The notes beneath the pieces are model-generated. The model was not told the DNA's origin. It did no database searches and worked only from the letters and a program-made list of their open reading frames with translations. A stretch of 64,000 nt of DNA from Stegostoma tigrinum. Lineage: Eukaryota. Every line of letters starts with the position of its first letter. Position 1 is the stretch's first letter. Of this stretch, positions 1-64,000 are shown in pieces. Location of the stretch: assembly GCF_030684315.1 (NCBI RefSeq), contig NC_081397.1, positions 4,960,001 through 5,024,000 of the forward strand. Direction: 5' to 3'. The position numbers and the translations under genes were made by a program.

Positions 1-103
1 TTACTGTCTTTTTTAAAAAAAGCGACGTCTGCATGAGGAAATGGAGACCATCAAATATTCAGGCAGATGAGAACTGGACAGAATCTCATTGATTTGTATT
101 TCT

Positions 104-104
<1 letters not shown>

Positions 105-142
<38 letters not shown>

Positions 143-162
143 GTGTGTGCGCGCGCGCGCGC
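105..162. repeat. (GT)n-(GC)n microsatellite
   Basis: Uninterrupted purine/pyrimidine alternation, with GT repeats grading into GC repeats. Confidence 0.95.
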
Positions 163-219
163 CCCTGTGTGGTGGTTCCAGGAATGAGGTGTTGCAGATA
201 ACACATGAATTAACAGGAG

Positions 220-850
220 GCAACAAAATGTGAGGCTGGATGACCACAGCAGGCCAAGCAGCATCTCAGGAGCACAAAAGCTGACGTTTCGGGCCTAGAC
301 CCTTCATCAGAGAGGGGGATGGGGTGAGGGTTCTGGAATAAATAGGGAGAGAGGGGGAGGCGGACCGAAGATGGAGACAAAAGAAGATAGGTGGAGAGAG
401 TATAGGTGGGGAGGTAGGGAGGGGATTGGTCAATCCAGGGAAGATGGACAGGTCAAGGAGGTGGGATGAGGTTAGTAGGTAGATGGGGGTGCGGCTTGGG
501 GTGGGAGGAAGGGATGTGAGAGTAAGAACAGGTTAGGAAGGCGGAGACAGGTTGGACTGGTTTTGGGATGCAGTGGGTGGAGGGGAAGAGCTGGGCTGGT
601 TGTGTGGTGCAGTGGGGGGAGGTGACGAACTGGGCTGGTTTCGGGATGCAGTAGGGGAAGGGGAGATTTTGAAACTGGTGAAGTCCACATTGATACCATT
701 AGGCTGCAGGGTTCCCAGGCGGAATATGAGTTGCTGTTCCTGCAACCTTCGGGTGGCATCATTGTGGCACTGCAGGAGGCCCATGATGGATATGTCATCT
801 AAAGAATGGGAGGGGGAGTGGAAATGGTTTGCGACTGGGAGGTGCAGTAG
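220..850 (-). mobile_element. Penelope-like element, 3' fragment (GIY-YIG C-terminus and 3' end)
   Basis: ORF 533-898(-) contains LHLPVANHFHSPSHSLDD...EQQLIFRLGTLQPNGINVDF. The same peptide follows VYCIHC...YIGETKR (GIY-YIG) in copies at 49095 and 51216. Confidence 0.85.
283..310 (-). ncRNA. Minimal hammerhead ribozyme core in PLE end
   Basis: Minus strand reads CTGATGA-AGGGTCTAGGCCC-GAAACGTC: CUGAUGA box, stem II GGG/CCC, GAAA box, palindromic ACGU and a GUC cleavage triplet. Stem I is weak. Confidence 0.65.
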
Positions 851-1708
851 TTTGAAAACCTGATTTCTGATTTCCTTTTTTTTTGCCACGGTATACATTT
901 ATGAATTGTTTGTACATTAGGACAATTGAACATAGTGATCACTGTATGTATCCTTCTGTTATCTTTCGCAATACAGCTATGCTATCCTTCTTTCTTCGGT
1001 TGTATACTAACTAGAGTGTAAGCAGCTCAATTGCCTCCAACTTGCTTCCAAACAAATCTGCCTCATTGCGTGGCCTGTACAACAGTGACAATTACTTGAC
1101 AAAGAATGCAACAACATCAATCTGTCAGATTGTTCGCCGCCAGTCTCCTGTCGGGAACATCACGGGAAGTGTCCTCAAAAGTAATGTGACTTTTCAACTT
1201 CTACCATACTGGCAGCGATGCTCTATTCTTGCCGAATTAAAAGAGGCAAATATGCTAGAATGACCAAATCCTGCCCTACTTAGCCCGAGAATTGATGAGC
1301 CAGATCAGGGGATGTGTCTGAGATGACTGAATACACGTGAACCTGAGCGAGCAGAACTGTATAACTATGATGTTTAAGGTTTCAAATACATCTCAAATTC
1401 GTCAGAGCTAGCCAGAAAATCTCAGAACTGTCAGGGCTGGAAGAAAAGAAGATGACTGCAGTTGATGGAAGTTAAACTTGTCAGTCAGGACTTCTCAGTT
1501 CAACTATTTCTCAGCCGCATGTGTTTGGCCTAATCATACTGAACTGATGGATCACATTCGTTGTAAACTTGGAATGATCTCATTTGTCCATTTCACCTGA
1601 GGACATTCAAATATTGTCTGATATTAATGACACCTCGGATCTTAATATACAAGAACAATGTATAAGCTTTTCAAATGAGTTGTTATACCGAGACACGACG
1701 GTGCTGCA

Positions 1709-1940
1709 GATAGCAAGGTGTAGATGAACACAGCAGACCAAACAGCATCAGAGGAGCAAGTAGGCTGATGTTTTGGGCCTAGACCCTTCTTCAGAAAATT
1801 ATTCTTCAGACTTTCTGAAGACGGTTCTAGGCCCGAAACATCAGCCGTCCTGCTCCTCTGATGCTGCTTAGCCTGTTGTGTTCATCCAGCTCTACACCTT
1901 GTTACCTCAGATTCTCCAGCATCTGCAGTTCCTACTGTCA
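1709..1940. mobile_element. Palindromic non-autonomous PLE-end element
   Basis: The left half is the approximate reverse complement of the right half and both match the PLE 3' end. GTGCTGCA flanks both sides (1701-1708, 1946-1953). Confidence 0.75.
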
Positions 1941-2409
1941 TTAAAGTGCTGCAATTATGCACAAGGAAACCCAGGTTGCTGCGCAAATCAGAGCTGAGTG
2001 ATATCATGACATTCACAAAGCACATTTCTATTTATATCGTCTTGCCAGGATGAAACATTTTCTTGTATTAAGACAAGTTGTATGTATTTACGGAATGCCT
2101 CCTCATTTATAGAAGCTACCACCTGCCTTTGTAATTTGCTTATGTCCTCCCGTCTGAAGTTTGTTCCATTACCATTGGAGGCGTGCAATGAATCTTTATA
2201 AATCAGAGTGAAAGATTGTTTCGATACAACTTTTTTTTTACATTCAGTAGCCGGTATGGGTAGTATTCATAATACGCAAGGATTCATTTGAGCCAGGAGA
2301 AGAGGAAATGAAGAAATATAAGACTATGGATCAGAAACACAAAAATCTCATCACAAGGGTGGAAATAAAATTTTAATCTATTTTCCATCTCTTTCCAACC
2401 CACTGCATC

Positions 2410-2597
2410 CCCACAGTGCTGAAAACAGCCATTTGGCCCATCACATTTTCACTGACCCTCTGAAGACCATTGCCCGAAGTCTCAGGCTCCCAACGTCCCC
2501 TCAATTCACCTAACTATACATTTCTGTATAATGCTGGGTAGTTTATCCCCCTGCGCTGTGAGTCAGCAGTCTAACCTCTGAACCACCTTGCCACCCC
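2410..2597 (-). mobile_element. Degenerate HE1-like SINE remnant
   Basis: GCTGTGAG...AACC...CCACC..GCCACCC resembles the end of the better-preserved SINE at 53045-53343. Confidence 0.45.
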
Positions 2598-2989
2598 TCA
2601 ACCATATACTCATTCACAGAGAAAATATAACTCCAATACAATTATTGCACCCATACGTAACCAACTTGCACTGTTTTCTGTTCTTGAATTGAAACAAAAT
2701 CTTCGTTTCTGAGTCAATTGATATGAAGCTCACAACTCTAATGGTCTGCAATTTCTCACTACTGGGTCATTGCGACTGTTGGTAGGATTGCTGAGGAATT
2801 CAGGACAATCTTTACTCGTGCTGTTGAAGAGGGAAGAAGCTAACATGCGAAGGAGGTGGGATCCTGAGAGAAGTGTCTGCAGCAGAGCTGCACTTGAAGT
2901 ACTAGAGGTAATGATAAGTGAGTCAGGAAGACAGATAAAGTATAGCCAATCAAAGTAAAATAGCGATTGAGATTGTCAAGGCTAAATGA

Positions 2990-3700
2990 TACATTCAGTG
3001 CTCAGTGTTGGAGTTGGGACGTGATGTTGTGCTTGCACAAGATGTTGCTGGAACAAGTTCTTGAATATTGTGTGCAGTTCTGTTCACTGAGCTAAAGAAA
3101 GGACATTATTAATCTGTAGAGGATCCAGAGAAAATTTACAAGGATGTTACTGGAACTGGAGAGTTTGAGTTAAAAGTAAAAGGTGGATAGTCTGGGACAT
3201 TTTTCTCTGGAGTATAAGATGTTGAGTAAAGGCCTTACAGCATTTGTAGAACAATGAGGGACATCCACCGGTAAAATAACAAAGATCATTTCCCTACTGT
3301 AGGAGGAGGGGTGGGGTTCAAAACAAAAGGGATTTTGTCTTTTTTTTTCAGTTGATAGTCAAAAGATTTGAAAAGGACTAGCTCGACAACATTTTTTTTT
3401 TCACACAGAGAGAGGTTCTTATGTGGAATGAACCACCAGAGGAAGTGCTAGATGCAGGAACAGTTACAATATTTATAAGGCATTTGCATAGATACATGAA
3501 AACCAAGGGTTTAGAGGGATATTGGCCATCTGCAGGCAAGTGAGATTAGTTTAGCCTAGAAAACTTGGTCACCATGGGGGATAACAAGGTGTGGAGCTGG
3601 AAGAACACAGCAGGCCAAGCAACATCATAGGAGCAGGGTGAGTTGGACCGAAGGGTCTGTTTCTGGGCTGTTTGACTCCATGGCGCTCTGTGACTCTGAA
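2990..3700 (+). mobile_element. Degenerate CR1 LINE 3' fragment
   Basis: Decayed nucleotide similarity to the 3' part of the CR1 at 5716-7075 (EYCVQF, FTRML and FTQR coding regions); contains a small PLE-end fragment near 3580-3640. Confidence 0.7.
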
Positions 3701-5476
3701 TCTATTTTATTACACCCAGTCTGAGCCTGAAACATCAGCTTTTGTGCTCCTGAGATGTTGCTTGGCCTGCTGTGTTCATCCAGCTTCACGCTTTGTTATT
3801 TTGAAAAACAAGGCAGATGAGTTGATGACACAAGAGAGCACATGGGAATATATTCTATCACTCAGATGCAGTCAAGGTAGGAGAAGGATTTACAGATCAA
3901 TATTGTAGAATATAAGGGTCCCAAGCAAAGCAAAGAACAGATGGCACCACATTTTTGAGCAGTTTATCACTTTGGGCAATTAGAAAGGATGACATCCTGG
4001 AGATTTCCTCAGATAAAACCACATGGGCAGAGCTAAGAAAAATGTCAGAATAAAAGAACAATTCTTCAACGGAAAATCCTGGTCTTGTTCGTTTTCCATT
4101 TTGTTTTTGAACGGAGTGTAAATGGTTGGAGTTTAATATAGGTTCCTGCCTCATCTGGGTGAAATAGAGGAGCAGATGCAGAGGCAAATTTCAGAGTGTA
4201 AAAATCATGTGCACGATAGTGGTGATTTCAACTTCCCAACATTCATTGAAGAAATCAAATTTTAAGTAATTTAGAGGGAGGGAATTCTGAAACACATCCA
4301 GGACAGTTTAGTTTCTAACCTTGCAAGTGATATGCCTTACAAGGGAGGTGGCGATTCTGGACTTAAAATTAGGTGATGATGTCATGCCATTGGTCAAAGT
4401 ATTAGTGGGGAACAATTTTGCAGAGAGCAAGTTAACTCAGTTAAATGCAAGACTTTCATGGAGGAGGAATGGGATGAGTCTGAAATCCAAGTCTGAATCA
4501 GGAGCAAAGTCAGGTATGATAGGACGAGAATAGACAGCGACAAAACAGTTATTTTTTTAGAAAAGCCTGCGTCAGATAGACAGTGGGATGCATTCAGTAA
4601 TTAAATATGAAGAGACCAAGGCCAGTGTGTTGGAGACAGTAAGTACTGCAGGTACTAGAAACCGGATGGTCAGGATATTCAAGACACAGCTTCCATTAAC
4701 CAAATTAGGTGTGTTTTCAATACTACTTCCTGAGTGTTGATACTTAATTCCTCTCATATTCAGCAGCATTAAAGGTTTTATTGAAGATAGTACAAGCTGC
4801 TTTGTGTTCTCTGGAAGAAACACATAAGTTTATTCAGGACTCTGTGTTTATACCCAGGCCGCCAGAAGAACAGATTTCCAGCATGTCCAGAAAGTGCCAA
4901 TGTCTGGAAGGATGGCATTCACCAAGGCAACTTGGTGAAATCAACTAAAATTAGGTTGGATGCGGAAAACATCTCCAAGATAGCAATCAATCTGTTAGAG
5001 TTCCCTCGTCCATCATTCCTGAATAAGGATTTAATTTCAGAAAGTGAACAACTGTTAGATTGTGAGGAGCTCCCATACACGCGACAGATGTAGCTATTGG
5101 CAATTAGGTGGAGTAGAGTAGAGTAGTTCATGAGATTTGTGACAAACTCAAAAAAAGCAAAACTGATTCACCAGGCAGGATTGTTCAGTACAAAGCACAA
5201 CTGTCTAAATTCAGAAATAAGGTAAGATGCATGGCATCCGGATCCAGTGAATAGAGAAGACAATGAAAGTCTATGATGCCGGGGTCAGACCTTATTTTAT
5301 TTAGTGCATTGTGCAAAAAAATCTAAATTATCCTGCCTAATTATCAGAAGTAATCATTTGACATAATTAGCTCTCTGGAGGTCTGATGCATGTATTAATA
5401 CAGATTACCTTTCCTTAACCTAATCATACATCAGTCACAAACCTTCAGAACCTACAGAAATCATGTTTCCTCAGAA

Positions 5477-8212
5477 ATGGTGAAAGCACTGATTTTGCTG
5501 TTGAAAGAGATTCATTATCCACTTCTTGCAGCTTTTTGTCTTCCTGGTGAGGCATCCAACCTACTTGTAGTTTTTTATAATTTCTCTTTGTGAACGCTAC
5601 GCATTGTATGTTTCCCAATGTCAGTGTTACCGGAACAACATGAAGAATATTGGCTGGTCAGTTTGTGTTTTTTTTTCCCCTTTTACCGAGAAATACTGCT
5701 GTTGTAATAAACATAATGAGCCTTACCTCAGTTGTTGGTAAAGTGTTGGAAAACGATTTAAGGGATAGGATTTATAATCATCTAGAAAAGAATAAATTTA
5801 TTAGAGATAGTCAGCACGGTTTTGTGAAGGGAAGGTCGTGCCTCACAAAACTTACTGAGTTCTTTGAGAAGGTGACCAGACAGGTAGATGAGAGTAAACC
5901 GGTTGATGTGGTGTATATGGATTTCAGCAAGGCATTCGATAAGGTTCCCCACAATAAGCTATTGTACAAAATGCGGAGGAGTGGAATTGTGGGTGATGCA
6001 GCAGTTTGGATCGGAAATTGGCTTGCTGAAAGAAGGCAGAGGGTCATAGTTAATGGGAAACGTTCATCCTGGAGATCAGTTACTTGTGGTGTACCGCAAG
6101 GTTCGGTGTTGGGTCCACTGCTGTTTGTCATTTTTATAAATGACCTGGATGAGGGCGTAGAAGGATGGGTTAGTAAATTTGCAGACAACACTAAGGTCGG
6201 TGGAGTTGTGGATAGTGATGAAGGATGCTGTAGGTTACAGAGAGACACAGATAAGCTGCAGAGCTGGGCTGAGAGGTGGCAAATGGAGTTTAATGCAGAC
6301 AAGTGTGAGGTGATGCACTTTGGTAGGAGTAACCGGAAGGCAAAGTACAGGGGTAATGGTAAGATTCTTAGTACTGTAGATGAGCAGAGAGATCTTGGTG
6401 TCCATGTACACAGATCCTTGAAAGTTTTCACCCAGGTTGACAGGGCTGTTAAGAAGGCATACAGTATTTTAACTTTTATTAATAGAAGTATTGAGTTCCG
6501 GAACCAAGAGGTTATGGTGAAGCTGTACAAAACTCTGGTGCAGCCGCACTTGGAGTATTGTGTACAGTTCTGGTCACCGCATTATAAGAAGGATGTGGAG
6601 GCTTTGGAAAGGGTGCAGAGGAGGTTTACTAGGATGCTACATGGAATGGAGGGAAGGTCTTATGAGGAAAGGCTGAGGGACTTGAGGCTGTTTTCATTAG
6701 AGAGAAGAAGGTTGAGAGGTGACTTAATTGAAACGTATAAAATAATCAGAGTGTTAGATAGGGTGGATAGGGAAAGCCTTTTTCCTAGGATGGTGACGGC
6801 CAGCATGAGGCCGCATAGCTTTAAATTGAGGGGTGAAAGATATAGGACAGATGTCAGAGGTAGTTTCTTTACTCAGAGAGTAGTAAGTGAATTGAACGCT
6901 GTGCCTGCAACGGTAGTAGATTCTCCAACCTTAGGTACATTTAAGTCATCATTGGATAAGCATATGGACGTACATGGAATAGTGTAGGTTAGATGGGCTT
7001 GAGATCGGTATGACAGGTCGGCACAACATCGAGGGCCAAAGGGCCTGTACTCTGCTGTAATGTTCTATGTTCTATAATATTCCGTAAGTATCCTCTGCAA
7101 ACATTTTTATTGATTGTCTGACAGTACCATTTGGAATGATGACTGCAGTAGCATATTAAATGTTTGGTACATTTCTAGCTTTGTAAATTACTCAGGATGT
7201 TTTCAAATCTTTTAATAAGTATCTTCACCTCTATTTCAATTATGCATTGCAATTTAACTGACCTTCTCTGTCTCTTTTTCAGCGAACCTGGTGACTGTTT
7301 TAATTATCTTACGAGGAAACTGTGGCCTTTCCAGATGCATCTCTGCTTACATGTTGGCGATGGGAACTTCGGATTTATTGGTCGTTATCAACTATAGTAT
7401 AGTATATCGTATTTTGATTCATTATTTACCATTTTCCTTCCTGTCCCACACTCCTGTGTGCAAGCTCATTACATATATGATTGCCACGAGTCTCGATTAA
7501 ACTGTTTGGTTCACCGTTTCATTCTCGTTTGACAGATTTGTGCTGATCTGCTGCCAGGAGTTTAAAGTAAAATATTGCACCAAAAAAAACAGCGACCACA
7601 GTGCTAATAATCATCTCAGTCTTGATCTTGTTAAAGAATATTCCACTTTTGTTTGCATATGTGCCAGAGTAAATCATTAACAAAATTCAGTGGGGCTGCC
7701 GATCCAGCGTAACTTTCTTTGCTTCAACTCCAGGGATCGCGTTTGTCTGGTTTTACAGTGTCTGGATTGCTTGGCTTCCATTTCTCCTCATTTTTTTGTT
7801 TAATTCTTTCACCATCCACCGTATAGTATTGGCAAATAGAACTCGCGTTGGACTCCAGGGTCACAGAAATGAGAATCAAAGAAATTCAGAGTTGGAGAAT
7901 CGGAGAAAGTCTATCATTTTATTGTTCTCGGTATCAGTCAGTTTCATAATGCTTTGGTTGACATATTCCACGAGTTTGGTCATTACCAGACTGTCAAACC
8001 TTAATTATTACCGAGGTGATTTCAACAACCCTGAATATATCGCAATTGAAATAGGAAATATACTCAAGTTGTTGAGTTGTTTCCTGAACCCATGCATTTA
8101 TGCAATCACCCAGAACAAATTCAGAGAAGAGCTTAAGACTGTGGTGAACTCTCTATGGAAACAAATTCTCAGATTAGTTGAAAAACATGGTCATGAAATA
8201 AATCTAATTTAG
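5477..8212 (+). pseudogene. Two-exon GPR139/GPR142-like class A GPCR pseudogene
   Basis: Exon 1 5477-5546 (MVKALILLLKEIHYPLLAAFCLP-G|gtgagg). Exon 2 starts at 7283 (ttttcag|) and reads ANLVTVLIILRGNCGLSRCISAYMLAMGTSDLL...FDRFVLIC...NPCIYAITQNKFREELK. In-frame TAA at 7498-7500 and 7670-7672, and a +1 frameshift in the A8 run at 7582-7589. Confidence 0.85.
5716..7075 (+). mobile_element. CR1-clade LINE, 5'-truncated, open reverse transcriptase ORF, inside the GPCR intron
   Basis: ORF 5650-6987 has [44 protein letters not shown] and LEYCVQFWSPH, and ends in a TGTTCTATGTTCTAT tail. Confidence 0.95.
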
Positions 8213-8712
8213 GTGAAATTCTTTATGACTGAGACTTAATTTCACATCGTTTTCCACAAAGGAATTTCCTTCATCCCCCGAGTTGCAAAAAAATGCTTTA
8301 TACAAACATTTCTGATATTTTCCATTGGGCATTTTATGCGTGTGTTATTTTCTGTTATTTATGACCTTTTGTTTAAATTTTGCAGATAGCATTTCCATTT
8401 TAAGGTAACACGTTCAAAATCAGGGACTAATTTTAAAAGAAGAGGCTTTAACAATGGCGTTTAATATGAAAATAAATGAGCCTATTAGAGATACTGAGAT
8501 CAAATGTGCCAGTTTATAACCGTGGTCACGTTTGTTACTGTCTCGAAACCAATCAAAAACTATGGCTGGTTCAAACTTGGAAACTGCAAGTTGTGTGTCA
8601 ATATTGCACGAAAGGGATCTGAGTCGCCGACAAAATTACACATTGAAACGTCATACACGAACCTTCAAGAAAGGTAAAACAAACTGCAAAGAACATGTCC
8701 TTTCTTGCTAAG

Positions 8713-8840
8713 AGACAGCAAGAATTGCAGGTGCTGGAGTTAGAGACAACAATGTGGAGCTAGACGAACACAGCAGGCCAGGCAGCAGCAGAGGCCCAGG
8801 GAAGTTAATGCTTCGGGTTGGGACAGTTCTTCAGAACATT
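8713..8840 (-). mobile_element. PLE 3'-end fragment
   Basis: GAACACAGCAGGCCAGGCAGCA motif plus a degenerate hammerhead (minus strand GTTCTGAAGA...CCCGAAGCATTAAC). Confidence 0.6.
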
Positions 8841-9659
8841 CTTGGAATCCTGGTTGCTGTACGATGCTGAATAAAAGTTAGTTTATTGAACAGTCACAGC
8901 CAACAACATTTGTACATTCTGCTGAAGTGCACACTGCTGTGCTGGCTAGAACATTCATTTCCGGCTGCACTTATGAACCGTAGATTCAAGAAATATCTCA
9001 AATAGGAGTGATCAGATCACGGCAATACGTTTTTTTCTTGCTTTCTCCCAAAACCCTTTCATCACTGCAGCCCTCAGAAATGTTTACATCTAATTCATGA
9101 ATGTATTCAAAGTTTTGAATTCAACTGCTTTCTGCACTGGAAACTCCACAGTCGCTGTTTGAAAACACTGTCATCATCGAAGTCCCATACATCCGACCCA
9201 AAGTTGTAAGCCTGTGATCCATCATTCCAGTTCGCAGTCACACGGCTGAAAAACTCACCAGCTTGTTCTGTTCTCACCCAGAAAACCAAACATTCATCTC
9301 TGCCTCCTAACATTTCGATTTGATTCAGCAGGAGGACTTTTGAGTCAGGTCCTGACCAAAATATTTAATGCCCACACATTGTTGCTCCACTGAAATTATC
9401 GTGTGCCATCTTATTTAACGGTTGGTGTTCTTGTAGAAACACCAAATGTGCTAATGCAGGGACTCGTGTTGGAGGAGGGTAGTTGGGGTTGCTTACACAC
9501 GTTTTCATGCAGATACATTATCAGTGCACGCTTTCTCTCAGTTGATTAGAGCAGGATCACGTGTCTACACCACGGAGTCATGGAATCATACCACACAGAA
9601 ACAGCCTTTTCTGTCCAACCAGTCCATGTCGAACATAATCCAAACCTAAACTAGTCCCA

Positions 9660-9792
9660 GAGATAATGGGAACTGCAGATGCTGGAGAATCCAAGACAAC
9701 AAAATGTGAGGCTGGATGAACACAGCAGGCCAAGCAGCATCTGAGATGCTGCTTGGCCTGCTGTGTTCATCCAGCCTCACATTTTGTTGTCT
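9660..9792. mobile_element. PLE-end-derived perfect hairpin insertion
   Basis: 49-bp perfect inverted repeat (9694-9742 / 9744-9792), flanked by duplicated CTAAACTAGTCCCA (9646-9659, 9791-9804). Confidence 0.85.
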
Positions 9793-10289
9793 AAACTAGT
9801 CCCACCTGTCTGTTAGTTGCCTGTTTTCCTCCAAAAATTTATTTTTCAAGTAATTATCTAAATGCCTTTTAAACCTTCATTGAACAGATGTAGCCGACAA
9901 TATCTGTAAATTATCCTAAAGAACACATAGATATGATGCCTAAAACATTCAGTGATGAGAGCGCTTATGAACTGCAGTTTTGTGGAAACATCTAATGTAG
10001 GACTGATCAGATCAGCACAGTACTACTTTTCCGCATTTGCCCCATGCCCATTCATCCCATTAGCCCTCAGAAATACACACAACTACTTCTTGAACACATT
10101 CAATGTTTTGACCTCAATTTCTTTCTGTCCCAGTGAACTCAACATGAGCTGTTTTAAACCTCCCTCATCATCTCAGCCCGAAACGTCCCAGCCGATGCAT
10201 TAGACAGTGAACCATAGTTCCAGTTCACAGAAACATGATCAGCTTGTTATGTCCTCACCCCTTGTTGCAGACAGAAAGTGATAGTGCTG

Positions 10290-11000
10290 CCTTCTTTTAC
10301 AGCTGCCATTCACATTACCTATGCTCCTCATCATTTTATAAACCTCTGTAAGGTCACCTTTCAGCCTTCCACACTCCAGTGAAAAAGATTTCCAGCCGAT
10401 CCGGTCTCTTATAACAGCTCAAATATTCCATTCCCCGCAGCATTCTCATTAATTTCAAACCTCTCCAGCTTGATGATGTCCTTCCTTTAACTGGGCACGG
10501 TAAACTGTTCTCCAGGAAAGGCCTCATCAAACCCTATCCAACCCCATGGTAACGTCCCAACTCCTTTACTCAATGGTCTCAGCAATGAAGGCAAGACTGC
10601 TAAATGCATTCCCAAGCAACTTCTTTTTATGTGATGCAAACTGCAAGGAATTAAATCCCTGACTGCTTAAGAGTCTTTGTTCTACACTACCCAAAGCCCA
10701 ACTTTTAATGACATTTTCCTTGCCTTTTTGTTTTTACAAACCTTGTGTGGACACCAATGAAACTCATTCTGCGACTCTTCAGAAATTTGACATAATTAAT
10801 CAATCTTTGGAATCTTAACAAATCTTCTTCAATGTCCACATAAACTGCAATCAGGGTGTCATCCCCAAACTCACAAACCGTTCCTCTTATATACTTACTA
10901 AAATCATTCAAATAAACGACAAACAAAAGTGGTCCATCACCGATCTGTCTGCTACACTGCTGGACATCGGTCCGCAGTCCAAAAATGAAACTGTCCACAA
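10290..11000 (-). mobile_element. Degenerate CR1 LINE fragment
   Basis: ORF 10705-11046(-) GPLLFVVYLNDF...EFGDDTLI resembles CR1 RT motifs. Confidence 0.7.
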
Positions 11001-13284
11001 TTCTAAATATGTTATCACTTACTGAGTAAAATTCTGAACACATCAAACTTTGGGATAGTTCATAATGCTCCTATTAAAAATGGCAAGTTACATGTATTAT
11101 CATCTCTCAAGCTAATCTTTCTTCCAGAAAATATATGATTCCAATGAGGGTTTGGGTACACTCTACCATACTGTTTCTTTCAATTATGAGGTTACTTTGA
11201 AAGAAGTGGGAGATGCCCAGAGTGAAAGGCCCAAAGGATGTTGGGTTTTGGTGTCCTATAAAAAATGACAGGATTTTCCTCTAATTGTGTTGCACCATGT
11301 CATGTCATTGATCACTGATTACTGCGGGGGTTTAAATTTGTAAAAAAATGCTAACATGGGAAAAAGAATAGAAGAACCAAGAGAAGCACAGTGTTCAGAA
11401 TGCACATTGAAGTGCAGACAAGAATTTCTGCAGTGATAAATGTTTCCTCTTATCAATGTATCGGTTTCAAGAAAAAAAATTGCTCCAAAAATGAGTGAAA
11501 ATAAATCTTCAAGTGGAGGTAGCAAAGGAGAAATGGTGATCCGATTTTATGCGTGGTGGCCCTACTGCCACTGACTAACACTTTCAGACAATTAATTGAC
11601 ACAGAGAAATAATATCACACCGAGATTTATGGGACTACATTATATGCTCATGTCAATAAGCATTTTGTGGGTGGGGAAGTTTAACATCGTGAGGATCTTG
11701 TACCATCAGCTCTTCGCAAATATCTCCAGAACTCAGTCTTCATCGAGTTGTGCTCATCAGACAAATCGAAGTCGGAACATTATAAGTGAAGGAAGACCCA
11801 GGGAAGAGTTATCTCACAAAACAACAATTAGCACACAAGATATAGGAATGGAAGTGGGATTGTTTGGCACATCCAGTTTCCTCCATTAATCGATCATGGC
11901 TGATATGTTTCTCTATTCCATTAGTCTACCTGCTCCTGGTAAGGCCTGAATCATTTGCTGGTCTGCAAATTAACATAATCTACGTTTACTTTAAAAGAAA
12001 TCTCACAGATACTCAAACACTGAAATGTTTAATGCAACTCTTACTGCACAGAGCAAACGAAATGAGGCCTCTCAAGTCAGCAAGTTAAGCCTGACCATGC
12101 AATTTGGCTCCGGCGAAGTTGAATTCTAAAACAAGATTCTGACCTCGGAGTTTATGGTGTGAAACTTTATGGTTTATGATAATGATCCCTTCAAAACTTC
12201 CATCCACTTTTCTGATGTCTCCAGATGGGACAGCAAGTCTGGCACCTGAGTTCATGTCAGAAGTAGCTCCCCTGTTTTATTTTACATTCGGCATGAAGTG
12301 TGTGTTTGAAGCACAGCTTTTGCTGAAATTAACCCCTTTACCTCAGGGCTTTCCTTCTACAGATTTTTTTTTAAACTTTCTGCCACGAGGCAGCATGGTA
12401 TCAAAACGAGGAAGGGTCACCAGACTCAGAAATGTTCATTTATTTTTTCTTTACAGATGTTGCCAGATCTGTTGAGGTTTTCCAGCAACTTTGTTTTTGT
12501 TCCGTTATTAAGTATTATCCCCTCTCTCCCAGCAAACAGCATGCCTGTGCTAATCACAGAAATAGCCAATTGTTTTCAACGCCTGTACAACACTTTGTCC
12601 TTTTCCTTTAACTCTTTTGAAAAAAAAACAGCACAGAGTTTGGGTTCCATCATCAGGCACCCTTCATTTACCAGAGCACACTTTCAGCCAGCCCGGAGAC
12701 AATTCTCGAGATTCTACTCATCTGGTTATTTTGGCCAGCCAATGCTCCCCTGTTGGGCAAGGTCACTAACCCCTCACGACCTTCGTAGTTCAAGTGCTCG
12801 ACTTGGTCCCAATTATGACAGGTTTACCTTGAAAAGAGTTGCTTTAGAAATTTACCACAATCTGTCCTTAGTTTGGCTATATATTAAGAAATTTCACACA
12901 CAGTCAATTACTGAGACAATTAACTTAAATTCTATTGCATATCGCAACAAAGTTGAGACCACTCAAGTCACCAAGTTAGGCCACACAACCCAATGTGGCT
13001 TTGAACTAATTCATAGTGAATATTCACGATGATTCCAACCAACAGTGTCTGTCTCTTAGTGCCCATAGATAGATGCATGTGAAGTGTTGTTCTCCAGGGT
13101 TCTCCTGTCAAAAAGCTCTGGATTGAACTATCACACAGATTTCTGTCCTTCAGGTTTGTGGAGGTATGTTATTGATGGTCACGTTGAGTATTTCATTCAA
13201 ACTATTAATTACTATTTCAGCCTTCATAAATCTGCAATTTAGTACCTCATCAGACAAAATGCCTGCCTCCTTTACACTTTTCTT

Positions 13285-14330
13285 TTATTCATTTGTAGTA
13301 TGTGGGCGTTATTTATTTGTGACCCATCCCAAGCTGCCCTTGGTAAAGTGGTGGTGTGCTACCTTCTTGAGCAGTTTCTCTCCCCACAATGGCATAGGGA
13401 AGGGCATTCCAGGATTCTGATGCAGTGAACGCGAAGGATCGGTGAAATATTTCCACGTCAGGATGCTGAGTGTCTTGGGGAGGAACTTGAAGATGGTGGT
13501 GTTCGATTGCATTTGCTGCCCTTGTCCCACAAATGTGAAAATGGTCATGGGTTTGGAATATGCTGGTTGAGGATCTTTGGTGAATTTCTGAAGTGCACCT
13601 TGTGGATGGTATTCAGTGCTTTGACTCAGTGTTGGTGGAGGAGGCCGGGGCTGCATGTGGATGTAGTGCCAGTTAAACAGAAGCTTTGTCCTGAATGCTG
13701 TCTCACTTCCAGACTGCCGTTGGAGCTGTACCCAGAAAAGAGAAGGGTTCCCCATCTGACTCCTGACCTGTGCATTGCAGTTGATGGAGAGGGATTGAGG
13801 AGTCAGGAGGTGATTTCATGGTCAAAGTATTCTAAACCTCTCATGTGGATTGTGTGGCCGTCCTATTTATATGGCAATTTCAGTTCAGTTTCTGTTCAAT
13901 GGTGAACACCAAGGTGTCGATAATAGGTGATTCAGTGACAGTAACATCGTTGAATGTCAACCAGTGATACTGAAATATTCTCTGACTGATGATAGTCATT
14001 GCTTATCCTTTGTGTTGTGTGAACATAAATTGCCACTTGTCAGCCCAAGCCTGGATGTTGCCCAAAACTTGTTGCATTTGAACATGGACTGCTTTAGTAT
14101 CTCAGGCGTCATGAATGGGGCTGAACATTGTGCAGTCGTTGGTGAGCATCCCCACTTGTAATGGAGGGAAGGCCATTGATAAAGCCGCTGAAGATACAGG
14201 GCACTACCCTGAGGAACTCCAGCAGAAATTTCCTGGAGCTGAAATGACTGATTTATACCAGCCTCAGTCAACTTCCGATTTACCAGCAAATATTCCGACT
14301 AGTGGATAATTTACACCCTGTTAACCCATT
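13285..14330 (-). mobile_element. Older L2/CR1-group LINE 3' part (continues at ~15485-15570)
   Basis: ORF 13996-14289(-) contains ISAGVPQGS. The 3' region matches the plus-strand copy at 63320-63985. Confidence 0.7.
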
Positions 14331-15484
14331 AGAACATAGAACATAGAACAGTACAGCACAGAACAGGCCCTTCAGCCCACAATGTTGTGCCGATCATTGA
14401 TCCTCATGTATGCACCCTCAAATTTCTGTGACCATATGCATGTCCAGCAGTCTCTTAAATGACCCCAATGACCGTGCTTCCACAACTGCTGCTGGCAACG
14501 CATTCCATGCTCTCACAACTCTCTGTGTAAAGAACCCGCCTCTGACATCCCCTCTATACTTTCCACCAACCAGCTTAAAACTATGACCCCTCATGCTAGC
14601 CATTTCTGCCCTGGGAAATAGTCTCTGGCTATCAACTCTATCTATGCCTCTCATTATCTTGTATACCTCAATTAGGTCCCCTCTCCTCCTCCTTTTCTTC
14701 AATGAAAAAAGAGACTGAGCTCAGTCAACCTCTTTTCATAAGATAAGCCCTCCAGTCCAGGCAGCATCCTGGTAAACCTCCTCTGAACCCTCTCCAAAGC
14801 ATCCACATCTTTCCTATAATAGGGCGACCAGAACTGGACGCAGTATTCCAAGTGCGGTCTAACCAAAGTTTTATGGAGCTGCAACAAGATCTCACATCTC
14901 TTAAACTCAATCCCCCTGTTAATGAAAGCCAAAACACCATATGCTTTCTTAACAACCCTGTCCACTTGGGTGGCCATTTTAAGGGATCTATGTATCTGCA
15001 CACCAAGATCCCTCTATTCCTCCACACTGCCAAGAATCCTATCCTTAATCCTGTACTCAGCTTTCAAATTCGACCTTCCAAAATGCATCACCTCGCATTT
15101 ATCCAGGTTGAACTCCATCTGCCACCTCTCAGCCCATCTCTGCATCCTGTCAATGTCCCGCTGCAACCTACAACAGCCCTCTATACTGTCAACGACACCT
15201 CCGACCTTTGTGTCATCTGCAAACTTGCTGACCCATCATTCAATCCCCTCATCCAAGTCATTAATAAAAATTACAAACAGTAGAGGCCCAAGGACAGAGC
15301 CCTGTGGAACCCCACTCACCACTGACTTCCAGGCAGAATATTTTCCTTCTACGACCACTCGCTGTCTTCTGTTGGCCAGCCAATTCTGTATCCAAGCAGC
15401 TAAGTTCCCCTGTATCCCATTCCTCCTGACCTTCTGAATGACCCTGCCATGGGGAACCTTATCAAATGCCTTACTGAAGTCCAT
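14331..15484 (-). mobile_element. CR1 LINE, 5'-truncated, nested in the older LINE
   Basis: Minus-strand ORFs [12 protein letters not shown]...[23 protein letters not shown] and FFTQRVVRAWN, broken by a stop and a frameshift. (TGTTCTA)n tail at 14331; CCATT at both junctions. Confidence 0.93.
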
Positions 15485-16389
15485 TGATTCCAGTTTTGCC
15501 AGAGCTTCTTGATGCCACTCTCAGTGGAACGCAGCCTGATGTCAAGAGCTGTCACTCTCACTTCAGGTCACATTCAGAATAAGACTGTATGCTGAATCAC
15601 AGCTTCTTGCGAATAACTCCTTATTTTTTGCTTCAGGGCAATCATTTGTTCTTGTTGCATAAGACTACCAGTTATCAAGCAAGTTGAGGTAATTTTGCTT
15701 ACATATCTTGTCCTCATTATTTGCAAGGTATGATAATTATTCTTAATCGTCAGTGCAATTTCCTGTCTTTGTTCCTTTATTGGTTATTCCAGACAAGTAG
15801 TTCAATCCATAAACTCTTAGTACGTCTCTGAATTTTGTAGTGTTACAGGCGCTACTATTTACTCACAGTTTAAATAGGATAAATAAATTTGAGTATAACT
15901 GGACATTTCACGGTATCTTGATTTATTTCTGAGTTGATTTACGACATTATGTACATTTTGAAAGTGCACCTTTTCATTATCTGTTACTGATATACATGAA
16001 CTGTGATGAATCAATTAATTAGAGAAGAGTGATCAATAAATAAAACAAAAATGCAGTAATAAAGTAATAAATATGGTCTGAGCGTAAACAGATGAATAAT
16101 CATGTCAATAAAGATAATAAACTATTACTGTGAAATAAGACAAATTCCTAGTTATAAAATTAAAACTTCTGAACAGAACTAATTCCCATTTCAAGTGCTG
16201 CACATGTTGCTGACGTCAACGTTGAAACGTGACAGAAATATGCATTAAATCCACAAAACAAATGAGAGAAAACACAAAACCTTCTGACCGAGCATATGTT
16301 ACCTCCCCAATTCCAGATGCAATTGCACCAAGAACATTACTGCATTTTTTGACAGATCTTTCTTGATTCAGTGAGCATCAGACTGAAAT

Positions 16390-16890
16390 TTAACATGTAA
16401 TCTGTATGCCTGTGTGACCAGAACTGTGTGCAATATTCCAAGTGTGGCCTAGTTAAATTTCTCGAAAGCTGTAGCATAACTTGACCTTCGTTATACTCAA
16501 CGCCCTGTCCAATGAAGGTAAGCATGTCATATACCTTTTTTACGACCTTACCTGCCTGTACTGACACCTTCAGTGATCTGTGGGCCTGCACACCCAGATC
16601 TCTGTGCATATCAATATTTTTTTTTCTTGATTCATTCACGGGACGAGGGCGTCATTAGCCCATTTATGGCCCATATTTAATTACCCAGAGGGCAGTTAAG
16701 AGTCAACCACATTGCTGTGGGTTTGGAGTCACAAGTTGGCAAGACCAGGTGAGGATGGCAATTTCCTTCCCTAAGGGACATGAGTGAACCAGATGGGTTT
16801 TTCTGACAATCGGCAATGGATTCACTGTCATCATTAGATTGTTAATTCCAGATATTTATTGAATATAAATCCCAACATCTGTCGTGGTGA
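16390..16890 (-). mobile_element. CR1 fragment (16390-16615) adjoining a SINE-like element (16620-16890)
   Basis: ORF 16337-16639(-) RDLGVQAHRSLKV...LEYCTQFWS. The adjacent element ends in a TGAATGAATC/A-rich tail on the minus strand. Confidence 0.65.
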
Positions 16891-19693
16891 TCTGAGTCCT
16901 TCAGTGCTGAACACCACTGACTGCAGCACTCCCTCAGTGAAGCATTCCCTCAGCCAGGAGTGCTGCAGTAGGGGTGCTGCGCGGAGGGAGTGCAGCACTG
17001 AGGGAATGCTGCACTAGCGGTGCTGCGCTGAGGGAGTGCTGCAGTTAGTGAGGTTCAGCACTGACGGACTCAGCACTGATGGCGGGGTCTCAGCATTCAG
17101 GGAATGCTGCACTGAGGGGTATCAGCACTGAAGGGAGTGCTGCACAGTGTGGGGTCAGCACTGACAATGGATCAGCACAGACGGATGTCAGCACAGATGG
17201 AGTGCTGCAGTGAGCGAGCGCTGCTCTGAGGTGCGGGTCAACATTGAGGGGATTCTACAGAAAGGGTGCTGCACTGAGGGGATGCTGGTCTCGAGGGGCT
17301 GGTGGAGTCAGCACTGTGGGGGTGGTCAACACTGAGGGAGGGCAGAACTGAGGGAGGGTCAGCACTGAGATGGGAGGGCTGAGCACTAAGGGAATGCTGC
17401 ACTCAATGGGGTCAGAACTGGGGGCATGCTGCACAGATTGGAGTAGCACTCAGTGGTGGGTCAGCACTGAGGGAGTGCTGTACTGTAGTGGGTCAGCTTT
17501 GGGGAGGTCAGCACAGCGGGAGTGCTGCACTGAGGGAGTGCGGCAATGAAGGAAAGCCAATTTTCAGGGAGTGCCGCACTGTCACAGCATCAATAATAAG
17601 GGTGTGCTATGCTGTAGAAGGGTCAATAACAAAGGAATTCTGCGCTGTCAGTGGGTTATTATTAAGGGAGTGCTACAGTTTCAGAAAGTTAATGTTCATG
17701 GGGGGGGCAGCATAGCGTGAAGTGGCGATGGATAAGTGGTAAGTCAAGCTGCACTACTGAAGGGTCAGGACTGAGAGAAAGCTACTCTCTCAGAGGGTTA
17801 GTATTAAAGGACAGCTTCACTGTCAGGAGGTCAATCTACACAGTGCTCCAGCATTGAGGCTCAATATTAAGTGGCTGCTATAGTGTCAGAGGGTCAATGA
17901 TGAGCCTGTGTAGAAGTGTTGCAGAGGAAGTACTGAGGGAGTGCTACATTGTCAGTGTCATCACTGAGTGAGATCCACACTGTCAGGAGGCCAATTTTTA
18001 AGGAGTGCTGCACTGTCAGAGGGTCATTACTGATGGGCTACTGCACTGTCAGAACCGTCAGTCATCACAGAGGACTGCACTGTCAGAGGGTGAATGTTAA
18101 TGGTACGCTAGACAGAGTGGGGACAGCACTGAGGGAGTGCCACACTGAGGGGAGTCATTACTGAGGGAAACTGCCATCTCAGAGGGTCAACAGTTAGAGT
18201 GTGCCAGAGGGTCAGTGCTGAGGAATTACAGCACTGAGAGACGGTCAGCACTCCCTCAGTCCTGACTCTCCGACGGTTTAGCTACTCCCTCAGATTTGGT
18301 ACTGCCTCAGAACTAACTATCTGGCAACAAGGTACCAACTCAGAACTGACCCTCTCTTTGTTTTGACAATTTAAACATGAGGGTCTTCCTTTGATCATGA
18401 GGACGTTCAGCACTTCCTCAGTACTACTGCTCCCTCAATTCTTATCCCATTACAATGAGACACTGCATTAGTATGGCCCTTTGACAAAGTAGCACAGCCT
18501 CAGAACTGACCCATTGATAATGAAGCTTTCCTCAGTACTGACCCTCAGAGTCTTGCTCTCACACAGCAATGACACTCCAATCCTGTGGCACTGTCTCAAT
18601 TCTGACCCCTTTACAAGGAGGCAACAGCTCAGGATTGACCCTCTGACAATTATGCAGGCCCGCAGATCTGACTCTCTGACAGTGCTGGAAGACCTCAGTC
18701 CTGTCCCTCTCATGGTGAGGCACTTATTCAGGTCTGACCCTGTTACATTGATCTTCCTCATTGTTGACCCTGTTGTGATGCAGAATTCATTGACACTGAC
18801 CAACTCCCAGTGTGGCATACCTTTAATAATGAAAGTCTCACAGTGCAGCATTCTCTCAGTATTGACCATCTGACAGTATTTCGGGGAGTGCTGCACTATC
18901 AGAGAGTATGGACTGAGGATGACCTGCACTGTCAGAGGGCAAATATTAATGGAGTGCTCGGGTCAATTTTAATGGAGTTGTGCAGTGTCACAAATTCAAC
19001 ATTAAGAGAGTGCTGTGCTGTGAGAGGGCCAATATGAAGTAAATGCTCCAGTCTCAGAGGGTCAATTTGATGGGAGCATATCTCTCTGACACTGTCTTAT
19101 TGGAGGGTCAGTACTAACGTAGTGCTGCTCCGTCCGAGCGTTCGTATAAAGGGAGTGACGCACTATCAGATATTCAGGGAGTGGTGAAATGAGGGGGCGT
19201 CAGCTCTAAGTGAGTGAGCACTGATTGTGTGCTGCAGAGAGTGGGCTCAGCACTGAGGGAGTCCTGCACTGAGAGGCGGGGGGAGTCTGCACTGAGGGAA
19301 GACAGCAATGAGAAAGTGCTGCAGAGAGGATGGTTGCACTGAGCAGGTGCTGCAGTGAGGGGTTCAGCACTGATAGAAAGCTGTACTTTTAGGTGTTCAA
19401 TATTAGTGTGTCCTGCACTGTGAAAGGGTCAATATGACGGCAGACTGCATTATCAGAGAGGCAATGATGAGTGTATGCTGCACTGCTGAAGGGTTGCATT
19501 TGAAGGGGTGTTCCATGGTCAGTGTCAATGGTAAGGGACACTCTCAGTGTTATTGCTGAGAGAATATCAGGATGTTGGAGGGTTAATACTGTGGCAGAGA
19601 TACACTGTCAGAGAATCAATCATCAGAGAGTACGCACTGATGGAGGGTCAGTACTGAGGGAGTGCCTCATAATCAGAGGGTCGGTTGCCTGGC

Positions 19694-19905
19694 AGTGCTG
19701 GAAAAGCTCAGCAGGTCTGGCAGCATCTGTGGAGGCGAAAACATAATTAACGTTTCCTTCCTCAGAACTGTTCTGAGGAAGTTCCCCAGCCCAAAATGTT
19801 AGCTCTGTTTTTCTCTGCACAGATGCTGCTGGGCCCGCTGAGCTTTACCAGCAACTTTGTTTTTGTTACTGATTTACAGCATCCACAGTTCTTTTGGTTT
19901 TTTTT
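19694..19905. mobile_element. Palindromic non-autonomous element, second PLE-end family
   Basis: GCTGGAAAAGCTCAGCAGGTCTGGCAGCATCTGTG ... CACAGATGCTGCTGGGCCCGCTGAGCTTTACCAGC. Related copies at ~12405-12500, 22418-22595, 49811-49915 and 62515-62620. Confidence 0.7.
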
Positions 19906-20970
19906 GTCTGACAGTGCTTGTTTGTTTGTGCACCAATCCCTCAATGTGGATTGAATGAACCGTCTCACGGGACAGAAACTCAGTTCATCAACCGCCACAA
20001 AATGGACCTCTCAAAGTCTGCCATATCCTTTGTAGTGATCGTCGCAGCAGCTGCACTCCCTCAGTGTGGTCCCTCTGATAGTACAGTGCTCCTTTAATAT
20101 CGACCTTCTGAAAGCACAGCACGCTCTTAATATTGGCCCTGTGACAGTGCAGCACTCCCTCAATGATGACACTGTGACAACGCAGGATTCCCTCAGTACT
20201 GGCTCTGCACGCCCCTAAGATTGACCCTGTGACAGTGCACATTCCCTGAATATTGGTCATCCAAGAGAGTGGCAATTCCTCGATGGAGACACTCTGACAA
20301 TGCAGTTTTCCCTCACTACTGATCTTCTGGCAGTGCAGCATTCTGTCATCACTGACTCCTTGATAGTGCAGCAACATGCTTCTCATTGATCCCACCGCCA
20401 CACCCCTCCACCCGACAGTGCAGTGCAGCACTCCCTCTGTACTGGCTCAACATTAATATTGATCCCCTGACGGGCAGTTCCCTTTCATACTCACCCCCTC
20501 AAAGAGAAGCTTTCTCTCATCTTTAACCTTCTGACAATGCAGCACTCCCTTAATATTAACCCGCTACCAGTGTGGCACTCCGTTACAACTGAACTTCTGA
20601 CAGTGCACAGCTCCAAAAAAAAATGCTCCTCTGAGTGTTGCACACACTCAATATTGGCCCTCCAACAGTGCAGCACTCCCTCAATATTGGACTTCTGACA
20701 GGACTGCGCTACTGATCCTTTGACAGTGCCCCGTCATATCAATCTTCTGACGTTATAGCACTCCTTCAGTACTAACGCTCTGTGGGTGCAGCATCTTCTC
20801 AGGACTGATTCTGTGATATTTCAGCATTCCCACATCACTAACCCTCTGACAGTGCAGCCCTCCCTTTATATCAACCCTCCAACAGTGCATTATTTCCTTA
20901 ATATTGGACCTCTGATTGTGTGATACTCCCTCAGTGTCAAACTTGACAATGCAGCACTCCCTCAGAAATA

Positions 20971-21110
20971 GAGATAACAAAATGTGAGGCTGGATGAACA
21001 CAGCAGGCCAAGCAGCATCTCAGGAGCACAAAAGCTGACGTTTCGGGCCTAGACCCTTCATCAGACAGGGGGGATGGCGTGGGGGTTCTGGAATAAATAG
21101 GGAGAGAGCA
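20971..21110 (-). mobile_element. PLE 3' end with intact hammerhead core (21037-21064)
   Basis: Nearly identical to 220-350, including minus-strand CTGATGAAGGGTCTAGGCCCGAAACGTC. Confidence 0.8.
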
Positions 21111-22089
21111 CATCCTCTGAACTAAACCTCTGAAAATGGAGCACTCTCTCATTACAGACCCTGACAGTGCTACACTGCCTCAGTGCTCACTCACCACAAG
21201 TGCAGCACTCCATTAATAGTGACCCTCCGACAGCGTGGTCCTCCCCTAATATTGGTCCACTGACAGTGCGGCACTCCCTTCACACTGACCTGCTCACAGT
21301 GCAGCACTGCCCTAATATCAAGCCTGCAGCTCTATCAGGGTGAGCAAGTGCCCCATTTTCAGCATGTCAATTCTGAGGCAGTGCACAATGCCCTTTACCG
21401 TACGAGTCATCATCAATACATAGGTGTCAGATTCTGCGCTGTTGATACGGACGTAGTTATCAAACTGTACCTGTCAGTTCATGCTGTGTGATAGTGGGAG
21501 GGTTATTACCAAGCTGATCCTGTCAGTTTCTGCTATATGGATATGTGAAGTTAGTAATCAAAGTGAACCTGAGAGAATCTGTTTGTGAAAATTGGAGTGA
21601 AGTTATCACACTGCACCTCAGAATTTAAAAGAAAAACTGTTCATTTGAACACAGTTATAAAATTGGACCTGTGAAGTTACACTGTGAAACTGGAGTGTTA
21701 TTAACAATCTGATCTTCTCTGTTGCTACGATGTGGATATGCAAGTGTAGTTATCATTCAGGTCCTGGTAGATTGATCTGTGAGCATAGATATTAATTTGT
21801 ACATATCAGTTTTCATAATACGAATTTGAGAATGTTTTTAGCAAACTGTACATCAATATGCGAGCGTCAATCTGTTTTTGCCTGTTTCTACAGGGTGAAT
21901 GATCGAGCAGAGGTAGCAACACACGCTTGTCAGTTTCTATTTGTCAATGTGGCTGAACTTTGGCAGCCAGTAACATTCTCTGTGAGGGTGCAATTTGTTA
22001 TGTGGTAGCTGTTATTCGAATGATTTAATGCAGAATAGATTCAGCTCCTGAGTGTATATTTTGGATGAGTGTTCAGTCTCTCCATCGTC

Positions 22090-22995
22090 AAAAAAATGAC
22101 GTAAACGCCAACAGGCTATGAATGCCAAAATGTGACATTATTGACTTGGTCATCGAGCTGGCTTGTTTTTGTTCACACGTTTTGCCACCATGCTAGGTGA
22201 CATCATCAGTGGAGCCTCTGATGATGCAACATTATTCTCCTCTGCTTGGAATTTACACTGTCAGGCCTGTTATGCTGAGTACTGCCATTTCAGTTTTCAT
22301 TTGTACGGGTTTATACATAGGGTCATACATGGGATCCAATTCTGTGTTTGTGTGGAGAACCATCTAGGAATTCCTGTACATGTTTGTTAGTCTTAGGCTG
22401 CTACGGTTTCTTTATCCAACAAAAACAAAAAGGTGCTGGAAAAGCTCAGCAGGTCTGTCAGCATCAGTGAAGGGAAAAACAGTTCGCCTTTCGGGTTCAG
22501 TGATCTGTCCTCGGAACCAGTTACGGCTGAGCTGCAGACTTTGCTTTTTGCTCCTGATTTACAGCATCCACAGTTCTTTGGTTTTATTTGGTTACTTTGT
22601 CCCAGTTCAACTGATGGCCTTCGTTGTCTGAATGTATCACATACTCAGACAATAAAGGCCATCAGGTCGATATGGGGACAAAGTAACCATGGTAGCCCAA
22701 GCCAAACACAGACACACACAGGAATTCCTAGAGGCATGGTTTTCCAACCAGTCTTCAATCAACAAGCATACAGAATCGGTCCCCATATACGAAAACTCAG
22801 ATCAAAACCAGAAATGACAGTACTCACCATAATGGACCATAACAGTATAAATTCAACTCAAGAGTGGAATGACATTGACACATTGGAGGCTCCACTGATG
22901 ATGCCACTGAGCACGGTGTTGTACTGTATGGAAAAGAAAAAGCAAGCCAGTTCAACAAGCAAGTCAACATTATCCACTACCCGAGCTGCAGATCT
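22090..22995. mobile_element. Penelope-like element of a different family, inverted 3' ends, with a palindromic insert at 22418-22595
   Basis: GAATTCCTAGAGGCATGGTTTTCC...ATCAACAAGCAT (EFLEAWFS...INKH). 22090-22400 is the reverse complement of 22620-22990. Degenerate hammerhead at 22176-22209(-). Confidence 0.7.
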
Positions 22996-23194
22996 TTGCC
23001 AAAAACTTTAAATGCTGAAATTTGTTCAAACTGGGCAGGTGTGCATCGTGAATGTTGAAAAAAACAAACAAAACTTGTATTTCCTCAGTGTTGTTTGAAC
23101 AAATCTCACTGGAAATTGACCTCAACGTGTGTCTGACTCAATCTGCTTTGTGACTGCGGAAAGGATGTTCTCTGCTCTGACAGCTGTAACATAC

Positions 23195-23276
23195 CTTCTG
23201 TTTGTTAGATGCAGCTAGTCACACTTGGCTTTGTGCCAAGGGAATATTACTTTCTCTTAGTCACTCAAGTATTTGG
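23195..23276 (-). other. Putative non-coding exon cassette (82 nt), distal left arm
   Basis: Minus strand CTCTCTTCTGTCTTCCTCCAG|...GAAG|GTATGT; paralogous to three other cassettes. Confidence 0.5.
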
Positions 23277-26200
23277 CTGGAGGAAGACAGAAGAGAGCCC
23301 TCCTGTAAATCACCATCAGCCAACTTTGATAATATTTCATTGATCAATGCAATGTTCAGTTAATAATCATGGCAATATTTCATTTCAAGTCAGGAATCTG
23401 AACAGAATTAGGTGTTTGATGATACTCTTGCTCTGAGCTGCTTCTTTGTCTTGTGATTTTTCTTTTTGTTAATTCCATACCAATTGAGTGAAGTGCAGAC
23501 ACTAAGTGTCCAGATCCACGAATGGGATTACACAATGCGAGTGTGTCTGTGGATATGAGTTTTTGTTGATCTATTCATGTCTCACACCAGCTGAGCCTTT
23601 GTTAAATTACTTATGTATTCACACAGCAGAGACTGGCAGGGACCGATGAGATTCTGCCCTGTGTTTATTTGAGAAGTCAAACTGTACTTGACCGTTGTTT
23701 TCTTTCCCCTTTGTGAATATGAGAATGTCGTTGTCAGTTCTTACCTGATTGTGTGTGATGTGCGAATGTTTGTGTCAGTTTCTGCAAGGTGAGTATACTT
23801 ATCCATCTGTGCCAGTTGTTTTCTGCTATCTGAATGTAGGAGAGTAGGCTTCAATCTTTGCTTCTCAGTTTCTGCTATGTCAACAGGTGAGCTTGGTTTT
23901 TCATCTTTACCTGCAAGTTCCGAGCTTTGAACGTGTGGGTACAATTGTTAACATAATTCTGAATGTTTCTGCTTGTAAAAATGCAACCATATTCATCCAA
24001 TCGTACTTGTCATTTTCAAACAAGTGAATATGAAAATCAGACTGATATCTACATTGTCAGTTTCTGTTCTGTAATTGAGTGTGCTTTTCAGTGTTTAATT
24101 AGTTATTAATTTGTATTATTAATTTAAATGGTTAATTTATTTATTAATTATATTATTAATAATATAATTATTATTACTATGCAGTTACTAATTTGTACCA
24201 ATTTTTCTTGGTTTACAATGTCACGAGAGAGCTGATCTGTACCTGTCAGTTTCTGCTGAGAGTTTATTTATCAAATTGTTCCTGTCAGTTTCTGCTCTGT
24301 CAATCTGAGAGTGCAGTTATTAATCTATACCTGTCAGTTTCTGCAAGGTGAATGAGGGAGTTCTGTTATGAACATACACCATCAGATTCTGCTCAGAGAA
24401 GTGAGAGCAGTTATGCTGCCACCATCAACTTTGCTCTGTAAATCTGATTGCAGTTATTCATCTGCACTTGTCAGTTTCACGTTTGGGCATGTGAGTAATG
24501 TGTTCTCTCCCCAATTGTTTCTTTTCCTTGAATATCAGTTTAGTTATCATCCTGTCCTTGGGGAGGCCAGGGAACTTGGGGAAATAAATATGGATGTCTT
24601 GAAAATAGTCTGCATGACATGAACAGGAGTTGTTAGAGGCAGCAAGAGTAAAAACACAAAGCGGCTGAAACGACAGGACCCAAACAAGTTTTTGTAGATT
24701 TTCAGGATATCAGGATTTTGTGGGAAGCTGTGTTGATAATTTGAACAAATGACATTGTTTTCTTGCTTTCTTGTAATATTTTGAGGGAAGGATCATCCCA
24801 TCCCTGTCACATATTGCAATACAAATGTGTGACTATGGTCATCAAATGTGTACACTCAGTTTCTGTTATGTGAATGTGACAGTGCAGTTATAAATCTCAG
24901 TTTCTGCAGTGATAATGAGAGTGTAATTATCAGTCTGTCAGTTTCTGCTATATCCATATGGGTTTAGTTATTATCAGTACATGTTAGTTTCTGTCATATT
25001 AATGTGACAGTGTCACCAGCCTGCCCCTGACAGTTACTGTACTGAAGGTGCGTGACTGTAGTTACCAAGCTGTAGCTCTCCATTACTGCCATGTGAATGA
25101 GGGTAGTTGTGCACCTACACCTTGGCTTTCTAATGATCAATGTGTGAGTGTCGTTGTCATTTATATACCTGTTTGGATTTGCTTGTCAATCTGAGTTTAG
25201 TTATCGATCTGTACTTGTCAGATTCTGCTGAGAAAATGTATGATTAGTTATCAAACTGTACCTGTCAGTGTAAACAATGTGAAATCGGGAGTTTTATTAT
25301 TAATCTGTTCCTGTCAGTTTTTGCTGTGTGGATATGATAGACGTGTTATCAAAAGTTCAGTCAGTAACTACCATGTGAGCATCGGAGTCTATTTACCGGT
25401 CAGTCCCTGTCCGTTTCAGCTCTGAATCCGAGTGTGCAGTTATTAGTCTGCAACTGGTAGTCTCTGCTACATGACTATTTCAGGACATTCATCAAACTTT
25501 CCCTATCAGGGAGTGAGGGTGCTGTGAATGTGCTTAGCAATTTGGACTTGCCAGTTACGGTATAGAAATGTAAATAACAATTTCTCCTTGTCAGTTTCTG
25601 CTGTATGTGTTAATGAGTGGAGTTAGAAATCTGTACACATGTTTGTACCACACAAATACAGGTACAGATGTGACTCTTTCTCTGTATGTTTCTGCTACGT
25701 GAATACCTAAGCATGGTTATCAATCGGTACTTGCCAGCTGCTGCTTTGTGAATCTGTGAATTTAGTTGTCAGTCCATGCCTGTCAGTTTCTGCTTTAAGA
25801 ATGTATGAGTGCAGTTATCGCTCCATGTATTTGTTTTGAGCAATGGATTGTGTAGAAGCAAAAGGTTTTGTAACTCCAACAGTGCAGAGTCTAACTGGGA
25901 GAAGTTATCAAGGGCTGTTCATAACATCAGATTTTCTGACTGCATAGTAACATAATTCTGTGAATAATGCTGTGGAATAGACAGATGTGGCATTCCTTTC
26001 TTCGAGTCTAAAGGAAAAAGGGCAATGAACAAATCAACTGTATTCAGCTGAATGACCACAATGTTCCTTCTACAGGGAAGGGTATTGGCTAATTCACTTC
26101 ATTATTCTCATGAATATTACATAACCCTGCTCTGTGGCGTGACGGTGCACGGCAGCAGCAATACTCTTATGATGTGCTGTTGTGGGGATGAAGAAAGCAA

Positions 26201-26961
26201 AAGGACTTGTATTTTCTGTCTTACAGTGGAGAAGATTTAAACTTATTGAACATGGTCAAACTCTTTGCCAAAAATAATTGACAAATACAAGATTTAGTTA
26301 CGTGGATCATTCTTGGTGGCTTTAAATGGTGATTACATCATTAATGTGAAGAAACAGCATTCTGTTTTCTGGCTTTTTTTTTGTAATTTCATTTGGAGGG
26401 GCAAGTGACACAAAACTGTTTAACCTAGTCGCCAAATTCACTTCCATGCTTCCCCACCGACGCCACCCTGCCCCCGATCCAAAAAGAAGTTTTGCAAGCC
26501 AGATGGAAAATATGGTTTCTGTTCCTGAAGGTGAACATGTTGAGGATCACATTGTAATGAAGTTGGGGTTGGCAAATCGTATACTGCCATGGCACACTTA
26601 TTGAAATGGAATGCTAGCTGAATGGGATCAGAATTGTCAGGTGCTTGTTTTGGTCTACAATCAACCTGATGGGCTGAAAGGTCTTTTTTCTGTCCTGTAG
26701 ACTCCTCCTCCGCTTATATAAAAAAGCCGTAAACATTTTGTATGTATCCACTTGTTACCTGTAGTGTGTATGGGTATATATTGTTGTTAGTCTTTGTATG
26801 TTATGTGTTCATACAGACAGCATATTTGGGACTCAATGTGAATCAGTCAGCAGCTTTGTGTGTGTGTCTGCATGTGCTCAGTAGTGATTTGCTACTTGCC
26901 AGTAACACTACTTGTCACATGTGGTTGTTGAAACTATGTAACATGATGTCTTTCTTTGAGG

Positions 26962-29945
26962 GGGTAACAAGGTGTAGAGCTCGATGAACAAAGCAGGTCA
27001 GGCAGCAGAGGAACAGGAAAGCTGACATTTTGGGACTGTTAGAAATGGGTGAAGAGAAAGGGACTCTGCAATAAATAGAGAGAAGTGAGGAGATGATAAT
27101 GAAAGGTGGATAAGTACCAGATAGGTGGAGAGAAGATGGACAGGTCAAGGAGGCAGGGCTGGAGCCAGTAAAGGTAAGTGTAGGGAGGGAGTTTGGATGT
27201 GGATTGGTCAGTTGAGGGAAGATGGAGTGGTCAGGGAGGTAGGGATAACACGAGTAGGCCAGAAGTGCAGGTTTGGGTTGGTCAGTGAAGTGGAAGGAGC
27301 AGATTGGTCAGAGAAAAGATGTACAGGTCATGGAGGCAGGGACCTACTGGACGGGTTTGGGGTGGAGAGATTTTGAAGCTCACATTGAGAACATTGGGTT
27401 GCAGGGCTCTCAAGCGCAATATGAGGTGCTGTTTGTGCAGCCTTCTGGTGCAACATTGTGGCAGTAGAGGTAGCGTGGGATGGATATGTTGTCCAAGGAG
27501 TGGGAGGGGGTACTGAAGTGGTTCGCAACTGGGAGTTGCATTTATTTGTCAAGATCAGAGCGTAGGTGTTCAACAAAGCAGTCTCCAAGCCACCGCTTGG
27601 TTTGCCCGATGTCGAGGGGGGCACATCGGGAACAGCGGATACAATGCACCCCATTACCGGACATGTAGATGAACATCTGTTTAATGTGGAAGGTTTTCAT
27701 GGGGCTTGGGATGGGGATAAGGGGAGAGATGTTGGGGCAAGTGTTGCACTTCCTGCTGATGCAGTGAAAAGTGCCAGGGTGGTGGGGCTAGTGGGAGTGT
27801 GGAGTGGACAAGGGAGTCAGAGAGAACAGTACCTCTGGGAGGCAGATAAGGGTCGGGAGGGGAAAAAAGTGTCCGTGGGAGTGGAGTGAGATTGAAGGTG
27901 GCAGAAGTGGTGGAGGTTCATGCCTTGAGTGCAGAGTTTGATGGAGTGATACTTGATGATAAGAGGATATTGTCTTTGTCTTTGAGAGATAATGGGAACT
28001 GCAGATGCTGGAGAATCCAAGATAAAAGTGTGAAGCTGGAAGAACACAGCAGGCCAAGCAGCATCTCAGGAGCACAAAAGCTGACGTTTTGGGCCGAGAC
28101 CCTTCAGACAGGAATGTGGAATAAATAGGGAGCAAGGGGGAGGCAGACCAAAGATGGAGAGAAAAGATGATAGGTGGAGAGGAGAGTATAGGTGGGGAGG
28201 TAGGGAGGGGATAGGTCAGTCCAGGGAAGACGGACAGGTCAAGGAGATGGGATGAGGTTAGTAGATAGGAAATGGAGGTGCGGCTTGAGGAGGGGGTAAG
28301 GGATGGGTGAGAGGAAGAACAGGTTAGGGAGGCAGAGATAGGGTGGGCTGGTTTGGGGAGGCAGTGGGCGAAGGGGAAGACCTGGGCTGCTTTATGGATG
28401 CGGTGGGAGAAGGGGAGATTTTTAAGCTGGTGAAGTCCACATTGGGAACCCTGCATCCCAATGGTGTCAAGAGGAATAGGAGTTGCTGTTCCTGCAACCC
28501 TCAGGTGGCATCATTCTGGCACTGCATGAGGCCCATGATGGACATGTCATCTAAAGAATGGGAGGGGGAGTTAAAATGGTTCATGGCTAGGAGGTGCAGT
28601 TGTTTGTTGCGAACTGAGCAGAGGTGTTCTGCAAAGCAGTCCCCAAGCCTCCGCTTGGTTTCCCCAATGTACAGGAAGCTACACTGGGTACAATGCATAC
28701 AGTATACCACATTGGCAGATGTGCAGGTGAACATCTGCTTAATATGGAAGGTCATCTTGGGGCCTGGGATCGGGGTGAGGGAGGTGTGTGGGCAAGTGTG
28801 GCACTTCCTGCGGTTGCAGGGCAAGGTGCCAGGTGTGGTGGGGTTGGAGGGGAGTGTGGAGCGAACAAGGGAGTCATGGAGACAATGGTCTCTCCGGAAG
28901 GCAGAGAAGGGTGGGGATGGAGAAAGGTCTTGGGTGGTGGGGTCGGATTGTAGGTGGTGGAAGTGTTGGAGGATGATACGTTGTGTCCGGAGCTAGGAGG
29001 GTGGTGTGAGACAACGAGGGGGATCCTCTTGAGGCGGTTGTGGTGGGGGCAGGGTGTGAGGGATGTGTTGCAGGAAATGGAGGAGACGCGGTCAAGGGCA
29101 TTCTCAACCACTGTGGGGGAAGTTTCGGTCCTTGAAGAACTTGGACATCTGGGACGTGCGGGAGTGGAATGCCTTATCCTGGGAGCAGATGCAGCAGAGG
29201 CAGAGGAAATGGGAGTAGGGGATGAAATTTTTGCAGGAGGGTGGGTGGGAGGAGGTGTGTTCTAGGTAGCTGTAGGAGTCGGTGGGCTTGAAATGAACAT
29301 CAGTTTCTCGCTGGTTACCTGAGGGGTCCAGGAAGGTGAGGGATGTGTTGGAGATGGCCCAGGTGAACTTGAGGTTCGGGGTGGAAGGTGTTAGTAGAGT
29401 GGATGAACTGTTTGAGCTCCGTGTGGGAGCAGAAGGCAGCATCGATGCAGTCAGTCATCGATATAATGGTGGAAGTGGGGTGGCGCCAGTGTAGCTGTAA
29501 AAGATAGGCTGGTCCATGTATCCTACAAAGAGACAGGAATAGCTTGGGTCCATGCGGGTACCCATGGTCACCCACTTTGACTGTAGGGAGTTGGGGGGGG
29601 GGGGGTTGAAGGAGAAGATGTGGGTGGTGTCACAGACATCGGTGGGAGTTCCTGGCCTTGGGGAGTGGGGTGGGTGGGTGTAGAAAAGGGAGTTGAGATA
29701 ATTGGAGATAAGTTTGATGGGGCAGGGTCATGCAGAGGCAATGGGTCAACAGGGGCAGTCGGGTTTGTGGATTTTGGGAATGAGGCAGAAACAGTTAACA
29801 TGGCGTTGGGGAAAGATGAGGCTGAAGGCTGTTGGCAGGAGGTTACCTGAGGGGTTGAGGTTGTGGATGGTCTGGGAGATGATGTTTTGGTGATCAGGGC
29901 AGGGTCATGATCAAGGGGGTGGTAGGAGGAGTCTCTCTCTGTCCA
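26962..29945 (-). mobile_element. Nested/tandem Penelope-like elements (RT C-terminus plus GIY-YIG)
   Basis: Minus-strand ORFs with KFTWAISNTSLTFLD, DVHFKPTDS and VVYCMHC...YIGETKRRL. A second PLE end begins at ~27986 inside an older copy. Confidence 0.88.
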
Positions 29946-30251
29946 GTTTGAGGCAAAGTACATTTCCTAAATGTAAACTGGATACAGTTCCTGTTTGAGT
30001 ACTTTCAACAAAGAGTCACCCGTTAACATTTCAAAGATGTGAATGTTGATGGACTATGAATGATGTTAATTGGAACTAGCGGGATGTCAATTGGCAATTG
30101 AAACATTACAAAGAGAAACTTGCCTTTTCTCAGTTGGGATTGGGTGGTTGTTTCCTTGGTCAAGTCTCTGGAAATTGACCTCAATGTAAGTCTGATTCAA
30201 TCCGCTCTGACTATGGGAAAGATATTCTCCATTTTGATCACAGGAACGTGC

Positions 30252-30334
30252 CTGCTGTTAGTTGGAAGCAACTGCACACACTCGGCTTTGTACCGAGGAA
30301 ATATTGCATCAACTGGTTTCTTCAAGTATTTTGC
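30252..30334 (-). other. Putative non-coding exon cassette (83 nt), proximal left arm
   Basis: Minus strand CTCTTCTGTCTTCCTCCAG|...CAGCAG|GCACGT (GC instead of GT at the donor). Confidence 0.4.
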
Positions 30335-30940
30335 CTGGAGGAAGACAGAAGAGATATCTCTCGTAAATCAACATCAGCCAACTTTGACAATATCAAACAG
30401 ATTAACATATTCAGGTACCAGTTATTAGGATGTTTCTTTTCTTGAACTTCACCTCTCAAAGCAGCAGAACTCCAAAAGCTTGTGATTTAAAATAAACCTG
30501 TTGGACCACAACATTGTGTCATGAGAGTTGTGTCTGTTCTTTAAAAGGCATCAATTTAAACACAAGTCTGATTCAATTCTTACATCGAGCTGCTCCTTGG
30601 CTGAGGATTGTGTTTTTAAATATGTAATTCGATACCAAGTGAGTGAGATTCAGAAACTGAGCAATAATTGCACAGCTCCATCTACGGTGCTACCTGAAGA
30701 TGCTACACTGTTGTCACAGCTCATGTTACCAGATCCCAACACACTGACTGTTGAAAGAACAACAGCCGCTATTCCAAATATTTTTCCCGAGACGTATGAT
30801 CTGTTAACTCCAATCTGCGTCCTTTACAGGTCTTCCACTCCACGTCCCACCGCCCAAACCCCGCTCCCGGCAACTCGCAACGAACAGCGTGAAACAGCAG
30901 CCAAACAGTGAATTTGCAGTGTTTAGAAGTCTAAAAGCGA

Positions 30941-31365
30941 CAAGACTGACCCCCAGCAGCTTCTTGCCGCTGTGTCTCCCTCAGCAGGCCCACACACAGC
31001 CCGAGAAAGGCCTCTCTCTCCCCGCCCCCAGGCCGCTCTCTCTCCAAGTTCCGGGACCAGTTCCTGCCCCGCTCGGCCTCTTACCAACAGCCCCCGGTTC
31101 TCCCTGAACTGAGCCCGAATCAATGCCGGTCTCGGAGCCCCCCTCTGTGTCCCGGACTCACATCTCGATGCGCGGCCGGAAGGAGCCTACTGCTCCCTCG
31201 CTTCCGTGGGCGCTGGTCTCTCCATTGCGGCCTGTTTCAAACAAACCTCTTCCACTCACTGAGTAAATGCCCCTCAATGACAGCGCAGGGGGAGGGCCTC
31301 ACGCATGCGCTCCCATGGTCATCAAAAAGCAACATTGGGGGCCGGGCCAGCCTCACGCATGCGCT
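30941..31365 (-). promoter_or_regulatory. CpG-island promoter/first exon, copy A
   Basis: CpG-rich; NRF1-type GCGCATGCGT at 31301-31310 and 31355-31364; downstream donor-like GTGAGT and GTAAGA; inverted near-identical copy at 37918-38287. Confidence 0.65.
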
Positions 31366-31915
31366 GTTAGCCCCATTTTTTTAAAACAGAGTTTGCAGGC
31401 AGCGCGGACCGGACACGGGATCATTGCCTGATCTGTATGTACCATTCAGGAGGGAAGCGCGGGGTTTAATACAGCCCAGGCAAACTGATCAACCGGCTGG
31501 GTAACCGTGGTTAATCAATCTTATCAAACCCGCCAATTTAAACAACTTCAAAGCGATTAATTACAGAATCCCTTTTTTTTTCGGGGCATGTTTAATTTGT
31601 AATTGCAGTTGCTGCCTGAAATGTATTTCGCAGGCAAATGGAAGGAATAACCGTTAAAACATCGCCAGAGATCGTAGCATCAAAGTTAGATAAAATATCA
31701 TTCCTGGAAGGGTTATACTGCAATGTGCGACATTAGTGCCTGGGCAGAATTACAATCCGTGGGAGGAAATAACCAGATGCAGTTCCAGTGACCCTCCCGA
31801 CATGATACCATCCTCATTTTCAGTCTCCGCTCTAGGAAATGTGATATTTGAGTTACTAGAATCAATTCAAATTTATGCTCTGTCTGCACTCGGAACCGGG
31901 ACAGGGATAATTTGA

Positions 31916-32095
31916 CTTATAGACGGAGCTGCAGATGCTGGACAATGTGACATAAGGTGTAGAGTTGGATGGACAGAGCGAGCCGAGCAGCATCAGAGGA
32001 GCAGGAAGAAGGATCTAGGTCCGAAACGTCAGCTTTCCTGCTCCTCTGATGCTGCTTGACCTGTTATGTCCAGCCAGCTCTCCACCTTGTTCTCT
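31916..32095. mobile_element. Palindromic PLE-end element inserted just 3' of the H1 processing signal
   Basis: Inverted arms; 14-bp target duplication CAGGGAT(A/C)ATTTGA at 31902-31915 and 32096-32109; absent at the paralogous site near 62780-62800. Confidence 0.85.
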
Positions 32096-32117
32096 CAGGG
32101 ATCATTTGATCCGGGCT

Positions 32118-32159
32118 CAGCTCTTTCCTGGAGAGATGTGGGTGGCTCTGAGAAGAGCC
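32118..32159 (-). terminator. Histone 3' stem-loop and histone downstream element (HDE) of H1
   Basis: Minus strand GGCTCTTCTCAGAGCC-ACCCA (32144-32159), then CAGGAAAGAGCTG (32118-32130). Confidence 0.93.
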
Positions 32160-32195
32160 TTTGGGTTCAGGTGGTGACACATTACAACGACTGCT

Positions 32196-32834
32196 TCATT
32201 TCTTTGCTGCTTTCTTGGTCACTTTCGCTTTGGCCTTCGCCTTCGTTCTCACCGATTTCGGGGCCGGTTTTGCGGCCTTGGGGCTCTTGGTCTTTTTCAC
32301 CTTCTTCACGGGAGTCTTTTTCTGAGGCGCTGCTTTCTTCGCCGCTTTCTTTGGCGTTGCTGCCTTCTTGGCGGCCGCTTTCTTTCCTGTTGCTTTCTTG
32401 GCTGGGGATTTCTTCGCTGCCACCTTCTTGGCCGTTGTTTTCTTCACAGCTGCTTTCTTGGCGGCTGCTGCGGGTCTCGCCTTCTTTCCCACTTTTGCCT
32501 TGACCTGATTCTTTGGGAGTTTGAAGGAGCCGGAGACGCCCTGGCCCTTCACCAGAACCAGGGAGCCTTTCGCCAGGCACCTCTTGGTAGCCATCCTGAT
32601 CTGTGCATTCTGCTTCTCCACATTGACCCCGCTTCTCTGCAGCGCCTTCTTTATAGCGGCCAGAGACGTCCCCTTCCGATCGCTGTTCTCCCCGACAATC
32701 TTCACAATCCGCTCGCCCAGCCCGGGACCGGCTGGTTTTTTCCTGGGGGCCGCCGCCTTCTTCTTCTTGGGAGCCTTGGGTTTGGTGCTGGCGGAGGCTG
32801 GAGGAGCCGTTTCGGCAGCTGCACTGTCGCTCAT
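32196..32834 (-). CDS. H1: Linker histone H1 (212 aa)
   Basis: MSDSAAAETAPPA N-terminus, globular domain (RKGTSLAAIKKAL...GSLVLVKGQGVSGSFKL), Lys/Ala/Pro-rich tail with SPAK/TPKK motifs; intronless, with stem-loop. Confidence 0.96.
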   Translation of the reverse strand: MSDSAAAETAPPASASTKPKAPKKKKAAAPRKKPAGPGLGERIVKIVGENSDRKGTSLAAIKKALQRSGVNVEKQNAQIRMATKRCLAKGSLVLVKGQGVSGSFKLPKNQVKAKVGKKARPAAAAKKAAVKKTTAKKVAAKKSPAKKATGKKAAAKKAATPKKAAKKAAPQKKTPVKKVKKTKSPKAAKPAPKSVRTKAKAKAKVTKKAAKK

Positions 32835-32980
32835 GTCGGGAACTCTGCGCTGAATCTCTCTCTGTCAGACTGAACTGGGTCAGCAATGAAGCTGCTGGTG
32901 GCGGCACTGAGCAACTTCAAGGCAGCGAGCGGACGGCGCGGAGACAACCTGCCCTCAGCTCCCTGCTCCTGCTGCCTCTC

Positions 32981-32987
32981 TGTGTTT
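32981..32987 (-). promoter_or_regulatory. H1-box (AAACACA)
   Basis: AAACACA on the coding strand ~150 bp upstream of the H1 ATG. Confidence 0.6.
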
Positions 32988-33679
32988 CTCTCTCGGCAGA
33001 AACTCTCCAATTCCTCTGCAATTCCGCATCTCCAGAGAGCCAGGTTCGATCGTTCCTGACCATGACACGGGAAGGTTTGCGGCCAAAAAGTTTTCACTCG
33101 AATTGACGGCTCCGTTGTCGAGTTACACGCATTTTGCTGTTGCACTGATCGCGCTCTCTGAGCTGAGCGCTGGCATTATCCTCACTTTTGGACTGAAATC
33201 TTGAAATCAACAAATACACAGCTTTGAATTCTAGCTTTCGGGTTTAGTGGGGGAGCAGGTGGACAAATGGAATTGAAAATATTTTCGATCTGCACAAGAG
33301 AGATTCGGAAATATCATGATATGAGCGGACAGACAAACACAGTGACGTTAGACTAACCCGCCCGCCCGTCTCCCACAGTCTCTCTGATTCAATATTCACA
33401 TTCACACAGTCACAGGCCAGAAATATGGCCAGATGTAAATGTGGAAGGATATAATTTGTTTTCCTTTCAGCTTTTGCTCGGATATCAGGGAGTTGTTGGA
33501 GATTTTCCCCTCAGTAACTCTTAAACTCTCTGAGGCCGGTTTGCCGGAGATTCGCTCTTCTCCACATTCAGCTGCAAAAGCCAATCATCTGGTTTGAAGT
33601 TATATTGATCACCCAGATCAGTTTTTATTTAATTTTCATTCCGGTGACAATACTCAACATCGGTTCTGGGAGTAATCAG

Positions 33680-35480
33680 ACATAGAAACACATATAATGG
33701 CAACTTGGCCTGACCAATCGGCCCTTCAAACCACTCCTCCAACTCATGAAAATGGCAGGTCATCTAACTCAATAGCCTGTGTCCGTTCTTCTCTCATGTG
33801 GAGTCGTTCAGCAAGGATGCATAACCTTCAGTCCAACCATAACATGCCGAATATAATGCCAAACTGAATTAGTTCCACCTGCCTGTCCCTTACCTGTTTC
33901 CTTTCAAACCTGTCATATTTACCTACTTATCCAAACGCCGTTTCAAGGCTGTATTTGTAGGCACATGGGCCGTTTCCTCAGGAAGTTCATTCCACTTGCA
34001 GCCGGCTCTGTGACAATAAAACCCTCGTGTCTTTTGTTTTAATGTCTCTCCTGTCACTGTAAAAATGTTCACGCCGCTCCTCAATTACCCCCATCCCAGG
34101 CAAAAGACAGCTGCCACTAACTCCGTCTCACCCCCTCATTATTTTATGAACTTCTATAAGCTGACTTTCAACATGCTACACTCGAGTGAAAAATAAACTC
34201 CCAGCCTTTCCATCCTCCCTTTATAACTCGAAAACTACATACTCGGCAATTACTGATGAGCCTCTTTTGAACCGTCTCCACCTTAACACTGTCCTTCCTC
34301 TAACTGGCCCAGTGGCCTCACCCAATGCCCTGTGTAACGTCAATGTGATTGTCACCTCCTAAACTCAAAGGACTCAGCAGTGAAGGAAAGCGTGCCAAAC
34401 ACCTTCTTCGCCTTCCTGTTGAGGTGTGATGCAGACTGAAAAGAATTCTCGGCCCTTCTGTTCTGCAACACTACCCATTAATTGTACAAGGCCTACACTT
34501 GTATGTTGCACCAAAATGCAAAACCTCACAGTTATCCAGTTGAGCGCCATTTTGCAGCCCAACCGATTGGATCAGGATCCCTTTGCAATCTCAGAAAACC
34601 TTCTCCACTCACTGTGCTACTAACTTTGCCAGCATTCACAAACGTGCTTACCATGCCTTCTATATTCTGATTCCAATCATTTTTATAAATGGCAAACAAA
34701 AACAGAGCCAGTACCAATCCCTGTGGAAACCACTGGTGACAGGCCCCCAGGGTTAAAAACAAACAGCCCTCCACCTCACTCTCTCTCTATTGCCATTAAG
34801 CCAATTATAACTAGATTCCCTTTAGTCACAATTGCTACACCCTATAACATTTTGAAATCATATATACTGTGTTGGATGTAGCTGATTTCTGCAGTTGAGA
34901 ATTCCAGAGGCATACCGTTCTCTGTATGAAGAAATCTCTCACTTTCTCAGCCCTAAATGCCCTATCCCATCTCTGAAAAATGTCATTCACACCTTCAGGA
35001 ATATTTTTCCAGCATTTACATTGTTTATGTCTGCCAGTTTCTTACAGATTTCGAGAAAATCCCTCATTATTCAGAATCTAAGTATGTAAGTTCACAAACA
35101 ATTCAATCTCTCCTTCCATCCCAGCAATCTGCCCACTAATGCTACCTTTATAGTAACACCATCCTTCCACAGATAAGGAGGCCACACCTGCTGTCAGTAT
35201 TCTCGATGTTGTCTCACAGATGCTCTGTTAAATTGTTCCAATTTCTACTTTTCTCCTGTACTCTAATTCTCTCTCCATGAAGGAAAACATACCTGTTGCC
35301 TTTCTCACTGCCTTCTACACCGACATGCTTAATTTCAGTGATTGATTTGTGAGGGCACCCTGGTCTCATTGCAAATTCCACTGTGTTCATTTATCGACGT
35401 CCAGAAAATAAAGTGCCTTCCTTTTATTTTGCAACCAATGTGTATAACCTTACATTTATGCACATTACACAGTGCCTTCC
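33680..35480 (-). mobile_element. Degenerate CR1 LINE fragments
   Basis: ORF 34532-34774(-) PQGLVLALFLFAIYKND...RLQRD plus decayed CR1 3' sequence. Confidence 0.65.
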
Positions 35481-35499
35481 TGGGTGAAATTGAGGACAC

Positions 35500-35940
35500 A
35501 GTAATGAGAAGGGGAGTTGAACTGGTCGCGACTGGGAGGTGCAGTTGTTTACTGCGAGCGTAGATGTTCTGCAAAGCAGTTCCCAAGCCTTCGCTTGGTT
35601 TCCCCAATGTACAGAAAGCCACACCGTGTACAGCGGATGCAGTACACCACATTGGCGGACATGCAGGTGAACATCTGCTTGATGTGAAAAGTCAACTTGG
35701 GGCCTGGGATGGGAGTGAAGGAAGAGGTGTGGGGGCAAGTGTAGCTTGTGTAGCAAGTGTAGCAAGTGCAACCACTTCCTGTGGTTGCAGGGCGTGGTGG
35801 GATTGGACAAGCAAGTCATGGAGAGAGTGGTCTCTCCAGAAGGCATGCAAGGGTAGGGTGGGAAAAATGTCTTTGGTGGCTGAGTCGGATTGTAGATGGC
35901 AGAAGTGTCGCATTGTATTGGAGGTTGGTGGGGTGGTAAT
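35500..35940 (-). mobile_element. PLE GIY-YIG fragment
   Basis: Nucleotide match to the GIY-YIG region of other PLE copies; ORF 35692-35946(-) RHFCHLQSD...PLHAFWRDHSLHD. Confidence 0.8.
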
Positions 35941-36757
35941 GAACATAGAACAATACAGCGTAGAACAGGCCCTTCGGCCCTCAATATTGCTCCGAACTGC
36001 AAACTGATCTAAACCCCTCCCCCTACACTATCCCATCATTATTCATATGCTTATTCAAGGACTGTTTAAATGCCCCTAATGTGGCTGAGTTAACTACATT
36101 GACAGGCAGGGTGTTCCACGCCCTTACCACTCTGAGTAAAGAGACTACCTCTGGCATCTGTCTTAAATCTATCACTCTTCAATTTGTAGCTATGCCCCCT
36201 TGTACAAACTGAAGTCATCATCCTCGGAAAAAGACTCTCACTATCTAATCCACTGATCATCTTGTATGTCCGTATTAAATCACCTCTTAGCCTCCTTCTC
36301 TCCAATGAGAACTGACCCAAGTCCCTCAGCCTTTCTTCATAGGGCCTGCGCTCCAGACCAGGCATCATCCTGGTAAATCTCCTTTTCACCTTTTCCAATG
36401 CTTCCACATCCTTCCTGTAATGGGGAGGGGGGACCAGAACTGCATGCAATATTCCAAATGAGGCCGCACGAGCGTTTTGTAAAATTACATCATGTCATCA
36501 CAGCTCCGGAACTCAATCCCTCTACCAATAAAACCTATCACACCATAAGCTTTCTTAACAGCACTATCAACCTGGGTGGCAACTTGCATGGATCTATGTA
36601 CACGGACAACATGATCCAAAGCACATCCGCACTACCAAGAATCTTTCCATTGATCCAGTATTCTACCTTCCTGTTATTCCTCCCAAAGTGAATCACCTCA
36701 CATTTATCCATATTAAACTCCATTTGCCAACTTTTGGCCCAATTCTGCAGTTTATCC
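35941..36757 (-). mobile_element. CR1 LINE 3' fragment
   Basis: ORF 36090-36449(-) YRKDVEALEKVKRRFTRMMPG...ERRRLRGDLI; TGTTCTATGTTC tail at 35941. Confidence 0.88.
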
Positions 36758-37540
36758 AAGTGGAGGTGGTCGCCTGAGATGGAGACAGAAAGGTCCAGGA
36801 AGGTAAGGGATGTGTTGGAGATGGTCCAGGTGAACTTGACGTTGGGATGGAAGATGTTGGTGAAATGGATGGACTGTTTGAGCTCCTCTTGGGAGCATGA
36901 GGCAGCGCCGATACATTCATCAATGTGACGGAAGAAGAGGTGGGGTTTGAGGCCAGTGTCGGTGCGGAAGAGGGACTGTTCCACATAAGCCACAAAGAGG
37001 CAGGCATAGCTTGGGCCCATTCCTCAGACGACATGACCATCCTGGGCATCTTGCAGTGCCATAATGATGCCACCGGTAGGTTGCATGAACATCAATTCAT
37101 ATTCCGCTGCGGAACCCTGCAGTCCAATAGCATCAATGTGGATTTGACCAGCTTCAAAATCTCCGCTCCCACCACTGCATCTAAAAACAAGCCCAGCTCG
37201 TACCAGCCTGCCTAACCTGTTCTTCCTCTCACCTATCCCCTCCTCCCACCTCAAGCTGCACCTCCGTTTCGGACCTGCTAACCTCGTCCCGCCCACTTGA
37301 CCTGTCCGTCCTCCCCGGACTGACCTATCCCTTCCCTACCTCCCAACCCATACTCTCCTCTGCACCTATCTTCTCCTCTGTCCACCTACGGTCCGCCTCC
37401 CCCTCTCTCCGTATTTATTTCAAAATCCTCTCCCCCTCCCCTTTTCTGTTGAAGCGCCTCGGCCCGAAACGCCATCTTTTTGTGTTCGTAAGATGCTGCT
37501 TGTCAGCTGTGCCCATTCAGCCCCACACTTTGTTATCATA
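36758..37540. mobile_element. PLE with 5' inversion (RT part minus strand, 3' end plus strand)
   Basis: MGPSYACLFVAYVEQ...FFRHIDEC on the minus strand switches at ~37016 to plus-strand SSDDMTILGILQCHND; degenerate hammerhead ~37446-37473. Confidence 0.8.
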
Positions 37541-37864
37541 AGATTAGGCGTGATGTTTTGAATTAGGGAGCACATCTAACGGGCCGAATGGCCGTTAGTT
37601 ACTCCACTTGCCCACCAGATTGTGAGAGCCGGAGGGAGGGAGTTATTAACATGGTCCGGGAAACGATCGAAACTCATCGTTCAGCTTCTGTTTCACGCTC
37701 TTTTTTTTGCGAATTTGTATTGAATCGTGGGAAAGAAAAGTCATTATATACAAACGGTCTCTGCTCTTTCCCCCACGGCCCCCAGTTGCTTTGCTGAAAC
37801 TGGGTGGAAAGTGAATTGGGGAAATGATCAATTGATCACTGTTTCTGGGAATTACTTGGAAAAG

Positions 37865-38287
37865 TAGCGCATGCGCGATATTCCCCCCGAAAAAGAGGTG
37901 CAATTGGCTGTTGAGTGGAGCGCATGCGTGAGGCCCTCCCCCTGCGCTGCCATTGAGGGGCATTCACTCAGTGAGTGGAAGAGGTTTGTTTGAAACAGAC
38001 CGCAATGGAGAGACCAGCGCCCAGGGAAGCGAGGGAGCAGCAGGCTCCTTCCGGCAGCGCATCGAGATGTGAGTCTGGGACAGAGGGGGGCTCCGAGACC
38101 GGCATTGATTCGGGCTCAGTTCAGGGAGAACCGGGGGCTGTTGGTAAGTGGCCGAACGGGGCAGGAACTGGTCCCGGAACTTGGAGAGAGAGCGGCCTGG
38201 GGGCGGGGAGAGAGAGGCCTTTCTCGGGCTGTGTGTGGGCCTGCTGAGGGAGACACAGCGGCAAGAAGATGCTGGGGGTCAGTCTTG
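37865..38287 (+). promoter_or_regulatory. CpG-island promoter/first exon, copy B
   Basis: NRF1 motifs GCGCATGCGC 37867-37876 and GCGCATGCGT 37920-37929; donor consensus GTGAGT 38069-38074 and GTAAGT 38144-38149. Confidence 0.65.
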
Positions 38288-38852
38288 AGGTTTTCAAATC
38301 CCCAACCACTGATGGAAATTCCTTGTTTGGCTTCTGTTTCATGCTGTTTGTTGACATTGTGCAGTCAAAGCCGAAACACAGACAAGACTGGAAATATAAG
38401 AACCCTGTAAAGGACATGGATTAGAGTCAATATATTCTACAGTCAGTGCATTGGGATTTGGTAACATGAGCTGCGCAGACATTGCAGTGGCTCTGGGTAG
38501 CACCTTACGTGGAGCTGTACAATTATCGTTCCATTTCTAGATTTTACCCAATTGCTATCGAAGCAGATATATTTTTTTAAAAATCCTCAGACAAGGCGCA
38601 GCTGAAAGTTAAAATGGAATCAGACCTGCATTTGAATTGATGACTTTAAAGAAAAGGTAGATGTCTCATGACACTGTCATCATCTCTCAGGTACTTTTGA
38701 AATGACAGGCTTTTGGAGCACCGTTCTTCAGAAGAAGTTAAAGAAAAGAAACATCCTAATAATTATTACCTGAGTATTACAGTAATCTTTTTGACATTTT
38801 AAAACTTAACTGATGTTGATTTACAGGAGTAAACTCTGCTGTCTTTCCCCAG

Positions 38853-38934
38853 GAAAACGCTTGCAGGAACAAGACGATGTAATGTGTGCTTGGTACGAAG
38901 CCAAGGGTGACCAGCTGCTTTGAACAACCAACAG
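38853..38934 (+). other. Putative non-coding exon cassette (82 nt), proximal right arm
   Basis: CTCTGCTGTCTTTCCCCAG|GAAAACG...AACAG|GTATGT. Confidence 0.5.
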
Positions 38935-39774
38935 GTATGTTACCATGTCCAAGCAGAGAACATCCTTTCCACAGGCACAGAGCAAATTGAGTCAGAGATA
39001 CATTAAACTCAATTTCTGGTGACATGCGTGCAAGCCAACAGTCAAGCACAAACAACAAAATAAAAATAGTTTTTTTTCCCCCTCTGTTTTCTCAATACAC
39101 CACCCTGCTTCAAAAAAGATCATTTGTAGCCTATTGGCATTTATGGCATTTTTGAAAGTGAATAGACTGAATTTTCATCTGAAATAGACACAAAAGAATG
39201 GCAGTAAACCTACATTTAGTAAGCATGTTTTCAAATTTACTGTCAAGGTGAAGAAATCTTTCATGCTGTTACATAGTTACACCAACCAAACATATAGCAG
39301 ATAATGAGGACAGATATGGAAGAAAACATTGACGTTATCATCAGTAACTGAGCAGGACAGCATTCATCTTTTGTCAAATAGATGTCCCAGGCACAGCCAG
39401 AACAGTTAATTAATGTGCCTTCCAAATGCACATCCTGTCCCAAAGCCTGACGTAGAATGCCAGCAGAGTGTATGCACACACTTTCTGGCACACACGCACT
39501 CCACTGAGTTGTAAATATATACACTATCCCCATCACACGTGTCACACCATCTAACAGCCATGAAGATCATGTATATTGCAAACCTCACAGTGTAACAATG
39601 AAGATGATTTCCACTCACGGATTTCAGGTCAGAGAGCTAGCCTTTCATGATAAGTGACAAATAGAAAAGAATGTGAGCTAAATACTTCAATCCTCGTGTG
39701 GACATGCACTCCCGTGTTCATAATGTCAATATCACTCATTCACTGTATTTGGGGAAAAAAGGACAAATTTTGAG

Positions 39775-40565
39775 GAGTTCAGTTCAGGCAAATGCGAGGT
39801 GATGCATTTTGAAAGATCCACTTCAAGAGCGAATTATGTGGTAAATGGCAAAGCCCCAGCAAAAGTTGATGCCCAGAGAGATCTGGGTGTTCAGGTCCAT
39901 TGCACCCTGAAGGTGGCAACGCATGTCGATAGAGTGGTCAAGAAGACATAGTGCATTCTTTCCTTCATCAGATGTGTCATTTAGTGCAAGAGTTGGCAGG
40001 TCATGTTACAGTTGTATAGGGCTTTGATTTGAACACATTTGGAATATTGTTTTCGGTTCAGGTCACCACATTACCAAAAGGAGGTTGATGCTTTGGAGAA
40101 GGTGCAGAGGAGGTTCACCAGGATGTTGCCTGGTATGGAGGGTGCTAGCTATGAAGAGAGTTTGAGTAGATTAGGATTATTTATATTGGAAAGATGGAGG
40201 TTGAGGGGGAACTTGATTGAGGCCTACACAGTCATGAGATGAATTGACGGGGTGGATAGCAAGAAGCTTTTTCCAAGAGTGTGGAACTCTCTGACTACGC
40301 GTCATGATTTCAAGGTGAGGGGCAAAAGTTTAAGGATGATATGCATGGAAAATTCTTTACACAGAAGGCTTTGGGTGCCTGGAATGCGTTGCCAGCGGAG
40401 GTGGTAGAGGCGTGCGTTATAGTGTCCCTTAGTATGTATGTAGACAGATAGGTGACTGGACAGGGAGCAGAGGGATACAGATCCTTGGAAAATAGGTGAC
40501 AGGTTAAGATAGGGGATATGGATCAGCACAGGCTTGGAGGGCCAAAGAGCCTGTTCCTCTGCTGA
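39775..40565 (+). mobile_element. CR1 LINE 3' fragment
   Basis: ORF 40039-40242 EYCFRFRSPHYQKEVDALEKVQRRFTRMLPG. Confidence 0.85.
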
Positions 40566-43500
40566 AATGTTTTTTTTTGTTCTTTGACACACTGAATTCC
40601 CAAGAAGTAGTCCAAGAAATATATCGAACAAGAGATTAATTTCACCTCTCTGTGTCACCATCTCATCGACTTAGAGATAATTAAAGTATCATTTCCTTTT
40701 GTACAAACTGGAGAAATTGCACATCAGGATAACTTTCAGGTTGAAATTGAAATTGATATTGTCATTGCATTTGTTTGCATAAAACTACAAACTGAATAGT
40801 GAAAACCATCTGATACACTTCCAATGAATATAAACTTTGCTATTAAATGGACCAGAAGGAAATCAAGTAGTGACCTGAAATGATACAGAGAATAACCTAC
40901 ACTCAAGCAGATAACCTAGATTGTTGACTGTACAATTAAGAATGTCTCATACAGTGAGCTTGCAACAACAAATGGACATTAAACTCTATATGTATCCAGA
41001 CCAGAGACAGAGCAAGCCGAAATAAAAGACAGAAACCCTACCCTAGAAATTATACAGGGAGAGAATGATAAATGCATTCACAAACCAGATAATGTCAGGC
41101 ATAGCCTAAAAACTCACCTCTCAGATTTAAAGGACAGGATCTGACAGGGCCAAATGGTTAAATACACTTGCACAGCCAGAGAGAAGAAACTGACAGGCAC
41201 GTATTGATAACGGCATACTCATATTCACATATCAGAAAATGACAGGGACAGAAAGATAATTACACACACATTCAGACTACAAAAACTGACAGGTACAGGC
41301 TGATAAATACATGCATACATGACAGGACAGCAAATGCATAAGCATATGTAGATTGATAACTACATTTGCGTATTCACAGACAAATTTGACAGGGACATAT
41401 TTGTAACACTTTGACATTCACGCAAGAGGAATTGATGGATATAGGTTGATAACGAAACTCACATATTTCACAGCAGAAACTGAGAGGGACAGTTTGATGA
41501 TTACGCTCATATCTTCACGTGACAGCTACCGACAAGTACGAAGCGATGATTACCACTCTCACACACACAAATTCATAGACGTCTGCAGCACAGGAAACAG
41601 TCCTTTCTCTCACTGAATCTGCACTGTTCAGAAACAACCAGCCGACAATTCTACATCAATTCAGCCAGTAATCAAATTCCATAAATGTGTCATGTTGGCA
41701 GAGGAAGTATCATCCTCACCTTTATCAGTTGTCAATTTCTTCACCAAGCATGATCAGATTTTTTTTATTCTATGTTAAGCAAGAGGACTTTATAATCAGA
41801 GACCTTTTGTTTTCAAATTAGCTTAAAATTTGTTCAAATAGCTCTGTTCCTCTTGACAATCCACCTGAATTTTTACATAAAACACAAGAAAGCTTCATGC
41901 CGTTTTTTTCAAACAAGCAAGATCACAATAGAACCGCCCTCACTTATATTTCGCAAACATTGTTCAACAGTGTTTACTCTTCAGTAAATTCAGTTTGACG
42001 GTTCCAGTTGTGCCCAGTGAATGACAGAAAACAAAAGTTCAACACCGAGCATGTTAATGTCCGCGCCATAAAACGAAATCCAAGTAAGAAGGCTAATTTT
42101 CTTTCCTGCACAAGCAACATTGTGGTCAGTCAGCCGCAATGCATTTGATTTGTTCATTGCACTTCCTCTTTGGCAATAACATACTAAATTAACATCTTCA
42201 CTTTAGCAGCATTCCAAGACTTGTGTTACTATGCAATGTTGAATAATATTAATCTCATCCTGAAAATATCCTTTGATATCACCACAGCGGTTAGACTCTG
42301 CAATGTATCCTTGGCAAAGGTCGATTGCTTCTCTGTCCTCAACTCTAAAGAAAGGCACAGACTCATTTCAGTTGCAATGCCTTGCATTTTCACTTGCTTA
42401 TAAATGCTGGAGGCACAAACAACTGAAGAATATAGGCTGTTTCACATTTGCGAAAGAAGAAATGAACCGAAAACTCTGTCCTCTGCCATGGTGGTAATTG
42501 GCTCTCCACTTTGCAAGAAATACTTAATCTGCTCAGTAACGCAATACAGGAAGATAGAAATAGGATCAATTGAGTGTACCTGTCTGTCTTGTTTCATAAC
42601 AGCAGCTCTTGTGCCAATACACCGTAGGTACAGAATAACTTAGAAAGCGTGGAGATGCTGCCAGGTTAGTAGATACCCAGGCAAAAACAAAAGAAAATGC
42701 CATTTCTCTTAAATATCACATGGGTGGGAAAGCTCCCCTTTCATGACGCATTAATAGGACAGGGTAAGAGCGAAGTACTTCAATCCCAGGATGTGAATAC
42801 TTTCCTTGAGGATTAAGTATGAGGTATAAGCTTGGCATAAAGTAAATTCGTCATGTTCACTACATCAGAAAATACTGAATCGATTGCATGATCAATGATG
42901 AATTCTACTGAAACAGCTCAAGAAGTAAATTGAAATCCAGATTAAATATGCTTCCAAATATCACACCATGCCTTTGATTTGGACACGTAACTAGTGCATC
43001 AATTTCCTTTGTTGAAACTGAAGGAAATATATAGTAGGCCAAGTTTAAAATGAAATAAACATTACAATTTAATTTGCTTCCAAAGCGGTACAAATTAAAA
43101 AGCAGCTCTCATCTCGTGCAGAAGTACTGCATAAAGATGTTGTTAAATGGACCAAAGAAGAAAGCAAATGGGGTCGTGAACAGATACAGATAACTGGAGT
43201 TTATTGGAAAAAGATTGAAGAAACGCTGATCTCATGATCTTGTTACAGGAGGAATAAATACACATTCAGTTTCTGAGTGACTGACCAATCCCGAACGAAA
43301 CTTACTATCATAAACCGGACAGTGACCAAACTGTATCCACAGAGTCGGAGACTGACAAAGGTATTAAAACAGTTTAATTTACATGATCTGATTATTTGGC
43401 ATTGGGTAAAATCTCATTCATGTTGAGCAGCAGAGATTTGAACAATAGAAGAATGTCAGCAGTTCCTACAAGTAACTTGTTCAATGCAACATTACCCACT

Positions 43501-44589
43501 TGTTACCCATGTGAAATATGAAGACAACGCATGAGGAATACATTGACACACAATGCCAGAGACTGAATCGATCCCATGCTGACTGTCAGCCCGATGCTGA
43601 TGAAAACCAGCAGTAACCACACTTATAATCTGAGTGGGAGACTGACTATTTCAGAAGAATGCCCACACTCTCTTTGTGATTAATGTATTATAAATTAGTG
43701 TTATAATGATATAATAATTTATAATACACCTCATAAAGGGAATCCAATCATACATGCAGAGCTGGAAACACAAGCAGAAATTTGGAAAAGGACAGTGTCA
43801 CTTAGCCCAATACCCATCTTTCATTCAGATTGGCACCTCATTAGAAATCTCCCTCTCATACAACAAACAGATGCTGAAAGGAAAGGAATGAAATTGATAC
43901 CTTTGGTCGGCATGGACTGTTGGACCAAAGGTCTGTTTCCCAGATGTACTTTGACAATATTTCTGCACTCTCATATTCACAAAGCAGAAACTGATCAGAA
44001 GAAACTCACAGTAACACTCCCAAGCCGCATGAGGCATAAAATGGCATAACAAGGCAGCTATATTCACAGAGTAGAATCTGATAGGGGGAAATAACAATTA
44101 TATTTCCATATTCAAATCACAGAAACTGATTGGAAAAGGTTTACAACTGCACTTCAACATTCACACTGCAGGTAATGACAGGGACAGATTGATAACAATG
44201 TCCGTATATGCACATGGCCAAGAATGATAGGTAGAAATAGATAACTGTATTCTCGTATTCATGGAGAGGAAAGCATTACAAATTCATAACTACATTTATA
44301 TATTCACATCACAAAAACTGATAGTTGCAGATGAATAACTACATTCTCAGGTTCCCAGAGCAGACGTGGACAGATACAGATGGAAATTTGCACTCAAATA
44401 TTCACGTTGCATGTTCACACATCATTATCAACAGATTAATTACAAAACTCACATCTGTATAACACAAATAGACACTGATTGCTGTGTGAAGGTGCAATTG
44501 TATTTTTCAATCAGTCCCTGTCAGTTTTCACAACGTGGATGTGTGATTTTAGTTATCAATCAATACCTGTCAGTGAATGCCACGTGAAT

Positions 44590-45790
44590 GTGTGAGGATA
44601 GTGTAATGCACGTTAACTACAGGGATTTTAGTAAGACATTTGATAAAGTACCATGCAGCAGACGAATCAGAAATGGAAAGGCTTTTGGGATACGGAGCCA
44701 TGTGCTAAATTGGAAGCAAAGTTTGCTTTGCAACAGGAATCAAATGGTCAATGGCTGCCCTTGTAAACCGAAAGCTGTTTGAAGTGGTGTTTCTCATAGC
44801 TCAGTGTTGGGACATCTGCTGTTTGTTTTATGTGATAACAACTTGGACTTGAACATGGGGATACAATTGGGAAATTTTCAGCCAGCACAAAAATTTAACA
44901 GTGTACTGGTAGTGCAGAGGATAGCTGACAGCTCCAAAATGATATAGAAGTTTTGGTGGAAGGGGCAGATGAGTGGCATATGGAGTTCAACTCTGATAAA
45001 TGTGAGGTAATGCATTTCAGGAGGTGCAAGGACACAAAATAGGAATACATGAGGTGGTGTGGAAATAGTACATAAAGTGAGTGATTTGGTGTGCAAGTGT
45101 AATGGAGTATGAAAATAGCAGTACAGGTGGATAAGATTGTGAAACTAGGTATATAGAATGCTGCCCTTTTTTGGCAGAGGTATACAACACAAAAGTAGGG
45201 CTATAACGATGAAAGTATTTAAGACACTGGTGAGGCTGGAACTGATGTATTGTGCGCCACGATGGTCACCACATTACAGGAAAACGTTATTGCTCTGGAT
45301 ATATTGCAGAGAAGATTTACTGGAATGTTGCCAGGGCTGGAGAGTTACAGCTATGAGGAGTGATTGCAGAGGTTGGAGCTATATTATTTTGAACAGTGAA
45401 AGCTGGGAGTGCCATGATTCAGGCAATTGGGATGGGCAGAGATAGAGTCAACAGGGGGAATCTGTTTCCCTTGGCATAGAGTTTAAAAACCATTGGGTGT
45501 GGATTAAGTGAAGTGGCAGGACGATGAGAGATGATGGGAGGAAAACCATTTTTATGAGAGGTTGCTTACCTCAAATACGCTGCCTGAGCTGCTGATAGCA
45601 GAGATTCTCAACTCTTGTAAGAACATACCTGGACCTCCACATTAAGTCTGCAAGCTGCAGGGCTATGGGATGTATGCAAGAAGATCATATTTTATGATGG
45701 CCATTTTGGGGTGTTTGGGTCAGCATGGATATAATGAGCCAAATGGCCACCTTCTGTGCTGCATAATTTAAATGGATCAATAGTTCCTGA
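44590..45790 (+). mobile_element. Degenerate CR1 LINE
   Basis: ORFs with YRDFSKTFDKVP and FKTLVRLELMYCAPRWSPHY. Confidence 0.8.
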
Positions 45791-46200
45791 TCATTCTGTC
45801 CCTGTCAGCCTCTGTTGTGTAATACATGAATAATTACCAAAGACCTCGAGGGACACATTGATAACTACACTCACACATTCACCAAGTAGCAACTGACATG
45901 AATAGATCAAGAACTAAACTCGGATCCACTGACAAGCTTCCACTGGGTGGTTCCAGTCATGGAGCTGTACAGGTATCATTTACTTTCAGGAGCTCATTCA
46001 AATGGTGTTGAAGTTTTTAGAAATGATCAGACAAGGAGCAGCTCGGGCAAGATTGGATCAAAACCCATAGTTATGTAAGAATTCCTAGTAATATTAGTAT
46101 ATCCAAATGATTATTAATGAAATGTTGTGTTGATCAGTTAAACATTGTCAAACCCAATTGATGTTGCTTTACACGAACTATCTCTTCTGTCTTCCCGCAG

Positions 46201-46289
46201 AAAAAAAGAAAACACTTGAATGACCAAGACAAAGTAAGATTTCTTCAGTGCAGAGGCAAGTGTGACCAGATCCTTCTGATAAACAGCAG
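46201..46289 (+). other. Putative non-coding exon cassette (89 nt), distal right arm
   Basis: CTCTTCTGTCTTCCCGCAG|AAAAAAAG...CAGCAG|GTAGGT. Confidence 0.5.
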
Positions 46290-47424
46290 GTAGGTTCCCA
46301 CTGTCAGAGCAGAGAACATCCTTTCCGCAGTCACAGAGCAGATTGAGTCGGACACACAGTGAGCTTAATTTCCAACAGATATGTTCAAATTTTTCCAACA
46401 GGAGAACAACGTTGGAGAAATTAAACTTTATTTTTCTTATCTCTCCATTCCAAATACACAGTTCCAACAAATTTCAGCATTCATCACCCATTGACTTGTA
46501 CACTATTTTTGAAGATGGATGAACTGAAGTTATACACTCAGTATCTGAAAGAAATCTACGTAAAATACTCTACTAGCAATTATCACATAATGAATCACAC
46601 CTCCACTAAGAATATTACTGGCTGCTGACAATTAAGCCACTTTTACAAGTAGAAAATGACCAGTATGGATTGATGCCTAACCTCACTCATTTGTGTTGCA
46701 AATGCATACAAAAGAAAAAGGATGACGAGACTCACATATTGACATTGCAGAAACCGACAGCTAAAGATTAATAAAGGTATTCACACATTCACATCATAGA
46801 AACTGGGATACACAGGTTAGTAAACAACACTCACATTCACATAGCAAACTGACAGCAACTGAACGATAACTACTTTCACATATCCACACAGCAGAAACTG
46901 GCAGCTACATATTGATGACAACTCCCAATTTCACAGACCATAAAGTGACAGGTACAGTTTTATAACTGCATACCCACAGATTTCAAAAATACCGACGGGT
47001 ACAGTTTGATAACTATACTCAAATATTCACAAAGTAGATTCCCACAGGTACATATTGATAACTTTACTTGCAAATTATGAGGTACTGATAGGTACAGGGT
47101 GCTCTACATGCATATATCCATACAGAAGAAATTCGTGGAACTGATTGACGATCACTTTAGAGATAGCAAGAGCTGCAGATTCTGGAGTCAGCCTTCCCAG
47201 TTTCACAAAGCATTAGCTGACAGATACAGTTTGGTAACTCCTCTCATGTTCACAGAGTAGAAGCTGACAGGCCGTTATTGATAACTGCACTCACATGGTC
47301 ACCAAGCAGAAACTCAGAGATTGATAACAGTGACATTCAAATTGCAGAAACTGGCGGCTACACAATGATAGCTGCTGTCACACTTGCATTGCATGAACCG
47401 TTGGGGTCAGATTAATAACTATGC

Positions 47425-48190
47425 TGTTGTTGAATTGCTCAACAAGCTTCTTGCTTGTTTCGAGACATTTTGTCACCATCTACATAATACCTTCAGTGCA
47501 CCTCTGGTGATGTGTTGCTGTTGTGTCCTGCTGGCTGTTCATGTGCTGCAGTTTGCTGGGGTGGCTGACATCACTTCCGGATTTGTTTCTCAGTGGTTGG
47601 TGTATGGGATCCTGCTCTACGCATTTGTTAATGGCATTCCAGTTTGAATGTCAGGCCTCCAGGAATTCTCGTGCATGTCTTTGGTTGGCTTTTCCTCAGA
47701 TGACTAAGTTGTCCCAGTCAAATTGGTGTCCCTCTTTGTCCATGCGTATTGAGATGAGTGATAGTTGGCCATGTCTCTTGGTGGCTAGTTTGTGTTTTCG
47801 AATCATGATGGCTAGTTTCCTACCAGTTTGGCCTTTGTACTGCTTTTGGCATCTGTGCACGATATCGTGCAAATAACGTTGGTTCTGTCAGTTGTGGTTG
47901 TTGGTTCGGGGCAATATGGTGCTCATTTCTGATATGTTTTTCATGTTTGGTCAGGTGACTAGTGTCCCTGGACGTGCTGTGTAATCCATTTGTCGTCTGT
48001 TGTGCAGGTGTCGAAGGACAATGCTTTTCAGGTAACCTTCGTTTCTATAGTCACTGTATCGTGTTCTTCCTCAGCTTTACGCAGCTCTGGATGCTGCAGT
48101 GTGTTGTGGCTCACTTGAACAGTGTTTTGGTGCAGCTCCATGAGTAGATATTGGGATGATTGCTATTGTAGTTGAGTATCTGATCAGAAT
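47425..48190 (-). mobile_element. Penelope-like element fragment (same family type as 22090-22995)
   Basis: Minus strand encodes YKGQTGRKLA...HQLATKRH...REFLEA (GIY-YIG), decayed. Confidence 0.7.
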
Positions 48191-48721
48191 GTATTAAAAC
48201 ATGTAATAACTACACTCTCAGGCTCTCCTAATTGACATTGATGGAGAGCGATTGATAACTAAACATTCATATAGCAAAACAGTGTCATGGACAGACTGAT
48301 AATTTCAGACACATATTCACTGAGTAGAAACTGACTGACAGAGAATGACATCTATACTCAGGTACCCGGATAGCAGAAACTGACAGGAACAGGTTGATGA
48401 TAACACGGACATGTACATGATACCTACATCCCTCATTCCACTTGCATTAACTGAGTGGTACAGATTGATTCCTGCACTCTCACATTCACACAACAGAAAG
48501 TGGCAGAGACAGACATATAACTGCATTCATTCACACGGCACAAACTGTGAGGACGAGGTTGTCAACTACGCTCTCACATTTACAGAGCAGAAACTGACAG
48601 GTACAAAGTAAATCTGCACTCATACATCCACAAATCAGAAACTGAAAGGCCCACACAGATACCCACACTCAGTGTTTCACACAGCGTAAACGGACAATAT
48701 AAAAACCGAAAGAACTGCGGA

Positions 48722-49810
48722 TGTTCCCCCCGCAGCGGTCGGCAATGCCCTCAACCGTGTCTTCCACATTTCCCGTGCCTCATCCCTCACACCCTGACCC
48801 CGCAATAACCGCCAAAACAGAACCCCCTTGGTCCTCACATCCCACCCTACCAACCTCTGGATACAATGCATCATCCTCCGACACTTGTGCCATCTACAAT
48901 TCAACCCGACCACCGAAGACATTTTTACTACCCGACCCTTCTCTGCTTTCAGATGAGACCACTCTCTCCACAACTCCCTTGTCCGCTCCACACTGCCCTC
49001 CAACCCCAGCACACCCGGCACCTTCCCCTGCAACCGGAGGAAGTGCTACACTTGCCCTCACACCTCCTCCCTAACCCCAATCCTAGGCCCCAAGATGACT
49101 TTCCACATCAAGCAGATGTTCCCCTGCACATCCGCCAATGTGGTATACTGCATCCACTGTACGCGGTGTGGTTTTCTCTACATTGGCGAAACCAAGCGGA
49201 GCCTTGGGGACTGCTTTGCAGAACACCTCCGCTTGGTTCGCCATAAACAACTGCACCTCCCAGTCGCGAACCATTTCAACTCTCCCTCCCATTCCTCAGA
49301 CAACATGTCCATCCTGGGCATCCTGCAGTGTCATAATGATCCCACCCGAAAGTTGCAGGAACAGCAACTCATATTCCGCTTGGGAACCCTGCAGCCTCAA
49401 GGTATCGATGTGGATTTCACCAGCATCAAAATCTCCCTTCCCCCCGCTGCATCCCAAACCAGCCCAGCTCTTCCCCACCTGCCTAACCTGTTCTTCCCCT
49501 CACCTATCCCGTCTTCCCACGTCAAGCCGCACCTCCATTTCCTACCTCCTAACCTCAGCCTGCCCCCTTGACCGGTCCATCCTCCCCAGACTGACCTATC
49601 CCCTCCCTACCTCCCCACCCATACTCTCCTCTCCACCTATCTTCTCCTCTGTCCATCTTCAGTCCACCTCCCTCTCTCTCCCTATTTATTTCAAAATCCT
49701 CTCCCCCTCCCCCTTTTTATGATGAAGGGTCTTGGCCGAAAACGTCAGCTATTATGCTCCTAAGATGCTGTTTGTCCTGCTGTGTTCATCCACTCCCATG
49801 CCTTGTTATC
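48722..49810 (+). mobile_element. Penelope-like element, 3' part (GIY-YIG)
   Basis: ORF 49095-49571 CTSANVVYCIHCTRCGFLYIGETKRSLGDCFAEHL. Inserted into a second-family end element, with TGCGGA at both sides. Confidence 0.9.
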
Positions 49811-50214
49811 TGCGGAAGCTGTAAATCAGGAACAAAAACAAAGTTGCTGGAAAAACTCAGCAGGTCCAGCAGCATCTGTGAGGGAGAAAACAGAGTTAAC
49901 ATTTCAGGTCCGGTGTACAGATCCATAACTAAACTCACGTATTCACATTGAGGAATCTTTGAGCTAGAGACTGATAATCACAGTCATACATTCAGAGAAC
50001 AGGAACACACAGGCATAGACTGATAACTAACTTCTGTATTAACATCGCAGAAACTGACTCGCATTGACTGGTAACTGCATTCATGTTATCTTGTCAGGTG
50101 CAACAAACAGGTACGGATAGATAACTACACTCACACATTCACACCGTAAATACTGACAATGACAAACAGCTTCAATCCCACCTATTGCATAGCAGAGACT
50201 GTCAAGAACAGATT

Positions 50215-50344
50215 GATAACAAAGTGTGGAGCTGGACAATCACAGCAGGCCAAGCAGCTCCTGAGACGCTGCTTGGCCTGCTGTGTTCATCCAGCTCCAC
50301 ACTTTGTTATCTTGGATTCTCCAGCATCTGCAGTTCCCGTTATC
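50215..50344. mobile_element. Palindromic PLE-end insertion in the satellite
   Basis: GATAACAAAGTGTGGAGCTGGA...TCCAGCTCCACACTTTGTTATC; GAACAGATTGATAAC occurs on both sides. Confidence 0.8.
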
Positions 50345-50649
50345 ACAGGAACAGATTGATAACTGCACTCAAATAGTGACACATCAGAAGCTGGCAGGCG
50401 CTGTTTAATATCCAAACTCTCATATTCACATACCAGAAAATGGCAGGTATAAATTGACAACCACACTCACATACACACAGTCGCAGAAACTGACAGTGAA
50501 AGAACTGATAACAGCGTTCAGACGTTGACATCACAGAGCCTGGCAGAAACAGAGTGATAACTAAACCCTCACATTCTTATAACAGAAACTGTCATGGATA
50601 GATTGGAAATTTAATCATCAAGCAGAACCTGACAGATACAGAGTGATGT

Positions 50650-52067
50650 GATAATGGGAACTGCAGATGCTGGAGAATCCAAGACAACAAAGTGTGGAGG
50701 TGGATGAACACAGCAGGCCAAGTAGCATCTCTGGAGCACAAAAGCTGACGTTTCGGGCCGAGACCCTTCATCAGAGGGGGGGATGGGGAGAGGGAACTGG
50801 AATAAATAGGGAGAGAGGGGGAGGTGGACCCAAGATGGAGAGAAAACAAGATAGGTAGAGAGGAGCCTACAGGTGGGGAGGTGGGGAGGGGTAGTTCAGT
50901 CCAGGGAAGATGGATAGGTCAAGGAGGCAGGATGAGGGGTAGGTAGGAAATGGAGGTGCGGCCTGAGGTGGGAGGAAGGGATTGGTGAGAGGAAGAACAG
51001 GTTAGGGAAGCAGAGACAAGCTGGGCTGGTTTTGGGATGCAGTGGGGGGAGGGGAAGAACTGGGCTGGTTTTGGGATGCAGTAGGGTGACCCCAGAGGAT
51101 CCCCCTCATCCTCACATACCAGCCCACCTACCTCTGGATACAACATATCATCCTCCGACTCTTTCGCCATCTACAATCCGTCCCCACCACCCAAGCCATT
51201 TTTCCATTCCCACCCTTGTCTCTTTCCGGAGAGATCACTCTCTCCACGACTCCCTTGTCCACTCCACACTCCCCTCCAACCACACCACAGCAGACACCTT
51301 CCCCTGCAACCGCAGGAAGTGCTGCACTTGTCCCACACACCTCCGTCACCCCCATCCCAGGCCCCAGGATGACCTTCTATATCAAACAGATGTTCACCTG
51401 CACATCTGCCAATGTGGTATATTGTATCCATTGCACCCAGTGTGGCTTGCTCTACATTGGAGAAACCAAGCGGAGGCTTGGGGACTGCTTTGCAGAACAC
51501 CTCCGCTCGGTTTGCAACAAACAACTGCACCTCCCAGTCGCGCAACATTTCAGCTCCCCCTCCCATTCCTCAGACGACATGGGCCTCCTGCATTGCCACA
51601 ATGATGCCACCCGAAGGTTGCAGGAACAGCAACTCATATTCCGCTTGGGAACCCTGCAGCCCAGTGGTATCAACGTGGACTTCACAAGCTTCAAAATCTC
51701 CCCTTCCCCTACTGCATCCCAAAACCAGCCCAGTTCTTCCCCTCCCACCACTGCATCACAAAACCAGCCCAACCTGTGTCTGCTTCCCTAACCTGTTCGT
51801 CCTCTCACCAATCCCTTCCTCCCACCTCAAGCCGCACCTCCATTTCCAACCGATCATGTCATCCCGCCTCGTTGACCTGTCCATCTTCCCTGGACTGACC
51901 TATCCCCTCCCGACCTCCCCACCTATACCCTCCTCTCTACCTATCTTCTTTTCTCTCCATCTTCAGCCCGTCTCCCCCTCTCTCCCTATTTATTCCAGTT
52001 CCCTCTCCCCATCCCCCTCTCTGATGAAGGGTCTAGGCCCGAAACATCAGATTTTGTGCTCCTGAGA
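50650..52067 (+). mobile_element. Penelope-like element with an inverted 3'-end copy at its 5' side
   Basis: 50650-51085 is an inverted copy of the 3' end. ORF 51216-51791 is GIY-YIG. Hammerhead cores at 50747-50774(-) and 52021-52048(+). Confidence 0.9.
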
Positions 52068-53044
52068 TAGTGATAACTGCTGCCAAACATTCGCAGAGCA
52101 TGGATGAAAATAAACAGATTGATAACTAAACACCCATTTTCACAAGACAGAAGACTGATGGGGAAAAATTAGTACATCCTCTCATAATTTCACACAGCAA
52201 AGACTGATATGGATGGAATGATAACTACAATTACACATTCATGCAACAGAATCTTGCAGGAATGTACTGATAATTGTACAAACAAACTCACTTAGGAGAA
52301 ACTGACAGTCTCAGATTTAAAACCACACTCTCTTTGTCACAAACTAAAAACTGGGAGGTACAGTGTGACAACTGAACTCAATAGTCACAGAACAAAGTCT
52401 CCCAGGTACAGTGTGATAACTACCTTCTCACATCTGCCTAACAGAAACTAAACTCGCATATTGACGGAGCAGAAATTGGCATGTGCAGACTAATGCCTGC
52501 ACTCTTACATTGATACCACCGAATGGACATGTAGGTACGAGTAACAACACTCATGCATTTTCTTGGAGAAACTGTCAGGCATGGATTGAGAACTACACCC
52601 ACACATTCACAGAGCACACATTGAAAGGTACAGACTAATAATGTCACACTTTTGGACAACAGAAATGACAGAGGTAGATGACCTGAAATATCAAGCGACG
52701 TTGAAGATCTGGTCAGGAAAGGGAAGAAGGCATACATTGGGTTTAAACTATCAGGCTCAAGTGAATCCCTAGATAACTATAAAAAGTGGAGAAGCACACA
52801 AGAGGGAAATCAGAAGAGCAAAAAGATGTCATGAAATGGATCTGGCAGAAAAGGTTACAGATAATCCCCAGAGGCTCATTCGTTATAATAAGAGTAAAAG
52901 GTTGGCTGCGGAGAGGAGGACCTCTTTAAGATCAGGATGGTGGTCCATGTGTGGAGCCACAGCAGAAGGGGAGGATTTTTAATGGATATTTCTCCTCAGT
53001 GTTTGCTGAGGAGAGAATCATGGATGCTAATGAAATGAGATTAA

Positions 53045-53343
53045 TTCCCTACAGTGTGGAAACAGGCGCCTCGGCTCAACAAGTCCACACCACCCCTTCA
53101 AGCTTCCCACCCAGACCCATACCCCTGTAACCCACATACCCCTGAACAGTACAGGCAATTTAGCATGTCCGATCCACCTAACCTGCACATCTTTGGGCTG
53201 TGGGAGGAAACCGGAGCACCCGGAGGAAACCCACGCAGACACAGGGAGAATGTGTAAACTCCATACAGACAGTCGCCCGAGGCTGGAATCGAATCTGGGT
53301 CCCTGGTGCTGTGAGGCTGCGGTGCTAGCCACTGTGCCACCCT
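53045..53343 (-). mobile_element. HE1-like V-SINE
   Basis: tRNA-like head (GTGGCACAGTGGCTAGCAC...GATTCGATTCC), V-domain GTGGGTTTCCTCCGGGTGCTCCGGTTTCCTCCCAC, and CR1-like tail. Confidence 0.88.
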
Positions 53344-54044
53344 ATAATCCCTATTAGAAATAAGGGAAGGAGGTAGAGATATTTTGGACTGCATATGTAT
53401 GAACAGAAAGGGTGTCTTTGCAGCCTCAGATCATACAAAGGTGGATGAATTTCTGAGTTCTGATAGTGTCCATCTCGGATTTTGTGGGAAGCCAGTAAAG
53501 AAATTGCAGAGGCCCTTCCTTTGCAGAGATTTTAGCTTCATTTTTAGCCACTGGCGAGGTTCCAGAAGACTGGAGGGTGGCGAAAGTTGTTACATTGTTT
53601 ATGAAAGGGAGGAAAGACAAGCCAGGGAACTTCCAGCCAGTGAGCCTAACACCAGCAGTAAGCAAGTTATTGGAAAGGATGCTGAGTGACAGGATCAATG
53701 AACATTTGGATATTCAAGGTATGATTACGGATAGTCGGCATGGATTTGTGTGCGGAAAGGCACATGTGACAAATCTTTGAGTTTTTCAAAGAAGTAACCA
53801 AGTGAATAGATGAGGGGAGGGCAGTAGATGCAGTCTCTGTGGACTTTAGTAAGGCCTTTGACAAGGCCCTGCACGCAGACTAGTAATGAAGGTTAGGTTG
53901 CAAGGGATCCAGGGAGAGCTAGCTAATTTGATTCAAAAATGGCTCGATGGTAGAAAGCAGAGTGTGATGGTTGAAGCTTGTTTCTCGGACTGGAGGCCTG
54001 TGACTCGTGGTGTGCCACAGGGGTTTGTGCTGTGACCTTTGTTG

Positions 54045-54340
54045 GGCACCTCGGTGTCTCAGTGGCTAGCACCGGGGATCTGGGTTCAATTCCATCCTCA
54101 GGCGATTATCTGTGTGGAGTTTGCACATTCTCTCCGTGTCTGAATGATGTTCCTCCGGGTGCTCCGGTTTCCTCCCACAGTTCAAAGATGTGCAGGCAAG
54201 GTTGGTTGGCTATGGGAATTTTCCCGTAGTGTTCAGTCATGTGTTGGGTGAGTTATAGCAGGATGGATCTGGGTGGGATGCTCGGAGTGTCAGCATGGAC
54301 TTGTTGGGCCAAAGGGCCTATTTCCACACAGTAGGGATTC
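54045..54340 (+). mobile_element. HE1-like V-SINE
   Basis: CAGTGGCTAGCAC...GGGTTCAATTCC...CCTCCGGGTGCTCCGGTTTCCTCCCAC. Confidence 0.85.
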
Positions 54341-55949
54341 GATGATTGTGTGATAAGTGGCCTTGATGTGAATGTACAAGGCATGATTCGCATGTTTTCC
54401 AATAATACAAAATTAAGATGTAGTTTTGAAAGTGCGGAAGGTTTATCAAGAAAATAGAGGGATTTAAGAAGGACCTTGCGGAGTGGTGCACATGTGGAAT
54501 CAGCTGCCAGAGAAAGTTGTTGAGGCAGGTGCAATTGCAGCATTAAAAAAAGGGTAGGTTTTAGAGGGATATGGACCAAATGTGGGCAGTTGGAATTAGC
54601 TGAGAGGGCACCATGATCAGCATGAACCAGTTTGGGCTGAAGGGCCTTTGTCCATGCTGCATGACTGCCTGACCTCAGACTACAACAGGACCTTGATCGA
54701 GAGGACCAATGGGCCATGGAGTGGCAGCTGGGGTTTAATCTTGACAAATGTGAGGTGCTACATTTTGTCACAGAAAATCGGGGCAAGACTTGCACACTTC
54801 ATGGTCAATTCTCGGGAAGTGTTGCCAAACTAAGTGGCCATGGAATGCAGGCTCATAGCGTCGTGAAAGTGGAATTCCAGGGAGACAGGGCAGTGAAGAA
54901 GGTGTTTGATACAATTGCCTTTATTGGTCAGGGCATTCAGTGTATATTGAGGATTGGGAGGTGATGTTGTGACTGTACAGAAGATTGGTTAGACTACTTC
55001 TGAAATACTCCATTCAGTTCTGGTGCCCCCTTGCAATAGGGAAGGTGTTGTTAAACTTGCATGAGTCAGGAACATGTTTAAAAGGATGTTGCCACAGTTT
55101 GAAAGTTTGAGTTTCAGGGAGAGACTGAATAGACAGGGCTTATTGTGGCTTGTTTTGCAGCTTGTTTTCCATGAAGTGTCTGAGGCTGGGTGGTGACTGT
55201 ATAGAAGATATAAAATTAAGAGGCGCATGGATAGCATGAATAATCACGTTCTTATGCACACGGGATAGGAGTCCGAAACTCGAGGGCATGGGTTTTGGAT
55301 GAGAAAATCACGATGTGAAAGGAATTTAAGGTGGGCAATGTTTGCTCACAGAGTGTAGTGTGGAATTGCAGTGAACTGCCAGAGGAAGTGGTGGAGTTGA
55401 GTACAGCTACAACATTTACATGACATCTGGGCGGGTGTATGAATAGGAAGGGCTTAGAGTGATGTGGGCCAAATGCTGGCAAATAGGACTAGATTAATTT
55501 AGGATATCTGGTTGCCATGGATGAGGTGGACCCACGAGTGTTGTATATCTTTATGACAGTATGACAGGAACAGACTGTGAGAGAGTAATAACCATCCACA
55601 CTGCGTGAAAAGCGTCAGATGGATAACTGCACTCCCATTTTCATATCGCAGAGACTGACAGATATTCGACAACTATCCCTCATTAAACATCAAGCTCTGG
55701 ACACAATACTGCTCATAGTGTAATGCAGAAACTACAGAGAGTGATGAAACAAAATAATATGTTATACATGAAAGGTTGCTTTGAGCAGATAAATACATTG
55801 TCGCAATTAAAAACTCTCAGGGACTGTGTTTAAAATATCAATAAATGACAATAACGAGTTAAATGTAGAGTGATCCGGGTACAAAATTTCGGCTTGTGTT
55901 TCACTTTTCGTTGCATATCCTGACAGATCCCCGATGTATCCCACACTAA

Positions 55950-56061
55950 CCAATCACAGAAAAGCTAATCACATCCTCTGAGATTCTTGTAAACTGTCCA
56001 ATCATGAACAAGACCTCCCCCATCCCTCATTAGCATTGCTGACGCCAGCAGCCTATAAAAA
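55950..56061 (+). promoter_or_regulatory. H2B promoter
   Basis: CCAAT at 55950 and 55998; octamer-like CTCATTAGCAT (ATTAGCAT 56029-56036); TATAAAAA 56054-56061. Confidence 0.8.
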
Positions 56062-56113
56062 GCGAGCTCCGCGCCCACTTTCCCTTATTCTGTGTCTGAC
56101 AGTGACCGTCGCT

Positions 56114-56494
56114 ATGGTAGATGAGAAGAAATCGCAGGCAACTTCCAAGAAAGGCGCGAAGAAAATCATCAAGAAGGCGCCGGGGAAAAGCGGCAAGAAA
56201 AGGAGCCGACGCAGGAAAGAAAGTTACTCCATCTATATCTACAAAGTGATGAAGCAGGTTCACCCCGACACCGGCATCTCCTCCAAGGCCATGAGCATCA
56301 TGAACTCGTTCGTCAACGATATTTTCGAGCGTATCGCAGGGGAGGCTTCCCGCCTGGCCCATTACAACAAGCGCAGCACCATCAGCTCCCGGGAGATCCA
56401 GACCGCCGTGCGGCTGCTGCTGCCCGGGGAGCTGGCCAAGCACGCCGTGTCGGAGGGTACAAAGGCGGTGACCAAGTACACCAGCTCCAAGTGA
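56114..56494 (+). CDS. H2B: Histone H2B (126 aa)
   Basis: [27 protein letters not shown]...AVTKYTSSK; the ATG lies downstream of the TATA box. Confidence 0.97.
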
Positions 56495-56538
56495 GACACC
56501 TCACTGTGCTGAAAGCAGACACCAATCCAAAACCCAAC

Positions 56539-56580
56539 GGCTCTTTTAAGAGCCACCCACAATTGCACTGAGACAGCTGA
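56539..56580 (+). terminator. Histone 3' stem-loop and HDE of H2B
   Basis: GGCTCTTTTAAGAGCC-ACCCA (56539-56554), then GAGACAGCTGA. Confidence 0.92.
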
Positions 56581-56593
56581 ACCGTTTTAACTT

Positions 56594-56717
56594 GGATAGT
56601 CGATGCTGGAAAATCTGAGACAACAAGGTGTGGGGCTGGGTGAACACAGCAAGCCGAGCAGCATCAGAGGAGCAGGAATGTTGACATGTCGGGGCGAGAC
56701 CCTTCTTAAGAAATTAG
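56594..56717 (-). mobile_element. PLE-end insertion immediately 3' of the H2B HDE
   Basis: Matches the PLE end; 10-bp duplication GTTTTAACTT at 56584-56593 and 56718-56727. Confidence 0.8.
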
Positions 56718-58484
56718 GTTTTAACTTTATGGTTTATTCTGGGTCTGTATAATTCATGTCCCTAAGCTTTGTGTTTCGTTTTCAATAAACTTTGTTAAAA
56801 AAAATTCGTGTGATCCCTCACCCTCTGCCTTTTATTCTCGGTTGCGTAGTTCCCTGACTGTTTTCCCTGCCTGTATAGAGAGCATACTTTTCGTCCCGGA
56901 GCCATTTTTTCTGCACCTTCTATGTTTTCCAGTTACTCTTTAACCCTTGATCAGCGCAAAAGCTACAGTGCCCCGTGTGGTCTGAAACACGAGTTTCAAC
57001 CGGAATGAAAAGTAACTGTTCTAGTCCCACGAATAGATTTTGAAATTTACTTGTCCTTTTCTTTCATTAACTTTTCAAAGCGCCACTGAGACTTCGTCTG
57101 ATGTTTGCAGAGCACTGCAAATGAGGCTCTCAGCTGTCGATAAGGGGCTTTCAAACTGAACTGAGATAAAACCAGATTAACTGCTGGATTGCCATATCAA
57201 GTGTGAAACTGGTTGAAGTCTGATCAAGGACAACAGGGACGGCACTTTAAACTAAAGTTTCACCGCTCTCTCCGGCAAGAAGGTTATGTGAGTTTTTCCT
57301 AAATATTTCAGGGTCCACTTGCAATATGTAAAATGAATTAAATTCGATGAAAAATTAAATTATTCATTCCTCTTTGTAAAACTTCTTTTTCCTATTTCGG
57401 ACATGTTGGAGGGTTTTGTCGCTGTGGGTAATGAGCCCTAAATTTCTCCCGTGGTAACGAAAGCAAATGACCCCGAATTTGAGACCCACGAAGAGTAGTA
57501 TCGTGCGATTTCTGTTTTGTTTCAATTCCCAAATCTCGACGTGAAGTTCTTCGAATTTATTTTCAGAATGCAGGATGTGGGGCTTGCCGTTCTCGAGAAG
57601 AGGCTTTCAAAATGAACCGAGATTAACAGGGAAGTCTGATCTAGCGCAATAATTACAAAATTTCCCGAAGCCGGAGTTACTCAGAGTGAGAACGAGAGGT
57701 TATGTCAAGGATCAATTTGTAATCTGAAAGGAAATTAAATCGTAAGCATTCACGTAAAGCGTCTTCCTCGTATTGCCCATGTTGGCGGGCTTTTCAAATC
57801 GGAAAGAAAACGGTGGATGATTTGGCGCCGGTATTTTCCTACGGTTTCCACGCAGAGGAATTTTGTTTTATTTTCAAATCTCCCCGCTGGTTCTATCCAG
57901 TTTTGCAGAAAGCTATAAATGAGGCTTTCTGCTGTCGGTGTGAACATTTCAAAGTGAACCGAGATGAAAGCAGAACAGCTGCCGGGCTGGCATCGCAAAA
58001 GTAGAAATATTGTTGATCTCGTGCAGTAGGGAGCGCGATTGTAAAATGTTGTTTAAAGCAGTAATGCGGTCAACGGGAAAGAAATTGTTGTGTGATACTG
58101 TTATCATTATCTCCATTATCAGCATTATATGCTGATCTGAAATCAAATAAATCTGTGCAGAGACTTACTTCGAGCGGGCTCCTTTTTCTGCCATCTGCTC
58201 ATTCTTAAGTATAAAAAAAATCAGAAACACATCGATTCACTGAGGCCTGTGAATCAGAGAGAGATTGTGTGAAGTATACAGGCGTATTCTAACAGTAAAT
58301 TATCTGAAATATGAACGTATTCTTCTTTGTAAAACTTCTTCCAGTTTTGTACATATTGGCGGGCTTTCCGAGTTTGAAAGAAAGCGGTTGATGATTTGGC
58401 GCCGGGACGTTCCCGCCTCCTCCCCGGGCCCTCTCCGGATTGGTGAGGGAAGCAGATATCTGATTGGGAATGGAAACGACATGA

Positions 58485-59000
<516 letters not shown>

Positions 59001-59030
59001 AGAGGCCATTCTTGAATTTGCGAACACAAA

Positions 59031-59072
59031 GGCTCTTTTAAGAGCCACCCACCACATCAGTGAAAAGCAGCT
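59031..59072 (+). terminator. Histone 3' stem-loop and HDE of H2A
   Basis: GGCTCTTTTAAGAGCC-ACCCA (59031-59046), then GAAAAGCAGCT. Confidence 0.92.
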
Positions 59073-59746
59073 AGACCGTCACTGCTGGCTAATTAACTTT
59101 CATGTTATGTTCAAACACGGTCCTTTAAATGAGCAAAAATAATCCCTTTTGTTTTCTCCTTGAGAGATAATACTAGAACAGCTGCCGGACGGGACGAATA
59201 AAGTTGGAGGTTTTGCTACAGGGACAGTGACTCAAAGGGGCGTTCCCACCCATACGCTGACAGGGAAATAGAGACATGGAACAGCTCTGCGCCACAAAGA
59301 GGCCATTCGAGACTGACCCGACCCTCCTCAGTTGGTCGAACGAATCCACTAGTGGGAGATTGCGCAAAATTTCGAGTGCACGAACAAAAATATAAACATA
59401 GTTTGTATGTTGTGGTGGGTTTTGAAATTGGCGATTATTTTCCACCATCCTCCTCCTCCGCCAAGTTCAGTTACAGCTGGGGAAATGCCAAGGGAAGCAA
59501 TTCGCACACAGGCGTTTCAATTAGAAATGTATAAATTATAAAACGTGGAGTGCAGTACTTGAATTTGTTGCGATTAGTGAAAGTGTATAAATCTGATTGC
59601 CCCGAGTTGCGTCTTGTCTTTAATATGAATTAGTGCATCTCAGACACATTAAGTTTCTGTAAGAGCTGTTGCATTGAGACGATATCAATAGCATTAACTA
59701 AAGTCCATCGTGCCTGACGATTGCTGCTCCCTCTGGATAGTGTAGT

Positions 59747-59762
59747 GGCTCTGAAAAGAGCC
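59747..59762 (-). terminator. Histone 3' stem-loop of H3
   Basis: Minus strand GGCTCTTTTCAGAGCC-ACTAC, followed by purine-rich AGAGGGAGCAGC. Confidence 0.9.
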
Positions 59763-59804
59763 GTTGTTTCTCGGGGTGAATGTGGACGGTCGGGCACGCT
59801 CCTT

Positions 59805-60245
<441 letters not shown>

Positions 60246-61051
60246 TCAATGCTGAGCCTGCTGCGGCGCTGCCTATTTAAGGGAATGGAGAGCCCGCCCT
60301 AGAGCCTGGATTGGATACAGCCCCGTCCCTCAACCCCCTGAGAAACAGCCGCTGAAGGACAGGAAAGGCAGCAAAATAGTTGTTGGAGGCTGATTGGTTA
60401 AGTTGAAATGACAGTTGGTCAATTTCAAATCGCCCGCCGATTTCAGAAAGAGCTGAAGTAATTTTAAAACGAGAACTCCCATGTGTCTGCAACTAAGGTT
60501 ATATCTTATGCTTTACAAAATTTTCTTGTGAACCTAACTTGCAGTCAGCGCGGAGAGGGCTCTGAATCATTTCCTGATGTGTCTCTGACAGGCAGTTAGA
60601 ATGAACTCGCCACTAAAACATCGGCACAGCTACCAGAATCAAAATGAACAAAGTATCATTCCTGGAAGCGTGAATGAAGTACAAACACTGCAATATGCAA
60701 TTAGCGCCTGGGCCCAAAATTACGGACAGAACAAATTATTATTCATGGTATGGACAACTGGTAGTATTACTGATAGACTGGTATTCACAAGAAAGGGCAT
60801 AACCAGCTGCAGAACAGTATCGTCTCGAATGGCCGTGAAACCTCTATCTGTAGTGCAGGGATACCTTGGTTATAGAACACTTTTCTGCAGACAGTATAAT
60901 TTCACAATCCGCGCTCTCTCTCCTGCAACGCGGGGCACGAAGTTAATATGTTTCCTTAAAGGATTGGTTCAAAATTAAAAGTCGCTGCACCAGCCCTATG
61001 TGTTGCCTTTCCCCGTCCTCAGGTCTCCGCTCTCAATCGGAGGGTTTGGGT

Positions 61052-61067
61052 GGCTCTGAAAAGAGCC
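61052..61067 (-). terminator. Histone 3' stem-loop of H4
   Basis: Minus strand GGCTCTTTTCAGAGCC-ACCCA. Confidence 0.92.
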
Positions 61068-61097
61068 TTTGGGTTCGCTGGAAAAGGGACGAGTTGC

Positions 61098-61418
<321 letters not shown>

Positions 61419-61859
61419 TCACTGCAATCGCTGCCGAGTGAGAGCCGAGCTGCCTCACCTTCCTTCTTTATACAGCCCGCCCCGACCTGACTGAGAAAGA
61501 GCTGACAGAGAGGGAGAGGCGGCCCGGGCAGGAAACTGAGTGACAGACAGAGAAATGTCCAGCTCCGCCTCCAGCTGCGACTCAAGCTTCATGTTCGAAG
61601 ATAATAAAACCTGGAACTTTTAAAAGCAGTTGTGATACAATTAAACGCCCATGTGCCGGCCTTTCTTTCAGGAGACAGCATGTCAGCTTCCATTTCAAAG
61701 ATAGCAGAAACTGCAGATGCTGTAGAATACGACAGTGTCAGTTTCCATTGCTCCAGCTGAATCACACAAAATCAATTCTTGAGGGCTGTGTTATGAAGCG
61801 GGGTTTCTGCGCCAGTGTTACTCTCTCCCTAAATGTGTAAAATAGCAACGGACAGGAAC

Positions 61860-62620
61860 TGAAACTGACTTTTCCACAGCCATGATAAGAAAGTGTGGGG
61901 CTGGATGAACACAGCTGGCCAAGCAGCATCTTAGGAGCACAAAAGCTGATATTTCGGGCCGAGACTCTTCATCCAGCCAATATCACTTTCCACAGCCATA
62001 TCACATTCCTCAGTGACTGCCTCCGGCTCAGACTCACACCACGTGGATTCCAACTCAAGTTTCATCCCTCATGTTTTGAATCCTCCCAGGATCAGAGAAA
62101 CCACCATGATGTTCAACGTTCCACGGACAGCAGCTCTGGCCACATTCTGAGATCCACCCTCAATGCGATGCGGCTGCACATGCATCGTCTCAACCTCTCT
62201 CTCCAACAGCATCGTAACACACTGGCTCAGAGCTGTACCAGTCCTCAGTTCCACTTCATGCTCCGGCTCATTCGTCAGACTAACAAGGAATTTTTTTTTC
62301 TCTTCTGATCAGGCAATCAGGCCCACAAGATGCATCAACTCAAAAATACCAATGGCTGTCTGGAACCTACCGCTCCTTCCCTTCCCTCTGACTCTATCCC
62401 CTCCCACAAACACCCCACATCATGTTGGGTATTGGCCATCCCTACTAACCTTCTGCTCTCTGATGCTGAACGCTCTGTACTCAGCAAAGGCCTCAGCTTC
62501 ATCTCTCTGCATCCAGTTCTGAGGAAGGGTCATCGGACCTGAAATGTTCACTTTTTTCCCCTCCATAGATGCTGCCAAATCTGCTGAGCATTTCCAGTAA
62601 CTTTGTTTTTGTTCCTGAAC
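61860..62620 (+). mobile_element. PLE N-terminal ORF fragment with inserted and adjacent PLE-end pieces
   Basis: FHSHITFLSDCLRLRLTPRGFQLKF and LSDAERSVLSKGLSF. TTTCCACAGCCAT is duplicated around a PLE-end insert; degenerate hammerhead at 62519-62548. Confidence 0.75.
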
Positions 62621-62764
62621 TGCAAGTGCACCCGAACTGATGGTCAGTAAAAATGAGAGGGGGTGTCCTCACACTGATTCATTGTAGAATGTGCGAGAGG
62701 AACTGGGTGTAAATGGAGCCAAGAAAGCGTGCTTTGAGTGATTCGAATTAATTAATGTCTATGT

Positions 62765-62943
62765 CTCCATTCGGAACCAGGACAGGGACCCTTTGAGCCG
62801 GGCTCAGCTCTTTCCTGAGAGATATCGGTGTCTCTGACAGGAGCCTTTGGTTTCAGATGGTTACATGTTGCACCTATGGGTTCATTTCTTTTCTGCTTTC
62901 TTGGTCACTTTCACTATCGGCTTGGCCTTCACTTTAGTGAACC
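62765..62943 (-). pseudogene. Histone H1 3' remnant
   Basis: Minus strand encodes TKVKAKPIVKVTKKAEKK* (cf. TKAKAKAKVTKKAAKK*), followed by the H1 3' UTR, a broken stem-loop and an intact GGAAAGAGCTG. The rest of the CDS is missing. Confidence 0.85.
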
Positions 62944-63319
62944 TTTCCAATGTTTTCAATTGTTATTGCTCCTCCTGCTCTGACAGTAAACATTACAAAA
63001 TCAATCCCAGCGGAGATCAGCTGTTCTCCACTAAACATAGACACACAGACCGTGCAGTTTCTCAGCATGGGGAGATGTAGCTAACCTCTAGTCAAGGTGA
63101 GTGTGTGCCTGGGCAGACTTTCCGAGAGGAGAAGGAACATTGACTGCTTTGCTGTAATACAGGAGTATTGTTCTCAGGGTCAGTGCAACATGTCCAATTC
63201 TGTTCACTATCACTCACATTAATCGATACAATACCATAGAGATTTGGGATTGTAGTGGGGATTGTTGTGATGGAACTTGCTGTTAGGGTGGATGGAGGCT
63301 ATATCAAGTCTGATCAGTG

Positions 63320-63985
63320 TGTGAGTGTAAAACTGCATCACAGAGACGTGCAGTAAGGCATCCTTTGACTTGGGCCTCAGCATCATTGTATCCTCCACTA
63401 TCAACATCCTGAAAGCTACCATGAACCACAAGCTGAACTGGACTCACCCAATAAATGCAGTGGCAACAAGAGCAGGTCTAAGGCTATGGATACTGCAACA
63501 AGTAACTTACCTCCTGATTTCTCAAACCTGTCCAAAATCTCCAACATTTAAGTCATGTGTTAGTGCTGCTCCAACTGCACACGGCAAGCGAGATACTATC
63601 CATGAAAAAGCTGCTCGTGTTTAATTGGCACCACATTCACAAACATCCACTCTCTCAAACATAAAATTAGACAGCACCTTCCAAACCCACAACTACTTCC
63701 ATCTTGAAAGACAACAGCAGCAGGTTCACGGGAACAGCATGATCTGCAAGATCTTCTCCAAGCCACTCACCATCCTGACTTGGACATATATTGGCCATTC
63801 AGCCTGTGTCAATCCGTGAAAATCCTGCAATTCCCTTACTACCGGCAATGTGGGTCGACCTACAGCTCAGAGATTGCAATGGTTCAGGAAGACAGTTCAC
63901 TACCACCTTCTCACGCGTATTTTAGGAGGGCCAATCAATGCTCAGACCAGTCAGTGATGCCCACACCCGGCATTTTTTTTTTCTT
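63320..63985 (+). mobile_element. L2/CR1-group LINE 3' part
   Basis: KLNWTHPINAVATRAGLRLWILQQV; 3' region homologous to 13285-13600(-). Confidence 0.7.
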
Positions 63986-64000
63986 TGAAAAGTCTGCATC

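Follow-up and report, generated by a model that had tools for sequence, protein, structure and literature searches.

Replication-dependent histone genes are, in the textbook account, intronless and non-polyadenylated. In mammals, as set out in those parts of Lyons et al. (2016; PMC5100578) that concern them, such genes (HIST1H2BC, H2BD, H2BK, H2AC, H4H and HIST2H4) also yield spliced, polyadenylated mRNAs, and in three H2B mRNAs the intron removes the stem-loop. The locus analysed here, in a 64-kb window (the whole stretch of Stegostoma tigrinum DNA under study), resembles these cases in that a cluster gene would, according to gene models, read past its stem-loop and be spliced to a downstream non-coding exon. 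The same parts of that paper place the mammalian donor after the stop codon, with the protein unchanged, whereas the shark H1 donor lies within the coding sequence (codon 194 of 212), and they describe the mammalian H1 gene HIST1H1C as polyadenylated without splicing, unlike the modelled shark H1. Two features are peculiar to the shark models: H2B acquires 5' exons whose promoter lies 18 kb off, and a single repeated cassette supplies all of the exons.

Long undecoded transcript isoforms (LUTIs), as outlined in sections of PMC8153250, PMC6469420 and PMC8829799, are driven by a distal promoter and pass over the normal promoter of the gene as a 5'-extended RNA with upstream ORFs, as the modelled shark leader would. 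That leader differs from what those sections describe in being spliced over 18 kb and in belonging to a multi-copy histone gene, and both repression and poor translation are putative here. In newt and Xenopus oocytes, histone clusters are read through into satellite DNA (work cited in PMC11602149), so that there, too, transcription of a histone cluster crosses flanking satellite and neighbouring genes; as far as that citation goes, it starts at histone promoters in oocytes, whereas the shark locus has a separate CpG-rich promoter and defined spliced exons.

We propose that the two arms of this locus are old inverted copies of a cassette of promoter and non-coding exons that resides in a multi-copy shark histone unit, and that its exons are joined to one another and, going by gene models, also to H2B and H1, likely as a second, spliced and probably cell-cycle-independent mode of histone expression; we regard the chances of this account as about even. 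Its histone junctions are those of RefSeq models, compared with the splice sites of the window; the join between modules 1 and 2 was observed in contigs of related sharks.

Layout of the two arms

Alignment of the left arm (minus strand) with the right arm (plus strand) of the window bore out the order and orientation of mirrored landmarks reported in an earlier note on this DNA, but the large inverted duplication described there proved discontinuous. Six landmarks aligned: promoter and exon 1 (31313-30878 with 37917-38353, 92.9% over 439 nt), module 1 (30755-30171 with 38435-39016, 72.6% over 594 nt, E 3e-86), two short shared segments (26080-26018 with 42101-42164, 84% over 64 nt, E 6e-13; and 26650-26588 with 41632-41694), module 2 (23581-23094 with 45895-46389, 70.4% over 506 nt, E 5e-58) and a further module 2 block (22058-21553 with 46531-47063, 65.6%). 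Within the window the promoter occurs at two places and the modules at four, all of them those just named. Because the aligned landmarks sum to only ~2.1 kb, or ~22% of each arm, and the remaining ~78% is unalignable retroelement and satellite, the arms are a mosaic remnant rather than an unbroken large inverted repeat.

The satellite has a unit of ~47 nt, and its strand is mirrored between the arms, as the earlier note had claimed: minus in 37 of 38 profile matches at 21-26 kb and plus in 63 of 67 at 41-56 kb. On the left it forms a first block at 23700-25820 and a second, together with the tail of module 2, at 21400-22060 (the latter from profile matches and alignment). On the right it is patchy among retroelement pieces from 41000 onwards and extends to 55.7 kb, far beyond 47,400 and just short of H2B. 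Histone H1 (212 aa, 32196-32834, minus strand) does lie in the spacer between the arms but is no neutral centre: it shares the strand of the left arm, and its stop codon is ~0.9 kb from the left promoter.

The CpG-rich left promoter and exon 1 (30878-31365, minus strand; alignment and composition) have a GC content of 0.63 and a CpG observed/expected ratio of 0.65, against 0.41 in the window. Two GCGCATGCG palindromes are found here, at 31302 and 31356, and again at 37867 and 37920 in the right promoter; we take them to be of the NRF1 type. The right promoter and exon 1 (37865-38353, plus strand), with candidate donors at 38068 and 38143, were delimited by alignment, and the promoter core is identical at 361 of 373 columns (97%; 30941-31313 against 37917-38287). 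A search for the promoter pattern in metagenome contigs gave no matches.

Exons and splicing in RNA-like runs

The run search returned ten rows, none recorded as RNA, of which six were probably RNA (shares 0.05-0.09) and four DNA-like. Runs X1, X2 and X4 (probable RNA) and X7 (DNA-like) were aligned to 37600-48700, leaving out X3, X5, X6 and X8-X10. These data consist of contigs that carry neither strand, transcript ends nor level, and the RNA nature of the runs is a guess; the listed pieces are mostly ~86-97% alike to the window and hence stem from sister copies or from related species. Contigs of each of X1, X2 and X4 cover the right promoter and exon 1. An X1 contig crosses both candidate exon-1 donors unspliced (38060-38275), which speaks against the cassette, and no exon-1 junction (from 38068 or 38143 to 38853) was among the 15 joints listed out of 137.

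A junction from 38934 to module 2, predicted in the earlier note, is present with GT-AG ends in contigs of two of the three probable RNA runs. X2 joins 38934 to 46209 (GT..AG, depth 64, 82 letters to the left of the joint), and X4 has the same junction with 16 diverged letters in between; for both of these listed joints the depth was 0 in X1 and likewise in X7, the DNA-like run. The junction spans 7.3 kb, has the predicted ends and matches that of three RefSeq proteins. It defines, with P0015, P0018, P0019 and P0020, an 82-nt right module-1 exon (38853-38934, plus strand), and an 82-nt candidate exon (23276-23195) lies in the left module 2. The right module-2 exon (46201-46655, plus strand; X2 contig and H2B models) starts at an acceptor at 46201 or 46209. 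In the H2B models it stops at the GC donor that follows 46255; in X2 it reaches at least 46655, as the exon there runs on past 46255 unspliced and the transcript does not reach H2B.

Among the four modules, identity is 0.81 and 0.86 around the branch point and AG of the acceptor region, above that of the exon body (0.68-0.75). The module exons show no codon-position bias (50, 56 and 43 differences by position) and no purifying coding signal (pS 0.20 against pN 0.30), and these negative tests led us to reject a coding gene family or its processed relic. A similar 50-residue frame is shared by the four modules and is open in one Chiloscyllium prediction (P0011); it had no Pfam match above cut-off, no PDB match and nothing usable in the protein atlas, and reading frames differ between module copies. 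P0010 proved to be an unrelated repeat protein. Since the predicted junction is present and the exons lack coding constraint, the arms hold real non-coding exons. The earlier statement that neither arm has a host ORF stands insofar as no intact one was found, but RefSeq proteins carry arm exons in frame with histones.

Modelled splicing to H1 and H2B

ORFs for H1, H2B, H2A, H3 and H4 identify the cluster, with RF00032 stem-loops 3' of H1 and H2B; in the part of the window that lies past the left arm, tblastn with the four core histones found neither intact nor remnant histone genes. Comparison of the H1 ORF with gene models places a cryptic donor after codon 194, at 32253/32252, and a left module-1 exon at 30197-30334 (minus strand, acceptor 30335/30334), identical to the tails of P0008 and P0006. 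The GC donor after 30252 is bypassed there, and translation reaches a stop at 30199-30197, giving a 45-residue tail. P0008 corresponds to residues 1-194 of the window H1 (0 differences) followed by the left module-1 translation (identical). The splice sites, known at the level of gene models, are GT-AG in the window. As modelled, the 1,918-nt intron would delete both the H1 stem-loop (32119-32164, minus strand; Rfam RF00032) and the left promoter, replacing the last 18 residues by 45 new ones.

The tail is present in seven of the eight members of the H1 cluster, with seven distinct H1 parts, all on one 15.6-Mb contig, which implies that the histone unit is multi-copy; copy number and linkage were read from protein records and summed contig depth. 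Several proteins bear two or three accession numbers each, and in the NCBI pipeline multiple accessions for one protein usually denote transcript-supported isoforms. The H1 donor is weak, scoring 2.7 bits by a donor-site matrix, which puts it in the top 3-4% of GT sites, and no AATAAA or ATTAAA occurs within 300 nt past the left module-1 stop. Between copies the new tail is three times as variable as the rest of the protein (6.3% versus 2.1% for the H1 part), and protein database searches found no H1 with this tail outside S. tigrinum.

H2B (126 aa, 56114-56494, plus strand) is followed by a stem-loop (56534-56579; Rfam RF00032) and an AATAAA motif at 56784, within 56534-56790, and is preceded by an acceptor region (56070-56113) in which splice-site mapping puts the first exon base at 56103, 11 nt before the ATG. 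P0015, P0019 and P0020, annotated as late histone H2B.L4-like isoforms of S. tigrinum, carry peptides of modules 1 and 2 at their N-termini, and P0018 carries one of module 1 there, read in a different frame; all four join H2B at one common point, a pyrimidine tract plus CAG (56102/56103). These models derive from sister copies and differ from the window H2B at two residues, and in the window copy stops close both N-terminal extensions. The modelled leaders span ~18 kb from promoter to H2B, and all six contain 4-5 short upstream ORFs that end before the H2B ATG in the window copy; we would therefore expect little H2B from the leader RNA.

In the mechanism that we envisage, the CpG-rich promoter would be active outside S phase, and most cassette RNA would terminate in module 2 as a non-coding transcript. 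A minority would continue into H2B, from the module-1 exon, optionally by way of 47-55 nt at the start of the module-2 exon, to the acceptor 11 nt before the H2B start; this leader RNA might provide a low-level supply of H2B or dampen the gene's normal promoter. H1 read-through would be spliced from the end of codon 194 to the acceptor of the left module-1 exon, with excision of the stem-loop.

Alternative explanations and wider setting

The exons could instead belong to multi-copy spliced non-coding transcripts, or be what survives of a dead gene family at its 5' end, and simply ride in the histone unit, the fusions then being chance read-through and exon capture with no role; this is a real possibility, if less likely than not. 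The long module-2 exon of X2, the differing frames and upstream ORFs, and the weak H1 donor with its faster-changing tail all agree with it, gene conversion alone can account for the 97% promoter core with its sharp edges, and the summed X7 depth over the promoter (1,071 versus 43-231 in bins without common repeats) hints at many copies. Chance capture accords poorly, however, with splice signals that have outlasted the exon body after ~30% divergence, with two histone junctions repeated in seven H1 and four H2B model proteins, and with the X1 promoter piece, which differs from the window by 6 letters and 4 gaps in 216, fewer than in the other X1 pieces listed. Far less can be said for decayed duplicates and dispersed repeats, with histone fusions that arose as artefacts in annotating a repetitive cluster, which we consider very improbable: ~78% of each arm is indeed unalignable repeat, the RNA nature of the runs is guessed, and P0011, P0013 and P0014 are hypothetical predictions, but a GT-AG joint over 7.3 kb at predicted exon ends recurs in two studies without depth in X7 and equals the junction of three RefSeq proteins, and promoter and modules occur only at their two and four named places.

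The earlier note had favoured a pair of lncRNA genes, possibly a nuclear scaffold or small-RNA host, or 5' UTR exons. Genuine spliced non-coding exons and a CpG-rich promoter agree with the former, as does a conserved stretch after each donor with a loose hairpin-hinge-hairpin layout (ANANNA hinge in three of four copies), and snoRNA host genes (GAS5, SNHG type) similarly combine short, poorly conserved non-coding exons with adjoining better-kept sequence. Unlike in such hosts, the stretch has no snoRNA match, an ACA triplet follows the second hairpin in only two of four copies, and X2 retains it as exon. Folding z-scores were insignificant (-1.9 to +0.9 for 12 segments; -1.0 to +0.2 for the four post-donor copies), and two-sided change affected 2 of 16 pairs, equalled in 58 of 500 shuffles. 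Rfam returned only the histone stem-loops above cut-off (gathering, whole window; E up to 10, 21-48 kb), ARAGORN found 0 tRNA genes, and microRNA-like matches at 31965-32077 are two head-to-head SINE pieces. With incomplete boxes, no significant covariation and an exonic position in X2, we rejected a snoRNA or microRNA identity, and the proposed small-RNA precursor gained nothing from these tests. The exons are spliced and free of coding constraint, as expected of a stand-alone lncRNA, but in gene models they are joined to coding genes inside the window, H2B and H1, and four H2B and seven H1 RefSeq proteins use them. The earlier note had itself named splicing to a known coding gene as a ground for refutation, and at the level of gene models that is the outcome here. 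A free-standing functional pair is thus improbable, while the non-coding exons stand and 5' UTR exons are the best-fitting part of the earlier view.

Returning to a cassette in the histone unit, a bolder version, which we think unlikely, is that carpet sharks built and homogenise it as a dedicated device, and that every unit can switch S-phase histone genes to a spliced, stem-loop-independent H2B under a housekeeping promoter 18 kb away and to an H1 with a 45-residue tail from non-coding sequence. To our knowledge, resupply of H2B and H1 in non-dividing cells is known mainly from mammals, with splicing after the stop codon. If our account is true, upstream H2B exons and a swapped H1 end would show that a long-lived vertebrate lineage has a second solution to this problem, and would offer a testable example of non-coding DNA giving rise to a new protein tail. 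Should the fusions be noise, the odd shark histone annotations would still be explained and the locus would leave the candidates for stand-alone lncRNA pairs. Our search, in a library with few subscription papers, listed no paper on the cassette, and most queries about added 5' exons or other promoters for replication-dependent H2B, or about cryptic splicing to a new H1 C-terminus, returned none.

The promoter-exon family is shared with the bamboo sharks (Chiloscyllium), where it also lies alongside histone genes. Among the Chiloscyllium proteins, P0012 ends abruptly at the module donor, P0013 combines exon-1 and module peptides, and P0014 joins the H2B start to a module peptide.

Mirror-image arms and the splice between their modules

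The two flanks of H1, a left arm on the minus strand (about 21-31 kb) and a right arm on the plus strand (about 38-47 kb), each carry one copy of a cassette consisting of a CpG-rich promoter with exon 1 and two modules, 1 and 2, with short non-coding exons. Self-comparison of the window bore out the mirror landmarks in the order claimed by the earlier note: between left and right, promoter/exon 1 is 92.9% identical over 439 nt, module 1 72.6% over 594 nt, two short common segments of about 63 nt each 74.6% and 84.4%, and module 2 70.4% over 506 nt (65.6% in its tail). These landmarks account for about 22% of each arm, the weakest having an E-value of 2.5e-5 and the modules lying below 1e-57. 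The strand of a satellite with a unit of about 47 nt is mirrored as well (37 of 38 left-hand matches are minus, 63 of 67 right-hand ones plus), and on the right it extends to 55.7 kb. Modules 1 and 2 are mutually homologous, giving four related modules with an exon identity of 68-75%; since both modules 1 share two insertions missing from modules 2, a tandem duplication of the module followed by inversion would fit the pattern. The promoter core (361 of 373 columns identical) is 97% alike between arms, far above its flanks at 60-70%, and its edges are sharp, a pattern indicative of gene conversion, of selection, or of the two combined. The promoters have a CpG ratio of 0.63-0.65 and two GCGCATGCG palindromes, which we take to be of the NRF1 type.

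Contigs from four sequencing runs were mapped to 37600-48700 only: X1, X2 and X4, from three studies and guessed to be RNA, and the DNA-like X7. Strand, ends and level are not readable from them. Most listed pieces share about 86-97% identity with the window and so come from relatives or sister copies, whereas several X7 pieces reach 98-99%. An X2 contig joins 38934 to 46209 over 7,274 nt with GT..AG ends; its left side of 82 letters is the entire predicted exon, and three A separate the two sides. The junction recurs in X4, where 16 letters at the exon end are diverged, and its rows have depth 0 in X1 and X7. The predicted splice from 38934 to module 2 is accordingly present in contigs of two runs, both probably RNA. 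The exon-1 junctions (38068 or 38143 to 38853) are not among the 15 of 137 joints listed; an X1 contig passes both candidate exon-1 donors unspliced, and an X2 contig runs on past the module-2 donor to 46655.

A coding-exon reading was rejected on the absence of codon-position bias among the four exons (differences 50/56/43), a pN of 0.30 exceeding a pS of 0.20, and stops in the tested frame of three of the four copies; Pfam, PDB and a protein atlas gave no usable match. A structured-RNA reading was likewise rejected, as folding z-scores were unremarkable, 58 of 500 shuffles reached the observed covariation, and Rfam returned no match apart from histone stem-loops. Conservation is highest around the acceptor, with 0.81 close to the branch point and 0.86 at the AG, compared with 0.68-0.75 within the exon.

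Histone gene models that include cassette exons

The window contains a vertebrate histone cluster, with ORFs for H1 (32834-32196, minus), H2B (56114-56494, plus), H2A (58608-59000, plus), H3 (60215-59805, minus) and H4 (61409-61098, minus), with Rfam stem-loops 3' of H1, H2B and H2A. Searching the module translation against longer proteins led to histones of the zebra shark, Stegostoma tigrinum. In P0002 and its cluster, residues 1-194 of H1 lead into the translation of left module 1. A further such RefSeq model, P0008, shows no difference from window H1 over these residues, a match that puts the window in this species or very close to it, and its tail also matches the window. The H1 and H2B fusions are computed gene models, which we checked against window splice sites. 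The H1 donor follows codon 194 (TCG/GTGAGA at 32253/32252, minus) and the left module-1 acceptor lies at 30335/30334 (minus); the modelled intron of 1,918 nt holds the H1 stem-loop and the left promoter, and the GC donor of the module-1 exon is read through to a stop at 30197. The tail occurs in seven of eight cluster members, with seven distinct H1 parts and five distinct tails, and all H1-plus-tail members lie on one 15.6-Mb contig. Protein searches found no H1-plus-tail protein of another species.

A profile search led to the cluster of P0015, a zebra shark H2B-with-leader model, in which four of six members carry, ahead of the H2B sequence, N-terminal peptides encoded by right-arm exons. 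Three of the four comprise module 1 and the start of module 2, with a GC donor after 46255, and one comprises module 1 alone; all use an acceptor at 56102/56103, 11 nt before the H2B ATG. Because they differ from window H2B at two residues, the leader proteins are, as judged from their sequences, sister copies of it. Residues 2 and 58 differ in all six cluster members, and the exact window H2B sequence was absent from the protein collection searched. Some H1 accessions are almost adjacent in number to H2B ones (XP_059498000-002 with XP_059498003-004; XP_059497900 with XP_059497902-905), a suggestion, though no proof, that the arm-H1-arm-H2B unit is repeated as a whole. The module 1-module 2 junction of the models agrees with that in the contigs, and the other modelled junctions thereby gain weight.

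Chiloscyllium records carry the same exon family: P0011 is an open module frame, P0012 a module peptide that stops at the module donor, P0013 an exon-1 peptide (56% identical to right exon 1 over 55 residues) running into a module peptide, and P0014 the start of H2B continued by a module peptide. Three of the four are hypothetical predictions, but the records place promoter, module and histone side by side in a second genus.

A possible second route of histone expression and its alternatives

The best-supported picture is a CpG-rich promoter with short non-coding exons, placed twice per histone unit in opposite orientations. In the right arm module 1 is joined to module 2, and the gene models would add splicing onto H2B and out of H1. 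The cassette promoter may be active outside S phase, and the cassette could furnish a low-level histone supply or dampen the H2B promoter, the latter considered because all six modelled leaders of the window copy contain 4-5 upstream ORFs ending before the H2B ATG.

Whether the cassette exons thereby give the histone genes a functional second, spliced route of expression we regard as evenly balanced. A reading we hold less probable, though a serious one, is that the fusions are by-products of exon capture: the H1 donor scores as weak on a donor matrix, no poly(A) signal was found in the 300 nt after the new stop of H1, the tail is three times as variable among copies as the H1 part, stops close the N-terminal H2B extensions in the window copy, and the X2 transcript ends in module 2. 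The outward-transcribed pair of spliced non-coding genes envisaged in the earlier note, taken as a stand-alone functional lncRNA, seems improbable to us, and an artefact slightly more so, the same junction recurring in X2 and X4.

For the functional second route, mammalian spliced histone isoforms offer a parallel. According to the sections consulted of PMC5100578, mRNAs of human cluster histone genes can be spliced and polyadenylated in differentiated tissue, and in the case of three H2B genes splicing from a donor 3' of the stop codon removes the stem-loop. The cassette would work alike, but the unchanged protein of the mammalian isoforms is not retained in the shark H1 model, and the shark models add a 5' leader to H2B. 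LUTIs, as outlined in excerpts of PMC8153250, PMC6469420 and PMC8829799, are distal-promoter isoforms with upstream ORFs, and histone-cluster read-through into satellite in newt and Xenopus is cited in a portion of PMC11602149. The cassette is not described in the consulted portions of three shark papers (10.1101/2025.06.08.657570, PMC10620051, PMC11433378), and a search of mainly open-access literature found no paper on it.

Remnants and repeats around the cluster

A decayed remnant of a second H1 gene, comprising its 3' end and stem-loop region, lies upstream of H4 on the same strand (62783-62930, minus); it is 82.6% identical over 149 nt to the corresponding end of the intact H1. The gap between H1 and the left promoter (31393-31713) resembles the H4-H3 intergenic stretch 60539-60671 (72% over 100 nt, E 1e-7; 80% over 44 nt), as if the left promoter occupied the place held by the H3 gene in the core unit. 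Three short direct repeats between H2B and H2A (57104-58413; 34-92 nt, 73-85% alike) are possibly duplicated regulatory elements.

A second, different degenerate satellite, with GGAGTGCTGCACTG-like units (16 nt and about 33 nt long) and blocks in both orientations, covers 16900-21320 and starts exactly at the left-arm end. Retroelement copies at 27100-29900, 48720-49810, 50680-52070 and 35500-35940, with a weak GIY-YIG match below the cut-off (E 0.026), make up a large part of the left arm and of the stretch preceding H2B. Long hairpins arise from several head-to-head SINE pairs, at 9694-9792 (a palindrome of 99 nt, 99%), 1708-1907, 19696-19853, 22141-22967, 31954-32088 and 50215-50311; microRNA-family matches 3' of H1 arise from the pair at 31954-32088 and were rejected as spurious. 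An open reverse transcriptase frame of 423 aa at 5716-6987 (plus; Pfam RVT_1, E 9e-30) is a fairly young LINE piece.
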